Translations under genes and position numbers: made by a program | Assembly (NCBI GenBank): GCA_041694355.1 | Contig: JASMTK010000012.1 | Location: 11,201 to 75,200, forward strand | Length of the DNA: 64,000 bases | Source: Arcobacteraceae bacterium | Lineage (GTDB): Bacteria > Campylobacterota > Campylobacteria > Campylobacterales > Arcobacteraceae | Direction of reading: 5' to 3' | Shown: in pieces, positions 1 to 64,000 of the stretch | Layout of the letters: each line of letters begins with the position of its first letter | How positions within the stretch are numbered: the stretch's first letter is position 1 | The notes under the pieces: generated by a model | What the model saw: the letters and a program-made list of their open reading frames with translations, nothing else | Told to the model about the DNA's origin: nothing | The model's database searches: none

Positions 1-1
1 A

Positions 2-454
2 CTAATCTTCTATGCTTCTCCTTTTCATGATTTGGGAAAAGTTGGAATTGAAGATAAGATTCTTTTAAAACCTGGTAAGCTAGATAATGATGAATATACA
101 ATTATGAAAGAGCATGCAAATATTGGATATGAGATTTTAAAAGATTCACAAAGTGAATACTTAAAAGCTGGTGCAATTATCGCTAAAGATCATCACGAAA
201 AGTATAATGGCCTTGGCTATCCTGAGGGTAAAAAAGGTGAAGACATCCATATATTTGGAAGAATTGTAGCTATTGTTGATGTGTTTGATGCACTAACATC
301 ATCAAGACCTTATAAAAGAGCTTGGACTTTTGAAGAGGCTGTAAATTTACTTATCGAAGAAAAAGGTAAACATTTTGATCCTAAACTAATTGATTTGTTT
401 GTTGAAAACCTTGATGAAGTAAAAGAGATATATAAATCATTTGATTTAGATTAA
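2..454 (+). CDS. HD-GYP domain c-di-GMP phosphodiesterase, 5'-truncated by the window edge
   Basis: Frame is open from base 2 (LIFYASPFHDLGKVG), so the HD motif lies upstream of the ORF-track start; HHEKYNGLGYPEG and DVFDAL motifs. Confidence 0.88.
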   Translation, partial: LIFYASPFHDLGKVGIEDKILLKPGKLDNDEYTIMKEHANIGYEILKDSQSEYLKAGAIIAKDHHEKYNGLGYPEGKKGEDIHIFGRIVAIVDVFDALTSSRPYKRAWTFEEAVNLLIEEKGKHFDPKLIDLFVENLDEVKEIYKSFDLD

Positions 455-467
455 GGAAAACTATATT

Positions 468-3400
468 ATGAAAAAACTTATTTCACCTTTTTTAAACCCA
501 TATATTGGTCCAATAATTGTAATAACTTTAGTTGTTGCTTATCTAGTAATCTTTGAAATTCCAAAATATTCAGAAAAAAATAAAAAAGAGTCTATGACTC
601 AAAAAGCTATTAGTGTTGTTGAAAATCTAAAGAAGACAAGAAGTTACTATACTACTTATGTAATAAACGATATTAAGAAACAAACAGATATTAGAATCAA
701 TTATGACCATGAAGAAAGAAAAGATACTATACCTTTACCTGCTACATTAGTTCATGACTTAAGTACAATTCTTCCTGAAAATGATATGAAAATTAAAATG
801 TTTAGTAACTATCCTTTCCCTAATAGAAAAGACAGAGTTTTAGATGAATTTGAAAAAGAGTCTTTAGCTTGGCTTGTAAATAATCCAGATGATATTTATA
901 CTAAAACAATTGAAAAAAACAAAGATGAAAAAATCTTTAAAGTAGCAGTTGCAGATGTATTTTACAACAACGGATGTGTTCAGTGTCACAATACAAGAGC
1001 AGATACTCCAAAAGATGACTGGGAACTTGGTGATGTAAGAGGGATAATTGAAGTTACTATTCCTTACTCAAAAGAGTTTATTTTATCAAGTAGACAAACT
1101 CTTTATTTAATAGCTATCTTAATAATTTTCATTCTAGCACTTGGGATTCACTATAGTGTTATTTCATTTATAAGACAAAAAGATTATAAAAGAAATAAAA
1201 AAATATTAGAAGAAGAAGTAGCAAATAGGACAAAAACACTAAAAGATACAAATAAACTACTAAACGAATACAAAAAAGCAGTTGATACTAGTGCTATTGT
1301 TTCAAAAACAAATAAAGATGGATTAATAACATACGTAAATGATGAATTTATAAAAATTTCACAATACACAAGAAATGAACTATTAAGAAGAAGTCATAAT
1401 ATAGTAAGACACCCTGATATGAGTGATGAATTTTTCAAAGACTTATGGGATACAATAAACAATAAAAAGATTTGGAAAGGACAAATAAAAAATAGAGCTA
1501 AAGATGGTTCAGCTTATTATGTGGCCTCTACAATAGTTCCTATTTTAAACTCTGATGATGAGATAGAAGAGTTTTTAGCTATTAGATTAGATATTACTGA
1601 TGTTATAAATTCACAAATCAAAGCACAAAGAGCAGATGAAGCAAAATCCACATTCTTAGCTAATATTAGTCATGAGATTAGAACTCCACTAAATGCAATT
1701 ATTGGTTTTTCTGATATCTTATGTAAAACAAAGCATTTGGATACACAAACTAAAAAACAAGCGAATATTATTCAGACAAGTGCAAACTCTCTACTTGGAA
1801 TAATTAATGATATTTTAGATGTATCAAAAATAGAAAGTGGAAACTTTGAAATAGCAATTGAGAATACAGATATATACTATATTAGTGAACATGTTGTTGA
1901 ATTATTCTCTAAGAGAGCTATAGAGAAGCATATAAAATTAGTATTTGATTTAGATAATAAAATACCTATGTGTTTAAAAACAGATGGAGTTAGAGTAAGA
2001 CAAGTTTTATCAAATCTATTAAGTAATGCAATTAAATTTACTCCCGAACATGGAAAGATAGAGCTTAATATAAATCAAGTTAACAAAGATGAAAATACTA
2101 CAACCATTAGATTTGAGGTTAAAGATACAGGTATTGGAATACCAAAAGAGAAGCTAGATAATGTCTTTAAACCTTTTGTACAAGTTGATCATAAATCAAA
2201 TAGACAATTTGAGGGAACTGGACTTGGACTTAGTATTAGTTCTCACATAATAGACTCACTTGGTTCAAAAATAAATATTGAAAGTCAAGTTGGTACAGGT
2301 ACTAAGTTTTGGTTTGATTTGACACTTGAAATTTGTGATGATGCTATACATACAAATAAAGAGTACTCTAGTCAAATAAGTTTTAAATTTGATGATATCA
2401 ATAGTGATTTATACCATTATGCAAAAAGATATTTAAACATATTTGGAACAATAAACAACGAAAATGAAAATAAAAACATCATAAAAGTTCTTACTAGTAA
2501 TGATTTAAAAAACAGTAAACTTCAAAAGCTAAGAGAAGAAGAACCAAATACTTTAAAACTTATTCTTTTAGAGTACGAAGAGTCTTTAGATGAACTAACG
2601 CTTTATGAAAATGAGCAAGGTTTAGCATTGCCATTTTATGCTTCAAAAATAAATGATGCCCTTCAAGAGCTACTAAATATAAAAAATGAAGCATTACAAA
2701 TAGAAGAAAATATTGACTTTGATTCTTTTGAAGGAAGAGTGTTAGTAGCAGAAGACAATCCTGCGAATCAAGAACTTATATCTTTTATTCTTAAAAATTT
2801 TGAAGTTGATTTTGATTTAGCAAGCAATGGAAAAGAGGCCTTTGACTTATATAGAAACAACTCTTATGATATGATTCTAATGGATATAAATATGCCAATT
2901 ATGGATGGAATTGAAGCTTTTAATTCTATTAGAAAATTTGAGAGTGAAAATACTATCTCTTCAACTCCTATCATTGCTTTAACAGCAAATGCGATTAAAG
3001 GTGATAAAGAGAAGTTCTTAAAACTTGGTATGAATGACTATTTAAGCAAACCTATAAATACTGATGAATTAAAAAGTATATTTAATAAGTTTTTAACTGC
3101 TAGTAACAAAGATATAAAAAGTGATAAAACAAAAGAAGAAATAACTAAACAAGCAGAAGTAAATACATCTAATGAAGTAATTTCAACAGATGCGGTTGCT
3201 AAAAAACTTGGTATATCTTCAACAGTTGCTAATATGATTATTCAGAAGTTCAAAGATGAAATCATAAAAGATTTAGATGAACTAAATTCATTTATTGAAA
3301 CTAACGATATCAAAAATAGAGTAGATAAAGCTCATTATATTAAGAACTCATGTTTAAATATGGCCTTAGATGATATTTGTGAGCTACTTCAATCACTTGA

Positions 3401-3482
3401 AGACTCAAGCTTAAGCAAAGATGACTCAAAGGAAGTATCTACAAAAATATATGCTAATATAGAAAATATGATAAAGGAGTAA
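468..3482 (+). CDS. Membrane hybrid histidine kinase: periplasmic c-heme (Tll0287/DUF3365-like) domain, PAS, HisKA, HATPase, REC, Hpt
   Basis: Two TM segments flank CVQCH (975-989); H-box SHEIRT; N, G1 and G2 boxes; REC LMDINMP; C-terminal AHYIKNS Hpt-like motif. Confidence 0.88.
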   Translation: MKKLISPFLNPYIGPIIVITLVVAYLVIFEIPKYSEKNKKESMTQKAISVVENLKKTRSYYTTYVINDIKKQTDIRINYDHEERKDTIPLPATLVHDLSTILPENDMKIKMFSNYPFPNRKDRVLDEFEKESLAWLVNNPDDIYTKTIEKNKDEKIFKVAVADVFYNNGCVQCHNTRADTPKDDWELGDVRGIIEVTIPYSKEFILSSRQTLYLIAILIIFILALGIHYSVISFIRQKDYKRNKKILEEEVANRTKTLKDTNKLLNEYKKAVDTSAIVSKTNKDGLITYVNDEFIKISQYTRNELLRRSHNIVRHPDMSDEFFKDLWDTINNKKIWKGQIKNRAKDGSAYYVASTIVPILNSDDEIEEFLAIRLDITDVINSQIKAQRADEAKSTFLANISHEIRTPLNAIIGFSDILCKTKHLDTQTKKQANIIQTSANSLLGIINDILDVSKIESGNFEIAIENTDIYYISEHVVELFSKRAIEKHIKLVFDLDNKIPMCLKTDGVRVRQVLSNLLSNAIKFTPEHGKIELNINQVNKDENTTTIRFEVKDTGIGIPKEKLDNVFKPFVQVDHKSNRQFEGTGLGLSISSHIIDSLGSKINIESQVGTGTKFWFDLTLEICDDAIHTNKEYSSQISFKFDDINSDLYHYAKRYLNIFGTINNENENKNIIKVLTSNDLKNSKLQKLREEEPNTLKLILLEYEESLDELTLYENEQGLALPFYASKINDALQELLNIKNEALQIEENIDFDSFEGRVLVAEDNPANQELISFILKNFEVDFDLASNGKEAFDLYRNNSYDMILMDINMPIMDGIEAFNSIRKFESENTISSTPIIALTANAIKGDKEKFLKLGMNDYLSKPINTDELKSIFNKFLTASNKDIKSDKTKEEITKQAEVNTSNEVISTDAVAKKLGISSTVANMIIQKFKDEIIKDLDELNSFIETNDIKNRVDKAHYIKNSCLNMALDDICELLQSLEDSSLSKDDSKEVSTKIYANIENMIKE

Positions 3483-3484
3483 TT

Positions 3485-4024
3485 ATGAGAGGTGTGATTT
3501 TTACAGAGATGATTGAGTTTGTTGAGGATGCACTTGGATTTGAAGTTGCAGATAAAATGATAGAAAAAGCACACTTAGATAATCACGGTGCTTTTTCTCA
3601 AGGAGGGAATTACCCTTTTGACCAAATGGTAAAAATGCTAACAGCTTTATCTGAAATAACAAAAAAAGAACCAAATGAGCTTCTTTATATATTTGGTAGA
3701 CATCTATTTTCTATTTTGGTAAAACTATATGGAAAAGATATAAAAAGTGCTGGGAATGCTTTAGACTTTATTGATAGTGTTGAAGACTATGTACACGTTG
3801 AAGTTAAAAAACTTTATCCTGATGCTGATTTACCAACATTTAAAACAATAGAAAAAAGTGATGATATTTTGATATTACACTATAAATCAGAGAAAAAACT
3901 TGAAGCCTTCGCCCATGGTTTAATTGAAGCTTGTGGAGAATATTTCAATGAACCTTTTAATGTAGAATACAAAACTATAAAAGATACTCCCCATACAGTT
4001 GAGTTTAAAATAGAAAGAAAATAG
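3485..4024 (+). CDS. Stand-alone H-NOX (heme NO/O2-binding) protein
   Basis: MRGVIFTE start; proximal His in VHVEVKKLYPDADLP; YxSxR-type motif read as YKSEK; 179 aa; SD AAGGAG. Confidence 0.88.
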   Translation: MRGVIFTEMIEFVEDALGFEVADKMIEKAHLDNHGAFSQGGNYPFDQMVKMLTALSEITKKEPNELLYIFGRHLFSILVKLYGKDIKSAGNALDFIDSVEDYVHVEVKKLYPDADLPTFKTIEKSDDILILHYKSEKKLEAFAHGLIEACGEYFNEPFNVEYKTIKDTPHTVEFKIERK

Positions 4025-4026
4025 CA

Positions 4027-5352
4027 ATGTCTGAAGAACATAATCCCTGGAAAAAAAGATTTGAAAGAGAAAGATTAGCTAGAAAAAATAGTGAAAGACT
4101 CTTAGAGGAAAAAAGCTTTGAACTATGGCAAGCGAATCAAGAACTTGAAAAACAAGTTCAACAACGTACAGAATCTTTAAAACAAGCATTATTGGAAACT
4201 CAAAAAGCAAATAGAGCAAAATCTGACTTTTTAGCAAATATGAGTAATGAGATTAGAACACCCTTAAACGGTATAATTGGTTTTTCAAAATATTTAAATG
4301 ATTCAAATCACTTAAACAATCAAGATAAAAAATATGCCTCTATTATTGAAACTAGTGCAAACTCATTACTTTGTATCATAAACGATATCTTAGACTTTTC
4401 AAAAATTGAAAGTGGTAACTTTCAAATATCTATTGATGAGGGTAATATTAAGAAAATAGCAAAAGAAACAATTGAACTATTTTCAACTAAAGCAAGAGAA
4501 AAAGAGATAATATTAGATCTTAAAATAGATGATGAAATTCCAGATAATATAAATAGTGACTTGCTAAGATTGAAACAGGTTATATCAAATCTAATATCAA
4601 ATGCTATAAAATTCACAAATGAAAATGGTAATGTAAAAGTAAAGCTTAGTTTGCAAAATAAAGATGATAGTTACTGTAAAATCAAAGTAGTAGTAGAAGA
4701 TAACGGTATAGGTATACCAAAAGATAAACTTGATTCAATACTAAATCCTTTTATTCAATTAGAAAACATTTCAAATAAGCAGCACACAGGTACAGGTTTA
4801 GGACTTAGTATATGTTCTAATATATTAAAACTTATGCACTCAGAACTACAAGTAGAGAGTAAAGAAAATATTGGTACCTCTTTTAGTTTTGAACTTGAAT
4901 GTAGTTATAACAAAAATAGTGAAATAGAAAAAGTAGAAAAAACTTCATTTGTAAAAGAAAGTAAAAAAGAGTTTTCAGAAAAAATCTTGTTAGCAGAAGA
5001 TAATTTGATTAACCAAGAACTTATGAAAGCTGTACTTCAAAGTTTAAAAGTGCAGTTTGAAATTGTCTCTAATGGTAAAGAGTGTTTAGAAGAGTACTGT
5101 AAAAACCATAAGTATTATAAACTAATTTTAATGGACATAAATATGCCTATTATGGATGGATTAGATGCTTTAAAGCAGATAAGAGCTTTTGAAAAAAAAG
5201 AGAGAATAGAAAGCATAAATATAATTGCATTGACAGCAAATGCTATTAAAGGTGACGAAGAAAAATATTTAAATCAAGGTATGAATGGATACTTAAGTAA
5301 ACCTATTAACACAGAAAAATTAAAAACTATTTTAGATAAATTTTTGAAATAA
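4027..5352 (+). CDS. Cytoplasmic H-NOX-associated hybrid kinase-like protein with H-box His replaced by Asn
   Basis: N-terminal RERLARKNSERLLEEK coiled coil; H-box reads SNEIRT (AAT at 4246-4248); HATPase boxes and REC LMDINMP intact. Confidence 0.85.
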   Translation: MSEEHNPWKKRFERERLARKNSERLLEEKSFELWQANQELEKQVQQRTESLKQALLETQKANRAKSDFLANMSNEIRTPLNGIIGFSKYLNDSNHLNNQDKKYASIIETSANSLLCIINDILDFSKIESGNFQISIDEGNIKKIAKETIELFSTKAREKEIILDLKIDDEIPDNINSDLLRLKQVISNLISNAIKFTNENGNVKVKLSLQNKDDSYCKIKVVVEDNGIGIPKDKLDSILNPFIQLENISNKQHTGTGLGLSICSNILKLMHSELQVESKENIGTSFSFELECSYNKNSEIEKVEKTSFVKESKKEFSEKILLAEDNLINQELMKAVLQSLKVQFEIVSNGKECLEEYCKNHKYYKLILMDINMPIMDGLDALKQIRAFEKKERIESINIIALTANAIKGDEEKYLNQGMNGYLSKPINTEKLKTILDKFLK

Positions 5353-5451
5353 GTAATATTATTCATTTGATTAATATAGTTTTAACTTAAATAATACGAA
5401 AATCCTACTTTAGAATTTTAAATTTTTATAAATATAAATAAGGATAAATAA

Positions 5452-5961
5452 ATGTCAAAAATTGGTATTTTAGTTGCAAGTGCAAATAACAATAGAAAAT
5501 TAGGTAACAAATTAAAAGATATTGCAAATGAGTTAGGTCATGAAGTTGAATTAATAAATTTAGTTGATTTAGATCTACCTCTTTACAGTACAGTAGAAGA
5601 AGAGAAAAATGGAATCCCTGAAACTGTTTTAGATCTTACAAATCATATTTTAGATTTAAAAGCCTTTATAATTGTTGCTCCTGAGTATAATGGTGTTATG
5701 CCTCCTGTATTAAATAACGCAATGGCTTGGACATCAAGAAGTACAGAGCACTGGAGAGATGCATTTAATGAAAAAGTTGTAGCACTAGCTACACACAGTG
5801 GTGGTGGCGGAGCTAAGGGGCTTCAAGCTATGAGAATTATGTATCAACACTTAGGTGCAAATATTTTAGCAAGAGAAATACTAACAACATATCAAAAACC
5901 GTTAGATGAAGATACTGCTAAGAATATAATTAAGCAACTAGCTAAGTTATCAGAAGTTTAG
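5452..5961 (+). CDS. NADPH-dependent FMN reductase family flavoprotein
   Basis: APEYNGVMPPVLNNA and ATHSGGGG motifs. Confidence 0.85.
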   Translation: MSKIGILVASANNNRKLGNKLKDIANELGHEVELINLVDLDLPLYSTVEEEKNGIPETVLDLTNHILDLKAFIIVAPEYNGVMPPVLNNAMAWTSRSTEHWRDAFNEKVVALATHSGGGGAKGLQAMRIMYQHLGANILAREILTTYQKPLDEDTAKNIIKQLAKLSEV

Positions 5962-5978
5962 GCCAACCCTAGACTTCT
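5952..5978. terminator. Probable bidirectional intrinsic terminator
   Basis: AGAAGTTTAGG-ccaac-CCTAGACTTCT hairpin between convergent genes. Confidence 0.6.
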
Positions 5979-5992
5979 ATTTAAAATAAATA

Positions 5993-7558
5993 TTAGTTTT
6001 TTGGAAGAACTAAAGAGAAACTTGCACCTATATAATCTTTTTCTTTATATTTAAAGCTTTTATTTTTAACTTCAATATGTCCTTTCATATGCTTTCTTAC
6101 TATTTCATCTGACATATAAAGTCCTATTCCTGTACCTTTTGATTTGTGTTTTGTAGTAAAGTATGGTTCAAATATTCTATTTTTTATCTTCTCATCAATT
6201 CCACCAGCATTATCTAAAACTCTTATGATAATATCTTTTTCTTTTACAATCACATCAATAAATATAAGTTTCTTTCTTAATGACTCTTGTTTTTTAAGCT
6301 CATCACTTGCATTATTTAAAAGATTTACAATAACCTGTATGAGTTCATTTTTAAATGTATGTACTTTAATATCATTAATATTTTGAATTAAATCAATTTC
6401 ATGGGATTTAACTTTTGTTTTTATTAAGTTTATTGTGTACTCAATTACTTCACTTACATAAAATGTTGTTTTTTGATAATTTGGTTTAAAAAAGTCACTA
6501 AAATCATCTATAGTTTTTGAAAGGTATTGAGAACTTGTATTTATATCATTTAAACCATTTGTTAAAGTCTCTTTGTCTAAAGTTCCTGTGTCATTTTGTA
6601 TTTTCATTCCAGTTGATAAAACAGAGATTACAGATAATGGTTGTCTCCATTGATGAGCGATATTCTCCAACATTTCACCCATTGCTGCCATTTTTGATTG
6701 TCTTTGCATTATATCTTCATAATCCATCAACTCTTTTTTTATTTTAGCAACCTCTTCTTTTAAAGTTTTATTATAATTCTCTAACTTCTTGTTTACTTCT
6801 GTTTTTTGTTTTTCTATTTCTAACCTCTCACCTATATCTTTAGAAATAGCCATAATATAGTCTCTACCCCTATAGCTTTTAAAAATCAAAGAGGTTTCCA
6901 CATACACATAACTTCCATTTTTAGTCTTATATTTACCATAAGTTATAAGATTTTTAGTATTTTGTATCTCTTTAAATACCTCAGGAATCTCTTTTGATTC
7001 TAAAATAGCTGTTCGTAAATCAGAAATTTTAATACTCTTTAACTCTTCATTTGTATATCCAAGTGTCTTACAAACCTTCTCATTTGCAAACTCTATAAAA
7101 TGAGTCTCATAATCTACTAAAAAAACCATATCACTTGACTCTTTTATAAATTCAAAATATAGATTTATTTTTTCATCTTGTAGTATTTTTTGTGAGTTGT
7201 CAGAAACATAAGATATGAGGTGATCTTTTCCATTTATATCAACAATTCTAGAGTTTATTTTCACAGGAAAAACTAATCCATCTTTTGTTTTGTGTTCTGA
7301 TTCTATGGTAGTTGGATTTTCTTTATTTTTTTGAAACTCTTTAAACTTCTCAAAAAACAACTCTTTATTATTTTTAATATCAACATCCCAAACATTTAAT
7401 TGCATCATCTCTTTTCTTGAATAGCCTAAGCTCTTACATGCTGTACTATTTGCAAATAGTATTCTACCTGTGTAAGAGATTAGATATATAGCTTCATTTG
7501 CTAACTCTAATGATGTTTTTAAAAGATATTGAATATTATTTCTTTTTATTCTAGCCAC
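5993..7558 (-). CDS. Cytoplasmic double-PAS sensor histidine kinase
   Basis: Two PAS-like repeats; ENIAHQWRQPL H-box; DNAGG; FEPYFTTK; GTGIGL; GTG start. Confidence 0.88.
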   Translation of the reverse strand: MARIKRNNIQYLLKTSLELANEAIYLISYTGRILFANSTACKSLGYSRKEMMQLNVWDVDIKNNKELFFEKFKEFQKNKENPTTIESEHKTKDGLVFPVKINSRIVDINGKDHLISYVSDNSQKILQDEKINLYFEFIKESSDMVFLVDYETHFIEFANEKVCKTLGYTNEELKSIKISDLRTAILESKEIPEVFKEIQNTKNLITYGKYKTKNGSYVYVETSLIFKSYRGRDYIMAISKDIGERLEIEKQKTEVNKKLENYNKTLKEEVAKIKKELMDYEDIMQRQSKMAAMGEMLENIAHQWRQPLSVISVLSTGMKIQNDTGTLDKETLTNGLNDINTSSQYLSKTIDDFSDFFKPNYQKTTFYVSEVIEYTINLIKTKVKSHEIDLIQNINDIKVHTFKNELIQVIVNLLNNASDELKKQESLRKKLIFIDVIVKEKDIIIRVLDNAGGIDEKIKNRIFEPYFTTKHKSKGTGIGLYMSDEIVRKHMKGHIEVKNKSFKYKEKDYIGASFSLVLPKN

Positions 7559-7625
7559 TTGCTAACCAACTTATGTTTTTGTTATTTTTATATAATTATA
7601 GCAAAGTCTAGTTTATATACAAATT

Positions 7626-7659
7626 CTGTCATTGGTTTGTAACTTATAAATGCTAAGAT
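7626..7659 (+). promoter_or_regulatory. Pho-box-like tandem repeat plus extended -10 promoter of the phoH-like gene
   Basis: CTGTCAT-tggt-TTGTAAC (7626-7643, 11-bp period) ends 10 nt before TG-c-TAAGAT (hexamer 7654-7659); ATG is 6 nt downstream with no SD. Confidence 0.6.
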
Positions 7660-7665
7660 TTTCTT

Positions 7666-9048
7666 ATGAAAGATAAAGTATATGTATTAGACACAAACAT
7701 AATATTGCAAAATATTCAAAATCTTAATAAAATTTCTGATAAAAAAACAAATACAATAATAATCCCAGAAACAGTACTATTAGAACTTGAAGACAAGAAA
7801 AAGCTGACAAATGAGTTAGGTTTTTACTCTAGAGAATTTGCAAGATTACTAGCAAAGATGAAGATAAAAGAGGTTGATTATAAAACAGGTTATAAAGTTG
7901 TAAAATTTTACAATGATGATTTAGATTTGCATATAATCTCAAAAGATACCTATGAAACAGAAATTGAACAAGTGCATATAAGTGAAAGCAACGATAAAAG
8001 AATAATTGAGGTTGCATCCATAGCACAGGAGTATTACAAAGGCTATCAAGCTATTTTCTTATCACTTGATGTTTATGCAAGAACATTTGCTCTTTTTAAA
8101 GGTATAAAAACTGAAACTTTACATGAAGATAAATCAACAGTACCAAACTTTGAGTTTTTAAAAAAACTAGAATTAGATTCATCTTGTTTTAACAGTTTAG
8201 AAAAAAAAGATATTTTATCAATAGACAAAGAGTATACACCTCAAAACTTCTCTTATAATTTTGAAAGTTCTGATGGGAATTGTACTTTTGCTATTGTTTA
8301 CAACAATAAACTTGACTTACTAAAAGAGTCAGATTTTAAAAATCTAAATATAAAACCAGTAAATCTAAAACAGAAGCTTTTTACAAAAGCTATTTTATCA
8401 AATATGTATGATTTATTAGTAATAGATGCAAAAGCTGGTAGTGGTAAAACACTTATGTCATTAGCTAGTGCTATGAGACTTATAGATTTAGGAGCATATG
8501 ATAAGATTGTTTATGTTAGAAACTCTATAGAGTCACTTGATAAGGGTGCTGATGTGGGTTACCTAGCTGGAAATGATGAAAAATTTAGAGTTTACAATAT
8601 GGCTTTATATGATACATTAGAGTTTATTGCAAAAAAACAACTTAAAAAAAGTGAAAATAGAGAGAACCAAGAATCAATAGAATCAAAAATCAATGAGATG
8701 CAATCTAAGTATTGTATTGAAACATTATGGCCAGGAGAAGCAAGAGGTAGAACACTATCTGGTGCTATTGTGATAATGGATGAATGGCAAAATAGTTCAG
8801 AAAAAACTACGCAATTAATTCTATCAAGACTTGATGAATCTTGTATGGCTATTGTAATTGGTTCAAATCGTCAAATCGATAATTTATATTTAAATAAATA
8901 TAATAATGGTCTAACAACTTTACTTAAACAAACTAAAGTTAAACATGATGAACTTAAGATGTTTGCTATTGAGTTAGATAAAGCTGTTAGAGGTAAATTT
9001 GCACAATTTACAGAAAGAATTTTTGAAAAGAAAAACAATAACAACTAA
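7666..9048 (+). CDS. PIN-PhoH (PhoH2-type) RNase/ATPase
   Basis: N-terminal PIN motifs (VLDTN, ELE, SND, SLD); Walker A AGSGKT; RGRT; DEWQN. Confidence 0.9.
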   Translation: MKDKVYVLDTNIILQNIQNLNKISDKKTNTIIIPETVLLELEDKKKLTNELGFYSREFARLLAKMKIKEVDYKTGYKVVKFYNDDLDLHIISKDTYETEIEQVHISESNDKRIIEVASIAQEYYKGYQAIFLSLDVYARTFALFKGIKTETLHEDKSTVPNFEFLKKLELDSSCFNSLEKKDILSIDKEYTPQNFSYNFESSDGNCTFAIVYNNKLDLLKESDFKNLNIKPVNLKQKLFTKAILSNMYDLLVIDAKAGSGKTLMSLASAMRLIDLGAYDKIVYVRNSIESLDKGADVGYLAGNDEKFRVYNMALYDTLEFIAKKQLKKSENRENQESIESKINEMQSKYCIETLWPGEARGRTLSGAIVIMDEWQNSSEKTTQLILSRLDESCMAIVIGSNRQIDNLYLNKYNNGLTTLLKQTKVKHDELKMFAIELDKAVRGKFAQFTERIFEKKNNNN

Positions 9049-9058
9049 GGAATAAAAA

Positions 9059-10738
9059 ATACAAAATAGATTAATAAATGACACAATTTATAGTCACATA
9101 GAATATACAAAGCTTGAAGATAAAATTCTTCAAACAAAAACAGTTAATAGATTACAGTTTATAACTCAAAATGCATTAGCATATTTCTCTTATCCATCAA
9201 TTACGACTAAGAGATTTATACACTCTTTAGGGACAATGCATTTAGCTTCATTTATGTTTAAAAACTCTCTTTTAAATGCAAACAAAAGCGCTAAAAACTC
9301 TTTCTTGGATGAACTAAAAGAGGTGATTTATAAAATAATAAAAGAGGATAATTTAAAACTTGATTTAAAAGATATGGAGTATTTTGATAATAAAGCTTTA
9401 TATCAATTTAATATCCCAACGAAATCAAAATCCCATAGAGCAGCATACTGTATTGTTTTACAAACTATTAGAATAGTAGGTTTGCTTCACGATGTGGGTC
9501 ATTTACCTTTTTCTCACCAAATAGAATATGCCTTAAAAAAAGTTTACTATAAAATCATAGAAAAAGAGAAAAACAATGAAGCACTTTTAGGAAGAGAAGT
9601 AGAGTTTAAAAATACTTATGAAGAGATTACAGATTTTACAAACAATGTACTTCACGAAGCAATAGGAAATGAACTTTTAAAATTATTATTTAGATATGAA
9701 TTAAAAGATTTAATCAAGAAAAATGTAGATAAAGAGTACATAAAACTTATTGAAAGACTATCTTTACTTATACTTGAAGAAGAGACTTACAACGGCTTTG
9801 ATTTTAAGGTTTTACATAATTACATTGATAGTACAGTAGATGCAGATAGATTAGATTATGTAAATAGAGATATGTTAGCAAGTGGTTATATAACAGGTCC
9901 AAGTGATCATATCAGAATCACGAAACAGACAGTTTTAGTAAAACATAATGATAAATTTGTATTAAGCTTTTTTGATATGGCACTGATTGATATTGAGCAT
10001 ATGTTAGAAATGAGATTTAATCTTTATAAAAAAGTTATCTATAATCATGGAATTGCTAAAACAGATGCACTTTTAGAAAATGTGGTTCAATATCTTTCAA
10101 ATAACTATTTTAACAATAGAATTAATTCTGCAAATGGTGAAGATAATATCTCAATGCTTTGGAACTTTAAAAAAGATGATACTGAAAGAGAGTTAGATAC
10201 TATTTCTTTACTAGATGAGAACTGGCTAATCTCACTTTTCAAAAAAGAGTATTTTTTTATAAAAGAGAAACAAAAACAAACAGCTAGAGATAAAAAATAC
10301 CTTTATTGCTTTGAAGAGGTTTTATTTGGGAAAAGAAGGTTTAAATCCCACTGGAAAAACCTAAATGAATTCTATAAAGAGTTGGGGTTTGAAACGGTAC
10401 AAAGATATAAGTTTAGAGAGAGTTTTGGATATATTACAGAACATAGAGCAAAAGTTCTTCAAAAAGAGCTTGATGAGTTTACTAAAAGATGGGAAGATAA
10501 AAAAGAGGATATTTTCTTTACATATCAGATTGTATCATTTAAGATTGGTATTCAAAAAGACTTTTGTTTATTTGATGGTGAAAACCTAATAAACATCGAT
10601 GAAGTGTCAACTTTAAGAAAAAGACTTAAACACTCGATGCTAAATACTGTTCCTTTTTATATTTACTCAAATAAGAAAAACCTAAATGAAAAAATGAAAA
10701 AAGAGTTAAAAGAGATTATTTTAAAAATCTTCTCTTAA
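9059..10738 (+). CDS. SAMHD1/COG1078-like HD phosphohydrolase, probable ATA start (559 aa)
   Basis: Conserved N-terminus (NDTIYSHIE...RLQFITQ...YPS...RFIHSLG) lies upstream of the ORF-track Met 9236; LLHDVGH; DADRLDYVNRD; SD AAGGA 7 nt before ATA 9059; in-frame TAA at 9053-9055. Confidence 0.85.
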   Translation: MQNRLINDTIYSHIEYTKLEDKILQTKTVNRLQFITQNALAYFSYPSITTKRFIHSLGTMHLASFMFKNSLLNANKSAKNSFLDELKEVIYKIIKEDNLKLDLKDMEYFDNKALYQFNIPTKSKSHRAAYCIVLQTIRIVGLLHDVGHLPFSHQIEYALKKVYYKIIEKEKNNEALLGREVEFKNTYEEITDFTNNVLHEAIGNELLKLLFRYELKDLIKKNVDKEYIKLIERLSLLILEEETYNGFDFKVLHNYIDSTVDADRLDYVNRDMLASGYITGPSDHIRITKQTVLVKHNDKFVLSFFDMALIDIEHMLEMRFNLYKKVIYNHGIAKTDALLENVVQYLSNNYFNNRINSANGEDNISMLWNFKKDDTERELDTISLLDENWLISLFKKEYFFIKEKQKQTARDKKYLYCFEEVLFGKRRFKSHWKNLNEFYKELGFETVQRYKFRESFGYITEHRAKVLQKELDEFTKRWEDKKEDIFFTYQIVSFKIGIQKDFCLFDGENLINIDEVSTLRKRLKHSMLNTVPFYIYSNKKNLNEKMKKELKEIILKIFS

Positions 10739-10786
10739 TTCTTTAAAGAAGTTTTGATAAAATTCACCAAAAAATAAAGAGAGTTT

Positions 10787-11152
10787 ATGATTTTAGGTGA
10801 TTGTCCCTATTGTTCAGGAAAAGTTTTATCAAAAAATATAAATGTAAATGGTAAAAAAGTTAAGTTATATAGCTGTGAAAATTCAAAAAAAGAGTATGAT
10901 GAAAGTGAACAGTACGTTTTTTCAGCAGACTCAACTTGTAGATTTAGAGTCTATTCAAATGCTTTTAAAAGATGGAATAAAAGAAGTTTTAGTGAAAATG
11001 AGATGAAAAGACTTTTAAGAGAGCAGCAAGCTGTTGTAAGACTTCACGGTAGAAAAGGTACAAGTGAGTATTTCAAATATGTAATTCCCCATGAAGAGTA
11101 TGGAGTATCTATACTTTGGGAAGAAGAAGTAGAAGAGCAAGACACCTTTTAA
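10787..11152 (+). CDS. Small Cys-containing protein resembling a Zn-ribbon plus topoisomerase C-terminal repeat
   Basis: CPYC, further Cys residues, CRFRVY...SENEMKRLL pattern; own promoter TG-a-TAAAAT at 10755-10763. Confidence 0.5.
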   Translation: MILGDCPYCSGKVLSKNINVNGKKVKLYSCENSKKEYDESEQYVFSADSTCRFRVYSNAFKRWNKRSFSENEMKRLLREQQAVVRLHGRKGTSEYFKYVIPHEEYGVSILWEEEVEEQDTF

Positions 11153-11724
11153 AACAGGTGTCCAAAATGCTCTTTTTTTGTATTTATATAATTTTCGTTG
11201 TATTCATTCAACTGGGTTATAGCTGGAATCCTCTTTACTATTGTAACTCCAATTGACTCAACAAAATTGATTTTCTCAGGATTATTTGTGATTAACTTTA
11301 GTTGTTTTATATCTAAGTCATTTAAAATATACTCAACTATACTATAATCTCTTTCATCCTCTTTAAAGCCTAATTCAATATTAGCTTCAACTGTATTTCT
11401 TCCTTGGTCTTGTAAAGCATAGGCATTTACTTTATTTAACAATCCAATATTTCTACCTTCTTGACGATGATAAATAACTAAACCACCCTCATTTGAGATA
11501 AAATCTAACGCTAAATTTAGTTGATTTTGACAATCACACTTTAAACTACCAAGTGCATCACCTGTAAGACATTCGCTATGAATTCTAACATAAGGAGCTT
11601 CTAATTTTTCAAATCCATCACTCATAATTGCTAAATGTTCTTGTTCATTTTGCTTATATGCTTTAATATAAAATTTACCATGTTTAGATGGAAGTTTTGC
11701 AATATTTGATTTTAATATTTCCAT
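11149..11724 (-). CDS. ribA: GTP cyclohydrolase II
   Basis: VRIHSECLTGDALGSLKCDC; QEGRNIGL; LITNNP. Confidence 0.96.
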   Translation of the reverse strand: MEILKSNIAKLPSKHGKFYIKAYKQNEQEHLAIMSDGFEKLEAPYVRIHSECLTGDALGSLKCDCQNQLNLALDFISNEGGLVIYHRQEGRNIGLLNKVNAYALQDQGRNTVEANIELGFKEDERDYSIVEYILNDLDIKQLKLITNNPEKINFVESIGVTIVKRIPAITQLNEYNENYINTKKEHFGHLF

Positions 11725-11821
11725 AATCTATTCTCATTTATAATTTTGCAACAAAGTTGCAATTATTAATTATATAGATTTTTTCTTAAATAAGAGTAAA
11801 AGTATCCTGTTTAGAAGAGTT

Positions 11822-11848
11822 TTAAAAGAGAGGTAGACTCTCTTTTAA
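11822..11848 (-). terminator. Intrinsic terminator after ppiC
   Basis: TTAAAAGAGAG-gtaga-CTCTCTTTTAA perfect hairpin. Confidence 0.7.
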
Positions 11849-12130
11849 TTAATCATTTCTAGAAGTTGTTTCTAATAAGTGGTATCCAAACTGTGTTTGT
11901 ACTGGTCCATGAACTACATTTAATTCATCATTAAACACTACTTTATCAAACTCTGGAACCATTTGACCTTGAAAAAATGTACCTAAATCTCCACCTTGTG
12001 CACCTGATGGACATTTTGAATACTCTTTTGCTAAATCTTCAAATTTTTCACCATTTTCAATTCTTTGTTTTAATTCATTACATTGTTCTTCTGTTTCAAC
12101 TAATAAGTGTCTTGCACTTGCTGATTTCAT
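11849..12130 (-). CDS. ppiC: Parvulin-type peptidyl-prolyl isomerase
   Basis: ARHLLV; FEDLAKEYSKCPSGAQGGDLG; TQFGYHL; 93 aa. Confidence 0.93.
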   Translation of the reverse strand: MKSASARHLLVETEEQCNELKQRIENGEKFEDLAKEYSKCPSGAQGGDLGTFFQGQMVPEFDKVVFNDELNVVHGPVQTQFGYHLLETTSRND

Positions 12131-12172
12131 ATTTATCCTTTATATTTTTTAAAAACAGAAGTCTATCATAAT

Positions 12173-14614
12173 CTAATTAAAAAATTCTATAGCATTCTTA
12201 CCCTGTTTTTTAGCAGCATACATAGCTGTATCAGCCTGCTTTATAATCTGTTTTGGATTTATTGAAGCATCTTTGAATAGAGTAACTCCAATACTTGGTG
12301 TTGATATATTTTTGTGACCATTTATCTCTTTTATATCATTTAAAGAGTCTTTTACTTTACTTGCTAAAACCTCTAAGTTTTCTTTTGCCTCTTTTGAATC
12401 ACTTGCGATACAATCAACTAGTATAATAAACTCATCCCCACCAATTCTAGCTATGGTATCCTCTTCTCTTACAGTCTCTTTTAACTTTTGTGCAACCATA
12501 AAAAGAAGTTTATCTCCAATATCATGTCCTAAAGTGTCATTTATAGCTTTAAAGTTATCCAAATCAATAAATATTAATCCACCAACAACATTATGTCTTA
12601 CTGTTTTTGTAATTGCATGTTCTATTCTATCAAGTAGTAAAAGTCTATTTGGTAATCCTGTTAGATTATCATGTGTTGCTTGATACTCTAATACCTTTTG
12701 TCTATCTATTTGCTCACTAATATCTATGTATTGACCCAAATAGTGCGTGATATTACCCTCTGCATCTTTTATAGCAGTAATTGTTGCCCTTAAAGGAATT
12801 TTTTGCTTACTTTTCTTGGTATTATATATTTCACCACTCCAAGCACCATAACTTAAAAGTTCACTCCACATATTTTCATAAAATCTTCTATCTTGATGCT
12901 TAGATTTAAACATACTAGGTCTTCTTCCAATAACCTCTTCTTTTGCATATCCCATAACTTTACAAAATGCATTATTTGCATTAATTATAAAAGAATCCCT
13001 ATCCGTAATAATCATAGGCTCATTTGATTCAAAGGCATAGGATGCTAGTTTTAATTCACTCTCCTGCTCTTTTCTATTCTTTTCATAATCAATTTTTTCT
13101 AAAGCATGAGTCATATCATTTATCATCTTTTCAAACAGTATCTCTATCTCTTCATCAAAAAAGTGACTTTCATTTGAGTATAAAACTAAAACTGAAACAA
13201 TTTTATCAAACTTCTTAATAGGAAATGCAGCTGCTGATTTGATATTGAATTCATCTGCAATATCAGATATAAAAGAGCTATCATCTTCATCATAATCATA
13301 TACAATAACGTCTTGTTTAGTATCAAGTACCTTTGTAACTAAATTCCCTCTATATTTTTCACTTTTAAATCTCTCATCAAGGATATTTTTTAACTCACCT
13401 TGCTGTGAAATAAGATTGAAACTTTTATCTTTTTTAATCTTATAAATAAATGCATATGACATTTTATGGTTTTGTGATATTAACTTACATATTTTACTAA
13501 ACAATATTTTTTCATCATCAATTTTCAACAAAAACTTATTAGTTCTATTTAAAAGTTTATAAACCTCTTGTTGTTTTTTAATCTTTGTAAAACTCTTTTG
13601 TTCATTTAAAATAATACTTCTTAAAACAAATAACAGACTAATCAAAGTAGCAAAAGAGACTAAAAGAAAAGTAAGACTTAATATCTGAGCTATATATGCA
13701 TCTCTTTGTAACTCTTTTGAGTATTTTGCGATTCTTTTTAGTAAATAATCATACACTCTATTTAGTGATTCATTTTTTAAAGAAGACAACTCCCACCACT
13801 TATCTAATGAAACTTTTGGTAGTTTATTATCTCTTATTCTTTTTTCAATTTGTTCAATCTTATTAGTTAAATCGTAAGGTAGTTCTTGGTTATATTTATT
13901 TGTTTCATTTAAATTTGCTTTTAATAAAAACTGTTTTTTATTAATTTTTTCTAAAACATCTCTTCTTTCTATCTCTTTAATAAGTTCTAAGTTTATGTTT
14001 GAAGATAGTATTGCTTTAGATACTAAAAGCTGTTTTAAAGAGGAGTTCTCTTTTTGTTCTAATAAATTTATTAAGTATGAAAATTTATTGTTAAAGTTTG
14101 TTGCACTTTCAATTGGCTTTAAATCATGTATTGTACCAATTAAGTTTTCAACAATTGATTCATACTCATAAAAGAAGTTAAACTTATGTTTTTCACTCTT
14201 ACTTAGTATATCTTCTCTTATATCCTTTATCCTACGAAAGTTAAGCTGTATATCTTTGATTGATTTATTAAAGTGAGTTTGAATATCTATTTTCAAACTT
14301 TTATCTAAATATTTACTATAGTATTTGTTTGTTTTTAATATCTGTTTTTCTAACTCTTTTTTATTTATCTTGTTTTGATTATAGATTAAAGCTAAGCTTC
14401 GCTCTTTTTGTAGAGTATTTATAAAACTTTGCGTAATTTGAGTGTATTCTAGGTTTTTCTCTACATTAGTCAATTCACTTAAAGTTCGAATTTTCTCATA
14501 AACTAATACTGTACTAAAATAGAGCATTCCAATAGCAGGAAGAGTAAATACTAGTATTATTTTAAGAAATAATGTATTTTTTAATAAAAAAAACTTTATT
14601 AGTCTATTTAGCAT
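12173..14614 (-). CDS. Membrane diguanylate cyclase (NIT-like, GAF, PAS, GGDEF)
   Basis: Periplasmic region with LQKER; GAF-like AAFP; PAS/PAC; HDNLTGLPNR; intact GGDEF with RxxD I-site (REED). Confidence 0.87.
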   Translation of the reverse strand: MLNRLIKFFLLKNTLFLKIILVFTLPAIGMLYFSTVLVYEKIRTLSELTNVEKNLEYTQITQSFINTLQKERSLALIYNQNKINKKELEKQILKTNKYYSKYLDKSLKIDIQTHFNKSIKDIQLNFRRIKDIREDILSKSEKHKFNFFYEYESIVENLIGTIHDLKPIESATNFNNKFSYLINLLEQKENSSLKQLLVSKAILSSNINLELIKEIERRDVLEKINKKQFLLKANLNETNKYNQELPYDLTNKIEQIEKRIRDNKLPKVSLDKWWELSSLKNESLNRVYDYLLKRIAKYSKELQRDAYIAQILSLTFLLVSFATLISLLFVLRSIILNEQKSFTKIKKQQEVYKLLNRTNKFLLKIDDEKILFSKICKLISQNHKMSYAFIYKIKKDKSFNLISQQGELKNILDERFKSEKYRGNLVTKVLDTKQDVIVYDYDEDDSSFISDIADEFNIKSAAAFPIKKFDKIVSVLVLYSNESHFFDEEIEILFEKMINDMTHALEKIDYEKNRKEQESELKLASYAFESNEPMIITDRDSFIINANNAFCKVMGYAKEEVIGRRPSMFKSKHQDRRFYENMWSELLSYGAWSGEIYNTKKSKQKIPLRATITAIKDAEGNITHYLGQYIDISEQIDRQKVLEYQATHDNLTGLPNRLLLLDRIEHAITKTVRHNVVGGLIFIDLDNFKAINDTLGHDIGDKLLFMVAQKLKETVREEDTIARIGGDEFIILVDCIASDSKEAKENLEVLASKVKDSLNDIKEINGHKNISTPSIGVTLFKDASINPKQIIKQADTAMYAAKKQGKNAIEFFN

Positions 14615-14704
14615 TTGTTCCTTCCCTTTAATCTTCTATTATATTTCAAATTTCCTAAAATACAAATAATAAACATTATTAAATGAGAGTTGAATGACTG
14701 TTTA

Positions 14705-16072
14705 TTACTTTTTGAAAACCCTAAAAAACTTCTTTTTAATTCTATTTTTTCTAAGACCATTGTATGCTTTAGATAGAACCTCTTTTTTAACAGCCACATA
14801 AGTACAAAAATCATAAGAAGTGATTTTTCCTATATCATTTTTATCAAGCCCTAACCCAGCTGTTAATGCACCTAAAATATCACCAGGTCTTAACTTCTGT
14901 TTTTTACCGCCATTTATATATAAAACCCTAAATTCACTATCTATTTCAAACTCATCATTTGCTTTTATATCGTCAAGTTTTCTAATAGACAAATCATCAA
15001 AAATCTCTTTTAATATCTCAACTTTATCAAAGTCTCTATTTTCATAAAAAGAGATAGCAACTCCACCTTTCCCTGCTCTAGCTGTTCTTCCTATTCTATG
15101 AGTATGAACTTTTTCATCTTTTGCTAAATCATAGTTTATAACTAAATCAATATCATCTATATGTAAACCTCTTGAAGCAACATCTGTAGCTATTAATACA
15201 GGATAAGATTTACTTGAAAATAGTGTTATTATCTCATCTCTTTCTCTTTGCTCTAAATCTGAATGTAATGTAAGTACATCAAGTCCCATATCAAAAAGTT
15301 CATCTGCTAACTCTTCACAAGTTATTTTCATATTACAAAAAATCAAAGTTGTTAAGGCTTGTTTCTCTCTTATAATTGAAGAGACAAATGAGGTTTTATT
15401 TTTATCTTGTAGATCAAATAACTCTTGTGTTATTTTTGCTTTTTCTTCATTTTTAACTTCAATCTGTACTGGATCAGTTAAAACAAATGAAGCAAGTTGT
15501 TTTATATTTTCCTCATAAGTTGCAGAGAACAACATAGTCTGTCTTTTTTTAGGAAGTGCTTCTATGATTTTTGAGATATCATCTAAAAACCCCATATCTA
15601 GCATCTTATCTGCTTCATCTAAAACTAATGTATCAAGATCATCAAAAGAGATATTCTCTTCATTTATATGTTGTAAAACTCTTCCTGGTGTTGCTACAAT
15701 AATATGAGCTCCGTGATACAATGAAGCTACTTGAGGCTTAAAAGGAACTCCACCTGTCAAAGTTAAAACTTTTACATTATGAATATGCCTAGATAACTTT
15801 CTAATTTCTTGTGCTATTTGATTTGCTAATTCTCTTGTTGGTGCTAAAACTAAAGATTGAATCCTAAATTTTTTAACATCAAGCTTTGTAACTATAGGAA
15901 TAGAAAAAGATACAGTTTTTCCAGAGCCTGTTTTTGCCCTTGCAATAATATCTTTATTTTGAAGACTATGTGGTAATGACAGTTCTTGAATCTCTGTCAT
16001 ATTTGTATAATCAAGAGTTTCTAAGTTTTTTAAAAACTCAGTGTTAAGTTTTAATTGTTTAAAAGTAGCTAT
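14705..16072 (-). CDS. dbpA: 23S rRNA-specific DEAD-box RNA helicase, probable ATA start (455 aa)
   Basis: AKTGSGKT; DEAD; SAT; HRIGRTAR; C-terminal GGKKQKLRPGDILGA RNA-binding domain; Q-motif region (FKQLKL...MTEIQ) upstream of ORF-track Met 16000; SD AAAGG 7 nt before ATA 16072. Confidence 0.9.
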   Translation of the reverse strand: MATFKQLKLNTEFLKNLETLDYTNMTEIQELSLPHSLQNKDIIARAKTGSGKTVSFSIPIVTKLDVKKFRIQSLVLAPTRELANQIAQEIRKLSRHIHNVKVLTLTGGVPFKPQVASLYHGAHIIVATPGRVLQHINEENISFDDLDTLVLDEADKMLDMGFLDDISKIIEALPKKRQTMLFSATYEENIKQLASFVLTDPVQIEVKNEEKAKITQELFDLQDKNKTSFVSSIIREKQALTTLIFCNMKITCEELADELFDMGLDVLTLHSDLEQRERDEIITLFSSKSYPVLIATDVASRGLHIDDIDLVINYDLAKDEKVHTHRIGRTARAGKGGVAISFYENRDFDKVEILKEIFDDLSIRKLDDIKANDEFEIDSEFRVLYINGGKKQKLRPGDILGALTAGLGLDKNDIGKITSYDFCTYVAVKKEVLSKAYNGLRKNRIKKKFFRVFKK

Positions 16073-16094
16073 GTTTTTGCCTTTGTTTTATTTC

Positions 16095-16103
16095 ATTATA
16101 ACA
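16095..16103 (-). promoter_or_regulatory. Extended -10 promoter of dbpA
   Basis: TG-t-TATAAT on the minus strand. Confidence 0.6.
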
Positions 16104-16110
16104 CAAACTA

Positions 16111-16140
16111 AAAAGATATAGAAGTAAATCTATATCTTTT
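16111..16140. terminator. Terminator hairpin overlapping the DedA stop codon
   Basis: AAAAGATATAGA-agtaaa-TCTATATCTTTT perfect 12-bp stem. Confidence 0.7.
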
Positions 16141-16660
16141 TGAAATAGTATGAAACTCCAAGCAAAATAACAGCAACAATTCCTAAGCCTATATATTTAA
16201 ATTCATCTGCAGAACTTAAGATAACTTCACCTGCTGTATATGAAGCATAACCAACTACAACAGCCCATAAAGCTGTTGCAAAAATATTAAAAACTGAGAA
16301 CTTAACCCCTGAATACTTTGTAAGTCCCATAGCTAGTGGTATTAATGTTTTAATTCCATAAATATATTTTTGGAAGAAAATCACAAAAGAACCGTATCTT
16401 CTCATCATTAGATGGGCCATTGCTATTTTTCTACCATACTTTTTCATCATATCTTTTGCATAAGATTTATTTTTTCTAGCTAAGAAGAAGAGGAACTGGT
16501 CTCCTAAAAAGTTAGAAACTCCTGCAACAGCAATAGAGATATATAGATTTAAATCTCCCGCATAAGATAAAATACCAGCAAAAACTAAACCAACAAATCC
16601 CCCACCAAAGGAATATGCAAATAGTGCTATATATCCCCAGTCTCTAATCAACTCTTCCAT
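16130..16660 (-). CDS. DedA family membrane protein
   Basis: LGDQFLFFLAR; FFQKYIYGIKT; FSVFNIFATALWA. Confidence 0.85.
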   Translation of the reverse strand: MEELIRDWGYIALFAYSFGGGFVGLVFAGILSYAGDLNLYISIAVAGVSNFLGDQFLFFLARKNKSYAKDMMKKYGRKIAMAHLMMRRYGSFVIFFQKYIYGIKTLIPLAMGLTKYSGVKFSVFNIFATALWAVVVGYASYTAGEVILSSADEFKYIGLGIVAVILLGVSYYFKKI

Positions 16661-17293
16661 TTATACCTCTATATTAAAATACTCGCAAGCTTCACTTGCA
16701 TCTTCATCATCTAAATCAATTTTTCCATTTTTCAAAGACTCTTTAGCAGTTTTCACAATAAAATCATAAACCTCTTTTCTTACATTATCTATGTCATTTA
16801 TAACTGCAAAACCACTAAATTGAACTTCATTTTCATAACAAAGAAGAGTACCCTCACAAGTCTCTTCTATAAAATCCGTTATTTGTCTATATGAAATTTC
16901 TAAAGCACTTCCATGCCAACCATACTCTTCTAATAAGCTATCTTCAAAAATCTCTACACCATCACTTTGATGATCAAAATATAGCATACTAGTCTTATTT
17001 AACTCAATAATTTCTTGCCAATTTGATAAAGGTTTTAAAACACACTTTGTACCTAAAAAACTTGGTTTATACTTATTAAATATTTTAAAAACCATATCTT
17101 TTAAATCATTTTTATCAAATTCAGTCTCGTCTAACTTCTCGTTTTTAAAAACCAATATCTTATTTTTTATTTCATCTTCACTATTTAATAGATTTCCATC
17201 TAAGTCAATAGCTAAAAAATTAGTTGTAGTTTTCTCGTTTAATTCTTGAATATCAATCTCTATACTTATATCTTTTATATTTACTTTCTTCAT
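16661..17293 (-). CDS. Acidic hypothetical protein
   Basis: 210-aa ORF with SD AGGA, abutting dedA; no recognised motif. Confidence 0.65.
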   Translation of the reverse strand: MKKVNIKDISIEIDIQELNEKTTTNFLAIDLDGNLLNSEDEIKNKILVFKNEKLDETEFDKNDLKDMVFKIFNKYKPSFLGTKCVLKPLSNWQEIIELNKTSMLYFDHQSDGVEIFEDSLLEEYGWHGSALEISYRQITDFIEETCEGTLLCYENEVQFSGFAVINDIDNVRKEVYDFIVKTAKESLKNGKIDLDDEDASEACEYFNIEV

Positions 17294-17400
17294 ATTTATT
17301 CCTAAATTAAAGTTTTTGGATTTTATCTAAAAGAGTATTAAACATAAATTTTTAGAGAATTTTTCTATTTTTTACAACTCTTAAAGTTTAGTTATATATA

Positions 17401-18666
17401 ATGGTTCCTATATTTACAAAAAGGTTATTTTTGTCTTTTAAAGGTTATATTTACAATTTTTTATATAAAAGCAATGTAAAAACTCTATTTTTAATAGATA
17501 TTCTTTATATGAAAGATATTAATGCAATTTATAGATTCAATAATGGTGATTATATAATCGCTCAGCTAAAATCGCTTCTTAAAAAGAAGATAATAAAACT
17601 TATAAAGAAAAAACTTAGAAAAAAGTGTTTAATTCATACAAATAATTTACATGCTGATGTATTCGCTATTACTGTATATGAAAATTTAACCCAAGATGAA
17701 ATACTTACTGTAAAAGACTTGATTTTTAAAAAGATTATAAACCATAATTTTCTTTTAAAAAACAAACAAAACTCTATAAATCTTGATGTAACAATTGGAT
17801 GTTCTAAATCAAGAGATAATATGATTAGAATCTATGCGGAAAAAGCCTTATACAATGCAAAATTAAATGGAATTCATTATGCTTATTATGACTCAAAACT
17901 TTATGATAGTGAAAATATAAATGAAAGCATTTTAGAAATACTAAACTACAATATTTCAAATAACTTAGTAGAACCCTTCTTTCAACCAATCATAGATACA
18001 AAAACTGAAGAGGTTGAAAAATATGAAGCCTTAATGAGAATATATGATAAAGAGGGAAATATCCTCTCCCCTTTTGTTTATATTCACAAAGCGAAGAAAG
18101 CAAGACTTTATACTAAATTAATGGAAATTTTAATAACTAAAGTTGTTGAATATATAAAAGAGTATAAAATCAATGTAAGTATTAACCTTGATTATACTGA
18201 TATTTTAAACCCCTACTTTAAAAAATCACTACTTGCTAAAATAAATACAAATAAAATAGGAAAGTATCTAACTATTGAGATTTTAGAGGGTGAAAGAATT
18301 TCAAACTATGACATGGTAAATGATTTTATAAAAGCTTTGAGAAAATATGATGTAAAAATAGCTATTGATGATTTTGGTACAGGATTTTCAAACTATGAGT
18401 ATATTCTTAGTTTAGATATTGACTATATCAAAATTGATGGCTCTTTAATCAAAAAAATAGATGAGGATATATACCTAAACCTTGTAAAAAGTATAGTTTT
18501 GTTTAGTAAGCAACAAGATATAAAAATAGTTGCAGAGTTTGTAAGTGATTTGAAGATATTAAGATATGTTAATGCTATAGGTATTGATTATGCTCAAGGA
18601 TTCTATTTAGGTAAACCACAAAGTATTGAGACGATTTTTGGAGAAATAAATGAAAAAAGAACTTAG
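17401..18666 (+). CDS. EAL phosphodiesterase with degenerate N-terminal GGDEF domain
   Basis: YEALMR; IEILE; DDFGTGFS; KIDG; AEFV; QG; GGDEF position reads HADVF; start uncertain (no SD). Confidence 0.85.
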   Translation: MVPIFTKRLFLSFKGYIYNFLYKSNVKTLFLIDILYMKDINAIYRFNNGDYIIAQLKSLLKKKIIKLIKKKLRKKCLIHTNNLHADVFAITVYENLTQDEILTVKDLIFKKIINHNFLLKNKQNSINLDVTIGCSKSRDNMIRIYAEKALYNAKLNGIHYAYYDSKLYDSENINESILEILNYNISNNLVEPFFQPIIDTKTEEVEKYEALMRIYDKEGNILSPFVYIHKAKKARLYTKLMEILITKVVEYIKEYKINVSINLDYTDILNPYFKKSLLAKINTNKIGKYLTIEILEGERISNYDMVNDFIKALRKYDVKIAIDDFGTGFSNYEYILSLDIDYIKIDGSLIKKIDEDIYLNLVKSIVLFSKQQDIKIVAEFVSDLKILRYVNAIGIDYAQGFYLGKPQSIETIFGEINEKRT

Positions 18667-19438
18667 AAAAGTTACAAACCTAACAATAAATGAACTTTTA
18701 AACAATGAAATAATAATGCCATCAGTATATTTTGAAAGGTTCAATAAAAATGCTAGAACTTTAAATGTAAATTTAGAAGATAAAAACTTCAATAAAGAGT
18801 TGAATCAAACTTTAATAGATGATTTTAACTCTATTGAAAGTTACATCTCTACTATTAAAGATGGAGCAAGTGATATTAAAAAAGCTGCAAATGAGACAAA
18901 AATAGCTTTAGAAAACAATGATACAGATACACTAACTGCAATATATAAACAAATGGACAGCTTAGAAAAAGAGATAGAGGATTTAAATCACAAAATATTG
19001 CTTGATGATTTAACAAATGTTTATAATAGAAAATGGCTATATAATAGCTTTTTAGATAAAGACTCAAGGTTTCAATCAAGTGGACTAGTAAGTATTATTG
19101 ATATGGTTGATTATAACTATGTAAATAAAGAGTATGGTGAATTAATAGCAAATAATCTATTGATTTTTATTACAAATTTTATAAAAAACCACCTTGAAGA
19201 TGAAAAATGTAAATTTAAAATGGCTAGATTTTTAACTGAAAAATTCTTTATTTTTATAGAGGGTGAAGATAAAAAAGCTGTTAAAAGTATTATTAACAAT
19301 ATCAAAAGACTTTTAGAAAATAGTACACTAAAAAGTAAATCAGGACTTATTATAAAAGCTAATTTTGAATTTCATATTGAAGCATACAAAAATAATCAAG
19401 ACTCAAAAGAGTTATTTGAAACTCTTTTAAATCAATAA
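18650..19438 (+). CDS. Coiled-coil plus degenerate GGDEF-like protein
   Basis: DDLTNVYNRK; IIDM...VNKEYG; signature reads ARFLTEKF; overlaps the EAL gene by 17 nt. Confidence 0.72.
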   Translation: MKKELRKVTNLTINELLNNEIIMPSVYFERFNKNARTLNVNLEDKNFNKELNQTLIDDFNSIESYISTIKDGASDIKKAANETKIALENNDTDTLTAIYKQMDSLEKEIEDLNHKILLDDLTNVYNRKWLYNSFLDKDSRFQSSGLVSIIDMVDYNYVNKEYGELIANNLLIFITNFIKNHLEDEKCKFKMARFLTEKFFIFIEGEDKKAVKSIINNIKRLLENSTLKSKSGLIIKANFEFHIEAYKNNQDSKELFETLLNQ

Positions 19439-20343
19439 AAACTACTATAAAACTCTCTTGTAAGTTCTTGGGCTTCTTGTAAACTTATAGGTTTAAATAG
19501 TACTTGTGTTTTTGGTTTTGCTTGGGCAAGTTTAAAACAATCAATTCCTAAAACACTACCTATTTTTGGATAACCTCCAATAGTTTGTCTATCTTTTAAC
19601 AAAATTATTGGTTGTCCATCACTTGGAATTTGTATAGCACCAAAGCTAATTCCTTCTGAAACTATGCCATTAATATCACAACTTATTGCTTCACCTTTTA
19701 GTTTACATCCCATTCTATTAAATTCATTTGTAATTTCATAAGAAGAAGAGAAAAACTTATCTTTTTGCTCTTTAGAAAACTTATCTTCTTGATAAGCAAG
19801 AATTACTCTTAACTCTAGTTTATCACTGTAAGTTGGAAGATATTTAGACTTTAATCTTGACGTGTGATAATGAAACTGCTCCTTAAAAGGTAAAATCTGC
19901 CCTTTTTTAAGCCTATCTCCATCTATTCCACCAAGGGACTCTTTTAGGGTTGTTGAGTTACTTTTAAACTCTTTTTGAATATCAAACCCCTCTTTTACAG
20001 CTAGATATACCCTAAGACCAGCTTTTATTTTCCCAATTTTTAATAAATCACCTTTTTTAATATTAAAAGTTCGCCAAATTTGTTTTTCTTGATTATTTAT
20101 AAAAAACTCACAATTAGCACCTGTAATAGCTATTTGTGTAGAGGCTAAAGCTTTAAACTCCACATTTGAAAAAGCAATCTCTATAATATTTGTATCTAAA
20201 CTATTATTTAGAAGTAAATTTGCGATATTGTAAGCATACTCATCCATTACTCCTGAGTTTGTAACTCCAATATTACTAAAACCAAATCTACCTTTATCTT
20301 GTATTGTGGCAAAAATAGGATTGTTTAATATTTCTAAACTCAT
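19432..20343 (-). CDS. pxpC: 5-oxoprolinase subunit C
   Basis: TIQDKGRFG; GVMDEYA; NRMGCKL; QTIGGYPKI. Confidence 0.9.
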   Translation of the reverse strand: MSLEILNNPIFATIQDKGRFGFSNIGVTNSGVMDEYAYNIANLLLNNSLDTNIIEIAFSNVEFKALASTQIAITGANCEFFINNQEKQIWRTFNIKKGDLLKIGKIKAGLRVYLAVKEGFDIQKEFKSNSTTLKESLGGIDGDRLKKGQILPFKEQFHYHTSRLKSKYLPTYSDKLELRVILAYQEDKFSKEQKDKFFSSSYEITNEFNRMGCKLKGEAISCDINGIVSEGISFGAIQIPSDGQPIILLKDRQTIGGYPKIGSVLGIDCFKLAQAKPKTQVLFKPISLQEAQELTREFYSSFY

Positions 20344-21014
20344 ATTTGACCACCTTGATTTAAAAACTCTTGCTTTGTAATAGGATTAAATTTTACTTTA
20401 TCACCAACTTTTAAAGGGGATAAACTCTCTAAATTTTTATCAAAAAAGTTAAATGCACTTCTACCTATAATATTCCAACCACCTGGACTAGCTTGTGGAT
20501 AAACTGCTGTTTGTGTATCTGCAATAGATACAGAACCTTTAGGTATTTGCTTTCTTGGACTACTTAATCTTGGCATTGCTATTTTTTCATCTACACTAGC
20601 AAGATATGCAAAGCCTGGTAGAAAACCAATTGCATAAACATCATAAAGTTTATTCGAGTGTAGATGTATAATCTCATCAATATTTAAATTTGTTTTATGT
20701 GATATATCATCTAAATCTAGCCCAACATCAACTCCATAATACACATCAACAGTTACAATTTTTTCTTCAAGTTGTTCGCTTTTATCTAAGTTTATAGACT
20801 CTTGTAAATACTTTTTTAAATCTTCAAAATTATACTTTAAAATATCATAGGTAATAAATATTGAGGTATATGAGGGAACTATCTCTATAATTCCCTCATC
20901 ATTTAAAGCTTTGATACAGTGGTATGCTTTTTTTACACTATTTGCTGTCTCTTTTGATATAGTGTCAGAAAAATAGATTATTAATGAATCAACAGATGCA
21001 ACTTTTATTTGCAT
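20340..21014 (-). CDS. pxpB: 5-oxoprolinase subunit B
   Basis: EIVPSYTS; IGFLPGFAYL; YPQASPGGWNIIG. Confidence 0.92.
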   Translation of the reverse strand: MQIKVASVDSLIIYFSDTISKETANSVKKAYHCIKALNDEGIIEIVPSYTSIFITYDILKYNFEDLKKYLQESINLDKSEQLEEKIVTVDVYYGVDVGLDLDDISHKTNLNIDEIIHLHSNKLYDVYAIGFLPGFAYLASVDEKIAMPRLSSPRKQIPKGSVSIADTQTAVYPQASPGGWNIIGRSAFNFFDKNLESLSPLKVGDKVKFNPITKQEFLNQGGQI

Positions 21015-21748
21015 TAATACATTGCCTTTCTTAAAAGCTTGATAAACTCCAATGCCTTGTCATTGTCACCATGAACACAAATAGTATCAACAGCCATAAA
21101 AAGTTTTTTCCCTGTTACACTATATAAATAACCACTATTTTTTAAAGTACCTATTCTCTCTGCAACATCTAGTTCATCATGAATAACAGCATTTTGTCTT
21201 GATCTTGGAACAAGTGTTCCATCATCATTATAGTTTCTATCTGCAAATACTTCATATACAACATTAATACCATATAAAAGTGCAGTATGTTTATAAGCTT
21301 CATTTTTTGGTCCTGATAAAATCATAATTTTTATATTTTTATCAAAATCTGCAATTGCACTTACAATCGCTTTATAAATATTCTCATCTCTCATCATATC
21401 ATTATATAATGCACCGTGAGGTTTAACATATGATATAGCTGTTTTATTTGCTTTACAAAATGCATTTAATGCACCTAATTGATACAGTACAATGGACTTT
21501 ATCTCTTCTAAAGAGCACTGCATAGTTCTTCTACCAAAGCCTACTAAGTCTTGATATGCTGGATGTGCACCTATTGTTACGTTATTTTGTTTTGCTAGTT
21601 TAACTGATTTATTCATAGTTACTGCATCACTTGCGTGGAAGCCACAAGCAAGATTAGCCATATCAATATATGGCATAACTTGCTCATCTAAACCCATCTT
21701 CCAAATACCAAAACTCTCACCCATATCACAGTTTAATCTTATAGTCAT
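21014..21748 (-). CDS. pxpA: 5-oxoprolinase subunit A (LamB/YcsF)
   Basis: LNCDMGESFG; ACGFHA; GAHP; YVKPHGALYN; TICVHGD; start placed at ATG 21748 behind AAGG. Confidence 0.93.
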   Translation of the reverse strand: MTIRLNCDMGESFGIWKMGLDEQVMPYIDMANLACGFHASDAVTMNKSVKLAKQNNVTIGAHPAYQDLVGFGRRTMQCSLEEIKSIVLYQLGALNAFCKANKTAISYVKPHGALYNDMMRDENIYKAIVSAIADFDKNIKIMILSGPKNEAYKHTALLYGINVVYEVFADRNYNDDGTLVPRSRQNAVIHDELDVAERIGTLKNSGYLYSVTGKKLFMAVDTICVHGDNDKALEFIKLLRKAMY

Positions 21749-21808
21749 TTCGTTACCTTGCATTGAAATTCCTTTATTTTACCATAACTAATACTAGATA
21801 TTTATAAT

Positions 21809-23143
21809 CTATTTAATCATCTGATCAGGTAAGAAAAATACAATCTCAGGGAACAATGTAATTAAAACTACAGTTATAATCATCAAAATAAAAAATGGGA
21901 ATGTAGCTTTTAAAATTGTTTGTATTTTTTCATTACTAATGCTTTGAATCACAAATAGTGAAAACCCAACAGGAGGTGTGATTTGTGCCATCTCAACCAT
22001 AAATACTAAAAATACACCAAACCACAATGGATCAAAACCTGCTAAAACAACTATAGGTAATACAATAGGAAGGGTCATAACAACAATAGAAATTGCCTCT
22101 AATATCATTCCTAGAATGATATACATAATACCAATAAGTAAAATCAACATCATTGGAGTTAAGCCTAAACCTGTTATAAACTCACTCATAGCTCTTGCAA
22201 TTCCTAAAAATCCAATAACTTGTGATAAAAACACTGCTCCTGCTATAATAAACCCAATCATTGCAGATGTTTTTACAGAGTTAAAAAGTGCATTTTTTAA
22301 AATCTCTAAAGAGATTGATTTAAAGTATGTAGCTAAAATCAAACTTCCAAGTACACCTAAAGCAGCTGCTTCAGTTGGTGTAGCAAACCCACCATAAATA
22401 GAACCTAAAACTAAACCTATTAATGAAAATATAGGAGCTAAATCTTTAAAAGAGTTAAGCTTATCTTTAAAGGTAAAAGTCTCTTTTTCTTGTGGTAAAA
22501 TAGATGGATCTACTTTTGCTTTATACATAATATAAAATGAATACAATGAGGCTAAAAGCAGTCCAGGAATAAGACCAGCTACAAAAAGTTTACCAATAGA
22601 AACGTCAGATAAAACTCCATAAATAATCATAATTAGTGAGGGTGGAATCAAATAACCTAAAGTACCCGAACCAGCTAATGAACCCATTGCTAAATACTTT
22701 GAGTAACCTCTTGATTTTAACTCATCTAATGTGATTTTACCAACAGTTGCAGTCGTAGCAGCACTTGAACCTGATACAGCAGCAAATAGTGAACAAGCAG
22801 CAACATTTACGTGAAGTAGTCCACCTGGGATATAAGATAACCAAGGTTTTAAACCATTTAATAATCTAGTTGAAATAGACGACTTATATAAAATCTCACC
22901 CATTAAAATAAACATTGGCAATGCAGCCAATGACCAAGAGTTTAGAGCATCATATAAAGATGAAGCTAATAAATCACCAACCTTATCATATACACTTAAC
23001 ACTGGCGGTAAGTTATGATCAAATAGAAGCATTCCAATAACACCTGTAAGCATTAGTGAAACACCTATCCATAGTGATGATAACAATAAAACGAACATTA
23101 TTGCTATTAAAATAACTGATAGTAGTAATGGATCACTTATCAT
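21809..23143 (-). CDS. dctM: TRAP transporter large permease
   Basis: LPMFILMG; SGSSAATTA; GTLGYLIPPS; TPTEAA; ITPPVG. Confidence 0.92.
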   Translation of the reverse strand: MISDPLLLSVILIAIMFVLLLSSLWIGVSLMLTGVIGMLLFDHNLPPVLSVYDKVGDLLASSLYDALNSWSLAALPMFILMGEILYKSSISTRLLNGLKPWLSYIPGGLLHVNVAACSLFAAVSGSSAATTATVGKITLDELKSRGYSKYLAMGSLAGSGTLGYLIPPSLIMIIYGVLSDVSIGKLFVAGLIPGLLLASLYSFYIMYKAKVDPSILPQEKETFTFKDKLNSFKDLAPIFSLIGLVLGSIYGGFATPTEAAALGVLGSLILATYFKSISLEILKNALFNSVKTSAMIGFIIAGAVFLSQVIGFLGIARAMSEFITGLGLTPMMLILLIGIMYIILGMILEAISIVVMTLPIVLPIVVLAGFDPLWFGVFLVFMVEMAQITPPVGFSLFVIQSISNEKIQTILKATFPFFILMIITVVLITLFPEIVFFLPDQMIK

Positions 23144-23621
23144 CAGAAAATCCTTTAAAAATAAAAACTAATATAGCTAGCATAAATAGAATTATTCCTA
23201 TTGGCATAGCTAATTGTGTAAGGTATAATGGTGTTTCAGAAACATTTTCAGATAACATATTTAAATCGTATGAATCATATGTATATAAAATAGTTCTATA
23301 TAAAGTAAAAGCTAAAACTGCTAAAGTAATAATTGCTGCAACAATATCAATCTTTTTGTTAGCTTTTTTTGATAATCTTGAAGTAATTATGTTAATTCTA
23401 ATATGACCATCTTTTGAAAATGTATAACCTAAAGCTAAAAAAATTGAAGCAAGGTATAGATATCCACTATACTCATCGGCAATCATTGTTGATGTATCAA
23501 AAAAAGATCTTAAAAAAATCTCTACTAAGATTAAAACTACTAAAGAAACAATGGCTAATCCACCAAGATAAGCTCCCAGTTTGGTAAGCTTATCTAAAAA
23601 ATTAAAGATAGTATTCATCAA
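23133..23621 (-). CDS. dctQ: TRAP transporter small permease
   Basis: Four TM segments; DGHIRINI motif. Confidence 0.88.
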   Translation of the reverse strand: MMNTIFNFLDKLTKLGAYLGGLAIVSLVVLILVEIFLRSFFDTSTMIADEYSGYLYLASIFLALGYTFSKDGHIRINIITSRLSKKANKKIDIVAAIITLAVLAFTLYRTILYTYDSYDLNMLSENVSETPLYLTQLAMPIGIILFMLAILVFIFKGFSDDK

Positions 23622-23624
23622 GAA

Positions 23625-24581
23625 CTACTTTCTATACTCTTTGAATATATCTTTAATTTGTGAATTTGCATCTTTTAGGTAGTTTTCTAAAAGATTGTTA
23701 GCCATTTTATCTAACTCTTTTTTTAACTCTTTATTTGCTTCACTAACTTTTACACCATTGTCTTTTAATGCTTTTAATGCTACTTTATCTTCTTGTTTTG
23801 CAGCTTCCCATTGTAACTTTTCAATCTCTTTTGAAGCTTTTAATACAGCTTTTTGTTGAGACTTATCTAATGAATTCCAGTAATCTAAGTTGATTGTAAC
23901 TGCTTGTAAAGGATATGCATAATTTATTTTTGTATAGTGACTTAAAACTTCCCAGAATTTCCCATCTTTTCCAGATGCTGATGAAGTTACAACAGAATCA
24001 ACCATACCAGTTCTTAATGAAGAGTAAACCTCAGCCCAAGGTAATGCAACAGCATTTCCACCTGCTTGATTTACAAATGCAGCTGAGTTTTTATCATAAG
24101 TTCTTGTTTTAACACCCTCAAAATCTTCAATAGAGTTAATCTCTTTTTTCGAATAAAAACCTGAAGCTGGCCAAGTTACAGAGTAAAGTAGTTTTTGGTT
24201 CCATTTTGTAGCTGTTTTCTCATAAGCAGGTTTTGCTATTTGATATAATTTATAAGCATCATCATAAGACTTAGCAATAAATGGTAGTGCAGAAATACCA
24301 AATACCTTACCTCCACCAGATGTAAAAGGAATAAACATATCTGTCATTGCAACAGTAGCATCTTTAACTGCTTTTAATGGGTTACCTTTGATTAAAGCAC
24401 TACCAGGGTGTACAGTAATATCTACACTACCATTTGAATAATCTTCAACTAATTTTGCAAATTTTTGAGCACCTTGTGTATGGAAGTTATTTGCACCATA
24501 TTTTGCATTTAAATCCATTTTGATGTTCCCAGCTAATGCAACACTAGCTAATGAAGCAATTAGTAAACTTTTCTTTAACAT
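23625..24581 (-). CDS. dctP: TRAP substrate-binding protein
   Basis: Signal peptide; KTRT (conserved Arg); LPWAEVYSSLRTGMVD. Confidence 0.9.
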   Translation of the reverse strand: MLKKSLLIASLASVALAGNIKMDLNAKYGANNFHTQGAQKFAKLVEDYSNGSVDITVHPGSALIKGNPLKAVKDATVAMTDMFIPFTSGGGKVFGISALPFIAKSYDDAYKLYQIAKPAYEKTATKWNQKLLYSVTWPASGFYSKKEINSIEDFEGVKTRTYDKNSAAFVNQAGGNAVALPWAEVYSSLRTGMVDSVVTSSASGKDGKFWEVLSHYTKINYAYPLQAVTINLDYWNSLDKSQQKAVLKASKEIEKLQWEAAKQEDKVALKALKDNGVKVSEANKELKKELDKMANNLLENYLKDANSQIKDIFKEYRK

Positions 24582-24632
24582 TTCGACTCCTTAGTTATTT
24601 TATATAAGGAATCGTAAAATAATCAAGTGAGT

Positions 24633-25316
24633 TTAAAGTGAGTTTTTAAGTTTGTAACCCTCTTGTGGCTTATTTGTGATAATATCAATAGGTAATCTTT
24701 GACGGAACTCTTTGATAAAGGTTTTAAGTGCTGAAAGACTCATTGACTTATCTCTCCACAAATACTCCTCAATTAAGTCATAAGTCACAACCCTATTCCT
24801 ATTTTTGTGAAGCAAAATTAAAAAATCTTTATCACGTTTCCTCAAAGGTATAATCTCACTTTTGTATATTAATTCATATTGAGTCATATCAAAAAATAGC
24901 TCTTCACTAAAGTTTAAAACCTCATTTAATCTATTTCCAAAAGCTTTGACTATTCCATTTAAAAGTGATTCTGAATTTACAGGTTTTAAGATGTATTGAT
25001 TTATATTTAGATTGATTAAGTCTAAAAGATACTCTTCATTTGAGTATGCAGTAATCATCACAATTAAAGTATCTAAGTCCTCTTCTCTAATATCTTTAAC
25101 CATTGAAATTCCATTTTCATTTGGCATTTCTATATCACTTAAAATTACATCAGGTTTATAATCACAATATAAGTAGTATCCATCTTGTGCATTTGAAGCT
25201 TCATATACCTCTTTAAAGTAGTATTTTAATGTATTTACCAATCTTTTTCTAATACCATCTTCATCTTCAACACAAAGAATAGTAAACTTTTCTAACTGTT
25301 TTATCTCTTTTTCCAT
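24633..25316 (-). CDS. OmpR-family response regulator
   Basis: VEDE; ILSDIEMP; ITAY; LKP; C-terminal winged-helix (GY) region. Confidence 0.9.
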   Translation of the reverse strand: MEKEIKQLEKFTILCVEDEDGIRKRLVNTLKYYFKEVYEASNAQDGYYLYCDYKPDVILSDIEMPNENGISMVKDIREEDLDTLIVMITAYSNEEYLLDLINLNINQYILKPVNSESLLNGIVKAFGNRLNEVLNFSEELFFDMTQYELIYKSEIIPLRKRDKDFLILLHKNRNRVVTYDLIEEYLWRDKSMSLSALKTFIKEFRQRLPIDIITNKPQEGYKLKNSL

Positions 25317-25372
25317 ACTTAAGCCTTATTTTAAATGCAGGTGTATTTTATAAAAATAAGGCTAAGATATGA

Positions 25373-26329
25373 TTAAGTCACTTTTAGAAATTCTAAAAAC
25401 TTTTTTAAATAGTAGTAAGAGATATGTCCTTGCATCTTCTCATACATAATCATATAAGCTTCATATTTATCAAGTTTCTCTTTATATGTTCTTTTTGTAG
25501 TTAGGGCATTAAAAATATCACAAATAGCTAAAATCTTTGCAAACTCATCAATTTCATTTGCTTTTAAACCATAAGGATAACCTGAACCATCACATTTTTC
25601 ATGATGCTGTTCAACAATTTTTATCAATCTTGTATTTGTCTCACCTTGCTCTTTTAAAATATCAACTGAGTGTTTTGGATGAGACTTTACTATTTCAAAC
25701 TCTTCTTTAGTAAGTTTTCCATTTTTACAAATAATATCCTTGCTAACTCTTCTTTTTCCCAAATCATGTAGTAAAGCAGCTTTTCCTAAAGTCTTTAAAT
25801 CTTTTTTAGGAAGCTTTAAATAACATCCAAACCCTAATGCGTATGTTGCAACATCAATACAATGAGTTGAAGTATAATAGTCATAAGATACAACTTTTAG
25901 AAGTGATTTTATTGCTAGTTCGTCTTTTAGAATAAACTCTATTTTAGATGTTAAGATATTATCAACACTTTTTAAGGCCTCAGGAGTAACCTCATCTTCA
26001 AAAAGATTTCGAACAGTCTCCTTTGCTAAATCCTTTATCAAAGTTGCTTTAACTTCTGATGAAAAAGAGTCATTATTGACAATATCTGACATAAGATTTT
26101 CAATATCTGCTTGATATTTAATCTTATCCTTTGTATTTATAAAAACTTGTGTTAACTCTTCTTTTTGATAAAAATCACAAGTGGTTTTATCATACTTTGA
26201 ATTTTTATCAACTAAAACGGTGAAACTTTTATTATTGATTTTTGCATAAATTGGATAATCAAACTCTTCTTTTAACTCTAAGAAGCTTTTTGGTACTCCA
26301 AATACATACTGTTTTGAACTCTCTGCCAT
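25373..26329 (-). CDS. HD-GYP domain protein
   Basis: THCIDV; LLHDLGK; HHEKCDGSGYP; DIFNAL. Confidence 0.88.
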   Translation of the reverse strand: MAESSKQYVFGVPKSFLELKEEFDYPIYAKINNKSFTVLVDKNSKYDKTTCDFYQKEELTQVFINTKDKIKYQADIENLMSDIVNNDSFSSEVKATLIKDLAKETVRNLFEDEVTPEALKSVDNILTSKIEFILKDELAIKSLLKVVSYDYYTSTHCIDVATYALGFGCYLKLPKKDLKTLGKAALLHDLGKRRVSKDIICKNGKLTKEEFEIVKSHPKHSVDILKEQGETNTRLIKIVEQHHEKCDGSGYPYGLKANEIDEFAKILAICDIFNALTTKRTYKEKLDKYEAYMIMYEKMQGHISYYYLKKFLEFLKVT

Positions 26330-26410
26330 AATTAAACTAACACCTCTTTATAATTTTAATATTATAATATTACTAGAAAAAAGTATCACAAAAGTATCAT
26401 TTTATACTTT

Positions 26411-27934
26411 TTAGTCAAAAGGTAAGACAATCAAAAAGCAAGCTCCTATAGAATTATTTTCCACTGAAATTTCTCCATTCATATTCTTTTCTATAATCAT
26501 TTTTGCCATATAAAGTCCTAACCCTGTACCTTTTGAAGCACTTTTTGTAGTAAAGTATGGCTCAAATATCAAATCAATATGTTGAGGATTAACTCCGCCT
26601 GCATTATCTTGTACATAGATCAATGCATTTTTACCCTCTTTGCTAACTTTCACATCAATTTTTGGATTTGAAATATCTCTTTGAATCAATGCATCTTTTG
26701 CATTTGAGATTAGATTTAACATCACTTGGGCAAACTCTCTTTCATATCCATGAATTAAGCTATTAAAACTCACCTTTTTATTTATTTTGATACCAAAACT
26801 TTTCAATGATGCATCTACTAATGTTATGGCTTCATTACAAGCATCATCAATATAAAAATCAACTTTCTTCTTATCAGGTTTAAAAAAGTTTCTAAAATCC
26901 TCAATTGTATTTGACATAAACTGAATCTGCTTATTTGATTCATCAACTGTCTCTTTTATCATTTCACTTGTGACTTTATTGAATTTATTTGCTGTTTCAA
27001 GTTCCATTAATACACCAGAAACCTCACTTAGAGGCTGTCTCCACTGATGAGCAATCATACTAAGCATTGCACCCATTCTAGCTAGTCTTGATTGGTGAAG
27101 CATTGCCCTATCTTTTTTCTTAACCTCTTTAATAGCTTTTTGTACTTTCAACTCTAGGTTTTTGTTTAAATCCTCTAATAAATACTCTTTCTTCTTAACA
27201 CTCATTTGATATTGTGCAAATACTTGCGTGATTTTTTTAGACATTATAAAAGATAGAAATCCAATAAATAAAATCACTAAAAAAGCAATGGTTACAACTA
27301 ACTCAATATGCTTATTAATTCTTTGTTGTAGCTGCTTTTTATTTTCTAAAATTGATTTTTCAATATCATCTATATATAAACCTGCACCTATAACCCAATT
27401 ATACTTTTCATAAAGTCTAAAAAAGCCAAGTTTCTTAGATGCTTTTATCTCATTTGGCTTTTGCCAATAATACTCTATAAAAACACCATCTGGTTTTTTT
27501 ACAGTTTTATCAATAAACTCTTTTGTGATAAAAGTACCCATTGCATCTTTTAAGTCAATATCATAAGTGTTTAAACTATCTTGTCTAAAAGGGTGAGCTC
27601 TTAAATAGTACTTTGTATCGTGTATCCAAATATATCCATGTTTTTCATATCTTATTGTCTCTGTGAATTTTAGTATCTCTTTTTTTAACTCTTTTTGAGA
27701 TAGTTTTTTATTTCTTTTTACATGGTGCTTTATGTAATTTATTATGTAGTTAACTTCTTTTTTCAAGATATTTTTTTGTTTGTTTAAGTATGCTTTCTCA
27801 ACTGCTTTACTCTCTGATTCGAAATAGTTGTTTTGATTTTCAATAAAAAAGTAGATTGTAAAAAAAGCAATAAGTATTACAGTTACAATTGGGGTTAATA
27901 TAATAAGTTTTGGTATATTTTTTTCAGTAAACAA
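26411..27934 (-). CDS. Single-Cache (sCache_2-like) sensor histidine kinase
   Basis: IRYEKHGYIWI...HP...YYWQKP; AHQWRQPL; TTG start 5 nt after AGGAG (the track GTG at 27940 overlaps the SD). Confidence 0.87.
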   Translation of the reverse strand: MFTEKNIPKLIILTPIVTVILIAFFTIYFFIENQNNYFESESKAVEKAYLNKQKNILKKEVNYIINYIKHHVKRNKKLSQKELKKEILKFTETIRYEKHGYIWIHDTKYYLRAHPFRQDSLNTYDIDLKDAMGTFITKEFIDKTVKKPDGVFIEYYWQKPNEIKASKKLGFFRLYEKYNWVIGAGLYIDDIEKSILENKKQLQQRINKHIELVVTIAFLVILFIGFLSFIMSKKITQVFAQYQMSVKKKEYLLEDLNKNLELKVQKAIKEVKKKDRAMLHQSRLARMGAMLSMIAHQWRQPLSEVSGVLMELETANKFNKVTSEMIKETVDESNKQIQFMSNTIEDFRNFFKPDKKKVDFYIDDACNEAITLVDASLKSFGIKINKKVSFNSLIHGYEREFAQVMLNLISNAKDALIQRDISNPKIDVKVSKEGKNALIYVQDNAGGVNPQHIDLIFEPYFTTKSASKGTGLGLYMAKMIIEKNMNGEISVENNSIGACFLIVLPFD

Positions 27935-28003
27935 ACTCACTCCTATAAAAATAGCATTTTATCAAATTAAAATGTGTTATGAGTGAGTTTTAAAACAATT
28001 TTT

Positions 28004-28441
28004 TTAATATTGGTATTTATGGTATTTATTGGCTTCTTTTGCCTTTCTTTGTTCAATTTTTTTATAAGTTTCTATAGCTTTTTGTTTTAACTGTTCATCA
28101 ATATCTTGATTTACATACTCTTTGATTAAAGTATCTAAAACCAAAGCATAAACAATTGAGTTTAATTTCATTGACTCCTCATCTCTCATCAATCTATCTA
28201 AATCTATAGCATAAACTGCCTCTTGAAAAGTGAAAAAAAGTCTTTGTTCTTCTTTGTCTAGTCTGTAAGAATACCCTAAGATTGTTAAAAAGTTCTCTTT
28301 ATACTCTTTGTCAAGTTTTTGTTCTTTTAGTGATTTACTAAATTCTTCAAACTTAATAGCACAACTATTTACTATATCATCAGCTTCCATAATCTTGTTT
28401 TTAAAACTAAATATATAATCAGAAATATCTTTATAAATCAT
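28004..28441 (-). CDS. Hypothetical protein
   Basis: 145-aa ORF coupled to the upstream gene by a TAATG overlap. Confidence 0.6.
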   Translation of the reverse strand: MIYKDISDYIFSFKNKIMEADDIVNSCAIKFEEFSKSLKEQKLDKEYKENFLTILGYSYRLDKEEQRLFFTFQEAVYAIDLDRLMRDEESMKLNSIVYALVLDTLIKEYVNQDIDEQLKQKAIETYKKIEQRKAKEANKYHKYQY

Positions 28442-29016
28442 TAATCTTCCAATCCAAAATATGAGTAAATTGCGTTTTCTCTTACTATACTAAAATCACC
28501 TTTTAAAGTTACCATTTTTGATTTATCATATTTATACTCATAAGAAAAATCAAACTGACTTAAAAGTTTTGAAAATAAATCCCCTGAGGTATCTACTATA
28601 AATACATCTTTATTTACTTCATAAATATAAATAAAATTTAGTATATATTTTTTATCAACTTCGTATACAATAAAATCAAAACCATCAAACTCATACTTTT
28701 CTAAAACTGACATCTCCTTTATATTCTCTCTGTTTTTAAGTAATGATATATATAAAGAGCTTGGTAAACCATCCCATGTCACATCATTGTCAATATTTAC
28801 ATACTCTACTAATAGTGAGGAACTAAGTATAGTATAGGCTTCTAAAACATATGAATCATGTCTTGTATTTGTTTCATAGTTATCTATAGGATAAGAGTAA
28901 ACTGTCTCAATATCTACTTTAAATCTTAATTCATTTTCATCAAAACTAAATAATGGTCTTGATAATTTAATAAAACTTTTGAAAAAACCTTTTACAAGTC
29001 TAGTTAGTGCACCCAT
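28441..29016 (-). CDS. Hypothetical protein
   Basis: 191-aa ORF with SD AAGG. Confidence 0.6.
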   Translation of the reverse strand: MGALTRLVKGFFKSFIKLSRPLFSFDENELRFKVDIETVYSYPIDNYETNTRHDSYVLEAYTILSSSLLVEYVNIDNDVTWDGLPSSLYISLLKNRENIKEMSVLEKYEFDGFDFIVYEVDKKYILNFIYIYEVNKDVFIVDTSGDLFSKLLSQFDFSYEYKYDKSKMVTLKGDFSIVRENAIYSYFGLED

Positions 29017-29076
29017 TTGAAGCCTTATAATTAATAGTTATAAAACTTTATCATAAATTATAGAGAAGTTCAAGTT

Positions 29077-29101
29077 AAAGACCCACGAAAAGTGAGTCTT
29101 T
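29077..29101 (-). terminator. Terminator after the MCP gene
   Basis: AAAGAC-c-CAC-gaaaa-GTG-a-GTCTTT hairpin. Confidence 0.5.
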
Positions 29102-31569
29102 TAGAATGTTTCCCATTCATCATCAGATGATGAGTTATCTTTTATTGAAGTATGTTGTGTAGTGTTTTTATTATAACTATTTTTTGGTTTTGATGAAGAG
29201 TTATTTGTTGTTTTTCTCTCATTTGTCATTTCAGTGTAACTACTTTGGTTGTTGATTTTTAAATCTTCAACCTCACGTGTAACGTCAATGTTATTTTTAC
29301 CCTCAAACTCTTTTTCATTTGCTTTACTTACAATACTTTTAGCTAGTTCTGAAGTACTTAGTGCAATATTTCTTGTTTCACTTGCCACTGAAGCATTTTT
29401 CTGAGTTTGTTGGTCTAGTGAATTAATAGCATCGTTTATTTGAACAATACCTGTTTCCTGCTCTTTTGAAGCACTTGAAACATCAGATATCAACTCAATA
29501 GTTTTATCAATATTGCTATTTAATCCTGAATAACCTTTTATCATCTCATCAGCAATATTTTTACCCTCATTTGCTTTTATGTTTGCATTTTCAACAAGTG
29601 ATTTAATCTCATTTGCTGCATCAGCACTTCTATTTGCTAAGTTTCTTACTTCTTGGGCTACTACTGCAAAACCTTTCCCTGCTTCACCTGCTGTTGCTGC
29701 TTCTACTGCTGCGTTTAAACTTAATATATTTGTTTGGAATGCTATTTGATCGATTATTGTTATTGCTTCATTGATTGATGTTACTTGTGTATTAATCTCA
29801 TCCATAGCATCTGTTGTTTTTGTAGCTAAACTTTGACCTTCACTTGCTGAGTTTGTAACCTGATTTGCTAGATTTGACATCTCAGAAATCTTATGAGTTG
29901 TTGAAGTTACATTTCCTGTAATCTCTTCTAAAGCAGCAGCTGTTTCTTCAAGTGATGCAGCAGCTTCATTTGAAGCTTGATTTAACGTCTCAACATTTGC
30001 TAATAACACATCAGATGAACCATCCATGATTAGTCCACTTTTCTTATTGTCAATCAACATTTGCGTTGTTGCATTTCCAAGAGAATTAACTCCATTTGAT
30101 AATTTTAATAGATGTTCTTTTAATCCATCTGTTTTTACTCTTGGTACATAGTTGTATTTTGAGTACTGCTCTAACACATCAAGAATACTATCGATATTAT
30201 CTTCTAAGTTATCCGCCATTTGATTTAATACATCTTTTAACTTATTAAGTGCTGGGTTCTCAACTGAGGTGTTGATTCTTTGTCTTAAATCACCTTGCTC
30301 AAACTCATTTAATACAGAGATTGTCTCTTCAATTATGTCTCTATCTTCATCAATAGATTTTTTAGCTTTTTGAATATTTTCATTTACAACTTTTGCCATC
30401 AATCCAATTTCATCAAAGCTATCACTCTCTAACTCAACAACCTCTTTTGACTCTCTGTTTATGTATTTAAAGAATCCTTCTAAACCTTTTTGGAATCTCT
30501 CTAATCTTTTAACTACCACATTATTTATAATAATAATTGCACCAATAACAACTAATGCAAGTAATACAACTGCGATAATCAAAATTAAATCTCTAATTGC
30601 ATTTGGTGTTTTTAGTACTTCTGCCTCATCTATTTCTGAAATAATTGCCCACTTTAAATTTTCACTTATATTTAAAGGTGCGTATGCTGAAAGTACTGGG
30701 TTTCCATTGTAGTCTGTAATAACTTCTGTATTTTTCTTACCTGCTAAAGCCTCTTTTGTAGCTTTAGTATCAACTTTTGAGTTATTTGAAAATGAAGCTT
30801 TTAAACTATGACCATCAGGGTCTAAGTAACTATCACTTCTCATTAACATATCAGAACCTACTAAATAGTCCTCTTGTGAATCACCATAACCTTTTCTAAA
30901 CTGCATAATGTTGTTTATAGCTCTATCACTAATCTGAAATACCAATATAGCTTTTAAATTACCATTTTCATATACAGGATTACCTATAAACATTGCAGGA
31001 GCATTGTTACTTGGTGCATAAGGTCTCATATCTACATATGTAACTTTATCATTTTGTAAAGTTTTTCTCCATACTTCACCTAATCCACTATCTTTTAAAG
31101 AACCATTTTTTAAATTTGCACCATAATCAGACTCTTTTGTAGCTGTATAAATAACATGCCCTGTATTAGGAGTGATTAAAAATACGTCATAATATCCATA
31201 CTCTTTAATATAATTTTGAAAGAAATTTTCAAAAGGTTTTGTAGCATTTTGCACTTCACTTGAACTTACATCATAACTTGAACCACTATTTAAACCAACA
31301 GTTGAAAATGTCTGTTCTAAACTATGATATAGTTTTTTTACATCTGAACTGTTTGCTAAAACTTTTATATCACCAATTCTTTCATCAAAAAACTTTTGAA
31401 TTTGATTTGATTTAGAGTCTCTAGCAGCTGTAAGCATAGAGTAGCTTTGATTTATTAATCCCTCTTTTGCTTTAGTTACTGAAAAACCTGCAAGAATAAT
31501 AGTAAGTAAACTTAAAGATACTACTATTAAAACAATCACTTTTGCTTTGATTGTTAGTTTTTTATGTAT
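29101..31569 (-). CDS. Methyl-accepting chemotaxis protein with dCache-like sensor, probable ATA start
   Basis: [37 protein letters not shown] signalling domain; TM-sensor-TM-HAMP; SD AAGGGA 5 nt before ATA 31569 gives [10 protein letters not shown] ahead of TM1. Confidence 0.9.
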
Positions 31570-31831
31570 TCTATTCCCTTATATTAAATTTTATCTGATT
31601 ATAAAATAAACAATATTTATATTTCATTAATTAAGTTACTTTTTTATAACTAACAAAAACATATCTTTTAAGAAATATTTAATGTTGGTATTCTTACTAA
31701 GTTTTGTTACATTACTGTTACATAACATTTAGTTATTTATAACCGCTAAAATAACTTTTATATGTTTTTTTATATGTTAATTACATATAATTAATATTTT
31801 GATACAATACAAAAAAATCAAATGGATGACT

Positions 31832-32302
31832 ATGAATATAGAAAAATATTTTCAAAAAGAGCAAATCATAAAAAATTTATCAAAATATGAACTTTATTAT
31901 CAAATTTCACTTGGTAGATTATGTGCTAATACAAATAAACAAATAGATGATCAAAATATTGAGTTCCAATATGCTTTAGGTTCTATTTATGAACTACTAA
32001 AAGATATTTCAACTTTAGAAAATTTTGATGATATTTTTGAAGATGAACTTAAAAAACAAAGTGCAATGGATGCACTACAACACTTCGCAAACTCTCACTT
32101 AGAGTCTATAAAAAGTGAAGCAATAGAGATAGAGACGACTGTAAATGAAATAAATGATAATAGATTTTTCAACTCTGCTATGTTAGATATTTATAAAAAA
32201 AATAAGAAACAACAACTAGATAAATGGGAAAAAATAATAACTGATGATTTAGCAGTAGCTATTTTACAATCATTAAGAGAATTAGAAGCCTCAAACAAAT
32301 AA
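31832..32302 (+). CDS. Hypothetical protein
   Basis: Start placed at ATG 31832 behind GGA; the track TTG at 31799 lies inside the TG-a-TACAAT promoter (31800-31808). Confidence 0.62.
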   Translation: MNIEKYFQKEQIIKNLSKYELYYQISLGRLCANTNKQIDDQNIEFQYALGSIYELLKDISTLENFDDIFEDELKKQSAMDALQHFANSHLESIKSEAIEIETTVNEINDNRFFNSAMLDIYKKNKKQQLDKWEKIITDDLAVAILQSLRELEASNK

Positions 32303-33150
32303 TGAAAACAGTTTTTAACAAAAAAGAGTTAATAAATCTTCTTTATTTAACTTTTGGTTCTGCTTTAATAGCTGTTTCGGTTGTACTATTTTTCGTACCT
32401 CACAACTTCACCACAGGTGGAACACCAGGTTTAGCTATTCTTTTGCATCACCTAACTGGCTTTTCAATAGGTTTAATGGTGATTGCTATAAATATACCTT
32501 TGCTTATTTGGGGTATAAAATATTTAGGTAAGCTATTTGCTATTAAAACAATTATTTCAATTGGTTTAATATCTCTTTTTCTTGACCTTTTTTCTTATGC
32601 TTTAAGCTTTGATATTTTGATTGAAAATATTCTAGTAGCAGCTATTTTTGGTGGAACTATAATAGGCTTTGGAGTTGGTCTTATAATCAAAGGGAACGCT
32701 AGTGCTGGTGGTTCTACTATAGTTGCTAGAGTTTTATCTATAAAATCAAATATCAAACCTGCAAAAGTAATACTAATAAGTGATACTTTGATAGTTTTAA
32801 GTTCAATATATGTATTTGAAGATTTTGAAAAAGCTGTTTTAAGTATAATGAGTATTTATGCTACTGCTAAAGCTATTGATGTGATACTTACAGGTACCCT
32901 AAGTACTAAAGTTATTCATATTGCTACAAATAAGCCAATTGAACTAAGTGAAAAAATATCTAAAGCATTAGTTGATGATGGAACAATAATAAATGGAACA
33001 GCTTTGAATAATAAAGATGGTAAAACTCTAATCTTTATGGTATTAAATGTTAAAAAACTGGGTGAATTAAGACAAATAATAGAACAAACAGATAAAGAAG
33101 CATTTATGATAGTAATGGAAGCATCTGAGATGCTTGGCCGAGGTCATTAA
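32302..33150 (+). CDS. YitT/DUF161 family membrane protein
   Basis: FTTGGTPGLAI; INIPLL; GNASAGGS; C-terminal DKEAFM domain. Confidence 0.88.
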   Translation: MKTVFNKKELINLLYLTFGSALIAVSVVLFFVPHNFTTGGTPGLAILLHHLTGFSIGLMVIAINIPLLIWGIKYLGKLFAIKTIISIGLISLFLDLFSYALSFDILIENILVAAIFGGTIIGFGVGLIIKGNASAGGSTIVARVLSIKSNIKPAKVILISDTLIVLSSIYVFEDFEKAVLSIMSIYATAKAIDVILTGTLSTKVIHIATNKPIELSEKISKALVDDGTIINGTALNNKDGKTLIFMVLNVKKLGELRQIIEQTDKEAFMIVMEASEMLGRGH

Positions 33151-34103
33151 AAAGAGGCAGTATTATATCTCTCTTTATCTTTTATAACCTCAGCATTTAA
33201 AACTATATCAACTATAGTTTTATCTTTATTATCTGAAAATTTTTCAATGATTTTATCACAAACTTTTACAAGTTCTTTTTCTCTTTGAAGCTCACTTAAA
33301 ATCACTGATTTATTATGAAGTGCAAAAGCAACCTCTTTTTGCATAAAGCCCTTTGGATAGTTCTCAAATTTATTTATTAATTTATCATATGTTTCGATTG
33401 CTTCATATACTCTATTTGACTCTTTTAATCTACTAGCTTTATTTATCATTGACTTTGCTACAAAATCTAAGATATACTCATCTACACTATCTTGGAAGTT
33501 TTCGATAATATAGTTATAAGTTTTAATAGCATCATCTGCCCTATCTTTTTTTGTTTCTAATAAAGCACAGTTATAACAACCTAAAATAACTTGCTGTAAT
33601 ACATCATTGTCTGTACTGTTTTTAAAGTTTAAAATAAACTCTTTATATACTTTTATTGCATCATCTAAACTTTTTAATTCACTTGTACAAATAGCTTTAT
33701 TTATGTATGATTTAGCAAGAACTATTTCCATCTCATCTGAGGTATCTTCCATAAATCTTTCAATCAAAGTTTCATAAGTTTTTAACTCTGATTGATAATC
33801 TTTTAACTTAGCATAAATCAAAGCTTTGTTGTAATAGGCATAAGATAAGAACTTCTCCACCTCTTTACTTTCTGAAGTGTCAAATCTTTTTATAATCTCA
33901 TCATAACAAGCAATTACCTCTTTTGTTTTATTTATGTTTGTAAGTGCTGTTGCTTTTCCCATAAGAGTATAAAATACTTCCCTATCATTATCATCTGCAA
34001 CATCCAATAAATCATCTACAAAACCTAAGGCCTCATCAAACTCTTCATTTTTTAGTCTATTTCTAAATTGTGTATATAGCTCTTCAAAAGTTGTATGATT
34101 CAA
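33147..34103 (-). CDS. TPR-like protein with about six 43-aa repeats
   Basis: Recurrent NKA...Y..II..F....A..N units at 43-residue spacing; TTG start with SD AAGG. Confidence 0.82.
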   Translation of the reverse strand: MNHTTFEELYTQFRNRLKNEEFDEALGFVDDLLDVADDNDREVFYTLMGKATALTNINKTKEVIACYDEIIKRFDTSESKEVEKFLSYAYYNKALIYAKLKDYQSELKTYETLIERFMEDTSDEMEIVLAKSYINKAICTSELKSLDDAIKVYKEFILNFKNSTDNDVLQQVILGCYNCALLETKKDRADDAIKTYNYIIENFQDSVDEYILDFVAKSMINKASRLKESNRVYEAIETYDKLINKFENYPKGFMQKEVAFALHNKSVILSELQREKELVKVCDKIIEKFSDNKDKTIVDIVLNAEVIKDKERYNTASF

Positions 34104-34179
34104 TTTTATTTACCTTTATAAACTCTTTTTTTTATTTTACTAAAGATTACTTGAATAGATATTAATAAAATAAACTAGT

Positions 34180-34659
34180 TTAATTTATAGCAAACTTTCT
34201 TAAAGAATCACCCTCTAATCTATAACCAATCCACTCATCAAGTGATTTTGCACCAATACTTTCATAGAACTCTCTTGATGGTGTATTCCAATCTAAGCAA
34301 ACCCACTCCAATCTTCCATAGTCATTTTCAAGGGCTTTTTTGGCAAGATGTTTTAACATCTTTTTTCCTGCACCATTTCCTCTTTTAGACTCTGTTATAT
34401 ATAAATCTTCTAGATAAATTCCATTTTTTCCAAGCCATGTTGAGTAGTTATAAAAATATATAGCATAACCAATAGCGACACCATCTTCTTCACAAATCAG
34501 TGCTTCTACGGTAGAATCCTTACCAAATATTGCCTCTCTTGTCTCTTCTACTGTTGTTTTCACTTCATGTTTAGCTTTTTCATAAACTGCTAACTCTACT
34601 ATAAAATCATATATTGTTTTTGCATCACTTACTACTGCTTGTCTTATAGTAACTGCCAT
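34180..34659 (-). CDS. GNAT acetyltransferase (SSAT/diamine-acetyltransferase-like)
   Basis: YNYSTWLGKNGIYLEDLYI; RGNGAG; LDWN. Confidence 0.9.
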   Translation of the reverse strand: MAVTIRQAVVSDAKTIYDFIVELAVYEKAKHEVKTTVEETREAIFGKDSTVEALICEEDGVAIGYAIYFYNYSTWLGKNGIYLEDLYITESKRGNGAGKKMLKHLAKKALENDYGRLEWVCLDWNTPSREFYESIGAKSLDEWIGYRLEGDSLRKFAIN

Positions 34660-34675
34660 TTTGTTATCTCCTATA

Positions 34676-35311
34676 CTAATTTATCTTCTCTACTTTTTCT
34701 TCAAAACCTTCATGATAACTAATCATTACAGGTACTTCTATATCTTTAATATATTTTTCTATCATTTGAGTTAGGTTCTCTTTATTTGTAAACTTTTTTG
34801 CATATTCATCTTTTAGTTTTATATAAATAACCGTACCAGATGTCTCTTCATTTATACAAGGTGCTACATTAAAAGTTTCACCATCACAATTGTATTTATA
34901 AGCTGTACTTTCACCTAATCCTTTTGAGATTATTGATATTTTTTTTGCTACTAAAAATACAGAATATAACCCTACACTACTTGGACAAACCTCTTCCTCA
35001 ATATATTTATTTGCTCTATGAATTGCGTGGGTTTGAGTACAGTTTGTAAGCTCATTTTTTGTCATACCTAAACCATTATCTACAATAGTTAAAGAACCAT
35101 CATAACTATCAAAGTATATTTCTATAAACCCCTCATAATCTTTTAACTCTTTTTGAAACTCTTCTTCTTTTTTAAGTTCATAAAGCTTTGTAACTGCTGT
35201 ATTTGAATTGTGAATTAACTCTTTTAAAAATAAATCTTTGTTTGTATCTTTCTCATTTGATAAAGCGTTAATCATCTTTTTTATTCTTTCATTCATTTTA
35301 TATTCTGACAT
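34676..35311 (-). CDS. Stand-alone degenerate HtpG/Hsp90 N-terminal (GHKL) domain
   Basis: Aligns with the htpG N-domain in this window: KELIHN vs RELVSN; DNGLGM; VGLYSVFLVA; identical GTVIYIKLKDE; ATG 35311 behind AGGAG. Confidence 0.82.
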   Translation of the reverse strand: MSEYKMNERIKKMINALSNEKDTNKDLFLKELIHNSNTAVTKLYELKKEEEFQKELKDYEGFIEIYFDSYDGSLTIVDNGLGMTKNELTNCTQTHAIHRANKYIEEEVCPSSVGLYSVFLVAKKISIISKGLGESTAYKYNCDGETFNVAPCINEETSGTVIYIKLKDEYAKKFTNKENLTQMIEKYIKDIEVPVMISYHEGFEEKVEKIN

Positions 35312-35452
35312 ATTCAACTCCTAAATTTGTGACGATACTCTAACACAAATAGATAAAAAAATCTTTATAGATTGGTGTTAATACTAAAATATTTAAATTT
35401 TTAACTATTTATATTAAATAATAACATTCATCATAACTTAGACAAGTTATTT

Positions 35453-35775
35453 TCAAAGGTTAATTTTAAGATAATCTTCAATCATAGGACGATAATCCTT
35501 TCTACAAACTAAAGATGATTTATGTTTCTCATTTGTGAAGTTGCTTCTTCTACTTTTTTTACAATATCTACAGCAAAAGGGTATAGTTTCTCACCCTCAT
35601 TTGTAAGAACAACCCCTCTGTTTGTTCTATGAAATAGACTATAAGCTAAGTTTTTTTCAAGCTGTTTGATTCTTGAAGTTATGTTTGACTGAGTGAAGCC
35701 TAAGCTCTTAGCTGCATTTGATATACTTTTTTCATTTTTTACTGTGATAAATACTTTTAATAAATTTGAATCCAT
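35453..35775 (-). pseudogene. LysR-family regulator with a large internal deletion
   Basis: Intact HTH (SISNAAKSLGFTQSNITSRIKQLE) ends at TAG 35509-35511; an out-of-frame tail LVCRKDYRPMIEDYLKINL-stop follows immediately. Confidence 0.65.
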
Positions 35776-35800
35776 AAAACTTCCTATAATCTTTTGTGTT

Positions 35801-36544
35801 TTAAATAGCTATAGTTTGAACTACTAAACCAACAGCTATGATAAACAGTAATACTTTTAAAATCTTTGCATAAAACTTTGCATCGATTTTTTTCTTTATT
35901 TTTATACCAAAGTATAAACCAATAGCAACTAAAAACATACTAGCAAATGATATTTCAACAGCCGTACTACTAAATGCTCCAAAATATACAAAAGTTGCTA
36001 TCTGACCTACTTTTGTAAATAAAAAACATAAGTTTGATAGTTGAATAGTATCTTTTTTAGAGTACTTAAGCTCTAAAGTATACATGATAGTCAAAGGTGC
36101 TACAACATTTGTAAGACCTGATACAATACCACCAATCAAACCTAATCCATAAGTAGATGATTTAGGATAAGAAGAGATAAAAGTGGCTCTAACTTTTATA
36201 GCTGATTGAATCAAATAAGCAAAGATGATAAAAGCTAACAGCAACTTAAAATACTCAGAATTAAAATAAACAAGTATATAAGTTCCAACACAAGAACCAA
36301 TCACCATAAGAAGTATAATAAACCAAAACTTCCTCAAAGCCTCAAAAAACTTCCCCTCACTTAAAATACTAACTAAGTTCACAATCATAGTAGGAACAAT
36401 AATATAAGTAATAGTAGTTTGAATATCAGTAAAAAGTGCAACAACAGGCGTAGAAATAAGCCCAAAACCAAAACCAATACTTCCATGAATAAAAGAAGAA
36501 ATCAGTATAACAAGAGTAAAAACAATAAGAAATTCAGTTTCCAT
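35801..36544 (-). CDS. TauE/SafE (sulfite exporter-like) membrane protein
   Basis: GSIGFGFGLISTP; GGIVSGLTNV; highly hydrophobic; ATG 36544 behind AAGG. Confidence 0.82.
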   Translation of the reverse strand: METEFLIVFTLVILISSFIHGSIGFGFGLISTPVVALFTDIQTTITYIIVPTMIVNLVSILSEGKFFEALRKFWFIILLMVIGSCVGTYILVYFNSEYFKLLLAFIIFAYLIQSAIKVRATFISSYPKSSTYGLGLIGGIVSGLTNVVAPLTIMYTLELKYSKKDTIQLSNLCFLFTKVGQIATFVYFGAFSSTAVEISFASMFLVAIGLYFGIKIKKKIDAKFYAKILKVLLFIIAVGLVVQTIAI

Positions 36545-36638
36545 ATGACTACCTTTAATATTACATATAACTATGTGTAATACCAAATAGTATTACTAAT
36601 CATTATATCTGATTTTTTTTAAAGGGGTTTGAATTTGT

Positions 36639-36968
36639 TTATTTAGTAAGTATTTGTTTGATAGTATTTTCAAGTTTTGGTAAATGAGTTCTTATAATAT
36701 CTTCAATAAGCATTTTATTTACACCTTCATAATCATGTGCAATAAAATTTCGTACATCATAAGTACCTTTTATTGGTAGACTTGAAGCAAAATCTTCATT
36801 TCTTAGTTTATGTAGTGTTTCACCTATTTGAAGTAAACACATTAACGTGGCATCATATCCCATAGTATCGTTAAGAAGTTCTTCAATGCTTTTAAATCTT
36901 TGACGAAAGGAGTTAACATCTTCTATTTTTTCTAAAATAAAATGTAGCTTTTCAAAAGAACTAGACAT
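36639..36968 (-). CDS. HEPN/DUF86 (HepT-like) RNase toxin
   Basis: RNFIAHDY matches RX4HXY; LLQIGE. Confidence 0.88.
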   Translation of the reverse strand: MSSSFEKLHFILEKIEDVNSFRQRFKSIEELLNDTMGYDATLMCLLQIGETLHKLRNEDFASSLPIKGTYDVRNFIAHDYEGVNKMLIEDIIRTHLPKLENTIKQILTK

Positions 36969-37269
36969 ATAAAATATCTTTTAAAGCATATTTTTTAAAG
37001 GTACGGCTATTATTGTCAATAGTAGCAATATCAACTTTTAAATTAAGTGTATTTTGTAAATCTTCTTTAATTTGTGAAAGCTTTGAAAAGGCTTCAAAAC
37101 CTGAGTATTTTTCAACAAAAGTAGGTTCTATATCATAAAGTAAATCTATATCACTATCTTTTGTCTGTGTATTTTTAGCATAAGAGCCAAATACTCCTAC
37201 AATTTTAAATCCATCTTTTAAAAGTTTTTGTTTTTCTATTTTGATTTTATCTAATAACTCTTTTTCCAT
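36961..37269 (-). CDS. Minimal nucleotidyltransferase (MntA-like antitoxin)
   Basis: GSYAKNTQTKDSDID matches GSX10DXD; overlaps the HEPN gene by 8 nt. Confidence 0.9.
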   Translation of the reverse strand: MEKELLDKIKIEKQKLLKDGFKIVGVFGSYAKNTQTKDSDIDLLYDIEPTFVEKYSGFEAFSKLSQIKEDLQNTLNLKVDIATIDNNSRTFKKYALKDILYV

Positions 37270-37327
37270 AATATGCCTTTTTAGATATATAATTATATCA
37301 TAGAAAATTAAACATACTCAACTTATC

Positions 37328-38677
37328 TTATTTCTTATTATGATTTTCAAAAATATCAATATATTTTAGTAGTCTTTCTTTTACTTCTTGGTTTTCAAAA
37401 GAGTTAGCCCAATCTTTTAACTCACCAAAAGACCAATTTTCAATAGATGTATCTTTAAACTCTTCTTTCCACTCTTCTATTTCATTATCAATTTCAGAAT
37501 CTTTTGCTTTTTCTAAAAGAGTTAACATTTTGTATTGAATAAGCTCACTTTTATCATCTTTTACAAGCTTAGAATATAAATTTAAATCTTTTTGTGAATT
37601 TAATTTATTTAATATTAAATTTGTTTCTATTTTATTTATTAAAGCACTTGCAACTTTTTCTAAAATACTATTTTCTTTTGAATTTTTGAATCTTTTTACC
37701 ATTTCATCGTATACTTCTATTTCTTCTTCACTTCTATTTATTTGTCCAAGTGTTAGAGCCTTATTATATAAAGCACTTGAAACATTCTTTAAAATGCTAT
37801 TATCTTTTGAATCTTCAAATCTTTTTACCATTTCATCATATACTTCTATTGATTCTTGATTTTTTTCTAATCGACCTAATGTAATTGCTTTAGACCATAG
37901 AATTTTTAATAAACTATTATCACTTAAAGCTTCTTTTTCTAGAATATTTAAATCCTCTAAAGCTTCTTGATAATTTTCTTTAACAAATTTTGAAACAAAC
38001 AATTTATATTTGTCTTCAAAAGTGTAATCCTTCTTATTTTTAGATGACTTTATCTCTTGAATTTCTTCTTCTAATTCTTTCTTTTCATCTTCTGTAAAAT
38101 CTTTTTTATCTAGTAATTTCTTTCTATTTTCTAATTCTTGAGTTAATCCTTCATTTTTTTCAAATAATTTTTTAGCCTTATCATCAATCTCTTCCAAATA
38201 AACATCAACTTTTGATTTAAATTCCTTATCAGCTTTTTCATCAATCCATTTTTTTAATTATTTTTCTGCTGCTAATTTAGCTTCTTTTTTTGCACTATTT
38301 GCATAACTTCTATTTACTAAGAAAACCACAAAACCTGTAAAAATAGCAATTGCTGAAAATCCAATCCCCCAATAGTTTAAGTTCGAATGAACATCTTCAA
38401 TTCTTTTATCTTGTCTATCAATTATATTTTTATAGTTTTCTAAAGAGTTTTTATCTTTTCTTAATTCATCTAATTTATTTTCTAACTCTTTTATCTCATT
38501 TTCTTTTTGAATTATCTGTCCAAAAATAAGAGTGATTTTTTCATCATTTATTTTTTGTGCATATTCTTGTGAGGTTTTGAGTTCAAATAGTTTTTGATTT
38601 ACTTCTTCATTTGAAGCAAAAAGAGAAGATATAAATATAAAAGTTAAAATTATAGATTTAAAAAAAGAGTTGTGCAT
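37328..38677 (-). pseudogene. Membrane-anchored coiled-coil/TPR-like gene interrupted by one in-frame TAA
   Basis: Track ORFs 38258-38704 and 37328-38197 share a frame and are separated only by TAA 38258-38260 (AAEK*LKKWIDEKADKEF). Confidence 0.78.
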
Positions 38678-38760
38678 AAAATTGTCCCGTGAATTTTTGA
38701 ACACATTTTATTATTTTATAGCTATATGTGAGGTTAAAAATACTTTAGTGATTTACTTAA

Positions 38761-38878
38761 TAGAGCTAGTTGTATGAAGATTCAAGGCGAAATTAGATTT
38801 TGACGATTGAGCCTACATATAGTAGGTGATTGAGTCAAAATCTAATTTCAACGCGGAAGGTTTATGCAAATAGCTCTA
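38761..38878. mobile_element. 118-bp palindromic MITE/REP-like element flanked by TTAA
   Basis: Terminal inverted repeats TAGAGCTA; perfect internal 16-bp inverted repeat (38789-38804 / 38834-38849); central CCTAC-atata-GTAGG hairpin; visibly richer in G+C than the flanks. Confidence 0.65.
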
Positions 38879-40789
38879 TTAAAGAGCTTTTGCTGTGATT
38901 CTTGAAAGTCTTTGAGCAAACGCTACTGTATCTGTGATTTCCATCCCCTCAGATAACTTTGCTTGGTCTAGTAGTACCCATGATACATCTTCTACTGTTG
39001 AGTCATCACTTAAGTCTTTTAACTTAGCTACGATTTCATGATCTGGGTTGATTTCTAAGATTGGAGCTGTTTCTGGCATCTCTTGTCCCATTGCTCTCAT
39101 CATTTGTTGCATTTGTGCCATTTGTGCATCACCTGCATCTTTTACTACACAAGATGGTGAGTCTGAAAGTCTATTTGTAACTCTTACATCTGTTACACTT
39201 TCACCTAAAATATCTTTGATTTTTTTAGTAATATCTTCAAACTTCTCTTCAACTTCTTTTTTCTCTTCTTCAGACTGCTCTACTTTTGGAGCTTCACAAG
39301 CTGTGATGTCTTTAAACTCCCACTCTTTGTATGCACCATACATTGGAGTTACGATTTCATCGATTTCTTTATCATCTAAGATTAAAACTTCGATGTCATT
39401 TTTCTTATACGCTTCTAATAATGGTGAGTTTCTAAGAACATTCTCATTTTCACCTACGATGTAGTAAATAGCTTTTTGCTCTGTATCTGCGTTGTCTTTG
39501 TATTGCGCTAAAGAAGTCATCTCACCTGTATTTGTTTTTGTTGATTTAAATCTAATTAAATCTAAGATTGTATCTTTATTTGTGAAGTCTTGATAAGCAC
39601 CCTCTTTTAGTGGTCTATTGTATTGTTCAATAAACTCTTTGTACTTCTCTTCGTCTTTTGCTAACTTTTTGATTTCATTTAAAATCTTTTTAACAGATGA
39701 TTGTTTGATATTTGCTAAGATTCTGTTTTCTTGTAAGATTTCTCTTGAAACGTTTAATGGTAAATCTTCACTATCAATAATACCTCTAACAAATCTTAAG
39801 TAAGTTGGTAATAACTCTTTTTCATCATCAGTAATAAATACTCTTTTAACATAAAGCTTAACACCTGGTTGATAATCAGCTCTATACATATCCATAGGTG
39901 CAGTTTTTGGAATATAGAAAAGTGTAGTATACTCATTTACACCCTCTGCTTTTGTGTGAATAGTTGCTAATGGATCTTGTGAGTCATGAGATATTGATTT
40001 ATAGAACTCATTATAGTCTTCTTGTTTTAAGCTTGATTTTGGTTGAGTCCATAAAGCAGTTGCTGCATTGATTTGTTCATGTCTATTTTCTGTTGTTTTT
40101 TTAGGTTCTTTACCCTCTTTTTTCTCTTCTTCACTTAACTCTTCTTCTACTTCTTCTTGGTAGTTTAAGTAAATTGGGTAAGCGATATGGTTAGAGTATT
40201 TTCCAATAATATTTTCAATTCTATGTTTACTTACAAACTCTTCAGCCTCTTCATCTTTTAACTTGATGTAGATTACTGTACCATTTGATTCTTTAGTAAC
40301 AGGAATAATCTCATACTCACCTGTACCATTTGAAGACCACTTATAAGCTTGCTCTTCACCTGCTTTTTTAGAGATAACATCAACATGAGATGCCACCATA
40401 AATACAGAATAGAATCCAACCCCAAACTGTCCGATTAAGTTAGAGTCTTTTTTTGCATCACCTGTTAAGTTATCAATAAAAGATTTTGTACCTGATTTTG
40501 CTATTGTACCAATAGAAGAGATTAACTCATCTTCATTCATACCAACACCATTATCAATAATACTTATTGATTTATCTTCTTCATCAAATGAAATATTTAC
40601 TTCACCTGACCAATTCTCTAATTCATTTTTTAATTTATCATCAGTTAATTTTAAATAATTTAATTTATCAATAGCATCACTTGCATTTGATACAAGCTCT
40701 CTTATGAAAATCTCTTTATTTGAGTATAAAGAGTGAGTCATAAGATGTAATAACTGTCCTACTTCTGTTTGAAATTGATGTTTAGCCAC
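38879..40789 (-). CDS. htpG: Chaperone HtpG (Hsp90), 636 aa
   Basis: FQTEV; RELVSNASDA; GQFGVGFYS; DLPLNVSREILQ; GTG 40789 lies 7 nt after AGGAG (the track start is too far upstream). Confidence 0.97.
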   Translation of the reverse strand: MAKHQFQTEVGQLLHLMTHSLYSNKEIFIRELVSNASDAIDKLNYLKLTDDKLKNELENWSGEVNISFDEEDKSISIIDNGVGMNEDELISSIGTIAKSGTKSFIDNLTGDAKKDSNLIGQFGVGFYSVFMVASHVDVISKKAGEEQAYKWSSNGTGEYEIIPVTKESNGTVIYIKLKDEEAEEFVSKHRIENIIGKYSNHIAYPIYLNYQEEVEEELSEEEKKEGKEPKKTTENRHEQINAATALWTQPKSSLKQEDYNEFYKSISHDSQDPLATIHTKAEGVNEYTTLFYIPKTAPMDMYRADYQPGVKLYVKRVFITDDEKELLPTYLRFVRGIIDSEDLPLNVSREILQENRILANIKQSSVKKILNEIKKLAKDEEKYKEFIEQYNRPLKEGAYQDFTNKDTILDLIRFKSTKTNTGEMTSLAQYKDNADTEQKAIYYIVGENENVLRNSPLLEAYKKNDIEVLILDDKEIDEIVTPMYGAYKEWEFKDITACEAPKVEQSEEEKKEVEEKFEDITKKIKDILGESVTDVRVTNRLSDSPSCVVKDAGDAQMAQMQQMMRAMGQEMPETAPILEINPDHEIVAKLKDLSDDSTVEDVSWVLLDQAKLSEGMEITDTVAFAQRLSRITAKAL

Positions 40790-40827
40790 GGAAATTCTCC
40801 TATAGTTTTTTTTAATTTTCTTTGATA

Positions 40828-40836
40828 ATTTTAACA
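40828..40836 (-). promoter_or_regulatory. Extended -10 promoter of htpG
   Basis: TG-t-TAAAAT on the minus strand. Confidence 0.55.
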
Positions 40837-40872
40837 GAACTTTATAAAAGAAAGCTAAAGCTTGAAAAGTTT

Positions 40873-40899
40873 TTAGCACTTTTATATATCAAGTGCTAA
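40873..40899. promoter_or_regulatory. CIRCE-like (HrcA) operator
   Basis: TTAGCACTT-N9-AAGTGCTAA versus consensus TTAGCACTC-N9-GAGTGCTAA, between divergent htpG and ciaB. Confidence 0.8.
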
Positions 40900-40973
40900 T
40901 TTTATCTCATATAATTTAAAAAAAAGATTAAAAAAGATAGACTATTATCAATTTACAATATAAGGATAAAACT

Positions 40974-42851
40974 TTGGATAAAAACAAATTTTTAGAAGAA
41001 TTAGCGGAAGTTTACGATTACTTAGATTCTCAAAAAAGAAATATAAACAACCTTATAACATATCTAGAAAATAAAGAGTATGACAAACTAACTATTATTG
41101 AAGAATTTGCTCAACACTTAGGCTTAGAGATGAAAGATGACCTAAGGTTTGCACTTATTACAAGACTTGTGAGTTTAAGAGATGACTCTTTAACACAGGT
41201 TTTAAAGAAATATGAAAAAAGTGAAGATGAGATTATAAAACTTCAAGAGCAAGCTTATGAGTTTGTAAAAGTCTATTGGGAAGAGAAACATAAAAATACT
41301 ATTGACTATATCAAACATAACAATCTTTTAACACCTTTTTATCAAGCAATCTTTGAAGGTGTTTATAATGTTGGGCTTAAGATGTCTTTATGGCAAAAAG
41401 ATTGGACAGCACATATAATAAATGGTATAAATAAAGAGTTATTAGCAAAATTTGATGGAGATGAATCAAAAGTTTATGAATATTTAGAAAACAATAGCTT
41501 ATATGATTTAGGACATAATAATCAAATAGCTGATAGATGTTATTCTGCTCTTGTAAACGAAAAAGGTGAATACAAATCAAGAGCATATATCAAAGCTTTC
41601 AAAGAACAAACAACAGCAGTAATAAATGAACTTGAAGAGTTTGAAGAGAAACTAATAGAGTTAGAGGATGATGTGTTTGGTGAGAAGTGGAATTATATCT
41701 TATATATCCAAAGCTTGATTAGAGCATTTGGTGAAGATAAAGAACACAAACTAATTGATAAATGGGCAGATGTGGATAGAGCCTGGATGAAGATAAAAGC
41801 ACCAATACAAATAGGTCACCCTTTAGAGTATTATGAAGATCACTTTAGAAAAGCTGTTGCATTAGAGTGGGATATTAGACTGTCAAACCCTCAATTTGCA
41901 CAAGATGATTATAGAGTTACGAAAATCAAAGCAGCTTTTGCGCAGATATTTGAAGATATTGAACAAACAGATGAGTATAAGAGTATTTATGATTTTTCAT
42001 TAAAGTCACTAGATAAAGTACAACTTTATATTGGAAGACCCGCTATGTTTTTTGGTGCTGAGTTTAATGGACTATTTTCAGCACAAGTTGTACCAAACGA
42101 TGAGATAGTATCAAAAGAAGAAGGTAAAAAGATATTTGCATTTAGTGATGAGATACTACAAACTAGTAGAGCAAGACCATTTCTAAAAATCTCAAAAGAG
42201 ACATTTGGGCAAGAGTTCTTAACAGAAGATAGAACATTTTTATTCAATGAAACTCAAAAGTGGCATCAGGTATATGATATTACTACTATAGGTCATGAGT
42301 TTGGACATATATTATGGTGTGATGATGAAACAGAATCAGCTATGAACAAAACAGGAAACTTCAAAAACATAGAAGAGTTTAAAGCTACAACAGGTGGTTT
42401 AGTCTCTTTCTTTTTAGATAAAAACAATGATGAAAAAGAGCTTGAAAGACAAGTACTAATTGATACTATAAAAAGAGCTGTTGGATTGATAGGATGGATG
42501 GAGGTTGATGAAGTTCAACCATACTATTGTGAAGGTTTGATTCATTTAAATGGACTATTTGAATGTAAGATTTTAGACTGGGATGAAAAGAACTTAATCG
42601 TTGATATGAGTGATGAAAAACATGAAGAGTTGAAAAAATGGTATATTCAAACATATACTAATCTAGCAAAACATTACTTAGATAAAAAAGACGCAACACA
42701 GTTCTTAAATCAATATGCTGTAAAAGAAGATAGATACTTTATGCCAGTAAACAAAAAAATCAACTCATTTGTAAGATACTACTTTAAAAGATACCAAGAA
42801 ATTGGTCAAGAGTTAGATACAGAAGATAAAAAAGATAACTATATAAAATAA
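40974..42851 (+). CDS. ciaB: CiaB (Campylobacter invasion antigen B) homolog
   Basis: QIGHPLEYYED; AVALEWDIR; GLFSAQVVPNDE; IGHEFGH; EEFKATTGG; TTG start with SD AAGGA. Confidence 0.88.
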   Translation: MDKNKFLEELAEVYDYLDSQKRNINNLITYLENKEYDKLTIIEEFAQHLGLEMKDDLRFALITRLVSLRDDSLTQVLKKYEKSEDEIIKLQEQAYEFVKVYWEEKHKNTIDYIKHNNLLTPFYQAIFEGVYNVGLKMSLWQKDWTAHIINGINKELLAKFDGDESKVYEYLENNSLYDLGHNNQIADRCYSALVNEKGEYKSRAYIKAFKEQTTAVINELEEFEEKLIELEDDVFGEKWNYILYIQSLIRAFGEDKEHKLIDKWADVDRAWMKIKAPIQIGHPLEYYEDHFRKAVALEWDIRLSNPQFAQDDYRVTKIKAAFAQIFEDIEQTDEYKSIYDFSLKSLDKVQLYIGRPAMFFGAEFNGLFSAQVVPNDEIVSKEEGKKIFAFSDEILQTSRARPFLKISKETFGQEFLTEDRTFLFNETQKWHQVYDITTIGHEFGHILWCDDETESAMNKTGNFKNIEEFKATTGGLVSFFLDKNNDEKELERQVLIDTIKRAVGLIGWMEVDEVQPYYCEGLIHLNGLFECKILDWDEKNLIVDMSDEKHEELKKWYIQTYTNLAKHYLDKKDATQFLNQYAVKEDRYFMPVNKKINSFVRYYFKRYQEIGQELDTEDKKDNYIK

Positions 42852-42884
42852 TTAAAGTTAAGAGATATCTCTCTTAGCTTTAAT
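42851..42884. terminator. Bidirectional terminator
   Basis: ATTAAAGTTAAGAGA-tatc-TCTCTTAGCTTTAAT, 15-bp stem with one G-U pair. Confidence 0.7.
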
Positions 42885-44781
42885 CTTTTAAAAATATTAT
42901 TTTAAAACAAGCACCTTTATATGTTTCACCCTCATAAGTAAAGCTTTCATTGTAAGCAGTTATTCTAGCATTATGGTGCTCTATTAATATTTTATAAACC
43001 ATCGATAAGCCTATTCCTGTACCTACACTTTGATGTTTTGTAGTGAAGTAAGGTTCAAAGATTTTATCTATAACCTCTTCTTTAATTCCTCCACCATTAT
43101 CTCTAATAGTAAGAGATAAGCCTTCATTTACTTTTTTTGTTTCTAAGATAATAACTCTTTTTTCAATTTTAAAAGTATTTTCAACTAAAGCATCTTTTGC
43201 ATTATTTAAGATATTCATAATTGCTTGAATTAACTCATTTTTATATGCAGTTATTTTCATATCATAATATATATCTTTTACTATATCTATTGAATTATTT
43301 TTAATACTAGAATTTATGATAGATAGTGTTTTATCAATAATTGAAGAGATTTCAATCTCTTCTTTTTCATTTGTATCTCTAATAAAATTCTTAAAATCAT
43401 CAATTGTATCTGATAAATAAATAGTTTGATTTAGTATATTATCCATATCTGAAGATAACTGAGTATTTTCAATCATTCCTAAATCATTTTTTAGCTTTAC
43501 TCCACTTGAAATAGTTGAAATTACACTAAGAGGCTGTCTCCATTGATGGGCAATATTACCAATCATCTCACCCATAGATGCAAGTTTTGCTTGTGATTCC
43601 ATTAGTTTATCTTGTGTAATATCTCTAGCTATACCTAAATAACCATAGATATTTCCATCTTTATCTTTTAGAGATGTAACTGTTAAAAGAACCTCTATAT
43701 ACCCACCCTCTTTTGTTACATAAGTCCACTCATGCTCATTATTTAGTCCTAAATCAGTTTTTAGTATAAACAGTTCAAAACTATTTTTTATCTCATGTTT
43801 AAAGTTTTTAGAAAACTCTTTTTTTCTTTCATCAACCTCTGTATCAAGATGTATTAACTCTGGAGTATGATTATTAACTAGTTCATCAGCTGTGTAGCCT
43901 AAAACTTTTTCAACCTCTTTATTTACCTGTTTTATAATACCTTGTTTATCTGTTCTTATTAATAAATACCCGATATTATCAAAGATTGCAGTTTGTAAAT
44001 CCAATGCTTTATATAACTCTTCTTGTTTTGATTCTAAATTTCTTTTTGAAGTCAATATTGTATTTATCATACTATTTATTGTTTGAGATAAGAGGTTTAC
44101 CTCTTTGTAACTATTTAGTGGCATTGTTTTTGTTGGTATTCCGTACTTATCTGTTTTTACTATAGTTTCAGTTATTCTTGAAAGTGGTTTTAAAATAATA
44201 GCTTTTATACTTATATAAAGACATAGTATAAGCAATGATGAGATTATGAAAGTATTAATTAAATAGAAGGAAACAATCTCTTCTAATTCATTCTGCATTG
44301 TTTTACCAGAGATGTAAATAGTGATTTCACCAATTATATTACCATCTGATGAAAGTATTTTTTTTGTATAAGAAAACACCGACTCATTAATAAGTTTTTT
44401 ATGGTAATTATTATCTATATCAAAATCAGTTGTTAGTCTATTTTGAATCTTTATTTTACCACTTATATAGTTTTTTTGTCCTGTTATTTTTGCCATATTA
44501 TAGTCATCAACAACAACAGCAAAAATATCACTGTGTTCAATCTCATTTCTAATAAGCTTTAAGTATTCATTTGGGGCGTAAGCTTCTATATAGTTTGCTA
44601 CATTTTTCTTAAGTGCAAGCATAGCAAGCTTTGAGTTGTTTTGCATATCTTTTATAATATTTGATTTTGTATTATTGTAAGTTATTACACCTTGAGTTAG
44701 CATAATTGATGAAACAATTACAAAAATCACAATTCCTAATGTGACAAATATAGATTTACCGTTTATTACTTCTTTAGTCAT
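42880..44781 (-). CDS. Membrane PAS sensor histidine kinase
   Basis: TM-periplasmic-TM; HAMP; PAS; GNIAHQWRQPL; DNGGG. Confidence 0.88.
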   Translation of the reverse strand: MTKEVINGKSIFVTLGIVIFVIVSSIMLTQGVITYNNTKSNIIKDMQNNSKLAMLALKKNVANYIEAYAPNEYLKLIRNEIEHSDIFAVVVDDYNMAKITGQKNYISGKIKIQNRLTTDFDIDNNYHKKLINESVFSYTKKILSSDGNIIGEITIYISGKTMQNELEEIVSFYLINTFIISSLLILCLYISIKAIILKPLSRITETIVKTDKYGIPTKTMPLNSYKEVNLLSQTINSMINTILTSKRNLESKQEELYKALDLQTAIFDNIGYLLIRTDKQGIIKQVNKEVEKVLGYTADELVNNHTPELIHLDTEVDERKKEFSKNFKHEIKNSFELFILKTDLGLNNEHEWTYVTKEGGYIEVLLTVTSLKDKDGNIYGYLGIARDITQDKLMESQAKLASMGEMIGNIAHQWRQPLSVISTISSGVKLKNDLGMIENTQLSSDMDNILNQTIYLSDTIDDFKNFIRDTNEKEEIEISSIIDKTLSIINSSIKNNSIDIVKDIYYDMKITAYKNELIQAIMNILNNAKDALVENTFKIEKRVIILETKKVNEGLSLTIRDNGGGIKEEVIDKIFEPYFTTKHQSVGTGIGLSMVYKILIEHHNARITAYNESFTYEGETYKGACFKIIFLKD

Positions 44782-45715
44782 TTATCCCCAAAACATTTCT
44801 TTTAATAGTAGGTAATAAGCTATCAATATTATCTTTTGATACTACTAAAACTTCCATTTGTATCTCTTTTTTTACCTGCTTATTTGAAAAGTAATCATCT
44901 ATTACAGATACTGACTTTTCTCCCATTAAAAAAGGCTGTTGCATTGCTGAAGCTATAATTTTACCTTTTGGAATCAAATCTAAAAAGATAGGCTCTGCAT
45001 CAAAAGTTACTAAAAGTACATCCTCTTTGTTTTTATCTTTTAAAGCCTCTAAAGCTCCCATATACTTATCTGAACCTTGTAACCACAATGCTTTTAAATC
45101 ATTTGAACTATTTATTAATTTAGTTGTTAAGTCGTATGTCTCTTTCTTAGAAAAATTTACTTGTTGTGTTATTCCTGAAGTTTTTATTCCATACTCATTT
45201 AAGGCTTTTAAAAAACCAGCTGTTCTTTCTTTTCCATTTTTTCTTTTTTGAGGAATAGCTACTATTCCTACTTTTTTATCTTCAATATTTTGTTTTACCA
45301 TCTCTTTTGCTAAAACTTTTCCTAATTTATAAGCACCATTTCTATTATTTGAAGAGATAAAAGAGAGATATTCACCTGAATCAGTACCAATATCAGATAT
45401 AACAACTGGAATATTTGCTTTTTTTGCAAAATCTAAAACAGTTACACAAGAAGAAGAGTTTATGGGAGATATAACTATTGCATCATTATTATTTTTAATT
45501 GCTTTAATTGTATTTGTTAACTCATTTTTACGAATATTATTTGAACTATAAATAGTAACATCATAGCCTAAGTCGTAGGCTTTGTTTTTAATTCCCTTTG
45601 ACATAATTTGCCAAAATGGAATACTAATATCAGATACAATATATGCAATCTTTTTATTAGTATCAGCACCTTGTAAACCTAAAACAAATAAAAATAACAA
45701 TAATATATGTTTCAT
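44774..45715 (-). CDS. Periplasmic RbsB/LacI-fold sugar-binding-type protein
   Basis: Signal peptide; PFWQIMSKG; SSNNRNGAY; RTAGF; TFD; QQPFLMG. Confidence 0.85.
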   Translation of the reverse strand: MKHILLLFLFVLGLQGADTNKKIAYIVSDISIPFWQIMSKGIKNKAYDLGYDVTIYSSNNIRKNELTNTIKAIKNNNDAIVISPINSSSCVTVLDFAKKANIPVVISDIGTDSGEYLSFISSNNRNGAYKLGKVLAKEMVKQNIEDKKVGIVAIPQKRKNGKERTAGFLKALNEYGIKTSGITQQVNFSKKETYDLTTKLINSSNDLKALWLQGSDKYMGALEALKDKNKEDVLLVTFDAEPIFLDLIPKGKIIASAMQQPFLMGEKSVSVIDDYFSNKQVKKEIQMEVLVVSKDNIDSLLPTIKRNVLGIND

Positions 45716-45832
45716 AACTCCCCTTTATTACTAACTTATTATATAACATATAAGATAAATTAACAAATAATAAATATTAAACTATAGAAAATAGTTATAT
45801 AATAGATGATAAATTACACAAAAGGACCAGTT

Positions 45833-47254
45833 ATGAAAGTTTTACTTACAGGTTCAACAGGATATATAGGAAGAAGACTAAAACAAAAACTTTTAACTGA
45901 AGATAATATTGATTTAAGACTTTTTGTAAGAAATAAAAAAAGCTTATCAAAAAATATCTCTAAAGATGTAGAGGTTTTTGAAGGTGATACTTTCAATAAA
46001 GATACATTAAGAAGTGCATTAAAAGATGTTGATACTGCATACTACTTGATTCACTCACTAAATAGAACTAACTATAAAAACCTAGATAAAATTTCAGCCC
46101 AAAACTTTGCTAGTATTGCAAAAGAGTGTGGCGTAAAAAGAATCATATATTTAGGTGGACTTGGTGTAAAAAATGAAGATACAAGTGAGCATTTACTAAG
46201 TAGATTAGAAACAGGTGAGGTTTTATCAAGTCAAGATGGGGTACAAGTTATCTGGATAAGAGCAGGAGTTATAATTGGTTCAGGAAGTACAAGCTTTGAA
46301 ATAATAAGAAACCTTACAGAGAAACTGCCTATTATGACCACTCCTAAATGGGTATTTACAAAGGCGCAGCCTATTGCAGTTGATGATGTATTAGAGTACC
46401 TAAAAGATTCAATTCATTTAAAAGAGGAAGATAACCTTATAGTTGATATTGGAACACAACAATTAACATATAAAGATATGATGTTGCAAACAGCTAAAGC
46501 TTTGAAATTAAAAAGGATGATTATTCCACTTCCTTTCTTGTCTATAAACCTTTCATCATACTGGTTAAATCTTTTCACTCCTGTTCCTTTTAAAGTGGCT
46601 AAAGCACTAATTGAGGGACTTAAATCAGAAGTTATTATCCAAAATAACAATGCCTCAAAATACTTTCCTCATATTAAACCAATGCCTTTTATTGATGCTG
46701 TAAAAAAAGCTGTTGAAGAGATAGAGACAAATCAAGTTGTTAGTAGATGGAGTGATAATGCAGGTAAAATATGGGAAAGAGATCATAGTAAAGAGATATC
46801 AGATGCTATTTTTATAGATAGAAAACAAGTTGATATTTCTAATATTAAAAAAGAAAAAGTATTTGCTAGTTTTATAAATATAGGTGGAGAACATGGTTGG
46901 TTTGACTATGATTTTCTATGGGAAATTAGAGGGATTATTGATAAACTAATTGGTGGAGTAGGACTTAAAAGAGGAAGAAGAAGTCAAGATGATTTAAGAG
47001 TTGGTGATAGTTTAGACTTTTGGAAAGTTGTAGATATAAAAAAAGATGAAAGACTTCTACTTTTTGCTCAAATGAAAGTACCAGGAAGTGCTTGGCTAGA
47101 GTTTAAAATAAAAGACAATAAACTAATACAATCTGCATATTTTTACCCAAGAGGTGTATTAGGACGACTTTACTGGTATGCACTTGTACCTTTACACTAT
47201 TTTGTATTTAAAAATATGATTGAAAGTATTGTAAAAAAAGCAAAGCAATATTAA
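45833..47254 (+). CDS. YbjT-like NAD(P)-binding SDR with DUF2867-like C-terminus
   Basis: TGSTGYIG; IIYLGGLG; GVGLKRGRR; GDSLDFWKV; ATG 45833 behind AAAGGA. Confidence 0.85.
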   Translation: MKVLLTGSTGYIGRRLKQKLLTEDNIDLRLFVRNKKSLSKNISKDVEVFEGDTFNKDTLRSALKDVDTAYYLIHSLNRTNYKNLDKISAQNFASIAKECGVKRIIYLGGLGVKNEDTSEHLLSRLETGEVLSSQDGVQVIWIRAGVIIGSGSTSFEIIRNLTEKLPIMTTPKWVFTKAQPIAVDDVLEYLKDSIHLKEEDNLIVDIGTQQLTYKDMMLQTAKALKLKRMIIPLPFLSINLSSYWLNLFTPVPFKVAKALIEGLKSEVIIQNNNASKYFPHIKPMPFIDAVKKAVEEIETNQVVSRWSDNAGKIWERDHSKEISDAIFIDRKQVDISNIKKEKVFASFINIGGEHGWFDYDFLWEIRGIIDKLIGGVGLKRGRRSQDDLRVGDSLDFWKVVDIKKDERLLLFAQMKVPGSAWLEFKIKDNKLIQSAYFYPRGVLGRLYWYALVPLHYFVFKNMIESIVKKAKQY

Positions 47255-47260
47255 GCTTTG

Positions 47261-49915
47261 CTATTTTATATTTGGTGTCACTTTATCCCAACCTGCAGGT
47301 AATTCTTCTATTAAATTAAAAGTATCATCACTAGCAGCCTTTTTGCCAAAGTTTTCAGGTGTAACTACAACCAATCCTCCCTTTAAAATACTTGTGAAAG
47401 TATTAGATTCTACTTTTGAACCTGAAAAGATAGAGAACTTAGCACTAAATCCACTAATATCATAAAACTTACTATTTTTTCTAATCAAATGGGCATACTT
47501 ATTATCAATTTTACAATACATTAAAACCTTTGAACCATCATCTGATAAATCTTTCTTATGTATTTTTCCAATCTCCACAAATTTATAATAAATTGGTGCA
47601 TTTACATCTGCTTTTGAAGCATGTATTGACTCCACTTTAAAAGTTGTACCCTCATGGGATTTATCAATAGCTGGTTGATTATCATAACCTACAAAGTTAG
47701 TTTTAAACTTGTTTTTTGCTTTTTCTTTAATCACTCCAATATTTACAGCCATAATTGTAGACCCCACATCAGAAACCTGCTGTAAAGAGATAACTGGTTT
47801 TTTTAAGTAGAAAATAACACCCTCTTTTGCGAACTTCTGAAAATCTTTGAATATTTGAGCTTTAACTAAAGCTTTTTCATTGGAATCTAAACTGATACTT
47901 GTAACTTTTCCTATCCTCACACCTTTATACAATAGTGATGAGAAGTTCTCTTTTAGTCCCTCAACATCTTTAAAAACTATTGATATACTATTTGAACTGT
48001 TTTTCAGTTCATCATAAGAACTATATATTTTTCTATTTTGATAATTTTTATTTGTTTTACTTTCTAAATGAATTGATCCCTCTAAAAAAGAAGTAAAATT
48101 GTCCATATTGAAGTTTATACCATCCAAACTTGCATCTAAACTAATCTTAGCTTTTTTATAGAATGCACTAGTTTTGTTTATGTATTTCTCAAATCTATCA
48201 TAAATAAAAAGCTTAACCAAAGATTTTTTCTCATCAAAATTTATACTTTTTACAAAACCAATCTCAGTGTTCTTAAATACTACAGACATTCCTTCTTTGA
48301 TATTAAATGTATTATCAAAATAGGCTTTATATAGGCTTCCTTGATTATATACTCTTTTTAAATCTCTTACTTTTTTATACTCTTTAAATAGCCTAAAATT
48401 GTTTTTTGATAGTTTTTCACTTCTTTTTTCAGTCAATACTCCAATAGCACCATTCATAAGGGGTTTTAAGCCATTATAATTTACATCCATATCAAAATTT
48501 TTTATGCTTAAAAGCTTTGAACTCATATCATAAAAAAGTGTATGGTTATTTATAAGTTCTTTATATTTTTTATCAATTAATATATCAATTTTAACTTTTT
48601 TATAGTTTGAATTAAAATCATAATCTTCAACTTGCCCTATAGGTATACTTCTATAATATATTTTTGATTTTTTTGTTATAGAGTTTAAGTCATTGGCATA
48701 TAAAGTCAGTTTGATACTATCACTGTACTGTTTACTTTCTTTATAACCTTTTGAATAAAAAGTTGTACTTTTCTCTCCTTTTTTATAATCAATAGTTATG
48801 AAGTTTCCTCTTACTATATTTCCTAAGTTTTTAGTTTCATCAAAAGATACCTTTGGTTTTTCTATATAAAACTCACTATTTTTTGAAAGCATATAAGTAT
48901 ATTTATCATATAAAAATGCTTTTGCTACCACATAGTCTTGTGTAAGTTCTAAAGTCTTAATATCACCTATTTTTATGCCTTTATAAATAATAGGAGTATT
49001 CTCATCTATTCCTGTAGCGTCATCAAAATTTATAGTAAAGAACTCTTTTTTTCTTAACTCATCTTTATTTTCATATAGTTTTTTTATATTATCTTTTTGA
49101 ATTTTTTGTGCATTTTTATCTTTTGTTGTTACAGTAATTCCACCTACTATTGCTGAATAAATTGAGCCTAGTTTTACTTTTAAACCACTTGGACCATAAC
49201 TTACTTTTAGTGCATTATCCATCACAAATTCAGAACTACTATTTACTAAATAATTAAACTTATCATAGATATATAAGTTTAGTATCACATCTTCTGATTT
49301 AAACTCTTTAGATGCAACCTCACCTATTTGGAAGTGGTTGTAAAAGATTGGTGTACCAACTTGAATATTATCATTTTCATTTGCTAATAGTTTTATATAA
49401 TAACCATCTGTGGCAAGTTCATCATCAGGTTTACTATCTAAACCTTTAAAAACAAACTTCTCTTTTCCCTTTTCAAACTCTTGTTTAGTCCTAAATTTTG
49501 GAGATATTTCTATCTTAAATCCACTAATTAAAGTGCTTAAACCAGATACTTTTGTCAATGAAATAGTAGGTCTTTTTATATAAAACCTAGAGCTTTCACT
49601 AGCTACATATTTTGCCACTTCATTTTTAACTAAAATATTTACTTTTACACTTTTTAAATCATCATGAAGTTTAATATCAGTAACTTTTCCAAGTTGTAAA
49701 CCTTTATACTCTAAAGGCGTTACATTCTCTTTTAGTCCCTCTGCACTTTTAAAGATAACTTCAATATTTACACCTTTTTTCATATATGATTCATAGGCTA
49801 TCCAAGATAATATCCCAAAAATTATAAGAGGTAAAACCCAGATAAATGAAACAGGTTTATTAACCTTAACTTTTGGATTCTTTATCAATTTATCACTTTG
49901 TATCTCTTCACTCAT
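47261..49915 (-). CDS. Seven-MCE-domain LetB/YebT-like lipid transport protein
   Basis: One N-terminal TM, then seven MCE-like motifs (e.g. GLKENVTPLEYKGLQLGKV); 884 aa from ATG 49915. Confidence 0.83.
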   Translation of the reverse strand: MSEEIQSDKLIKNPKVKVNKPVSFIWVLPLIIFGILSWIAYESYMKKGVNIEVIFKSAEGLKENVTPLEYKGLQLGKVTDIKLHDDLKSVKVNILVKNEVAKYVASESSRFYIKRPTISLTKVSGLSTLISGFKIEISPKFRTKQEFEKGKEKFVFKGLDSKPDDELATDGYYIKLLANENDNIQVGTPIFYNHFQIGEVASKEFKSEDVILNLYIYDKFNYLVNSSSEFVMDNALKVSYGPSGLKVKLGSIYSAIVGGITVTTKDKNAQKIQKDNIKKLYENKDELRKKEFFTINFDDATGIDENTPIIYKGIKIGDIKTLELTQDYVVAKAFLYDKYTYMLSKNSEFYIEKPKVSFDETKNLGNIVRGNFITIDYKKGEKSTTFYSKGYKESKQYSDSIKLTLYANDLNSITKKSKIYYRSIPIGQVEDYDFNSNYKKVKIDILIDKKYKELINNHTLFYDMSSKLLSIKNFDMDVNYNGLKPLMNGAIGVLTEKRSEKLSKNNFRLFKEYKKVRDLKRVYNQGSLYKAYFDNTFNIKEGMSVVFKNTEIGFVKSINFDEKKSLVKLFIYDRFEKYINKTSAFYKKAKISLDASLDGINFNMDNFTSFLEGSIHLESKTNKNYQNRKIYSSYDELKNSSNSISIVFKDVEGLKENFSSLLYKGVRIGKVTSISLDSNEKALVKAQIFKDFQKFAKEGVIFYLKKPVISLQQVSDVGSTIMAVNIGVIKEKAKNKFKTNFVGYDNQPAIDKSHEGTTFKVESIHASKADVNAPIYYKFVEIGKIHKKDLSDDGSKVLMYCKIDNKYAHLIRKNSKFYDISGFSAKFSIFSGSKVESNTFTSILKGGLVVVTPENFGKKAASDDTFNLIEELPAGWDKVTPNIK

Positions 49916-50489
49916 CCCAAATAATCCTTGTATCAAATCTATATGCTGCAATCATAGTTAGTATAACAACTAAAGCAAATGATGTGGCTGCAATATCAGC
50001 TTTTATATTAAATATTTCATCAAGCTGAACTATTGAAGCTAGTATAGCAACCACAAAAATATCTATCATAGACCACTTTCCTATTGAGTCTATAAATTTA
50101 AAGATATAAATCTTTGTTTTTCTATTCATTTTTATATGTATCTTTAAACTTATAAATATGACTAAAAGTCCAACTAACTTTACGATAGGTATTACAATAC
50201 TCGCTACAAAAACAACAGTTGCAATAAAGTAGTTTTCATACTCAATAAAACTAGTAATACCCTCAAGTATTGTACTATCAATAGTGCTACCAAACTTTGT
50301 TATTTCCATCATTGGATATACCATAGCTGGTATATAAAGAAGCATAGCACTAATAACCAAAGCTAAAGATACTTGTAGTGAATCTTTTATTCTTCTTCTT
50401 ACTAAATGATTACATCTAGTACATACAAAATTATCATAATTTGGTTTTTTATATACTTTATGACAATTTTTACAAGATATTAAAACCAA
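49908..50489 (-). CDS. PqiA/LetA family protein, C-terminal half
   Basis: CKNC...CTRC; YIPAMVYPMM; KWSMIDIFVV; TTG 50489 behind GGAG. Confidence 0.85.
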   Translation of the reverse strand: MVLISCKNCHKVYKKPNYDNFVCTRCNHLVRRRIKDSLQVSLALVISAMLLYIPAMVYPMMEITKFGSTIDSTILEGITSFIEYENYFIATVVFVASIVIPIVKLVGLLVIFISLKIHIKMNRKTKIYIFKFIDSIGKWSMIDIFVVAILASIVQLDEIFNIKADIAATSFALVVILTMIAAYRFDTRIIWDE

Positions 50490-50490
50490 A

Positions 50491-51090
50491 TTAATCTCCA
50501 AAAATAGTTTTTCTTTCAAATCTAATCACTGACATATAGAAACAAAACATATAGAATAATAGTATATAAAATCCTAAAGCAAACCTAGTAGAATCAGACA
50601 TACTTATAAGCTTTATGTATGTTACTATTATACTAATAATAAAAACATCAATAAAAGCCCAATGCCTAAAAAACAAAAAAGAGTCATACAATAATGTTTT
50701 AGTAAAAAGCTTTATTTTTGTATAGTTTTGTAAAAATGAAAAGACAATTACAAATGAGGTTAAAAGTGGTGCAATAACAATAGTAAATAAAACTATAACT
50801 CCTACAAAGAAAAAGTTTTGTTCAAATAAAATAAAAACTGTATCAAGTAAAGATGCTTTTAAAAAGGTGTTATTTATATCAAGTGTCAAAAGTGGATAAA
50901 TACAAATCAAAACATATAGTAAAAGTGCAGAGATAGCATAATATAAAGAATCAAAACTATGAGTGTTATCAACTAAAAGTCTAGTATCACATCTTGGGCA
51001 TTTTAATACTTTTGCTTTCTTTTTTGCCCACTTATTTATAAAAAGACCACATCCATAACATTCGATAATTTTATCTGTATCAATAGCCAT
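50491..51090 (-). CDS. PqiA/LetA family protein, N-terminal half
   Basis: CYGC...CPRC; WAFIDVFII. Confidence 0.83.
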   Translation of the reverse strand: MAIDTDKIIECYGCGLFINKWAKKKAKVLKCPRCDTRLLVDNTHSFDSLYYAISALLLYVLICIYPLLTLDINNTFLKASLLDTVFILFEQNFFFVGVIVLFTIVIAPLLTSFVIVFSFLQNYTKIKLFTKTLLYDSFLFFRHWAFIDVFIISIIVTYIKLISMSDSTRFALGFYILLFYMFCFYMSVIRFERKTIFGD

Positions 51091-51245
51091 ATAAATCCTA
51101 ATATATAATTGAATTATTTTAACATATTTTATTTTTCTAAAGATAAATATACAGCATTAAGATTACATTTTAGTCTTTAGTTGTATTATAACAATGCAAA
51201 AAAAACAATAAATACGAATAATTTTGAAAAATAAAGGTTTTAATA

Positions 51246-51680
51246 ATGGAATATAATATTACACAAGCACAAGTAGGAACTAGACCTCCTGTTGACTTAC
51301 CAGATCCTAAAATATTGGAGTTTTTAGGTGAAGATGGTATGAGAAAACTTGTATCTGATCACTATGATTTATTAAGAGAAAGTAATATAAAAGGACTTTT
51401 CCCTCCAACTGACGAGGGTTTTGCTAAAGCAAAAGAACATTCGGCTGATTTCTTTATACAAATTTGTGGGGGACCTCAATACTTTAATCAAAAAAGAGGT
51501 AGACCTATGATGGCAGCAAGACATGCGCCATTTAAAATCAATCCAGAAGCTAGAAGAATTTGGTTAGAGTCGTACGCAATGGTTTTAAGACAACTTGATA
51601 TGCCAGAAGAGTTAAAAGAGTCTTTTTGGAGATATATAGATATTTTCTCAATTTGGATGTTAAATACAACAGAAGAGTAA
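51246..51680 (+). CDS. Truncated (2/2) globin
   Basis: LVSDHYD; FFIQICGGPQYF; MAARHAPFKI; WLESY; 144 aa. Confidence 0.82.
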   Translation: MEYNITQAQVGTRPPVDLPDPKILEFLGEDGMRKLVSDHYDLLRESNIKGLFPPTDEGFAKAKEHSADFFIQICGGPQYFNQKRGRPMMAARHAPFKINPEARRIWLESYAMVLRQLDMPEELKESFWRYIDIFSIWMLNTTEE

Positions 51681-51698
51681 GGATTAGTCCTTACTCTT
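51673..51698. terminator. Bidirectional terminator containing both stop codons
   Basis: AAGAGTAAGGA-ttag-TCCTTACTCTT perfect hairpin. Confidence 0.72.
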
Positions 51699-52367
51699 TA
51701 AATATATCCCAATACCTTTTTCAGATGCTATATCAATCTTCTCTAACTTTGTTTTCAGTCTATGAATCAATTGTCTTCTTGCCACATCAGAACCTTTTTT
51801 ATCTTTCCAAATAGCTGTATTAATTGCTTCATACGATAAAATACCATCCATTGAATTAACTAACAATGACAATAAAATACTTTCATTTCTAGTTAATACA
51901 ATCTCTTCATCATTTTCAAATACTTTTTTATTTTCTAAATCATACTTGTAACTTCCATCAATATCAATCATCTTTCTTTTTTCTAGAATTTGATATTTTG
52001 AAATAGCTATTTTAATCATCGTATCAAGTTCATCAATTCTAATAGGCTTAACTAAATACCCAACCATATTTGAAATATCTGATGCTCTTTTGATCTTTTC
52101 TTCATCATTGTATGCAGTTGTAAAAATTATAGGAAGATTATATGTATTTTGTAAGATTTTAGAAACTTCTATACCATCAGTTAAGCCCCTAATTTCAATA
52201 TCTGAAACTACTACATCAATATTTTCATCAAAAGCCACTTCTAAAGCCTCTTCTGCTGTATCAACTATATCTACAACTTCATAACCAAAGTTTTCGATAA
52301 CTGATTTTAGATTTTCAGCTATCATTTTTTCATCTTCCATTAGTAATATTCTAATATTTTCTTCCAT
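51684..52367 (-). CDS. Orphan response regulator (REC plus winged helix)
   Basis: LMEDE; VVSDIE; FTTAY; LVKP. Confidence 0.87.
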   Translation of the reverse strand: MEENIRILLMEDEKMIAENLKSVIENFGYEVVDIVDTAEEALEVAFDENIDVVVSDIEIRGLTDGIEVSKILQNTYNLPIIFTTAYNDEEKIKRASDISNMVGYLVKPIRIDELDTMIKIAISKYQILEKRKMIDIDGSYKYDLENKKVFENDEEIVLTRNESILLSLLVNSMDGILSYEAINTAIWKDKKGSDVARRQLIHRLKTKLEKIDIASEKGIGIYLKSKD

Positions 52368-52515
52368 TAAAAACCTTTTAATTTTGCTATCAAAATTTGT
52401 TAATTATTATAAAAAACTTTTCAATTTTATGCATTATAACTATATTTTCATTAATTCATATAAAATAATGATTTAGATATTTACTATTTGAAGTAAAATT
52501 TACAATTTGTAAACC

Positions 52516-52544
52516 TATCACCTACTAAAAGTTAGTAGATGATA
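52516..52544 (-). terminator. Probable terminator hairpin
   Basis: TATCA-c-CTACTA-aaagt-TAGTAG-a-TGATA. Confidence 0.5.
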
Positions 52545-52549
52545 AGGTA

Positions 52550-52759
52550 TTAATGCTTTGTAGCAGTTATACCTGGCTTTTCTGGTGTACCCACATAATC
52601 ACTTGGTGTAGAAGTAGCTTTGAAATATGCAAAAACAACTCCAACAACTATACAAAAAGCTATTACTATTTTTACTGTTTTTCTTTTTTCTTTTGATTCA
52701 TTTCCATTATAATCTTCAATTTTATCCATTGATAATTCATCATTATTATCTTTTGTCAT
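52550..52759 (-). CDS. Small single-TM protein (69 aa)
   Basis: ATG 52759 behind AAAGGAG; one hydrophobic segment; downstream hairpin. Confidence 0.65.
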   Translation of the reverse strand: MTKDNNDELSMDKIEDYNGNESKEKRKTVKIVIAFCIVVGVVFAYFKATSTPSDYVGTPEKPGITATKH

Positions 52760-52835
52760 ACTTACTCCTTTCATATATTATAATAAGTATAACTAATTTC
52801 AATTAAATAAATCAAGAGTTTTATATAAGTTTAAC

Positions 52836-55800
52836 TTATATAAGTGACACCATTAACTGATTTACTGTAATTGCAATTTGTTTAATATCTTTTACATCTC
52901 TTGCTATAAAGGTATCAAGATGTGATCTTACTTTGTAGAACACCTCTTTTTCATTTTTAACAAAGTTAGAAAATGCAACATCTGGCTCTTCATTTACTCT
53001 TTGGAACTCTAAAATCTTTTTTGTGTAATGAACTACAATAAACTCAATGAACTGTAATACTTGATTTCTTAGTGTCATATCACTTTGATTTGTAATTTTA
53101 ACTTTATTTAATGCCATAACAATCTCAAGTATATTAAACTCATGGATTAATGAGTAGAACAGTACAATAACATCTTTAAATGAGTGGTGAGTATCCTCTT
53201 TTATCATAATAGCTGCTATTGCAAATCTTAAATAATCAATCACTGAGAAGAACTGATTAAACTCATGATCATCTTTTATTAACTCTTCTATTTCTTGAGT
53301 ATGTACTTCTGATAATAACTCAAATAACTCAGCTTTATAATCAAGAATATGAGCTGAATCAAGTTGATTTTTCTTAAGATATTTAACCATCCATTTTGTA
53401 CTAGAGTATAAAGTATACTCTAACTTACTAATAAGTCTATATTGAGTTTCAATTTCCATTATATAGTCTTGATCGTAAACTTTTTGTCTAATTTGTCTAG
53501 CACCAAATAGTTGTTTTATCATAAGATATGACTTGATTTTTAGTAAAAATTTCTCTTTTCCTAGTTTTTCAAAATCACTTACAAAAGTACATCCTTGAGA
53601 GTTTATAATAATATCAGCTATCATTGTAGCTATAATTTCTCTTTTTAGTGGATGTTTTGCAATTTCATATTCATATGCACCCACAAATGATTTTGGGAAA
53701 TATCTATATAAGTATTGCTGTGCAAACTGTTCATCAATCATCTCAGACTCAAGCAAAATCTTTTTTATAAAAATCTTACTATATGAAACTAACGAACCTA
53801 ATACAGGTCTTACAATAGAACCATTAATATCAATTATTTCATTGATATTTTCATTTTTAGGGATATAAAAGTCTCTTCTATTAAAAGCTTCTACATTATT
53901 TTCAAGCACTTCTATTGTTCTTAAAAAGTCATTTGAGTATCTTCTTGAAAATTGTTCATCTAAAGAGATAACCAATGCTTGATCATAGTTGTTTTGTAAT
54001 ACCATATCAACTACTTGATCAGTTAAAGAGTAAAGTGTATCTTGTAATTGTTTTTGAGTCAAGATTCCCTGCTCTTTTATAGTATTTAATAAAATTTTTA
54101 AGTTTACTTCATGGTCAGAGGTATTAACACCTGCTGCATTATCAATAGCATCTAAATGAACTCTTCCTCCACCTAAAGCATACTCAATTCTTGCTTTTTG
54201 AGTAAATCCAAGGTTTCCTCCTTCACTTACTATTTTAGCTTTTATCTCAGTTGCATCAACTCTAACAGCTTCATTTTGTTTATCACCTAAGTCTAAGTTA
54301 TTTTCATCACTAGCTTTTACATAAGTTCCAACTCCACCATTAAATAACATATCAACTTCAAGTGTTAGGAGTCTTCTACATAACTCTTCCCCAGATATTA
54401 CCTTTTTTGTAGTTCCTAATAATTTCTTTATTTCAGGCGATAAGGTAATCTCTTTATCGTGACGATTAAAAATACCACCACCTTTTGAGATCATATGTTT
54501 ATTATAGTTTGTCCAGCCACCATTTTTTGACTCAAATAATCTTTTTCTCTCAAGATAGGCTTTTTCTAAATCTGGATTTGGATCTATAAAAATATCTTTA
54601 TGTGAAATTGCAGCTAGTAGTTTGAACTTCTTTGACTCAATCATACCGTTTCCAAAAACATCACCACTCATAGAACCAATACCTACAACTGAAACTTCGT
54701 CTTTATAAATATCAATTCCCTCTTCTATAAAGAATCTTTTTGATGACATTATTGAACCACGAGCAGTAATTCCTAAGTCCTTATGTCCATATCCATTACT
54801 TCCACCACTTGCAAAGGCATCACCTAACCAATAACCTCTACTAATAGCTATTTCATTTGCAACATCACTCATAGCAGCTGTTCCTTTATCTGCAGCAACT
54901 ACAAAATAAGGATCATCTTCATCATAAGCAACAACTCTTTCATCTCTTACGATTTTTCCCTCTACCATATTATCAACTAAATCTAAATTTGCATTAATAA
55001 ACTCAGAGTAAACTTCAGTGAAGAACTCTTTTGTAATATCTTCTTTACATCTGTTGATTACAAAACCACCTTTTGAACCATCAGGAATAATAATAGAGTT
55101 CTTTCCCTCTTGTGTAATCATAAGAGATTTTACTTCTTGTCTATAATCATCATGTCTATCTGACCATCTAAGACCACCTCTTGATACTTTTGACATTCTT
55201 AGATGAACTCCATAAAACTCTCTGTGATAAATAAAATTCTCAATATTTGGTTGTAAACCTTTTAAGTCTTTTCCAAAAGATTTAGTATCAATTTTAAATG
55301 CAATTGTATCTTTGTTTAGAAAGTAGTTTGTTCTAAGTAATGATCTTAAAAATAGTAAAGTTATATTTAAAATCTTATCATCAATAATTTGTGGAATATC
55401 TTTAATTTTTAGTTTTATTTGTTCTTCAACTTCAGTTAAAAGTTTTTTTCTACCTTTAACCTGTGGTTCAAACTTAGTAATGAAATATTTTACAAATAGA
55501 CAAGCTAAACTATCATGAGCTGTTAAAGTATTTAAAATAGTTGCTGAATTTATAGTAAGAACTGCTTGATCTATATACTCAATAAAGGCTCTTAAAAGTT
55601 TAATCTTTCTTAAATTTAAGTTCTGTTTATAAACAAGACAAAAAGCCTTTGAATGTTTTATAGTAGGATCTTTTAAACTATGTGAAATCACATACTCTAA
55701 ATTTTCTCTAGCAACTTCTAGCTGACTTGTATCAGGAATATCTAGATTAAATCTTGATATGTAGATTTGTTCATCTTCATGGGAAACATTGTACGTAACC

Positions 55801-56021
55801 TCATCTATTATTTCAAAACCTATATTGTGCAATAAAGGAGTTATGTGAGATAAATATAACTGCTCTTTTGAAAATATCTTAACATATACAGAGTCATTAT
55901 TGTTTATTATTTTTGTTACAATACCCTCTTTTAAAACTTTTTTAAAAAGTTCATCATTTACTACTAAATCATCAGGAGTTAATAATTGTGAACATATTGC
56001 TTGAATATCTGATGTAGCCAT
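52836..56021 (-). CDS. Large NAD-specific glutamate dehydrogenase (shortened N-terminus)
   Basis: RGGLRWSDR; VVAADKGTA; FASGGS; GITARG; GGVGTY; EGGNLG; DAIDNAAGV. Confidence 0.9.
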   Translation of the reverse strand: MATSDIQAICSQLLTPDDLVVNDELFKKVLKEGIVTKIINNNDSVYVKIFSKEQLYLSHITPLLHNIGFEIIDEVTYNVSHEDEQIYISRFNLDIPDTSQLEVARENLEYVISHSLKDPTIKHSKAFCLVYKQNLNLRKIKLLRAFIEYIDQAVLTINSATILNTLTAHDSLACLFVKYFITKFEPQVKGRKKLLTEVEEQIKLKIKDIPQIIDDKILNITLLFLRSLLRTNYFLNKDTIAFKIDTKSFGKDLKGLQPNIENFIYHREFYGVHLRMSKVSRGGLRWSDRHDDYRQEVKSLMITQEGKNSIIIPDGSKGGFVINRCKEDITKEFFTEVYSEFINANLDLVDNMVEGKIVRDERVVAYDEDDPYFVVAADKGTAAMSDVANEIAISRGYWLGDAFASGGSNGYGHKDLGITARGSIMSSKRFFIEEGIDIYKDEVSVVGIGSMSGDVFGNGMIESKKFKLLAAISHKDIFIDPNPDLEKAYLERKRLFESKNGGWTNYNKHMISKGGGIFNRHDKEITLSPEIKKLLGTTKKVISGEELCRRLLTLEVDMLFNGGVGTYVKASDENNLDLGDKQNEAVRVDATEIKAKIVSEGGNLGFTQKARIEYALGGGRVHLDAIDNAAGVNTSDHEVNLKILLNTIKEQGILTQKQLQDTLYSLTDQVVDMVLQNNYDQALVISLDEQFSRRYSNDFLRTIEVLENNVEAFNRRDFYIPKNENINEIIDINGSIVRPVLGSLVSYSKIFIKKILLESEMIDEQFAQQYLYRYFPKSFVGAYEYEIAKHPLKREIIATMIADIIINSQGCTFVSDFEKLGKEKFLLKIKSYLMIKQLFGARQIRQKVYDQDYIMEIETQYRLISKLEYTLYSSTKWMVKYLKKNQLDSAHILDYKAELFELLSEVHTQEIEELIKDDHEFNQFFSVIDYLRFAIAAIMIKEDTHHSFKDVIVLFYSLIHEFNILEIVMALNKVKITNQSDMTLRNQVLQFIEFIVVHYTKKILEFQRVNEEPDVAFSNFVKNEKEVFYKVRSHLDTFIARDVKDIKQIAITVNQLMVSLI

Positions 56022-56119
56022 TACACTTCCTTTTTACTAAAATATATAGATTATCTTACTCTTTATATTTTAAGGGAAAATTAAACAATCAGATATAAAA
56101 TACAATTTTTTATTATTTG

Positions 56120-56590
56120 TTACCTATCAGTAACCTTAGAAAAGCTTGCATTTGTTAATTTTTGTAAATCATCAGGCTTTATTTCAATATCTAAACCTCT
56201 TTTTCCACCACTTACAAAGATAGTATCATAGTTTTTTGCACTTTTATCAATAACTGTTTTAAGCCTTTTTTTCTGACCTAGTGGTGAAATACCACCAAGT
56301 AAATATCCTGTAACTTTTTGAGCTTCTTGCTTATTTGCCATAACTGCTTTTTTAGCTTTGAATGCACTTGCAACCTCTTTTAAGCTTAGTTGGTTTGCAA
56401 CAGGTAAAACAGCAACAGCTAACTCTTTTGGTGATAGTTCAACTAAAAGTGTTTTATAAACTTGATTTTTATCAAGACCTAGTTTTAAAGCTGCCTCTTC
56501 TCCATAATTTTCACAAGCTGGATCATGGTCGTATTTATGTGTTTTAAATTCACACTTATTTTTCTTTAGTAGATTAATTGCTGGTGTCAT
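56120..56590 (-). CDS. ybaK: Cys-tRNA(Pro) deacylase
   Basis: MTPAI; VYKTL; GYLLGGISPLGQKK; SGGKRGL. Confidence 0.93.
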   Translation of the reverse strand: MTPAINLLKKNKCEFKTHKYDHDPACENYGEEAALKLGLDKNQVYKTLLVELSPKELAVAVLPVANQLSLKEVASAFKAKKAVMANKQEAQKVTGYLLGGISPLGQKKRLKTVIDKSAKNYDTIFVSGGKRGLDIEIKPDDLQKLTNASFSKVTDR

Positions 56591-56629
56591 TGAGTGTAGT
56601 AACCCCTTTTTAAGGAGTTACTTCTAATA

Positions 56630-57550
56630 CTATGCAAATGCAGGTTCTAAAAATGGAATAATCTGTTTCTTTCTTGAAAGACAACCATCTAACCAAACTT
56701 TACCATCTTCAAGTTTTACATCAAATGCTTTTTCAAAAACTGATGAATCTTCTGAAGATACAAGAACTTCAGATCTCTCTTTCATAATATCAGTTAAAAG
56801 CATACAAGCTGTATGTAGTCCCTCTTCTTCTCTAAATTTATCTAAGTCAGCTTGAATTTCAGGTTTTATAGAATCAACAATAGATAAATCTAGAATCTCT
56901 AATTGTCCAATTCCTACTTTTTCACCATGCATATCAAATGGTTTATAATCTCTTAAAATCAACTCTCTAGCTGGAACTCCCTCAACAGCTGATTTTACTT
57001 TGAACATTTCCATTCCAACTGCACCAAAATCTTCAATACCTGCAATTTCTGCCAACTCTCTAACAGTTTTTATATCTAACTCTGTACATGTTGGAGATTT
57101 GAAAATAACCGTATCACTTAAAATTGCACACATCATAATACCTGCTATGTTTGCTGGAATTTCCACACCATGATAATCATACATCTCTTTTACTATAGTA
57201 TTAGAACAACCAACAGGTCTAATCCAACACTCTAAAGGTGCAGATGTTGTGATATCACCTAATTTATGATGATCAACAATACCTACTACATTTGCTTCAT
57301 CAATATCTTCAGGAGCTTGTTTTTTGTCTGAATAATCAGTAATAAATAGATCTTCACCAGCAAATTTTGTTTTTAACATAGGTGCTTCAAAACCAAATCT
57401 ATCTAAGATATATTTTGTCTCTGGATTAGGTTCACCCTGTCTAGCTGGAACTGCTTCTCTTCCTATTTTGTTTAAAAGGTATGCTAATGAAATCGCTGAA
57501 CAGATAGAATCTGAATCAGGAGTTGTATGTCCACATGTATAAATTGCCAT
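56630..57550 (-). CDS. ppaC: Mn-dependent family II inorganic pyrophosphatase
   Basis: GHTTPDSDS; VDHH; SDTVIFKSPT; SRKKQ. Confidence 0.93.
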   Translation of the reverse strand: MAIYTCGHTTPDSDSICSAISLAYLLNKIGREAVPARQGEPNPETKYILDRFGFEAPMLKTKFAGEDLFITDYSDKKQAPEDIDEANVVGIVDHHKLGDITTSAPLECWIRPVGCSNTIVKEMYDYHGVEIPANIAGIMMCAILSDTVIFKSPTCTELDIKTVRELAEIAGIEDFGAVGMEMFKVKSAVEGVPARELILRDYKPFDMHGEKVGIGQLEILDLSIVDSIKPEIQADLDKFREEEGLHTACMLLTDIMKERSEVLVSSEDSSVFEKAFDVKLEDGKVWLDGCLSRKKQIIPFLEPAFA

Positions 57551-57622
57551 AATTAAATATCCTAATTTAAATTTTTGGGCATTTTATCTAAATGTAGCTT
57601 ATGTTACTTTTAAAAAAACATA

Positions 57623-59542
57623 TTAATCTTCACTCAACAACTCAATAGTAAATTTTGCACCTTTGTAACTTTTGTCATTGTATGTAAACTCTGTATTTTC
57701 AAGAGTTAGCTTACCTTTTAAGTTTCTTGTAACAATCTCTTTTGACATATACAACCCAAGTCCTGTACCTTTGTCCTCATCTTTTGTAGTAAAGTATGGT
57801 TCAAATATCTTATTTTTAATCGCTTCTTTTATTCCATTTGCTGTATCGTATATATCAATTATTGCATACTCATCTTTTTTATAAATATCAATAAATATAT
57901 ACTTTTCATCTTGGGCAAACTCATTTAGTGCATCTTTTGCGTTGTTTAGAATATTTAAAAGTACTTGAAGTAGTTCTCTTTCATAGTTCTCAACTCTTAT
58001 ATCTTGAATATCTTTTATCACTTCAATAGCATTTTTTTCAAATTGAGAAGATACTAATTTCAATGTTTTATCAATACTATCTTTTAATAAAAAGTTTTGT
58101 GTCTCTTTATCTGCTTTGAAAAAGTTTCTAAAGTCTTGGATTGTATCAGACAAGTGATTTGCTGAATTATTTATAGTATCAAGTGCCTCATCTAAAAACT
58201 CATCACTTAATAACTTAGCATCTTTTTGGAAGCTAACTGAAGTAGAAGCTGTAGTTATTAAAGATAGAGGTTGTCTCCACTGATGGGCTATATTTTCCAT
58301 CATTTCACCCATTGCTGCAAGTTTTGACTTTTGAGATAGAAGTTCATACTGTTTTTTATTCTCCTCTAATTGTCTGTTTAAGTCATCTTTATATTCTTTA
58401 AATCTCTTTTCAGTTTTATTAGAGATAAAAAATGAGATTAAAAGTAAAAATAGACTAAATACAGAAGATATTAAAAATAGCTTTTGAATATTTTCATTAA
58501 AATTTTGAGTTAACTCTTCTTCTTTTTTATTGATAATATCCTCTAAATCATTTAAATAAAATCCTGTACTTATAAGCCAGTTCCATTTTGGTACTTTTTT
58601 CACATAAGATATTTTTGTAAAGCTTTTATCTGTATTTGGTTTAGGGAAGTTTAAACTCATAAAACCTCCACCATTATTTGCAATATCCCAAGCTTTTTTC
58701 ATAATATTTTCTTTATTTATTTTCTTTAATCGCTCTAGTGAATTTGTACCAATCAACTCTTTTTTTGCGTGTGCTAAGTAGTTGTTTTTTTCATCAAATA
58801 CCACAAAATAGCTATTTTTTCCAAATCTAAACTTATCAATTTGTTTTAAAACTTTCTTTTGTATATCTTTTGAGAAATCATCTACATATTCGCCTGTACC
58901 AATAAACCAATTTAACTCATAGATATTCTTAACAAACCCTATTTTTTTATACTCTTCATTATCTTCTTTTGACTTTCTCCAATACCACTCATTATATGCT
59001 TCATCTTTTTTAGATAAAAGTTCTAGTGACTCTCTTACAACATACTTACCTCTTGTATCTTGATAATCAAGTAAAAGCTTACCCTCTAACTGTGGTTGTA
59101 AAGGATGAATAAGGATTCTTCCATCTTTATCATCAACAAAGAAGTAACCTCTACCGTTGTTAAATCTAATACTTTTTATAACTGTTTTGATGATTTCTTT
59201 TATCTCTTCTTTTGAGTGCGTATCTTTGTACTTCTTATAAATATTTATAATAATCTCATGGGCTTCTCTTAGTCTTGTTTTCAAAGACTTTTTCAACTCC
59301 TCCTCAGTATGTTTTTGTTCCTCAATAACATATGATATTATATTATCTACTTGTTCTTTGATAGTCTTTTTTTTCTCTTCTATGAAGTTACTTTTTATAG
59401 ATTGTTTTGTTTTTTCAAAGTTTTGTTTGCTTTCTTGAAATAGTAAAATTGTAATTACAAATGATACAATTAAAATAAATGCAGGTAAGCCGTACCTAAT
59501 AACAAATAATATCTCTTTTTCGTTATTGATTTTCATTTTCAT
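57623..59542 (-). CDS. Sensor histidine kinase with tandem Cache-like domains
   Basis: IRFNNGRGYFF and FRFGKNSYFV repeats; ENIAHQWRQPL; start could be 59536. Confidence 0.87.
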   Translation of the reverse strand: MKMKINNEKEILFVIRYGLPAFILIVSFVITILLFQESKQNFEKTKQSIKSNFIEEKKKTIKEQVDNIISYVIEEQKHTEEELKKSLKTRLREAHEIIINIYKKYKDTHSKEEIKEIIKTVIKSIRFNNGRGYFFVDDKDGRILIHPLQPQLEGKLLLDYQDTRGKYVVRESLELLSKKDEAYNEWYWRKSKEDNEEYKKIGFVKNIYELNWFIGTGEYVDDFSKDIQKKVLKQIDKFRFGKNSYFVVFDEKNNYLAHAKKELIGTNSLERLKKINKENIMKKAWDIANNGGGFMSLNFPKPNTDKSFTKISYVKKVPKWNWLISTGFYLNDLEDIINKKEEELTQNFNENIQKLFLISSVFSLFLLLISFFISNKTEKRFKEYKDDLNRQLEENKKQYELLSQKSKLAAMGEMMENIAHQWRQPLSLITTASTSVSFQKDAKLLSDEFLDEALDTINNSANHLSDTIQDFRNFFKADKETQNFLLKDSIDKTLKLVSSQFEKNAIEVIKDIQDIRVENYERELLQVLLNILNNAKDALNEFAQDEKYIFIDIYKKDEYAIIDIYDTANGIKEAIKNKIFEPYFTTKDEDKGTGLGLYMSKEIVTRNLKGKLTLENTEFTYNDKSYKGAKFTIELLSED

Positions 59543-59605
59543 ACTTTTTATTTATATTTTTACATAATTAAGCTGAAAATAAAAAAACTTCCTTTAATCT
59601 GTGTT

Positions 59606-59614
59606 TGATATAAT
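59606..59614 (+). promoter_or_regulatory. Extended -10 promoter of ferritin
   Basis: TG-a-TATAAT. Confidence 0.6.
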
Positions 59615-59635
59615 AAAATTTTAAAAGGAGATTTT

Positions 59636-60142
59636 ATGATTAGCAAAGAATTACAAGAAGCTTTAATAGAACAACTAAACAAAGAGTATCATTCTGCATA
59701 TTTATATTTAGGTATGAGTGCGTACTGTTCAAAAGAGGGATTCAACGGTGCATCAAATTGGTTTTTAATCCAATACCAAGAAGAAGTAGCTCACGGAATG
59801 AAACTATTTAAATACCTTGAAGATCAAGATGTGGAAATCAAACTTCCTCAAATTGATGCAGTTGAAGTTGAGTATAAATCATTATTAGATGTATTTAAAA
59901 AATCACTAGCTCATGAACAAAAAATGAGTAAAAATCTAAATAATTTATCAGATTTAGCTATGAAAGAGAAAGACCACGCTACTTATAACTTACTTCAATG
60001 GTACGTAACAGAACAAGTTGAAGAAGAAGCAACAGTAAGTGAAATCATCGACCATATCAAACTAGTAGGTGATAATGGATATGGACTTTACACTATTGAT
60101 AAAGAGTTAGGTGGAAGAAGTTACGTAGATCCTACAGCTTAG
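59636..60142 (+). CDS. ftnA: Non-heme ferritin
   Basis: Ferroxidase residues EYHSAYLY, EEVAH, EQVEEE. Confidence 0.92.
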   Translation: MISKELQEALIEQLNKEYHSAYLYLGMSAYCSKEGFNGASNWFLIQYQEEVAHGMKLFKYLEDQDVEIKLPQIDAVEVEYKSLLDVFKKSLAHEQKMSKNLNNLSDLAMKEKDHATYNLLQWYVTEQVEEEATVSEIIDHIKLVGDNGYGLYTIDKELGGRSYVDPTA

Positions 60143-60143
60143 T

Positions 60144-60170
60144 AAAATAAGAGGGAAGACCTCTTATTTT
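60144..60170. terminator. Bidirectional terminator
   Basis: AAAATAAGAGG-gaaga-CCTCTTATTTT. Confidence 0.72.
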
Positions 60171-60660
60171 ATTGTATTAAAAACTTTCCTTGTTTTCTAT
60201 CTTTTTTGATATTTTTATGATTTACAACAGAACCATGCATAGAGATATAAATATCATTTTTAACTTCACCATTTAAAAAACCTATTGCTTGTGAGAAGTT
60301 CATAGTTGCTTCTACTTTTTTAATACTCATAGGAACCATCGCACCTGTTAAAACTATTTGTTTATCTAAATCTTTATTTTCTAAATACTGCGCTGTAATA
60401 TCTATAGTATCTGTTCCATGAACTATGATTATTTTTTCATTTTTTGATTCGTTTATAGCTTTAATCATCATATCTCTATCATCATTGTCTATTTCTAAAC
60501 TATCTTTTGAGATTATATTTTTGATTTCAAAATTGATATTAAAACAAGAGTTTATTATCTCATCTAAGGCTATATTATCAGTTGGTACTTCAAGCTTTCC
60601 TTTTATTGGATTATATCTTTTATTAAAAGTTCCACCTGTATTTATAACTGTGATATTCAT
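60169..60660 (-). CDS. Short asparaginase (N-terminal catalytic domain only)
   Basis: NTGGTF; HGTDT; LTGAM; 163 aa; abuts aspA. Confidence 0.82.
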   Translation of the reverse strand: MNITVINTGGTFNKRYNPIKGKLEVPTDNIALDEIINSCFNINFEIKNIISKDSLEIDNDDRDMMIKAINESKNEKIIIVHGTDTIDITAQYLENKDLDKQIVLTGAMVPMSIKKVEATMNFSQAIGFLNGEVKNDIYISMHGSVVNHKNIKKDRKQGKFLIQ

Positions 60661-62070
60661 CTATTTATCTCCTTCATAATTACTTACCATATTTTTTGGG
60701 TGAAGAAGTTCATCCAACTCCTCTTTTGTAAATAGTTCTTGCTCTAAAATAATATCATATACTCTTTTGTTTGTAGCAAGTGCCTCTTTTGCTAAAGCTG
60801 AACTTTTTTCATATCCTAAGATTGGATTTAGACAAGTTACAAGTGTAACTGAGTTTAGGATATTGTTCATACATACATCTTCATTTGCTGTGATACCTTT
60901 CACACATTTTTGAGCTAGTGAACAAAAAGACCTTCTCATCATATTTATTGATGTAAAAAGTTTATATGCAACTAAAGGTTCAAATACATTAAGTTGTAGT
61001 TGACCACCCTCACAAGCAACTGAAATAGTTGCGTCTGCACCTATTACTTCATAAGCAACTTGGTTTACAACCTCTGGAATCACAGGATTTACTTTCCCTG
61101 GCATAATAGAACTTCCTGGTTGCATAGGTGGTAGATTTATCTCATTTAACCCAGCTCTTGGACCACTACTTAAAAGTCTTAAGTCATTACAAATCTTTGA
61201 TACTTTTATTGCAACTCTTTTTAAAATACCTGATATATGTACAAATGCCCCTGTATCTTGTGTAGCTTCTATCAAGTCACCTGCACTTTCATAGTCTATT
61301 CCCGTTACATCTCTTAGATTATTTATAACTTTTCGTCTATACTCTTTTTTAGTGTTTATTCCTGTACCAATAGCAGTAGCACCAAGGTTTACCTCTTTTA
61401 ATAAAGCTTGTGCATCTCTTAATCTATAAATATCCTCATCAACCATAATAGCGTACGTTTTAAACTCTTGTCCCAAAGTCATAGGAACAGCATCTTGTAG
61501 CTGTGTTCTTCCCATTTTTAATACATCTTTGAATTCAACAGCCTTTTCTTCAAAAGTATCTCTTAAATATCTAAGACTATCTTTTAGCTTGTAAATCAGC
61601 TCATAAAGTGTTATTTTTATTGCCGTTGGATAAACATCATTTGTAGATTGAGACATATTTACGTGATTGTTTGGATGAACTATCTCGTAACTACTTCTTT
61701 TCTCACCTAATATCTCCAATGCTCTGTTTGCTATAACTTCATTTGCATTCATATTTGTTGAAGTTCCAGCACCACCTTGTATAGGATCAACTATAAACTG
61801 GTCATGAAATTTACCATCAATTATCTCATTACAAGCTTGAATAATCGAATCTCTTTGTCTATCTGATAAATCACCTAACTCAAAGTTTGTTAAAGCACAA
61901 GCTTTTTTTACCTTTGCTAAGGATTTAATAAAATTTGGAAACAAAGATATATCTGTTCTTGTAATATCAAAGTTCTCTTTGGCTCTTAAAGTTTGTATCC
62001 CATAATAACTTGAAATATCGATTTTCTTTTCACTTATAAAATCTTTTTCTATTCTAAAATTATCTTCCAT
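60661..62070 (-). CDS. aspA: Aspartate ammonia-lyase
   Basis: YYGIQTLRA; GAGTSTNMN; GRTQLQDAVP; GSSIMPGKVNP. Confidence 0.93.
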   Translation of the reverse strand: MEDNFRIEKDFISEKKIDISSYYGIQTLRAKENFDITRTDISLFPNFIKSLAKVKKACALTNFELGDLSDRQRDSIIQACNEIIDGKFHDQFIVDPIQGGAGTSTNMNANEVIANRALEILGEKRSSYEIVHPNNHVNMSQSTNDVYPTAIKITLYELIYKLKDSLRYLRDTFEEKAVEFKDVLKMGRTQLQDAVPMTLGQEFKTYAIMVDEDIYRLRDAQALLKEVNLGATAIGTGINTKKEYRRKVINNLRDVTGIDYESAGDLIEATQDTGAFVHISGILKRVAIKVSKICNDLRLLSSGPRAGLNEINLPPMQPGSSIMPGKVNPVIPEVVNQVAYEVIGADATISVACEGGQLQLNVFEPLVAYKLFTSINMMRRSFCSLAQKCVKGITANEDVCMNNILNSVTLVTCLNPILGYEKSSALAKEALATNKRVYDIILEQELFTKEELDELLHPKNMVSNYEGDK

Positions 62071-62142
62071 AAATCAACCTTTATACTTTATAAAAGGTTA
62101 TCATATAAAATAGAAGTATGCAAAAAGTGTGATTTTGTAAAT

Positions 62143-62829
62143 TTATTCAATATTTACTAAAGTGTATCCCTCTTGGGGAACATTTTTTATGATATTTATA
62201 GGTAACTTGGCTCTTAAGTCCTTGATAAAAGACTTTAAAGCATATGTTGTCATATCTTTATCAAGCCACAATTCACTCTCAATTTGTTCATATCTTAAGA
62301 CAAAACCTTTCTTTTCATAAAGCAGTTTCAAGAAATCTTTTTCTCGTTTTCTTAAGGTAATTACTTCGCTATTTTTATAAATCAACTCTCTTTTTGAAAT
62401 ATCAAACTTCAAATCTTTACTCAAAGATATTGGCTTTTGATTTTTGTTTATATACTTTACTAAAGCTTCATTTAGTTTTTTTAGATTTAAAGGCTTTATG
62501 ATAAAATGATTAATATTTAGGTTTATCAAATCTACTAAATACTCTTCATTTGAGTATGCTGTAAGCATAATAATAGTTGTCTTTGAGTCTTTTTGCCTTA
62601 TTTTTTTTACTAGTTCTATTCCATTGCAATTATCCATTTGAATATCACATAAAACAATTTTAGGTTTATACTCTTCATATAGTTCAAAACCCTCATTCCC
62701 ATCTTTTGCTTCATATACATCATCAAAATAATATTTTAAAGTCTCAACTATAATTTGTCTAATTCCATCTTCATCTTCAACACATAAGATTGGTATCTCT
62801 TTTAACTGTTCAAATAATCTTTCATCCAT
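62143..62829 (-). CDS. OmpR-family response regulator
   Basis: VEDE; LCDIQM; LTAY; IKP; similar to the regulator at 24633-25316. Confidence 0.9.
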   Translation of the reverse strand: MDERLFEQLKEIPILCVEDEDGIRQIIVETLKYYFDDVYEAKDGNEGFELYEEYKPKIVLCDIQMDNCNGIELVKKIRQKDSKTTIIMLTAYSNEEYLVDLINLNINHFIIKPLNLKKLNEALVKYINKNQKPISLSKDLKFDISKRELIYKNSEVITLRKREKDFLKLLYEKKGFVLRYEQIESELWLDKDMTTYALKSFIKDLRAKLPINIIKNVPQEGYTLVNIE

Positions 62830-62835
62830 AATAAC

Positions 62836-63960
62836 CTACCCTGTTAAAACTATTTTAAATACTGCACCTTCGTCATCATTTTTTACACTAAGTTCCCCAC
62901 CCATATTTTTCTCAATTATAAGCTTTGAGATATATAGTCCTAAGCCTGTACCTTTTGAGGAGTCTTTTGTACTAAAATATGGATCAAAAATCATATCAAA
63001 ATGCTCTTCTTTGATTCCGCCTGCATTGTCTTTTACTTTTACTATACTTAATACACCCATTGTATAAATAGTTATATCAATTTTTGGGTTTTCAATCTCT
63101 TTTTCTATTAAAATATCCCTTGCATTCATAATAAGATTTAATATAACTTGCGAATACTCTGTACCATATCCATAAATCTCTTTATCATCTTTTATATCCA
63201 TATTAAGTTCAATCATATTATCTTTTAAAGAAGCGTCTATTAAACCAATAGCTTTTTTACATGAATCAGAAACTAAAAAGTGCTCTTTTTGTTTATCTGG
63301 TTTGTAAAAATTTCTAAAATCATCTATTGTTTTAGACATAAACTCTATAATATTATCACTTCTTTCAATAGAACTTAAAATATGGTTATTGTTTACTTTA
63401 TTAAATCTTGTAGCAGTTTCAAGTTCCATTAAAACACCTGATAGTTCTGTTAGTGGTTGTCTCCATTGGTGAGCTATCATACTTATCATTGAACCCATTC
63501 TTGCAAGTTTTGATTGCTCCAAAATAGTTTTATCTTTTTGTTTTGCTTCTTTTACTGCTTCTTCCACTTTATTAGCAAGGTTTTTATTTAGATTTTGTAA
63601 TTTACTCTCTTTATTTGAAACTTGTAATTTATATCTTTTTATCAAGTCATTTATAATTGAACTCATAAGTAAAGAGAAAAGAGCCATAAAACTAACAATT
63701 GAGATAGTAACAATCACCATAAACTCTTTAAACTCATCTTGTCTTTTTAGATGTTGTTTTTGTTTTTGTTTTACTTTTTTAGCAAGCTGTTGTTTATCAT
63801 TGCTTTTTAAAACATACAAAGTTTTAAACTCTTTTAAGTCCTCTTCAAAATTTTTATTTGTTAATTTCAAATAGTATGATGTAGTAAAAAAAGAGATAAA
63901 AAGTATACTTAAAAAAGGAATAATAATAGTAAAAAATGGTACACCATCTTTATTAAACAT
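62836..63960 (-). CDS. Sensor histidine kinase with a very short extracytoplasmic loop
   Basis: Two TMs; SMIAHQWRQPL; DNAGG; ATG 63960 behind GAGG. Confidence 0.87.
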   Translation of the reverse strand: MFNKDGVPFFTIIIPFLSILFISFFTTSYYLKLTNKNFEEDLKEFKTLYVLKSNDKQQLAKKVKQKQKQHLKRQDEFKEFMVIVTISIVSFMALFSLLMSSIINDLIKRYKLQVSNKESKLQNLNKNLANKVEEAVKEAKQKDKTILEQSKLARMGSMISMIAHQWRQPLTELSGVLMELETATRFNKVNNNHILSSIERSDNIIEFMSKTIDDFRNFYKPDKQKEHFLVSDSCKKAIGLIDASLKDNMIELNMDIKDDKEIYGYGTEYSQVILNLIMNARDILIEKEIENPKIDITIYTMGVLSIVKVKDNAGGIKEEHFDMIFDPYFSTKDSSKGTGLGLYISKLIIEKNMGGELSVKNDDEGAVFKIVLTG

Positions 63961-64000
63961 CTTTAGCCTCAAAATTTTTAACTTAATAAAAAGAGAAAAG

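Follow-up and report, generated by a model that had tools for sequence, protein, structure and literature searches.

Relays that join H-NOX, kinases and c-di-GMP enzymes are described from several bacteria. In Pseudoalteromonas atlantica, HahK, HptB and HarR constitute a relay of H-NOX, hybrid kinase, Hpt and c-di-GMP enzyme. In Xanthomonas, the hybrid kinase RpfC, which has an Hpt and takes its input through a DSF-sensing membrane region, feeds the REC-HD-GYP protein RpfG. In Vibrio harveyi and V. parahaemolyticus, HqsK-LuxU represents an H-NOX hybrid kinase relay via Hpt (PMC6759604). The Hno network of Shewanella oneidensis and Vibrio cholerae comprises H-NOX, HnoK, a second kinase HnoS, HnoB (REC-EAL), HnoC and HnoD, a REC protein with degenerate HD-GYP (Plate & Marletta 2012, via PMC6335343). 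Heme-binding counterparts on the periplasmic side are the sCache_heme receptors, of which Pseudomonas azotoformans Cache_heme-HAMP and Geobacter GSU0582/GSU0935 are presented in two preprints (10.64898/2026.02.01.703092, 10.64898/2026.05.25.727664).

Here we analysed a locus at the start of a 64,000-nucleotide stretch of an Arcobacteraceae genome, referred to as the window. Four genes were delimited:

2..454, + strand: C-terminal end of REC-HD-GYP, 150 codons, open at the 5' end (Pfam HD_5 at 1e-28)
468..3482, + strand: HK1, a 1004-aa membrane hybrid histidine kinase (Pfam, hydropathy, motif positions)
3485..4024, + strand: H-NOX, 179 aa (Pfam HNOB, PDB matches, residue mapping, clade alignment)
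4027..5352, + strand: HK2, a 441-aa cytoplasmic hybrid kinase (Pfam, motif positions)

The intergenic gaps are 13, 2 and 2 nt, which bears out the original observation of four co-oriented genes spaced by 2-13 nt. No terminator-like sites were found on the + strand within the block, and the four genes are presumably co-transcribed. The first of them is cut by the window edge; the full gene (C12:10608-11654) begins 593 nt ahead of the window and, according to contig translation, encodes a REC-HD-GYP response regulator. HK1 consists of TM1, periplasmic sCache_heme (Tll0287-like) domain, TM2, PAS, HisKA, HATPase, REC and Hpt (Pfam Tll0287-like, PAS, HisKA, HATPase_c, Response_reg, Hpt). HK2 is composed of coiled-coil, HisKA, HATPase and REC (Pfam HisKA, HATPase_c, Response_reg), and neither sensor domain, TM segment nor Hpt was found in it by Pfam and hydropathy. 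The joining of a c-heme sensor kinase, an H-NOX/kinase pair and a c-di-GMP-degrading regulator is a real and unusual combination. We consider it rather likely that these genes form a multi-kinase phosphorelay locus of Arcobacteraceae, multi-input and probably NO-responsive, directed toward a c-di-GMP phosphodiesterase; in relatives the relay looks intact, and in this genome it would carry two recent lesions.

The locus resembles the Hno network in that the H-NOX and kinase genes are neighbours, another kinase with an input of its own converges on the same regulators, signalling ends in c-di-GMP hydrolysis and the set includes a REC-HD-GYP protein. In contrast to Hno, both kinases are hybrid with REC and an Hpt step is added, the sensor of the second kinase is identified (the periplasmic c-heme Cache domain), the HD-GYP of relatives keeps all catalytic motifs while HnoD is degenerate, and all genes reside in one operon without REC-EAL. 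With HahK/HptB/HarR and HqsK-LuxU it shares a sensor-less cytoplasmic hybrid kinase directly 3' of H-NOX that needs a separate Hpt to reach the regulator. Their Hpt is stand-alone, whereas here it forms the C-terminus of another sensor kinase and is the sole Hpt of the operon; the output is HD-GYP instead of a GGDEF/EAL protein or LuxO. As in RpfC/RpfG, a HisKA-HATPase-REC-Hpt kinase adjoins REC-HD-GYP, an arrangement that corresponds to the two-gene core of Arcobacteraceae. Differences from RpfC/RpfG are the heme-Cache domain as input, an extra PAS and the added H-NOX/kinase cassette; relatives also carry a third kinase, of HAMP type and about 1250 aa. Finally, the likeness to sCache_heme receptors comprises a periplasmic domain between two TM helices, CxxCH on a short inserted helix, absence of the axial Cys and fusion to signalling modules. 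Their outputs are HAMP / Ser-Thr kinase or MCP, in contrast to PAS-hybrid kinase-Hpt here, and the HK1 domain has genetic linkage to another sensor, which is cytoplasmic and predicted to bind NO by b-heme. Such linkage of sCache_heme and H-NOX is not described in the searched passages of 10.64898/2026.02.01.703092 or 10.64898/2026.05.25.727664. Literature search retrieved no paper linking H-NOX with Arcobacter, and for Epsilonproteobacteria a single, incidental hit.

Positions relevant to HK1 function are as follows:

579..1064, + strand: sCache_heme / Tll0287-like domain, residues 38-199 (PF11845, 63.2 bits, cut-off 24.1)
975..989, + strand: CVQCH c-type heme attachment motif, residues 170-174 (motif position, alignments A2 and A3)
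1671..1673, + strand: CAT codon of His402, phospho-acceptor in SHEIRTPLN (motif position)
2883..2885, + strand: Asp806, receiver aspartate in LMDINMP (motif position)
3237..3473, + strand: Hpt domain (Pfam Hpt 26.8 bits, cut-off 24.6)
3333-3335, + strand: His956, predicted phospho-His of Hpt in AHYIKN (motif position)

HK1 has the full set of phosphorelay motifs: the residues listed and, as N, G1 and G2 boxes, NLLSNAIKF, DTGIG and GTGLGL. The CVQCH domain is bracketed by hydrophobic segments at about 12-31 and 211-233 (hydropathy), with Lys/Arg beside their cytoplasmic sides, so that a periplasmic c-heme domain is a sensible reading. The C, C and H of CxxCH are invariant in 68 sequences, and the motif is invariant in both alignments, A2 and A3. 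Cysteine outside CxxCH was found neither in this domain of HK1 nor in those of its homologues (0/119). An AlphaFold2 model of the domain (pLDDT 93.1) shows strands 136-145 and 171-180 flanking a short helix (149-157), which carries CxxCH. This placement agrees with the family description in 10.64898/2026.02.01.703092, where the short helix with the motif is an insertion between beta strands three and four. With solved members (5B82, GSU0582/0935) taken as reference for fold comparison, Foldseek search of the model against PDB gave no significant match (best E = 0.037), and PAS/Cache sensor domains in its top 50 were all weak matches; a profile of the heme domain retrieved nothing from PDB sequences.

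According to the same preprint (10.64898/2026.02.01.703092), DUF3365/Tll0287 ("sCache_heme") domains act as NO sensors when fused to signalling modules, while stand-alone family members act as redox proteins. NO was bound by "Cluster 2" signalling members, which are fused to signalling modules and do not have the axial Cys of Tll0287. By its fusion to PAS-HK-REC-Hpt and the absent axial Cys, the HK1 heme domain would fall into this NO-binding cluster. The genome encodes two CcsBA-like cytochrome c synthase genes. HK1 itself looks intact, and it is presumably loaded with heme.

The adjacent H-NOX matches Pfam HNOB (PF07700) with 131.4 bits (cut-off 25.5) and, over full length, PDB sequences 6BDE and 6OCV (E about 1e-34). 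The position of its proximal histidine was mapped on 1U4H:

3794-3796, + strand: proximal His104 of H-NOX

His104 and Pro117, both invariant in the clade, align with H102 and P115 of 1U4H (Tt H-NOX). The heme-propionate motif Y-x-S-x-R is represented by Tyr133-x-Ser135-x-Lys137. Lysine replaces arginine in all seven (7/7) Arcobacteraceae H-NOX sequences, whereas 6BDE, 6OCV and 1U4H carry Arg; this is a conservative change. In the distal pocket, Met9, Leu74 and Phe142 occupy positions W9/N74/Y140 of Tt H-NOX, making it non-polar and devoid of the H-bonding Tyr. The pocket points to an H-NOX of NO-selective type, for which binding of heme and NO and exclusion of O2 would be predicted, and the protein looks intact in this genome. 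Together with CVQCH between TM segments, the HNOB match upholds, at sequence level, the idea that the locus receives a heme-based input on either side of the membrane.

To describe distribution of the locus, 81 H-NOX neighbourhoods (this genome and the 80 closest loci) were compared. H-NOX is rare in the phylum (5/401 genomes sampled). Among the 81 neighbourhoods, heme-Cache kinase was encountered near H-NOX only in the Halarcobacter group. Within the genus (the host is Halarcobacter-type), the four-gene arrangement is kept. REC-HD-GYP and heme-Cache kinase occur without H-NOX in Poseidonibacter lekithochrous, Arcobacter cloacae, strain DY0563 and the closest MAG, which contradicts the view of an "H-NOX operon" as one ancestral unit. 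The H-NOX/HK2 cassette was found in Malaciobacter, Arcobacter YIC-310, YIC-464, A. roscoffensis, H. ebronensis and an ENA contig, differing in position and form among its carriers. Judged by this distribution, H-NOX/HK2 is a variably present cassette, apparently inserted into an older REC-HD-GYP / heme-Cache-kinase locus conserved across Arcobacteraceae. Directly 3' of H-NOX, a HisKA-HATPase(-REC) kinase is almost always encoded in the 80 closest loci, so H-NOX/HK2 looks like a standard pair.

The core devoid of H-NOX in several genera and the varying position of the cassette would also suit two separate pathways lying side by side, in which HK1 senses periplasmic redox, oxygen or another non-NO ligand and H-NOX/HK2 signals to a regulator elsewhere. 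The redox behaviour of stand-alone sCache_heme proteins (10.64898/2026.02.01.703092) points the same way, as do the NirS-type (cytochrome cd1) nitrite reductase not being found in this genome and the presence of other Hpt and HD-GYP genes in it. However, the genes lie 2 nt apart in one direction, HK2 has REC and no Hpt while the only Hpt of the operon is that of HK1, the cassette is repeatedly retained inside this locus and not elsewhere, and REC-HD-GYP genes accompany H-NOX in Sulfurimonas and Sulfuricurvum too. We regard separate pathways as rather improbable.

In the single phosphorelay that we prefer, the older core would consist of the REC-HD-GYP phosphodiesterase beside the membrane hybrid kinase HK1, and the inserted two-gene cassette would provide cytoplasmic H-NOX of NO-selective type and sensor-less HK2, presumably fed by H-NOX in trans. 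In intact relatives, each kinase would autophosphorylate on His and pass phosphate to its own REC, then to Hpt (that of HK1 where HK2 has none) and to REC of the HD-GYP enzyme. Periplasmic and cytoplasmic heme-ligand status, most likely NO, would jointly set c-di-GMP hydrolysis. Gene order, domains, motifs, lesions and comparative distribution are direct observations here; we infer heme loading, ligand, direction of regulation, phosphotransfer partners, co-transcription, NO dependence and phosphoflow.

Two substitutions distinguish the locus in this genome:

C12:11103-11105, + strand: in-frame TAA in REC-HD-GYP, 96 nt before window base 1 (contig translation)
4246..4248, + strand: AAT codon of Asn74 at the HK2 phospho-His position, SNEIRTPLN, a single base from CAT (alignment)

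REC-HD-GYP contains the HD motif HDLGK, the GYP motif GLGYPEG and the REC Asp in ILIDYMMP (Pfam HD_5 and HD). The stop codon occupies the invariant Glu of AEY(K/R)DxETxxH, a metal-binding residue of the N-terminal loop, which is present in 6/6 aligned orthologues. The corresponding residue of PmGH, E185, serves the third metal site (10.1101/2021.11.05.467447), and REC-HD-GYP of relatives probably belongs to the Glu-bearing c-di-GMP phosphodiesterases with three metals. The change GAA to TAA is predicted to cut the regulator down to a REC-only product of 165 residues. HK2 retains its ATP-binding boxes (N, G1, G2) and REC Asp370, and the phospho-accepting His is conserved in 118/119 homologues, the only exception being this HK2 with Asn. 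H74N is its sole unique change at otherwise invariant columns; since no other invariant residue is lost, the substitution appears recent.

Two single-base G:C to T:A changes strike the two most critical positions, CAT to AAT removing the phospho-acceptor of HK2 and GAA to TAA hitting the metal-binding Glu of the regulator. The premature stop and the missing His lead to the prediction that the H-NOX branch and its dedicated output are non-functional or rewired in this strain. The parts originally proposed (two hybrid kinases, one Hpt, H-NOX and HD-GYP domains) are all in place, but the HD-GYP gene has its premature stop and HK2 no phospho-His, so the relay drawn from them probably does not operate in this genome.

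Both lesions were read from a single draft assembly of 143 contigs, the only one of the species; HK2 forms a singleton cluster. The operon could accordingly be fully functional and both lesions consensus errors: each concerns one base with no other decay in surrounding sequence, and G:C to T:A is the class made by oxidative DNA damage in library preparation. Yet this would require a pair of independent errors to land precisely on a catalytic Glu and a phospho-His in about 5,900 bases, and this HD_5 match contains one internal TAA, while none of the other 10 in the genome contains an internal stop. Among 173 pairs of in-frame abutting long frames, most have Met a few codons past the stop (judged by eye), as expected where one ordinary gene follows another, so nonsense errors are not widespread. 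Assembly error is therefore unlikely in our view.

Loss of function, which we favour, is also to be weighed against HK2-H74N living on as a pseudokinase. It might work as a phosphatase gated by H-NOX, drain phosphate through its intact REC as a sink, or serve as a catalytic partner phosphorylating the HK1 His in a mixed dimer, with signalling rerouted to other regulators on account of the truncated HD-GYP. The intact boxes and Asp370, the solitary nature of H74N and 46% identity between HK1 and HK2 over HisKA-HATPase speak in its favour. On the contrary, His is retained in all other homologues, including an 87%-identical relative with like gene order, no conserved His-less lineage is seen among the 119, and a single recent substitution is more simply explained as loss. 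This makes a pseudokinase very unlikely. A bolder variant, to which we give little credence, combines a two-compartment NO detector in intact relatives (HK1 and H-NOX-controlled HK2 sharing the Hpt of HK1 and one trinuclear HD-GYP) with conversion of HK2 by H74N into an NO-gated phosphatase or phosphate sink, not a dead gene, in this strain. If true, such a detector would let the cell compare or sum NO outside and inside the membrane.

Besides HK1, the genome has three further Hpt domains, one of them in a stand-alone 96-codon open frame; given these and ten further HD_5 matches, some partners may be encoded outside the operon.

At the left end of the window, which spans C12:11201-75200, there are four plus-strand open reading frames, separated by 13, 2 and 2 nt. 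The original prediction of four co-oriented genes with 2-13 nt gaps is thereby borne out, and its list of parts (c-heme hybrid kinase, H-NOX, second kinase, HD-GYP protein) is matched by Pfam assignments.

Features of the locus (window positions, unless the contig C12 or protein residues are named)
2-454, plus strand, open at the window edge: first reading frame, tail of the REC-HD-GYP gene (Pfam HD_5/HD)
C12:10608-11654, plus strand: full REC-HD-GYP gene
468-3482, plus strand: hybrid kinase HK1, 1004 aa (Pfam Tll0287-like, PAS, HisKA, HATPase_c, Response_reg, Hpt)
HK1 residues 38-199: Tll0287-like (sCache_heme) domain, between hydrophobic segments at about 12-31 and about 211-233
HK1 residues 170-174: CVQCH c-heme motif
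3485-4024, plus strand: H-NOX, 179 aa (Pfam HNOB)
4027-5352, plus strand: hybrid kinase HK2, 441 aa (Pfam HisKA, HATPase_c, Response_reg)

A scan for terminator-like sites detected none on the plus strand within the four-gene block. Promoter-like scanning of this AT-rich DNA gave counts at or below shuffled expectation, which says nothing either way. The REC-HD-GYP gene is preceded by tRNA-Phe and tRNA-Leu; Rfam search upstream of the locus gave two tRNAs only and no riboswitch. A gene of the NADPH-dependent FMN reductase family (5452-5961) begins 99 nt downstream of HK2 and accompanies the locus in Poseidonibacter, Malaciobacter, A. roscoffensis and an ENA contig, with varying strand and adjacency. 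It was rejected as a member of the operon because relatives have other genes or strands in between.

Since Lys/Arg residues flank the N-terminal side of HK1 and the region after its second hydrophobic segment, the heme domain is predicted to be periplasmic. In an AlphaFold2 model built with 68 homologues (mean pLDDT 93), CVQCH falls within a short helix that has a beta strand on either side, the same placement as a preprint describes for sCache_heme domains (bioRxiv 10.64898/2026.02.01.703092). That preprint reports that the axial Cys of Tll0287 is missing, and NO is bound tightly, where the domain is joined to signalling modules, and that domains standing alone act as redox proteins. In 119 homologues of the HK1 sensor domain, no Cys occurs outside CxxCH. 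Foldseek search with the high-confidence model returned weak PAS/Cache-like matches (best E = 0.037) and did not recover 5B82, and PDB sequences searched with the domain and a 13-sequence profile gave no meaningful match. Two CcsBA-like cytochrome c synthases are encoded in the genome. HK1 has His402 in its H-box, the ATP-binding boxes, Asp806 in REC and His956 in Hpt. General decay of HK1 was rejected, as it displays a single unique change at otherwise invariant columns (0-14 in other orthologues). Residue 307 in the PAS domain (1386-1388) is Arg as opposed to Gly in 25/25 orthologues (ELLRRSHNI versus ELIGKxHNI). Two more proteins with Tll0287-like CxxCH periplasmic domains occur in this genome (C131:34126-34512, minus strand, and C109:46727-47062, in frames of 746 and 736 aa), and heme-Cache sensing is therefore used more than once.

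The H-NOX protein aligns along its entire length with three H-NOX proteins of solved structure, 6BDE, 6BDD and 6OCV (E ~1e-34 in PDB search). Its residues were mapped by alignment with the Tt H-NOX sequence (1U4H). Proximal His104 and Pro117 are present, and in Tyr133-x-Ser135-x-Lys137 the usual Arg is replaced by Lys in all seven Arcobacteraceae sequences. At the three positions that stabilise O2 in Tt H-NOX (W9/N74/Y140), the protein has Met/Leu/Phe. Non-polar distal pockets are a feature of NO-selective H-NOX proteins; by this established biochemistry, the pocket is predicted to be of the NO-selective type. HK2 has a coiled-coil ahead of HisKA, no transmembrane segment and no sensor domain. 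Because H-NOX is nearly always followed directly by a gene for a sensor-less HisKA-HATPase(-REC) kinase in the 80 closest public H-NOX loci, H-NOX and HK2 appear to be a standard sensor-kinase pair.

Across Arcobacteraceae, the heme-Cache kinase is far commoner than H-NOX, which was detected in 7 of 41 relatives and, phylum-wide, in 5 of the 401 genomes sampled (2 of 63 genera). Campylobacterota H-NOX sequences form one clade (SH-aLRT 98), with the Halarcobacter group inside it on a long branch. The conserved core consists of a gene of 248/249 aa, REC-HD-GYP and HK1; in many cases a HAMP hybrid kinase of ~1250 aa comes next. This core occurs without H-NOX in Poseidonibacter lekithochrous, Arcobacter cloacae, strain DY0563 and the MAG whose HK1 is closest; this MAG has the upstream SelA-SelB-BCCT-helicase synteny in common with this genome. 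The position of the cassette of H-NOX and HK2 varies. It comes immediately 3' of HK1 in the genome studied here, in H. ebronensis and on an ENA contig. Malaciobacter and YIC-310 have it between HK1 and the HAMP kinase (HK2 of 407 aa, no REC), and A. roscoffensis and YIC-464 have it 3' of the HAMP kinase (HK2 of ~548 aa with its own Hpt). The HAMP-HisKA-HATPase-REC(-Hpt) kinase, conserved beside the core in most relatives, is missing from the operon of this genome; its N-terminal region of ~540 aa matched no Pfam family.

The ~1250-aa HAMP kinase in fetched loci of relatives
L099:9004-12780
L100:8646-12290
L101:10787-14566
L016:1857-5636

The synteny search proposed with the original prediction, for H-NOX together with a DUF3365 kinase, was run on 81 H-NOX neighbourhoods (this genome and 80 fetched loci, 10 kb on each side). 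The 68-sequence sCache_heme profile employed was sensitive enough to pick up even a distant paralogue within this genome. Both components were scored in no more than 3/81 neighbourhoods, those of this genome, H. ebronensis and YIC-310; the YIC-464 contig stops within HK1. An earlier, insensitive phmmer screen with a single sequence gave the same three loci. As far as sequence comparison can tell, the architecture is real and conserved in a small group. No description of a heme-Cache kinase combined with H-NOX/HK2 was found in a literature search; the locus is a variant of known H-NOX/c-di-GMP phosphorelays, not a separate type of system.

The HD-GYP output predicted for this operon has intact HD and GYP motifs; its gene, however, is interrupted by one in-frame TAA at C12:11103-11105, 96 nt before the window begins. 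REC is encoded by the 165 codons ahead of this stop, and HD-GYP lies behind it; the fragments predicted are of 165 aa and 164 aa. The stop takes the place of the invariant Glu in AEY(K/R)DxETxxH, as compared with six orthologues (346-380 aa), and this Glu is the counterpart of PmGH E185. The next ATG is at C12:11160, with no obvious Shine-Dalgarno sequence, and a product started there would lack both the metal-binding Glu and the next metal-binding His. Among 11 HD_5 matches of the genome, only this gene contains an internal stop. A second lesion affects the H-box of HK2, SNEIRTPLN, in which AAT (4246-4248) encodes Asn74. His occupies this position in 118 of 119 homologues with recognisable H-box, and is kept by an 87%-identical HK2 on a metagenome contig with identical gene order. 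H74N is the sole unique change of HK2 at columns invariant among 29 orthologues, and general decay of HK2 was therefore rejected.

In both lesions, one base pair has changed from G:C to T:A. The genome has 173 sites at which one long open frame is directly followed, in frame, by another. By eye, most of these junctions have Met within few codons after the stop, as is the case for ordinary neighbouring genes; one is a formate dehydrogenase selenocysteine TGA. Because the junctions resemble ordinary gene neighbours, the assembly is not full of nonsense errors, and stop-codon reassignment was rejected on the same grounds. It is rather improbable that both lesions are assembly errors, since two random errors would hardly both strike the most critical residues of one pathway. 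This copy probably carries two loss-of-function point mutations.

An apparent selenocysteine codon, an in-frame TGA at C105:3871, interrupts a formate-dehydrogenase-like frame (…HQARI*HSSTVAG…). SelA and SelB genes are located at the start of contig C12, upstream of the window (C12:159-3334). Contigs C6 and C122 have identical open-frame junctions, and those of C115 and C116, each with an HD-GYP match, are near-identical, which suggests duplicated contigs, repeats or strain heterogeneity. Contamination of the genome is estimated at 3.24%.

For intact relatives, we infer a many-to-one phosphorelay. HK1, through its periplasmic c-heme, and HK2, through H-NOX, would each autophosphorylate and pass phosphate to their own REC, then to Hpt and finally to the REC of the HD-GYP enzyme. 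In the operon studied here, HK2 has no Hpt and that of HK1 is the only one. NO would raise c-di-GMP, because NO-bound H-NOX is proposed to inhibit HK2 and phosphorylation to activate HD-GYP, the latter after the precedent of RpfG. The sign of this effect through H-NOX and HK2 is drawn by analogy with H-NOX systems of Shewanella, Vibrio and Pseudoalteromonas. Shewanella/Vibrio-type systems supply part of this basis (PMC6335343). The dedicated output of this genome appears truncated and HK2 would be unable to autophosphorylate, so the H-NOX branch is most likely off; HK1, by way of its own Hpt, may still act on a different regulator. An annotation pipeline would report four signalling genes, two of which have catalytic-residue lesions, and caution is thus needed for this genome.

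H-NOX/kinase/c-di-GMP circuits are well studied in Gammaproteobacteria, where, to our knowledge, an input has seldom been assigned to the "second kinase". In the operon described here, that kinase can be assigned a periplasmic heme sensor and is encoded together with H-NOX, in a phylum where H-NOX is rare. Heme-Cache domains were first recognised as NO sensors in 2026. Close genera with and without the cassette offer a natural comparison for integration of periplasmic and cytoplasmic NO signals.

H-NOX clusters of Sulfurimonas and Sulfuricurvum also have an upstream REC-HD-GYP, but different kinases and an HDOD protein. In two Sulfurimonas MAGs (loci L048:3952-11366 and L057:2102-9522; L030 and L032 are similar), the order is REC-HD-GYP, REC, PAS kinase, 777-aa kinase, HDOD protein, H-NOX and short kinase. 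The N-terminus of the 777-aa kinase is weakly protoglobin-like (E = 1.5e-4, below cut-off), and the cluster may represent another multi-heme-sensor arrangement.

Follow-up and report, generated by a model that had tools for sequence, protein, structure and literature searches.

An asparagine private to one assembly at the phosphoacceptor position of an H-NOX-associated hybrid histidine kinase

The H-NOX operon and its two hybrid kinases

The stretch of DNA analysed here, called the window throughout, comprises 64,000 nucleotides of the Arcobacteraceae metagenome-assembled genome (MAG) G000 (positions 11201-75200 of its 105-kb contig C12), and the DNA upstream of it was taken from the same contig. 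Four tRNA genes are followed by REC-HD-GYP, HK1, H-NOX and HK2, the four genes of an operon with gaps of 2-13 nt between them, and then by a gene for an NADPH-dependent FMN reductase (Table 1). The reductase gene begins 100 nt 3' of HK2 and probably lies outside the operon; the same neighbour is found in the metagenome contig L031, in G001 and G004 and in contigs of the same species. The first operon gene starts 592 nt 5' of the window (C12 10608) and spans C12 10608-11654, its REC domain being found in the upstream half, outside the window.

Table 1. Operon features and the 3' neighbouring gene, in window coordinates
Feature	Position	Strand	Basis or remark
REC-HD-GYP, 3' part (HD-GYP domain), first operon gene	2..454	+	Pfam HD_5 9.3e-29
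HK1, 1004-aa hybrid kinase, intact	468..3482	+	Pfam
HK1 His402, phosphoacceptor, CAT	1671..1673	+	paralogue used for comparison
H-NOX (HNOB) haem NO sensor, 179 aa, intact	3485..4024	+	Pfam PF07700 3.9e-38
HK2, H-NOX-associated hybrid kinase, 441 aa	4027..5352	+	Pfam
HK2 Asn74, AAT at the phosphoacceptor position	4246..4248	+	CAT (His) in all other sequences examined
HK2 receiver Asp370 codon, retained	5134..5136	+	
NADPH-dependent FMN reductase gene	5452..5961	+	Pfam FMN_red 9.5e-27

HK1 consists of a signal/transmembrane segment, a Tll0287-like domain with a CVQCH c-haem motif, PAS, HisKA, HATPase_c, REC and HPt, in that order. Its H-box reads FLANISHEIRTP, and the phosphoacceptor His402, N520, the REC Asp806 and the HPt His956 (codon 3333-3335) are all invariant in comparison with the orthologues of G001 and G003. 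The H-NOX protein, of which the whole genome holds a single copy, was aligned with five orthologues and is 92% identical to the nearest; its proximal His104 and the residues Y133-x-S135-x-K137 are invariant in six orthologues. The haem-propionate motif formed by residues 133-137 (window 3881-3895) is accordingly Y-x-S-x-K in all six, the canonical motif of H-NOX domains being Y-x-S-x-R.

The start of HK2 at 4027 abuts the H-NOX stop at 4024 in the same orientation, and this pairing also occurs in L031, G001, G003, G004, G022 and the same-species contigs. Pfam assigned HisKA (residues 64-130), HATPase_c (178-291, 3.7e-27) and Response_reg (320-436) domains to HK2 and found no HPt. The first 60 residues are charged and coiled-coil-like with no hydrophobic segment, so that by Pfam and sequence HK2 is a soluble protein without a sensor or transmembrane domain of its own. 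Its H-box reads KSDFLANMSNEIRTPLNG, in which codon 74 is AAT and encodes asparagine. An earlier note on this DNA had described this codon as a single-base departure from the CAT of the upstream paralogue HK1, which is exact; the ancestral codon, taken from an 87% identical relative and the same-species contigs, is likewise one base away (C to A). The note had also reported that the ATP-binding boxes, the ExxT motif and the REC Asp are retained, and the catalytic residues other than the histidine were all located in HK2: E75 and T78 of the ExxT motif, N192 of the N-box, the G1 (D225xGxG) and G2 (G255xGxG) boxes, and D325, D370, T403 and K425 of the receiver pocket. The allele lacks the phosphoacceptor histidine of H-NOX-associated kinases, and the gene nevertheless belongs to that family. 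As in phosphorelay hybrid kinases, the HK2 receiver is complete and an HPt (His956) is available in trans on the adjacent HK1.

The operon core recurs in same-genus genomes. In G003 it consists of REC-HD-GYP, HK1, H-NOX and HK2, and G001, also of the same genus, has this order with a further kinase of 1261 aa between HK1 and H-NOX and with an HK2 that is 549 aa long and includes an HPt; G022, of a related genus in the same family, has a histidine kinase, H-NOX and an HK2 of 440 aa. Like G001, G004 has an additional hybrid kinase (about 1260 aa) between HK1 and H-NOX. HK2 orthologues come in two length forms, one of 437-445 aa without HPt and one of 547-555 aa, and for several of the longer homologues (547-555 aa) Hpt matches (PF01627) are recorded.

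Distribution of Asn74 and selection on HK2

The best 120 matches to HK2 from 5.8 billion proteins were used as the homologue set, and an H-box was recognisable in 107 of them. Histidine occupies the phosphoacceptor position in 106 of these 107 H-boxes, and the sole asparagine is that of the window's own protein. The nearest homologue (P0002, 87% amino acid identity), encoded with the same synteny on an ENA metagenome contig (L031), has the codon CAT. Logan contigs of the same species were retrieved by looking up exact copies of the two proteins encoded beside HK2, H-NOX and the FMN reductase, which yielded the H-NOX locus from five sequencing runs (SRR34869627 to SRR34869631). Codon 74 is CAT (His) in all five runs, at 99.3-99.6% nucleotide identity, and Asn74 is therefore private to one assembly, even within its species. 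The HK2 genes of four full-length same-species contigs differ from that of the window at 6-9 of 1326 bases, and the longest contig (7447 nt) is colinear with the MAG, with 43 differences (99.4% identity). A search of JGI metagenomes with a 62-nt near-exact pattern around codon 74 gave no matches.

To gauge the background frequency of such changes, 185,579 species, each represented by a single genome, were searched with the degenerate motif F-L-x-N-[MIV]-S-N-E-I-R-T-P, which gave ten cases (L052-L061). These come from unrelated phyla, none lies beside an H-NOX gene, all ten are in MAGs, and several are from contigs of 4-16x coverage. Variants of FLANMS?EIRT with a first-base change in the histidine codon, collected from JGI and ENA metagenomes (L062-L116), comprised 40 Tyr, nine Asn and six Asp, a ranking that places the transition over the transversions, as mutation alone predicts. 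Asparagine at the H-box histidine is a rare, sporadic state with no recurrent functional class.

Between the window and L031, dN/dS is 0.06 for H-NOX and 0.12 for HK2 (0.057 in the DHp region), the HK2 value covering the whole path to L031 and hence mostly time spent with histidine. After polarisation with 27 outgroups, H74N is the lone change on the window lineage at an invariant HK2 column, and the five other HK2 changes on this lineage are conservative (S/T, E/D, I/V, L/I and V/I). Tajima relative-rate tests with seven outgroups detected no asymmetry. A faster window branch, suggested by maximum-likelihood lengths of 0.133 versus 0.044, was rejected, as the root was set by an internal branch of 0.66 and the Tajima tests were symmetric. 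Comparison with the same-species contigs identified 32 substitutions private to the MAG in 7.4 kb, among which synonymous transitions predominate, indicating that the MAG strain is truly distinct from the strains in the five runs and is a separate lineage able to bear mutations of its own. Within HK2 the MAG-private changes are three synonymous and three non-synonymous (H74N, N204K and K275Q). No further decay was seen in HK2, H-NOX or HK1, and H74N is therefore recent; however, a low dN/dS does not separate a very recent change from selection for a kinase-independent role.

Such a role was the main proposal of the earlier note, which read HK2 as a pseudokinase that could act as an NO-regulated phosphatase, a phosphate sink or a partner in trans. 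In that case N74 HK2 would persist under H-NOX control as a partner without kinase activity, serving only as a phosphatase or as a phosphate sink, with Asp370 and the ExxT motif draining phosphate from HK1 and its HPt. The intact ATP-binding boxes, ExxT motif and receiver Asp and the low dN/dS are consistent with this, as is the HPt supplied next door by HK1, and non-autophosphorylating hybrid kinases such as RetS do serve as sinks and transmitter phosphatases (PMC5992135). However, the asparagine occurs in one assembly only and strains that are 99.5% identical have histidine, which leaves no time for selection on the asparagine state; RetS and DivL hold their peculiar states across orthologues and HK2 does not, and in BinK, a hybrid kinase that represses signalling, replacement of the His by Gln yields no more than a recessive null allele (bioRxiv 10.1101/2021.03.29.437627). 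The note had itself suggested asking whether orthologues share a fixed Asn, and had counted a change private to this isolate against its idea; with His in 106 homologues and in every same-species run the answer goes against the pseudokinase on both points, since Asn is not fixed in any lineage. We regard retention as a functional pseudokinase, and any maintained kinase-independent function of HK2, as very improbable, and Asn74 as an evolved or maintained pseudokinase feature is not supported. HK2 is best read as a canonical H-NOX-associated kinase of the hybrid HahK/HqsK type that carries a private C-to-A change of very recent origin. The note's fallback of a recent inactivating mutation agrees with the private Asn74 and with a second private lesion, in REC-HD-GYP.

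The REC-HD-GYP nonsense codon and the nature of the assembly

An in-frame TAA lies at C12 11103-11105, 95-97 nt before the first base of the window, between the REC and HD-GYP domains of the first operon gene. The two halves share one frame, which runs ...LGKTA, the stop, and then YKDPETASHVARVAHYSKM..., and a profile search of the genome flagged '1 TAA' inside the HD_5 match. GAA (Glu) occupies this site in G001, G003 and the same-species contigs L125 and L128 (from two runs), all of which encode an intact REC-HD-GYP of 346-348 aa (348 aa in the same species); the G000 sequence aligns with the same-genus orthologues of G001 and G003 in one piece, with 78% identity over 345 aa. The GAA-to-TAA change would sever the protein between its two domains, and RpfG-like proteins, in which REC and a complete HD-GYP form a single polypeptide, are not encoded by this assembly's allele. 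The next start codon is 18 codons past the TAA, after ...EYKDPETASH..., a stretch whose E...H residues we take, from HD-GYP structures, to be the first metal ligands. Because the restart codon lies beyond this predicted first metal-ligand stretch, the restart product, of 164 aa, is probably inactive. Through polarity, the early TAA might in addition reduce expression of the operon genes that follow it.

As a second private lesion, the nonsense codon points to decay or error and not to repurposing, and the truncation of the presumed output regulator in the same assembly is a further argument against a functional pseudokinase. Both operon lesions are single-base G:C-to-T:A changes and both appear very recent, the other parts of the operon being undecayed. 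Counting two knock-outs in one operon is, however, a post hoc tally, which weakens the case for inactivation.

The source of the sequence has a direct bearing on the choice between decay and error. G000 consists of 143 contigs, the shortest of 2.6 kb, and whole short contigs are paired at 91-94% nucleotide identity (C30/C32, C61/C100, C104/C105, C13/C42, C6/C122 and C49/C124). It is a MAG holding fragments of a second, related population, which accounts for its contamination estimate of 3.2%. Since it is not an isolate, laboratory adaptation is no explanation and consensus error has to be weighed.

Genes split by in-frame stops were sought throughout the genome, which gave 45 candidates, of which 18 were judged by Pfam and 20 by eye; the 20 examined by eye were rejected as ordinary adjacent genes. 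True splits among the candidates assessed were REC|HD-GYP, GGDEF|EAL, a TonB-dependent receptor and a porin. The HAMP-GGDEF-EAL gene (G000:C119 2304-4256; the GGDEF is degenerate, HADEY) has a TAA at 3525-3527, seven residues before EAL, where the codon is CAA (Gln) in the G022 orthologue, which is 61% identical and has an open frame of 663 aa. The porin-like outer-membrane protein gene (G000:C44 7958-9037) has a TAA at 8456-8458, where the same-species contig L127 has GAA, and the TonB-dependent receptor gene (G000:C135, about 9806-11791) has a TAA at 10241-10243, inside the span of its Pfam barrel domain. When the proteins encoded next to the EAL and TonB lesions were looked up by exact match, no same-species records were returned. 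Two genes of the window begin with ATA: an HD hydrolase (start at 9059-9061, + strand), which has ATA in all five relatives examined, and dbpA (start at 16070-16072, - strand), which has ATT in four same-genus genomes. These starts were considered as a sign of a mutation-ridden genome and rejected, as non-canonical starts are conserved in the relatives.

The main rival to a real mutation is an error of consensus or assembly, in which the organism has CAT and GAA and the MAG consensus took up miscalls or low-coverage minority variants, G:C-to-T:A miscalls being the class made by oxidised guanine in libraries. The co-binned contig pairs and the short contigs of the MAG are consistent with such an origin, and H74N, the HD-GYP nonsense codon and the porin nonsense codon are all G:C-to-T:A changes absent from the same-species contigs. 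The operon has three private G:C-to-T:A changes, each of them non-synonymous, whereas the other private changes are mostly synonymous, and the ten other SNEIRTP kinases, with their MAG origin and in several cases 4-16x coverage, fit the same pattern. However, coverage of the 105-kb contig C12 is probably adequate and a consensus built from short reads is rarely wrong; among the roughly 50 private differences at two loci just five are G:C-to-T:A, with no obvious excess, and in a genome of 29% G+C the G and C bases lie mostly at codon positions 1 and 2, where such changes are non-synonymous anyway. Consensus error is thus judged unlikely, though it deserves to be taken seriously. The reading towards which we incline, with modest confidence, is that the allele is real, private to this strain and a loss of function, and that the operon is undergoing inactivation or has ceased to be needed.

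Proposed signalling and comparison with known systems

In the systems that have been characterised, the kinase next to H-NOX is inhibited by the NO-bound form of the sensor. The phosphorelay of Shewanella and V. cholerae activates a phosphodiesterase and c-di-GMP falls, so that inhibition by NO leads to a rise, and V. fischeri HahK, a hybrid kinase encoded beside hnoX, is reported as likely to signal via the HPt on a second hybrid kinase, SypF (PMC8738867). By analogy, NO-bound H-NOX would have inhibited autophosphorylation of ancestral HK2, from which phosphate would have passed from His74 to Asp370, on to the HPt His956 of HK1 and finally to the receiver of REC-HD-GYP, setting the c-di-GMP level. 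H74N would be expected to abolish HK2 autophosphorylation and so to disconnect the H-NOX input. If both bases are real, the simplest reading is that the pathway is dead in this strain, although the receiver of Asn74 HK2 could in principle still drain phosphate from the HPt of HK1 in the manner of RetS.

Another rival reading is that the losses were adaptive, H74N and the HD-GYP and EAL nonsense codons having been selected to lock cells in a sessile state of high c-di-GMP. Pfam confirmed three nonsense-split genes, to which same-species sequence adds the porin as a fourth, and two of these encode c-di-GMP phosphodiesterases; the genome has about 10 HD-GYP and 21 EAL genes, estimated at roughly 2% of coding length, and silencing of an H-NOX kinase raises c-di-GMP in the Shewanella/Vibrio model (PMC8738867). 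However, the grouping is post hoc with n = 2-3, pseudogenes often arise in large redundant signalling families without selection, and the TonB-dependent receptor and the porin are broken too; the EAL lesion is backed by the comparison with G022, and the argument presumes the sign of HD-GYP regulation. Adaptive loss is therefore considered very improbable. A more elaborate version, in which Asn74 and the REC-HD-GYP and GGDEF-EAL nonsense codons are a real, linked and selected loss of NO-responsive c-di-GMP degradation and HK2 drains HK1 constitutively, mimicking the NO-bound state, is likewise very improbable. The preferred reading remains a private loss-of-function allele, and the missing histidine has little weight for signalling biology and is not an evolved feature. 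It carries a caution instead, that before a pseudoenzyme is called from one changed catalytic residue in a MAG, the residue should be compared with sequence from the same species; here exact-protein look-ups of neighbouring genes settled that Asn74 is private.

The tyrosine that replaces the phosphoacceptor histidine in DivL of Caulobacter crescentus is conserved across orthologues. Asn74, unlike it, is shared by none of the 106 homologues and none of the five same-species runs, and is absent even from strains that are 99.5% identical. DivL resembles HK2 in having a kinase fold without the phosphoacceptor His, the rest being retained, and its Tyr is part of a kinase that has been repurposed and maintained (PMC4211667). 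RetS of Pseudomonas aeruginosa, a non-autophosphorylating hybrid kinase that drains phosphate from GacS both as a sink and as a transmitter phosphatase, illustrates what a hybrid kinase without kinase activity might still do if its ExxT motif and receiver Asp are intact (PMC5992135). However, RetS is inactive through a degenerate ATPase domain, keeps its H-box His and represents a fixed, selected state, whereas HK2 has lost the His but retains an intact ATPase domain, in a state private to one assembly. Closest in the kind of substitution and in the residue affected are the His-to-Gln/Asn null alleles of the BinK H362Q type, which were made in the laboratory, while Asn74 of HK2 is either natural or a sequence error.

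In its architecture HK2 is most like HahK (Vibrio fischeri), HqsK (V. harveyi and V. parahaemolyticus) and HnoK (Shewanella oneidensis and V. cholerae), which are likewise cytoplasmic, sensorless and encoded directly after hnoX, and which share its core of HisKA, HATPase_c and REC with the HPt on another protein, as is reported for HahK with the SypF HPt (PMC8738867). H-NOX kinase systems also share with the HK2 operon a c-di-GMP phosphodiesterase as output. The present case differs from this group in the Asn at the phosphoacceptor position of the allele, in its host, an Arcobacteraceae MAG, and in a second hybrid kinase in the operon with a periplasmic c-haem Tll0287-like domain; its output is a REC-HD-GYP protein, as against the phosphodiesterase/inhibitor pair HnoB/HnoD of HnoK systems. 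The operon adds an Arcobacteraceae example, locally broken, to the known H-NOX/hybrid-kinase/c-di-GMP modules. The part of it worth biochemistry is the architecture of the intact same-species allele, in which the only HPt is borne by a periplasmic c-haem kinase, a cytoplasmic H-NOX is paired with a hybrid kinase that lacks an HPt, and REC-HD-GYP serves as the output.

Follow-up and report, generated by a model that had tools for sequence, protein, structure and literature searches.

In Escherichia coli, phoH (psiH) is a PhoB-dependent gene for a P-loop ATPase of the PhoH family, and in its promoter a direct repeat with an 11-bp period, placed 10 nt before the -10 hexamer, replaces the -35 element. 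CTGTCAT is the most conserved half-site of the E. coli Pho box (PMC4415409). In mycobacteria, PhoH2, which is encoded behind an upstream phoAT open reading frame (ORF), combines a PIN_4 domain with a PhoH domain. To our knowledge, the biological role of PIN-PhoH2 proteins is still unclear in any organism. In other lineages, PhoH2 genes are reported to adjoin long structured RNAs (bioRxiv 10.64898/2026.10.21.760802). Among HD-domain dNTPases of known structure, SAMHD1, Enterococcus faecalis EF1143 and Bacteroides BT4208 share catalytic motifs and a fold with the second protein described below. As for translation starts, infC and pcnB of E. coli have conserved over a long time a near-cognate AUU codon behind a good Shine-Dalgarno (SD) sequence; near-cognate AUH starts (AUA, AUU and AUC) presumably keep expression low or sensitive to IF3 (PMC9723500), and leaderless initiation is another IF3-sensitive class (PMC9031893).

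Here we describe a locus of an Arcobacteraceae bacterium that resembles each of these systems in part. The window, i.e., the whole stretch of DNA that was analysed, is 64,000 nucleotides long, and the features of the locus are as follows.

7626..7643, + strand: tandem direct repeat CTGTCAT-TGGT-TTGTAAC, candidate site for a response regulator of the PhoB/OmpR family
7651..7659, + strand: extended -10 element TGcTAAGAT, predicted promoter of PhoH2
7666..9048, + strand: gene for a 460-aa PIN-PhoH2 protein, which has the PIN_4 nuclease domain at its N-terminus and the PhoH P-loop ATPase at its C-terminus
9047..9051, + strand: AAGGA, the SD sequence for HD, which overlaps the stop codon of PhoH2
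9059..10738, + strand: gene for a SAMHD1-like HD phosphohydrolase, 559 codons with start ATA 9059, supported by census, alignment and structure model
10787..11152, + strand: Cys-rich 121-aa ORF, 48 nt 3' of the HD gene, kept in relatives

The best explanation of the locus as a whole, which we hold with moderate confidence, is an operon of Arcobacteraceae with a Pho-type promoter, a leaderless PhoH2 mRNA, a dNTPase of the HD family made from a weak start and a role in starvation. Since its parts differ in strength, they are presented separately together with the alternatives that bear on them.

The first protein has PIN_4 at residues 6-152 (Pfam, 7.1e-22) and PhoH at residues 229-453 (6.8e-37), the same architecture as in mycobacterial PhoH2; Walker A GSGKT and DEWQ are visible in the translation, and matches to PHROG 2765 (1.8e-72) and to PhoH of PDB 3b85 were found. 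The NCBIfam PhoH2 model aligns across the entire length of the protein, and the score for the RNA 5'-3' helicase PhoH2 equivalog (NF053827) is 101.4 bits against a cut-off of 680. Judged from these model scores, the protein is a distant subfamily of PhoH2. Besides this score far under the equivalog cut-off, the locus differs from the mycobacterial one in its partner, which is a downstream HD enzyme, and in the 5' flank: no small antitoxin ORF of the phoAT type was found upstream of PhoH2, where the 107-nt intergenic region contains the promoter. An Rfam scan of the locus gave no RNA family, and no structured RNA of the kind associated with PhoH2 in other lineages was seen there.

The HD protein matches SAMHD1-type PDB chains by sequence (phmmer, down to 9e-10), and from residue 5 onward its N-terminal part can be aligned to SAMHD1, 2hek and 6pwy (phmmer). 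The segments KRFIHSLG, LLHDVGHLPFSH and DADRLDYVNRD align with the same SAMHD1, 6pwy and 2hek chains, and ten residues that are invariant in the family alignment (R53, H56, H145, D146, H149, H154, D264, D267, R271 and D272) correspond to the R-x-x-H, HD-x-GH-x-PFSH and D-x-D-R-x-D-Y-x-x-RD motifs of SAMHD1-type chains; the metal-binding H...HD...D motif is present. For the AlphaFold2 model (pLDDT 80.5), the top Foldseek matches were all BT4208, SAMHD1, EF1143 or the Caenorhabditis elegans orthologue of SAMHD1, with a probability of 1.0 and TM of 0.45-0.6. The identity to these solved dNTPases is only about 15%; here, the first His is set apart from the HD dyad by an insertion of about 50 residues, and the C-terminal region of about 200 residues is family-specific. 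The TIGR01353 score was 18.5 bits against a cut-off of 152. From the motifs and the fold we infer that the HD protein is probably a dNTP triphosphohydrolase.

The tight juxtaposition of the two genes and the predicted low expression of the second could also suit a stress-stasis module independent of nucleotide hydrolysis, in which PhoH2 is a toxin-like RNase and the HD protein its modulating partner; a system of the toxin-antitoxin type, affecting a stress regulon, has been described for mycobacterial PhoH2 (PMC7390352). We regard this as improbable: the place of a small upstream antitoxin ORF is taken by a promoter, from which the mRNA is probably leaderless; the equivalog score (101 bits against 680) is low; the pair is separable in many species; and the catalytic residues of the HD protein are invariant, which argues that it is an enzyme.

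The most distinctive feature of the locus is the start of the HD gene. The PhoH2 gene ends with TAA at 9046-9048, and the SD sequence AAGGA (9047-9051) overlaps this stop by 2 nt, as the original prediction had it. The HD frame opens after a TAA at 9053-9055, and ATA 9059-9061 lies 7 nt 3' of the SD sequence. The first ATG, GTG or TTG of the frame is at 9236, which is codon 61 and lies within the catalytic HSLGTMH motif. Thus, the ATA start that had been proposed for this gene is strongly supported by the lack of a canonical start before codon 61 and by conservation of the codon. Among 115 species of Arcobacteraceae, the homologous start codon is AUH in 90 species belonging to 10 genera (ATA in 70, ATT in 10 and ATC in 10), and exactly the same codon position is occupied by TTG in two species and ATG in two. 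AAGGA is found 6-8 nt 5' of the start in essentially all relatives. At least 61 species are without any canonical start upstream of the AUH codon; in about 30 AUH species, an in-frame TTG, GTG or ATG is found farther upstream, and therefore the start is not fixed by sequence alone there. In the tree, the AUH sequences form a monophyletic clade (71 rows, support 100), within which ATA, ATT and ATC have replaced one another about 13 times and no change to ATG is seen. HD genes with a promoter of their own retain the AUH codon too, as do the 31 species that have a spacer and most of those whose HD gene is separate from PhoH2. Because AUH is found in about 90 species, TTG or ATG occupies the same codon elsewhere and no switch to ATG has occurred in the clade, the obligatory AUH start is well documented.

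Public gene callers often start the HD protein at MHLAS or MFKNS, giving 494-503 aa, and AUA is a poor initiator in E. coli (see PMC9723500 on discrimination by IF3). We have thus considered that the protein might be made from ATG 9236 or by frameshift or readthrough from PhoH2, or that the gene is decaying, and find this highly improbable. A start at 9236 would delete the invariant R53 and H56 of the catalytic motif. In codons 2-61, the variability is 0.054 at the first, 0.017 at the second and 0.264 at the third codon position, and this third-position bias shows strong purifying selection in the HD frame. The AUH start and the SD sequence are retained where there is no upstream gene, and no internal stop was found in the HD gene across 118 genomes. 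Recoding that would fuse PhoH2 and HD was rejected as well, since stops separate the frames (TAA at 9053-9055 here and TAA-TAA in sister species), the frame relation of the two genes varies by species and AUH is kept in stand-alone HD genes. By comparative sequence evidence, initiation of the HD gene is thus assigned to AUA 9059 behind AAGGA.

This start is similar to those of infC and pcnB in being a long-conserved AUH codon behind a good SD sequence; it differs from them in gene, lineage and codon (mostly AUA here), and also in that the upstream cistron is predicted to be leaderless. The infC gene of the same genome was checked for an AUU start and appears to begin with TTG or ATG, so control based on IF3 gains no support from it. 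The HD gene adds an obligatory near-cognate start to the classic infC and pcnB cases and can be used for testing why bacteria keep weak starts. The conserved start also reveals a systematic annotation error: many database entries of the HD family are short by at least 60 residues and are without a catalytic His.

The HD gene was detected in 118 of 184 genomes of the family and in none of 24 sampled from other families of the order. PhoH2 and HD lie within about 320 nt of each other in 93 of 111 species, by which the linkage expected in relatives is borne out; in 16 species no PhoH2 was found within about 1.5 kb upstream of HD, and in several genomes a PhoH2 of this type is present and the HD gene was undetected. 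HD proteins of the genus are 84-87% identical, those of other genera 56-75%, and flanking genes are shared. Outside the family, a PhoH-like gene was found within 4 kb at only one of 80 distant HD loci (Bacillota and others). From this distribution, the pair is judged to be chromosomal, vertically inherited and specific to Arcobacteraceae.

These data bear also on an anti-phage role, which the original prediction offered as an alternative. In such a system, infection would lead to RNA degradation by PhoH2 and to depletion of dNTPs by the HD enzyme, and the weak start would limit autotoxicity; dNTP-depleting HD enzymes are known as defence genes, relatives of both PIN-PhoH and HD proteins are found among phage protein families (PHROGs), and a weak match to a PADLOC dGTPase model was obtained (5.8e-5 over 38 residues). 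However, this match is confined to the HD motif, no defence or mobile genes flank the pair, the neighbourhood is conserved across genera and sequence divergence tracks taxonomy. Together with the family-restricted occurrence of the HD gene and the single PhoH-like neighbour among the 80 distant relatives, this makes defence quite improbable. The comparison with PADLOC models and PHROG families yielded only generic domain matches.

In the promoter of PhoH2, CTGTCAT (7626-7632) and TTGTAAC (7637-7643) are separated by the spacer TGGT (7633-7636), so that the core of the repeat is TGTCAT-N5-TGTAAC with an 11-bp period. The distance from the repeat to TAAGAT (7654-7659) is exactly 10 nt (7644-7653), in agreement with the earlier description of CTGTCAT-N4-TTGTAAC at this distance from the -10 hexamer, and TG at 7651-7652 precedes the hexamer, giving the extended -10 element TGcTAAGAT. 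The end of the -10 hexamer is 6 nt from the PhoH2 ATG at 7666, and therefore a leaderless PhoH2 mRNA is predicted; no SD sequence was found 5' of this ATG. A TAnnnT hexamer ending 4-7 nt 5' of the ATG is found in 64 of 79 orthologous PhoH2 promoters, and the same arrangement is rare genome-wide (22 of 1716 long ORFs), so the PhoH2 mRNA appears to be leaderless. A consensus-based scan for sigma-70 promoters and terminators over 7400-11300 gave 24 promoter-like sites against 23.6 expected.

The pattern TGTNAY-N5-TGTAAC occurs three times in the window, where shuffling predicts 0.06 occurrences, and 14 times genome-wide at the N5 spacing against 2-8 times at other spacings. PhoH2 promoters of different genera keep the repeat in this position, with TGTTAT, TGTAAT, TGTCAT or TGTAAC as the first half-site in relatives. 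These data support the repeat as a candidate conserved tandem site of the OmpR/PhoB type. Of the E. coli PhoB-promoter geometry that had been claimed for it, the 11-bp phasing and the 10-nt distance hold, as in E. coli phoH, whereas it is by coincidence that the first half-site equals CTGTCAT of E. coli exactly, since this half-site varies in relatives. Other differences from E. coli phoH are the PIN fusion in PhoH2, the apparently leaderless mRNA and the coupled HD hydrolase.

A link to phosphate is suggested by pstSCAB-phoU-phoBR, which the genome carries on contig C87. Here, both pstS and pstC are preceded by (T/A)GTAAC-N5-TGTAAC located 10 nt 5' of the -10 element, like the PhoH2 repeat, and the site of the pstS promoter is kept in 28 genomes of the family. 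This defines a Pho box of Arcobacteraceae that differs from CTGTCAT of E. coli. With a position weight matrix (PWM) built only from pstS promoters of other genera, 31 of the 79 orthologous promoters of PhoH2 reach 9 bits or more, compared with 0.7% of 1716 control windows; these matches cover 11 of 15 genera, mostly at a fixed position. In two genera (g13 and g17), detached HD genes have a box of their own with 7.6-15.4 bits. In this genome, the PhoH2 site scores 2.8 bits (0.9-6.1 bits across the genus), a value that about 2.7% of control upstream windows reach somewhere. The proposal of a Pho-box-like promoter is thus sustained in phasing and in the 10-nt distance, as in pstS and pstC, and is weakened by the low match to the pstS matrix in this genus. 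Because of the 2.8-bit score, the Pho reading relies on the geometry and the orthologous promoters and not on this site alone, and Pho control of this copy of the operon is only moderately likely.

The repeat might instead be the site of another OmpR-family regulator that responds to a signal other than phosphate, with its likeness to the pst box due to DNA recognition shared at the family level. The first half-site of PhoH2 boxes (TGTCAT or TGTTAT) differs systematically from that of the pstS box (GTAACC), which, with the low scores in this genus, fits such a regulator, and the genome encodes dozens of OmpR-family regulators, each of them a potential binder of the site. Several intergenic matches to the loose pattern precede genes without an obvious link to phosphate, among them those for an ATP-grasp protein, a TAXI binding protein and an antiporter of the NhaC type. 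On the other side, the matrix from the pstS promoters of other genera finds PhoH2 promoters in most genera as well as the promoters of detached HD genes, and its top intergenic matches in this genome are pstS, pstC, a phnD-like gene (judged by eye) and a GntR/UTRA regulator; the latter two sites may relate to phosphonate use. We therefore hold another regulator to be unlikely, but a serious alternative.

In the Pho-type reading that we prefer, transcription would start at or beside the A of the PhoH2 ATG from the extended -10 promoter, in which the tandem TGTNAY-N5-TGTAAC site would take the place of the -35 region. This site would be a weaker form of the family Pho box that precedes pstS and pstC, and the protein most likely to bind it is the pst-adjacent regulator of the PhoB/PhosR type; phosphate limitation would then induce the operon. 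Translation of PhoH2, a PIN RNase with a PhoH ATPase/helicase, would begin at the leaderless AUG. The AUA, AUU or AUC start kept across 10 genera most likely holds the hydrolase low, possibly in a manner conditional on initiation fidelity, and may have been kept because an excess of a dNTP-destroying enzyme would be harmful. Both proteins together would trim RNA and deoxynucleotide pools in starvation or growth arrest. Phosphate scavenging from nucleic acids had been suggested as a function; as the main role of dNTP hydrolysis it is quantitatively implausible, since dNTP pools are tiny relative to RNA. A throttled control of dNTP pools or RNA in starvation fits better.

An extension of this reading, which we consider rather unlikely, is a starvation gate of two layers, with a Pho-type activator for transcription and relaxed initiation fidelity for both cistrons. 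IF3 of E. coli disfavours leaderless and AUH initiation, and a low ratio of IF3 to ribosomes or ppGpp favours leaderless translation. A leaderless AUG in the first cistron and an SD-led AUA, AUU or AUC in the second would then allow the dNTP-destroying enzyme to be made only in deep starvation, and selection for this gate would have held the start at AUH and never AUG across the 10 genera. In either form, PIN-PhoH2 gains a testable regulatory and functional context alongside a SAMHD1-like enzyme.

The pair is neighboured by ribA, ppiC and genes for a PAS histidine kinase and a GGDEF protein, a surrounding of housekeeping genes that does not resemble a defence island. The Cys-rich ORF has no match in Pfam, NCBIfam, PADLOC or PHROG; it is possibly a third gene of the unit, which is uncertain, and it is kept 3' of HD in six relatives from four genera.

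On sequence evidence, we have demonstrated a gene pair, consisting of a PIN-PhoH2 gene (PhoH2; 7666-9048, +) and a SAMHD1-like HD phosphohydrolase gene (HD; 9059-10738, +), which combines a Shine-Dalgarno (SD)-led AUA, AUU or AUC (AUH) start codon, leaderless-type promoter geometry and a pst-like tandem repeat. All sequence elements listed in the original prediction, which had proposed a Pho-box-like promoter and an ATA-started HD gene whose SD overlaps the PhoH2 stop codon, were found in place when read from the window sequence. The PhoH2 product (460 amino acids) has been assigned by matches to PIN_4 (7.1e-22) and PhoH (6.8e-37), by an end-to-end match to a phage PIN-PhoH family and by a match to the solved PhoH 3b85, whereas its score against the NCBIfam equivalog of characterised PhoH2 (101 bits) is far below the cut-off of 680. 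Most family genomes contain a second PIN-PhoH2 paralogue (about 45% identity) at another locus; in the window's own genome it is split at contig ends (C30:8209-9207 and C32:3-761).

The HD product matches Pfam HD narrowly above threshold. Its residues 5-67 could be aligned to the beginning of the catalytic core in SAMHD1, in the C. elegans orthologue and in 2hek, and its motifs LLHDVGHLPFSH and DADRLDYVNRD align likewise with SAMHD1-type chains. Structural comparison of an AlphaFold2 model (from 30 homologues; pLDDT 80.5, pTM 0.81) gave top matches only to BT4208, SAMHD1 and EF1143 (probability 1.0, TM 0.45-0.6, about 15% identity). Because the motifs align, the structural neighbours agree and the catalytic residues are invariant across the family alignment, the enzyme is regarded as SAMHD1-like, and we infer that it hydrolyses dNTPs. 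It differs from SAMHD1-type enzymes by about 50 inserted residues and by a C-terminal region some 200 residues long.

An HD orthologue was found in 118 of 184 family genomes (15 of 22 genera) and in none of 24 sampled genomes that belong to other families of the order. The linkage with PhoH2 holds in relatives: among 111 resolved species, the gap to the HD start is 40 nt or less in 62, a spacer of 61-315 nt (mostly 230-315 nt) is present in 31, belonging to genera g6, g10, g13 and g17, the gap is larger in two, and 16 lack a PhoH2 within about 1.5 kb of HD. In several genomes having this PhoH2, the HD gene was not detected. The spacer supplies HD with its own promoter (e.g., loci L009, L015 and L104 of genomes G017, G021 and G061, respectively). 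The four spacers that were translated contain a short antisense gene, about 40 amino acids in length, with a C-terminal GCGCG...C motif; it resembles a FeoB-associated Cys-rich membrane protein (weak FeoB_associated match, 23.7 bits). Genes downstream of HD, namely ppiC and the Cys-rich ORF listed next, are common to several genera.

10787-11152 (+): 121-aa Cys-rich ORF (CPYC...C...C), 48 nt after the HD stop, sharing 4 nt with the end of the convergent ribA gene

This ORF is kept 3' of HD in six relatives of four genera; Pfam, NCBIfam, PADLOC and PHROGs gave no match to it. The more distant HD relatives, mostly from Bacillota and 30-48% identical, have a PhoH neighbour in only one of 80 cases. 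Since the sequence identities follow taxonomy, the downstream genes are shared and distant relatives lack the linkage with this one exception, the comparison indicates that the pair is a lineage-specific, vertically inherited chromosomal arrangement. An antiphage role had been offered as the alternative; with this vertical inheritance, and with an HD-motif match as the only PADLOC match at the pair, the pair does not look like a mobile defence module.

The start codon of HD can be judged from the following features read from the window sequence.

9046-9048 (+): stop codon TAA of PhoH2
9047-9051 (+): SD sequence AAGGA, overlapping the PhoH2 stop codon
9053-9055 (+): TAA after which the HD reading frame opens
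9059 (+): ATA start codon of HD

From this TAA (9053-9055) to position 9236 the HD frame has no ATG, GTG or TTG, and the ATG at 9236, the first canonical start, encodes the Met inside HSLGTMH. Because this codon is 3' of the invariant R53 and H56, the true start must be upstream of it, where the frame offers near-cognate start codons only. The junction was read in 115 species, whose counts are not independent because the species are related. At the position five codons before the I of I-N-D (start-Q-N-R-L-I-N-D), ATA is found in 70 species, ATT in 10 and ATC in 10, giving 90 AUH-start species that span 10 genera, while TTG and ATG are found there in two species each; in the remaining genera the N-terminus is slightly different, with an ATG three or seven codons ahead of the I. 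AAGGA is present 6-8 nt 5' of the HD start throughout, and in at least 61 species the open frame 5' of the conserved N-terminus is without any ATG, GTG or TTG. In codons 2-61 (84 species), variability is 0.264 at third positions versus 0.054 at first and 0.017 at second positions, and therefore this stretch is translated in the HD frame under purifying selection.

On the PhoH2 tree (88 species), the species with AUH group in a single clade (71 rows, support 100), which shows that AUH arose once; within this clade, ATA, ATT and ATC replaced one another about 13 times, without any switch to ATG. Since AUH is kept in the 31 species with a separate HD promoter and in most species with HD unlinked from PhoH2, it is independent of translational coupling. 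Recoding from PhoH2 into HD was ruled out by stops between the frames and by a frame relation that varies among species. About 30 AUH species have an additional in-frame canonical codon further 5', mostly inside PhoH2 itself or immediately 5' of the SD; given the conserved arrangement, the downstream SD-AUH start is more likely to be used there. In public protein databases, the annotated starts of HD homologues lie up to about 80 residues apart, and many entries (494-503 aa) begin at an internal Met, MHLAS or MFKNS, so that part of the active site is missing. This is because gene callers disallow ATA, ATT and ATC starts.

The promoter of PhoH2 has been read as follows.

7626-7632 (+): half-site 1, CTGTCAT
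7633-7636 (+): spacer TGGT
7637-7643 (+): half-site 2, TTGTAAC
7651-7652 (+): TG preceding the -10
7654-7659 (+): -10 TAAGAT, exactly ten nt after the repeat
7666 (+): ATG of PhoH2, six nt after the -10

Orthologous PhoH2 upstream sequences are unrelated beyond about -50 and have two fixed-position elements in common. One is an extended -10 (TGnTAnnAT) with its 3' end 5-6 nt from the ATG; the other, a tandem TGTNAY-N5-TGTNAY, stops 9-10 nt short of the -10. With 6 nt between the -10 and the ATG, the predicted transcription start is the A of the start codon, and this spacing, together with the lack of an SD before the ATG, is a signature of a leaderless mRNA. The leaderless-type geometry is found in 64 of 79 orthologous PhoH2 promoters; in four genera at a greater distance, the leader is conventional and has an SD. 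Of the 1716 long ORFs in the own genome, only 22 show this geometry. These 22 sites (about 1.3%; extended -10 ending 5-7 nt before ATG; 21 without SD; region 5993-7558 of the window excluded) constitute a candidate leaderless gene set of this genome.

The window has three matches to the degenerate pattern TGTNAY-N5-TGTAAC versus 0.06 expected, and genome-wide the pattern is enriched two- to three-fold at this spacing compared with other spacings. Contig C87 of the same genome carries pstS, pstCAB, phoU and a PhoB/PhoR-like pair. The pstS promoter has aGTAACCAAAATGTAAC, 10 nt and TATACT, the pstC promoter has TGTAACCATCTTGTAAC, 10 nt and TATAAT, and the repeat period and the distance to the -10 are identical at these two and the PhoH2 promoter. 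The pstS site is conserved in 28 family genomes, and the pstS and pstC sites define a putative Arcobacteraceae Pho box, (T/A)GTAAC-N5-TGTAAC located 10 nt before the -10. A weight matrix was trained on pstS sites of other genera only, with the own genome as the only background. Its top matches in this genome include pstS, pstC, a putative phnD-type binding protein gene, judged by eye (C21:2808), and two sites 5' of a GntR/UTRA regulator (C128:101438 and 101543), which supports the matrix as the family's Pho box.

The window's PhoH2 site scores only 2.8 bits, with a perfect TGTAAC as half-site 2 and TGTCAT in place of GTAACC as half-site 1. Of 1716 control upstream windows, about 2.7% reach this value somewhere. 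Among the 79 orthologous promoters, the highest-scoring site stops 18-20 nt short of the ATG in 53, and 31 (11 of 15 genera) reach at least 9 bits, compared with 0.7% of control windows. Where HD is detached from PhoH2, its own promoter has the box (7.6-15.4 bits in g13 and 7.9-9.8 bits in g17). Judged from both promoter types, a Pho-type box is therefore an ancestral feature of the locus, most degenerate in the window's genus. For the window's copy, we lean moderately towards Pho control.

Under the mechanism we propose, the pst-linked PhoB-type regulator would activate the operon under phosphate limitation, and the AUH start would keep the level of the HD enzyme low, possibly in a manner sensitive to initiation fidelity; IF3 discriminates against AUH-type start codons (PMC9723500). 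Acting as a dNTP triphosphohydrolase, the HD enzyme would jointly with PhoH2 adjust RNA and dNTP pools in starvation. The phosphate scavenging suggested originally is quantitatively unlikely to matter as release from dNTPs, and restraint of replication or pool imbalance is more plausible. Since leaderless translation in E. coli is also inhibited by IF3, besides being raised in infC fidelity mutants and reportedly favoured by ppGpp (PMC9031893), one translational state might, speculatively, gate both cistrons.

Pho-type sites were also observed elsewhere. A leaderless-looking gene (C119:26193), metallophosphoesterase-like by eye, is preceded by one. In the window, a perfect pstS-type box, TGTAAC-N5-TGTAAC (31706-31722, -; 14.9 bits), followed after 9 nt by TAAGAAT, is located upstream of a gene for an 812-aa methyl-accepting chemotaxis protein (29101-31539, -), which is a candidate Pho-regulated receptor, possibly for phosphate-taxis.

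Follow-up and report, generated by a model that had tools for sequence, protein, structure and literature searches.

Probable near-cognate ATA start codons behind Shine-Dalgarno sequences in genes of Arcobacteraceae

In E. coli the codons AUA, AUC and AUU initiate translation at about 0.1-3% of the rate of AUG (10.1101/063800), and in S. aureus AUH starts reach ~10-30% of AUG when they stand behind extended Shine-Dalgarno (SD) sequences (10.1101/2025.06.19.660503). Conserved non-canonical starts have been identified in S. aureus by Ribo-Ret at infC (AUA), ccpN (AUA), cvfC1 (AUU) and citZ (AUA) (10.1101/2025.06.19.660503; PMC13009471). In vitro, an AUA codon placed in an optimised initiation region behaves like AUG, yet it responds to ppGpp and to the nutrient state (PMC5499595). 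Our literature search returned nothing specific on non-canonical starts in Arcobacter or Campylobacter, and a C. jejuni Ribo-seq paper makes no mention of them. Starts at ATA, ATT or ATC (together, ATH) are an already known kind of start; what is new here is a set of further instances in Arcobacteraceae.

Geometry of three start sites

The window, the whole 64,000 nt stretch of an Arcobacteraceae contig that we analysed, holds genes for an HD-domain phosphohydrolase, the helicase DbpA and a methyl-accepting chemotaxis protein (MCP), each of which had been predicted to start at ATA (Table 1). At all three loci the ATA follows an SD (AAGGA, AAAGG or AAGGGA) after a gap of 5-7 nt, and an in-frame stop lies 2-6 codons upstream of it; re-reading of the sequence confirmed both the positions and the arrangement of SD, ATA and stop given in the original prediction. 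The genome-wide SD profile of canonical starts has its GG peak at -9/-8, and the first G of this dinucleotide falls at -10 (HD), -9 (dbpA) and -9 (MCP), so that the spacing is that of canonical starts. The HD and dbpA initiation regions were unstructured by minimum free energy folding, and no Rfam family or structured leader was found near the three starts.

Table 1. Positions of the initiation regions, their elements and the genes in the window
Feature	Position	Strand	Remarks
HD hydrolase translation initiation region	9047..9061	+	Sequence, ORF, relatives
HD SD AAGGA	9047-9051	+	Overlaps PIN-PhoH stop TAA 9046-9048
HD in-frame TAA	9053-9055	+	
HD start ATA	9059-9061	+	7-nt spacer after SD
HD-domain phosphohydrolase gene	9059..10738	+	559 aa counted from ATA; Pfam HD match
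dbpA promoter and initiation region	16070..16103	-	Read from sequence; orthologues ATA, ATT or ATC
dbpA extended -10 TGtTATAAT	16103-16095	-	
dbpA in-frame TAA	16090-16088	-	
dbpA SD AAAGG	16084-16080	-	7-nt spacer to ATA
dbpA start ATA	16072-16070	-	
dbpA gene	14705..16072	-	455 aa from ATA; DEAD, Helicase_C and DbpA RNA-binding domains (Pfam)
MCP promoter and initiation region	31567..31603	-	
MCP -10 TATAAT	31603-31598	-	
MCP in-frame TAA	31581-31579	-	
MCP SD AAGGGA	31580-31575	-	5-nt spacer to ATA
MCP start ATA	31569-31567	-	
MCP alternative GTG	31537..31539	-	10 codons downstream of ATA; no SD; 3' arm of weak hairpin
MCP gene	29101..31569	-	822 aa from ATA; MCPsignal (Pfam)

As predicted, the ORFs and Pfam matches leave the HD hydrolase and dbpA without a canonical start ahead of the N-terminal sequence that they require. 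The earliest in-frame ATG, GTG or TTG of the HD gene is codon 60, which is past RFIHSLG and is preceded by 59 N-terminal residues, and the earliest canonical codon of dbpA is an ATG at codon 25, which encodes an internal Met that is conserved in the 'TMTxxQ' Q-motif. The MCP fits this pattern weakly, with a GTG at codon 11. Initiation at these next canonical codons, with the upstream part of each ORF forming an untranslated leader, would agree with many public annotations of HD orthologues, which use an internal ATG or TTG (494-544 aa), and with the presence of the MCP GTG. Such downstream initiation is nevertheless very improbable. It would deprive the HD hydrolase of its first metal-ligand His (in RFIHSLG) and of 59 residues that are conserved across genera (identity over the first 60 aa is 77-98%, with third-position differences, in ten relatives with an N-terminal match), dbpA of the aromatic residue ahead of the Q-motif, and the MCP of a conserved lysine-rich KKLTIKAK segment before a hydrophobic stretch. 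Moreover, none of the candidate codons has an SD, the dbpA ATG is the internal Met of a conserved motif, and the MCP GTG lies within its small hairpin; the codon aligned to this GTG is GTT in four same-genus orthologues.

Conservation of ATH starts in the genome and the family

Orthologues have ATA, ATT or ATC behind the same SD at the position of the HD start, which upholds this ATA as a genuine start. Among 73 Arcobacteraceae genomes the aligned start codon was NTA in 62, NTT in 7, NTC in 2 and TTG in 2 (NTA, NTT or NTC in 71 of 73), and an SD preceded it by 5-8 nt in every case. In 13 of the 20 genomes inspected for this feature, the stretch from the upstream stop to the ATH held no canonical codon, and the ATH start was kept across 10 genera while its third base switched repeatedly. 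On this comparative evidence we conclude that the HD hydrolase very probably begins at ATA and that its start is conserved family-wide. Public annotation gives the orthologues at least three N-termini (494-501 aa, 519-544 aa or 562-576 aa), and some entries lack the catalytic His and are named 'hypothetical'.

The dbpA ATA is likewise borne out by orthologues in which the aligned codon, behind the same SD, is ATA, ATT or ATC, and the alignments indicate that this gene, too, very probably begins at ATA. An ATH start was found in at least 11 genera and in about 34 of the 78 genomes inspected, with frequent exchange, even inside genera, among ATH, TTG, GTG, ATG and leaderless ATG. Judged from these alignments, such free swapping of ATH and canonical codons looks closer to weak selection, though tuning would fit it as well.

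The MCP was rightly ranked as the weakest of the three cases, its ATA being private to this genome. In 9/9 close orthologues inspected an ATG stands behind the same SD, the ATA is known from one draft assembly (143 contigs), and an exact-pattern scan of metagenome and genome contigs returned no independent copy of the start region. These features of the MCP are what a consensus or assembly error, with a true ATG miscalled as ATA, would produce. As an account of all three starts, however, an error is very unlikely: dozens of independent genomes show ATA, ATT or ATC at the aligned codon of their HD and dbpA orthologues, the pattern recurs in ~20 further genes of this genome, and a G-to-A consensus mistake falling exactly on a start codon is improbable. 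The MCP codon may instead have changed recently from ATG to ATA in this genome, which would probably lower synthesis without abolishing it.

Across the whole genome about 21 ATH starts are well supported, which amounts to roughly 1% of genes; they include those of uvrB, tatD, rnpA and ftsK. In these curated cases the next canonical start would remove conserved N-terminal features such as the uvrB Walker A motif, the tatD HxH, a TetR HTH or signal peptides, with several others recognised by Pfam matches. The tatD start was ATH in 119 of 140 family genomes and was kept across 17 genera, again with repeated switching of the third base; uvrB alternated by genus between SD plus ATC or ATA and a leaderless ATG. 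Lineage-wide use of ATH starts, as first proposed for this DNA, therefore extends beyond the three genes and across relatives, but the rate of three in about 55 genes reflects a locally rich sample of a genome in which it is ~1%.

We then considered designated codons, defined as the single in-frame codon at optimal SD spacing for which every canonical start lies 15 or more codons further downstream. ATH was enriched among them (24/101 versus 478/4438 in the background; OR 2.7, p = 1.3e-4), as it was in an 800-kb sample from a genome of the same genus, where 5 of 9 designated codons were ATH (OR 11, p = 9e-4). ATC accounted for 38% of ATH starts, whereas its share among internal Ile codons was 11% (p = 0.0014), a roughly threefold excess that sets ATH start codons apart from ordinary Ile codons. 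A relaxed motif filter was noisy (OR 1.15, n.s.) and yielded extra individual candidates, and for ATH starts with a nearby canonical alternative a PWM-based RBS score gave no usable signal, 7.9% of random internal codons passing it. As false positives we dropped from the list of candidates panB, for which a canonical ATG suffices, ResB, the C-terminal fragment of a TonB receptor and several shadow ORFs of odd composition. In 800 kb from an outgroup family the enrichment was absent (OR 1.0) against a background inflated by shadow ORFs, and plausible ATH starts were present, so that the trait may not be special to Arcobacteraceae. The outgroup shadow ORFs lie inside four repeated GC-rich loci, putative rRNA operons.

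The same data bear on whether ATH starts have any regulatory meaning, or have arisen by near-neutral decay of ATG, driven by strong AT mutation pressure where selection on the expression level of a gene is weak. The fresh ATG-to-ATA change in the MCP and the flipping of dbpA inside genera would both suit decay, and ATG is about as rare at the tatD and HD starts as expected for a neutral third position in an AT-biased, 29% GC genome, so that its rarity would not by itself point to selection for weakness. Against decay stand the retention of ATH in 17 (tatD) and 10 (HD) genera despite repeated third-base changes, the excess of ATC over Ile codon usage, and the alternation of uvrB between two different weak initiation modes. 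We regard neutral decay as a real possibility that falls short of being probable.

Initiation machinery

Three copies of the initiator tRNA gene carry the anticodon CAT, and the initiator is canonical in sequence, with the C1xA72 mismatch, the CAU anticodon and three consecutive G-C pairs in the anticodon stem; an altered initiator was therefore rejected. ARAGORN found 49 tRNAs, none with a UAU anticodon, and a private initiator tRNA for ATA was rejected as well, there being no TAT anticodon and the initiators being CAT. A change of the genetic code (ATA read as Met) was rejected because ATT and ATC serve equally as starts and ATA makes up 38% of 49,262 internal Ile codons. IF3 retains Y75, D106, R133 and E134 (E. 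coli positions) and has K at R131 and S at R99, both of which states are also found in Geobacillus IF3. The infC start is TTG, 6 nt after GGGAG; the non-canonical AUU, AUA or AUC start on which infC-type autoregulation depends was not found in this gene, and TTG is the infC start in 29 of 30 Campylobacterales genomes, hence order-wide.

A lineage-specific machinery that makes AUH efficient, through relaxed IF3, an altered initiator tRNA or a dedicated tRNA, could account for ATH starts being ~10x the two confirmed E. coli cases, and it could draw on the substitutions at IF3 R131 and R99 and on the loss, with the infC TTG, of the classical IF3 autoregulatory loop. We nevertheless judge it unlikely. 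The initiator tRNA departs nowhere from the canonical form, no tRNA carries a UAU anticodon, IF3 keeps Y75, D106, R133 and E134 and shares its states at R131 and R99 with Geobacillus IF3, the infC TTG is order-wide and so does not track the family, and ATH starts are gene-specific, ~1% of the total and not randomly spread. The relaxed IF3 proofreading suggested in the original prediction left no clear sign. Relaxed-fidelity initiation in mycoplasmas goes with the loss of initiator tRNA anticodon-stem G-C pairs and with substituted IF3 fidelity residues (R131 and others), whereas here the three G-C pairs are intact.

Proposed mechanism and comparison with known systems

The site geometry, the absence of alternative starts, the conservation in relatives and the canonical machinery argue that the three codons are, in all likelihood, SD-directed near-cognate starts read by ordinary fMet-tRNA with low output. 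An optimal SD of the AAGGA type, with its GG ~9 nt upstream, would position the 30S subunit on an A-rich, unstructured leader, where the initiator fMet-tRNA (anticodon CAU) may pair with AUA, AUU or AUC at the first two codon positions; the product would then begin with fMet, and its output would be a small fraction of that from AUG. The HD start directly follows the PIN-PhoH stop, and is therefore probably also translationally coupled to that gene. AUH starts would sit on a stable minority (~1%) of family genes, whose products (nucleases, repair and helicase proteins, regulators and transporters) may be needed in small amounts. The deliberate down-tuning first suggested for these starts is compatible with the sequence data.

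A more speculative extension starts from the TTG of infC in Campylobacterales, with which the AUU feedback loop is missing, and from E. coli IF3, which disfavours both near-cognate (AUH) and leaderless initiation. AUH-started and leaderless mRNAs might form an IF3-sensitive, or growth-state- or ppGpp-sensitive, translational regulon of low-abundance nucleic-acid enzymes, which could include uvrB, tatD, dbpA, a second DEAD-box helicase, the PIN-PhoH/HD pair, rnpA and ftsK. We hold such a regulon to be doubtful; were it real, the alternation of uvrB would reflect selection for the class of start and not for the codon, IF3 acting against both modes.

Because standard gene callers accept no start other than ATG, GTG or TTG, ~1% of Arcobacteraceae genes are truncated or mis-started in annotation, housekeeping genes such as uvrB, tatD, rnpA and ftsK among them. 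A defined gene set whose weak start persists across the family, together with an infC that lacks the AUU loop, makes it possible to test whether near-cognate starts serve as attenuators kept by selection or are decay that is tolerated under pressure from AT-biased mutation.

NCBI translation table 11 already permits ATT, ATC and ATA (and CTG) as bacterial starts, although practice is inconsistent for the HD orthologue. The starts described here resemble the AUU starts of E. coli infC and pcnB (class IIA, IF3-discriminated) in placing behind a normal SD an AUH codon that is conserved in orthologues, and presumably also in being read by fMet-tRNA with a third-position mismatch and low output. 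They differ in that infC itself starts with TTG and has no IF3 autoregulatory loop, and in number and kind: E. coli has two such genes, both with AUU, whereas about 20 genes per genome are involved here and AUA and AUC are as frequent as AUU. As in S. aureus, also a low-GC bacterium, AUA and AUU stand behind strong, well-spaced SDs, are conserved in relatives and were missed by annotation. The four S. aureus sites were mapped experimentally, in contrast to the approximately 21 deduced here from sequence; the SD here is an ordinary AAGGA core and not demonstrably extended, and the genes concerned are different, comprising those for the HD hydrolase, dbpA, tatD, uvrB, ftsK and rnpA.

Start codons of the three window genes and their orthologues

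The window corresponds to positions 11201-75200 of contig C12 of G000, a draft genome of 2.77 Mb and 28.9% GC whose nearest named relatives are Arcobacter and Poseidonibacter species. The original prediction, that the HD hydrolase, dbpA and MCP genes each combine a Shine-Dalgarno (SD) sequence, an ATA start and an upstream in-frame stop, was borne out by the sequence for all three. It also held that no canonical codon (ATG, GTG or TTG) precedes the essential N-terminus of two of the products, and we found the first such codon at codon 60 of the HD hydrolase, beyond RFIHSLG, and at Met25 of dbpA (DEAD, Helicase_C and DbpA domains by Pfam), within the Q-motif region. All three initiation regions were single-stranded in minimum-energy folds, in which the downstream GTG of MCP fell within a weak hairpin; an Rfam search of the region found no family around the three starts.

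Sequence features at the three ATA starts (window positions)
Gene	Feature	Position	Strand	Remark
HD hydrolase	SD AAGGA	9047-9051	+	overlaps TAA stop (9046-9048) of upstream PIN-PhoH gene (Pfam)
HD hydrolase	in-frame TAA	9053-9055	+	
HD hydrolase	ATA start	9059	+	7 nt after SD
dbpA	extended -10 TGtTATAAT	16103-16095	-	
dbpA	in-frame TAA	16090-16088	-	
dbpA	SD AAAGG	16084-16080	-	
dbpA	ATA start	16072	-	
MCP	TATAAT	31603-31598	-	
MCP	in-frame TAA	31581-31579	-	
MCP	SD AAGGGA	31580-31575	-	
MCP	ATA start	31569	-	
MCP	alternative GTG	31537-31539	-	10 codons downstream of ATA, without SD

Comparison with orthologues gave a different outcome for each gene. The HD hydrolase start is conserved: in the search of 30 relatives, seven genomes from three genera had ATA at the aligned codon, one had ATT and the two most distant had ATG, and an SD preceded every orthologue start compared. 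A survey of 184 family genomes found the N-terminal motif in 73 genomes of 10 genera, with NTA in 62, NTT in seven, NTC in two and NTG in two, so that 71 of the 73 carry NTA, NTT or NTC. The first base was A in 19 of 20 fetched start regions, and G179, the sole NTG genome among them, has TTG. All 20 regions contained an AAGGA-type SD 5-8 nt upstream, and in 13 the stretch from the upstream stop to the ATA, ATT or ATC (ATH; AUH in mRNA) start was free of canonical codons. Ahead of the first canonical codon, 59 residues show 77-98% identity between genera and the DNA differs at third positions; this stretch is therefore coding. Public annotations of the orthologue give conflicting N-termini. Initiation at the HD start is probably linked as well to termination at the PIN-PhoH stop.

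The dbpA start was ATA, ATC or ATT within the same genus, ATC or ATA in other genera, and ATG, GTG or TTG in more distant genomes; 60 further family genomes comprised 24 with an SD-led ATH start only, two ambiguous cases and 34 with canonical starts. The dbpA ATH start is thus spread over at least 11 genera and yet evolutionarily labile. ATC is also frequent among the dbpA ATH starts of other genera. Several of the canonical starts lack an SD or lie directly behind a TATAAT box, which suggests leaderless mRNAs; in three genera (g11, g2 and g14; loci L343 and L347-L349) an ATG lies 5-6 nt past TATAAT with no SD, an apparently leaderless arrangement like that of uvrB (see below).

The MCP comparison showed the same SD to be kept but the ATA not to be shared, as all nine close orthologues inspected have ATG at the aligned codon and, relative to these, ATA is private to the G000 assembly. 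Exact-pattern scans of metagenome and genome contigs found no independent copy of this start region. We read the ATA as a recent ATG-to-ATA change, a consensus error being less likely. The downstream GTG is GTT in four same-genus orthologues that retain the ATG start, and both GTG and ATG are present in the MCP of another genus; the T-to-G change in G000 may have created a compensatory start, or may be coincidental.

ATH starts across the genome

ATH starts were sought in 2419 non-shadow ORFs of at least 100 codons in G000, where the SD consensus is AAGGA with GG at -9/-8. The designated codon, defined as the single in-frame codon at optimal spacing after an SD and 15 or more codons ahead of the first canonical one, was ATA in 14 cases (2.8-fold enrichment), ATC in seven (5.8-fold) and ATT in three, an excess of ATH over all other codons at this position (OR 2.7, p = 1.3e-4). 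After the candidate list was curated by Pfam and by conserved N-terminal motifs read off the translations, about 21 well-supported ATH starts remained. Eight are ATA (HD, dbpA, MCP, two AEC transporters, a TetR regulator, Ppx and an uncharacterised protein, C93 -43335, in which the next canonical start would cut the N-terminal hydrophobic segment). Eight are ATC: uvrB, in which Walker A precedes the first canonical codon, ftsK, an EamA transporter, an ABC-transporter permease, PnuC, a lipoprotein bearing a lipobox, an HI0933-like flavoprotein with ATC two codons ahead of GxGxxG, and a second DEAD-box helicase. Five are ATT: tatD (MIIDTHCHLD), rnpA, an MFS transporter, a secreted amidase and CobB.

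The original observation of three ATA starts in about 55 genes thus extends genome-wide, but the window is locally rich: overall, about 1% of ORFs have an ATH start (1.4% when only SD-led starts are counted). Among canonical starts, ATG accounts for 81%, TTG for 14% and GTG for 5%. ATC accounts for 8 of 21 ATH starts (38%) versus 11% of internal Ile codons (p = 0.0014), and because of this over-representation the ATH start codons are unlike ordinary Ile codons.

Several of these loci have features of their own. The second DEAD-box RNA helicase (424 aa; C90:11585, minus strand) has its apparent ATC start behind AAAGGA, so that ATH starts are apparent in two of the three DEAD-box helicases of G000. 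The AEC-family transporter occurs as two nearly identical copies on two small contigs (C30:1883, plus strand; C32:7083, minus strand) with the same ATA start and identical leader; the pair may reflect a true duplication, the collapse of a strain variant, or the 3.2% contamination in this assembly. A UPF0227/YqiA-like esterase ORF (C106:3085, plus strand) aligns with its family from the first residue when read from an ATA start; at 89 aa, versus 187 positions in the profile, the gene is probably truncated or frameshifted.

Persistence in other genes and genomes

The tatD gene (C83:8934, minus strand; ATT) starts with ATH in 16 of 18 Arcobacteraceae representatives. In each of the 11 further Campylobacterales families whose start was readable, it is ATG, GTG or TTG. 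A family-wide pattern search with the IxDTHCH motif found ATH in 119 of 140 genomes (86 ATA, 29 ATT, 4 ATC) and ATG in one; the other 20 come from two genera in which the representatives start at ATG and carry one or two additional codons. The rnpA ATT (C103:31548, minus strand; loci L134-L163) is conserved through almost the whole order and overlaps the last codons of rpmH (AGA TTA GCT GTT TAA); since this 3′ end is itself conserved, the need to encode L34 constrains the codon. In uvrB (C15:23939, plus strand; loci L074-L103) ATC lies behind AAGGAG, with the same arrangement in three other genera and ATA in a fourth, five genera in all. Five same-genus relatives and several other genera have ATG 5-7 nt after TATAAT and lack an SD, as expected of a leaderless mRNA; uvrB would then use two distinct modes of weak initiation.

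In 800 kb of the same-genus genome G001, five of nine SD-designated codons were ATH (OR 11, p = 9e-4), and the same genes used different ATH codons from G000 (ATC versus ATA in the AEC transporter, ATT versus ATC in EamA). The 800 kb of G030, from another family, showed no ATH enrichment, although four repeated GC-rich loci, probably rRNA operons, contributed shadow ORFs that raised the background; it also contained plausible ATH starts in ftsK-like and ksgA-like genes. The proposed lineage-level tolerance is supported in that ATH starts recur in G000, G001 and the tatD, HD and dbpA genes of the family, but plausible examples also occur outside it, and the trait may not be special to Arcobacteraceae.

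We conclude that the ATH starts are real, and conserved for two of the three window genes. Their weakness may be selected or merely tolerated. Retention of ATH across 17 genera in tatD and 10 in HD, though the third base changes repeatedly, favours selection, as does the over-representation of ATC; against this, dbpA exchanges ATH freely with canonical starts, and the scarcity of ATG at the tatD and HD start positions is about the neutral third-position expectation in a 29% GC genome. The ATH-started genes encode low-copy proteins, which fits attenuation.

Initiation machinery and known systems

The simplest reading is ordinary near-cognate initiation, in which the SD would position the 30S subunit and fMet-tRNA would pair with the first two bases of AUH. 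The suggestion of relaxed IF3 proofreading was not upheld: IF3 retains Y75, D106, R133 and E134 in alignment with the E. coli protein. It has K in place of R131 and S in place of R99, as does Geobacillus IF3. All three initiator tRNA genes are canonical (C1xA72 mismatch, CAU anticodon, three G-C pairs in the anticodon stem), the last feature speaking against a mycoplasma-like relaxed system. No UAU-anticodon tRNA was found among the G000 tRNAs, which rules out a private-tRNA system, and a code change is ruled out as ATT and ATC also serve as starts and ATA is used for internal Ile.

The infC gene (C87, about 23950-23400, minus strand) lies directly after thrS and starts with TTG 6 nt after GGGAG. 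The same start (aat TTG agt) recurs in 29 of the 30 Campylobacterales genomes compared, the remaining one having ATG (loci L164-L193), so that the order lacks the AUU-based IF3 autoregulation of E. coli. None of the 30 has the AUU/AUA infC start on which such autoregulation rests in E. coli and S. aureus, and the infC autoregulatory type is ruled out.

A literature search found no description of ATH starts in Arcobacteraceae or Campylobacter. They matter chiefly for annotation and as a system in which the evolution of weak starts can be studied. Translation table 11 already includes ATT, ATC and ATA as starts. Published efficiencies of AUH starts depend on context: they reach 0.1-3% of AUG in E. 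coli, where infC and pcnB are the only confirmed non-canonical starts (10.1101/063800), and about 10-30% behind extended SDs in S. aureus (10.1101/2025.06.19.660503); AUA is AUG-like in an optimised initiation region in vitro and sensitive to nutrient state and ppGpp (PMC5499595). The starts described here are of the same kind as those of E. coli infC and pcnB and S. aureus ccpN, cvfC1 and citZ, and Arcobacteraceae are a further instance of this known kind of start.
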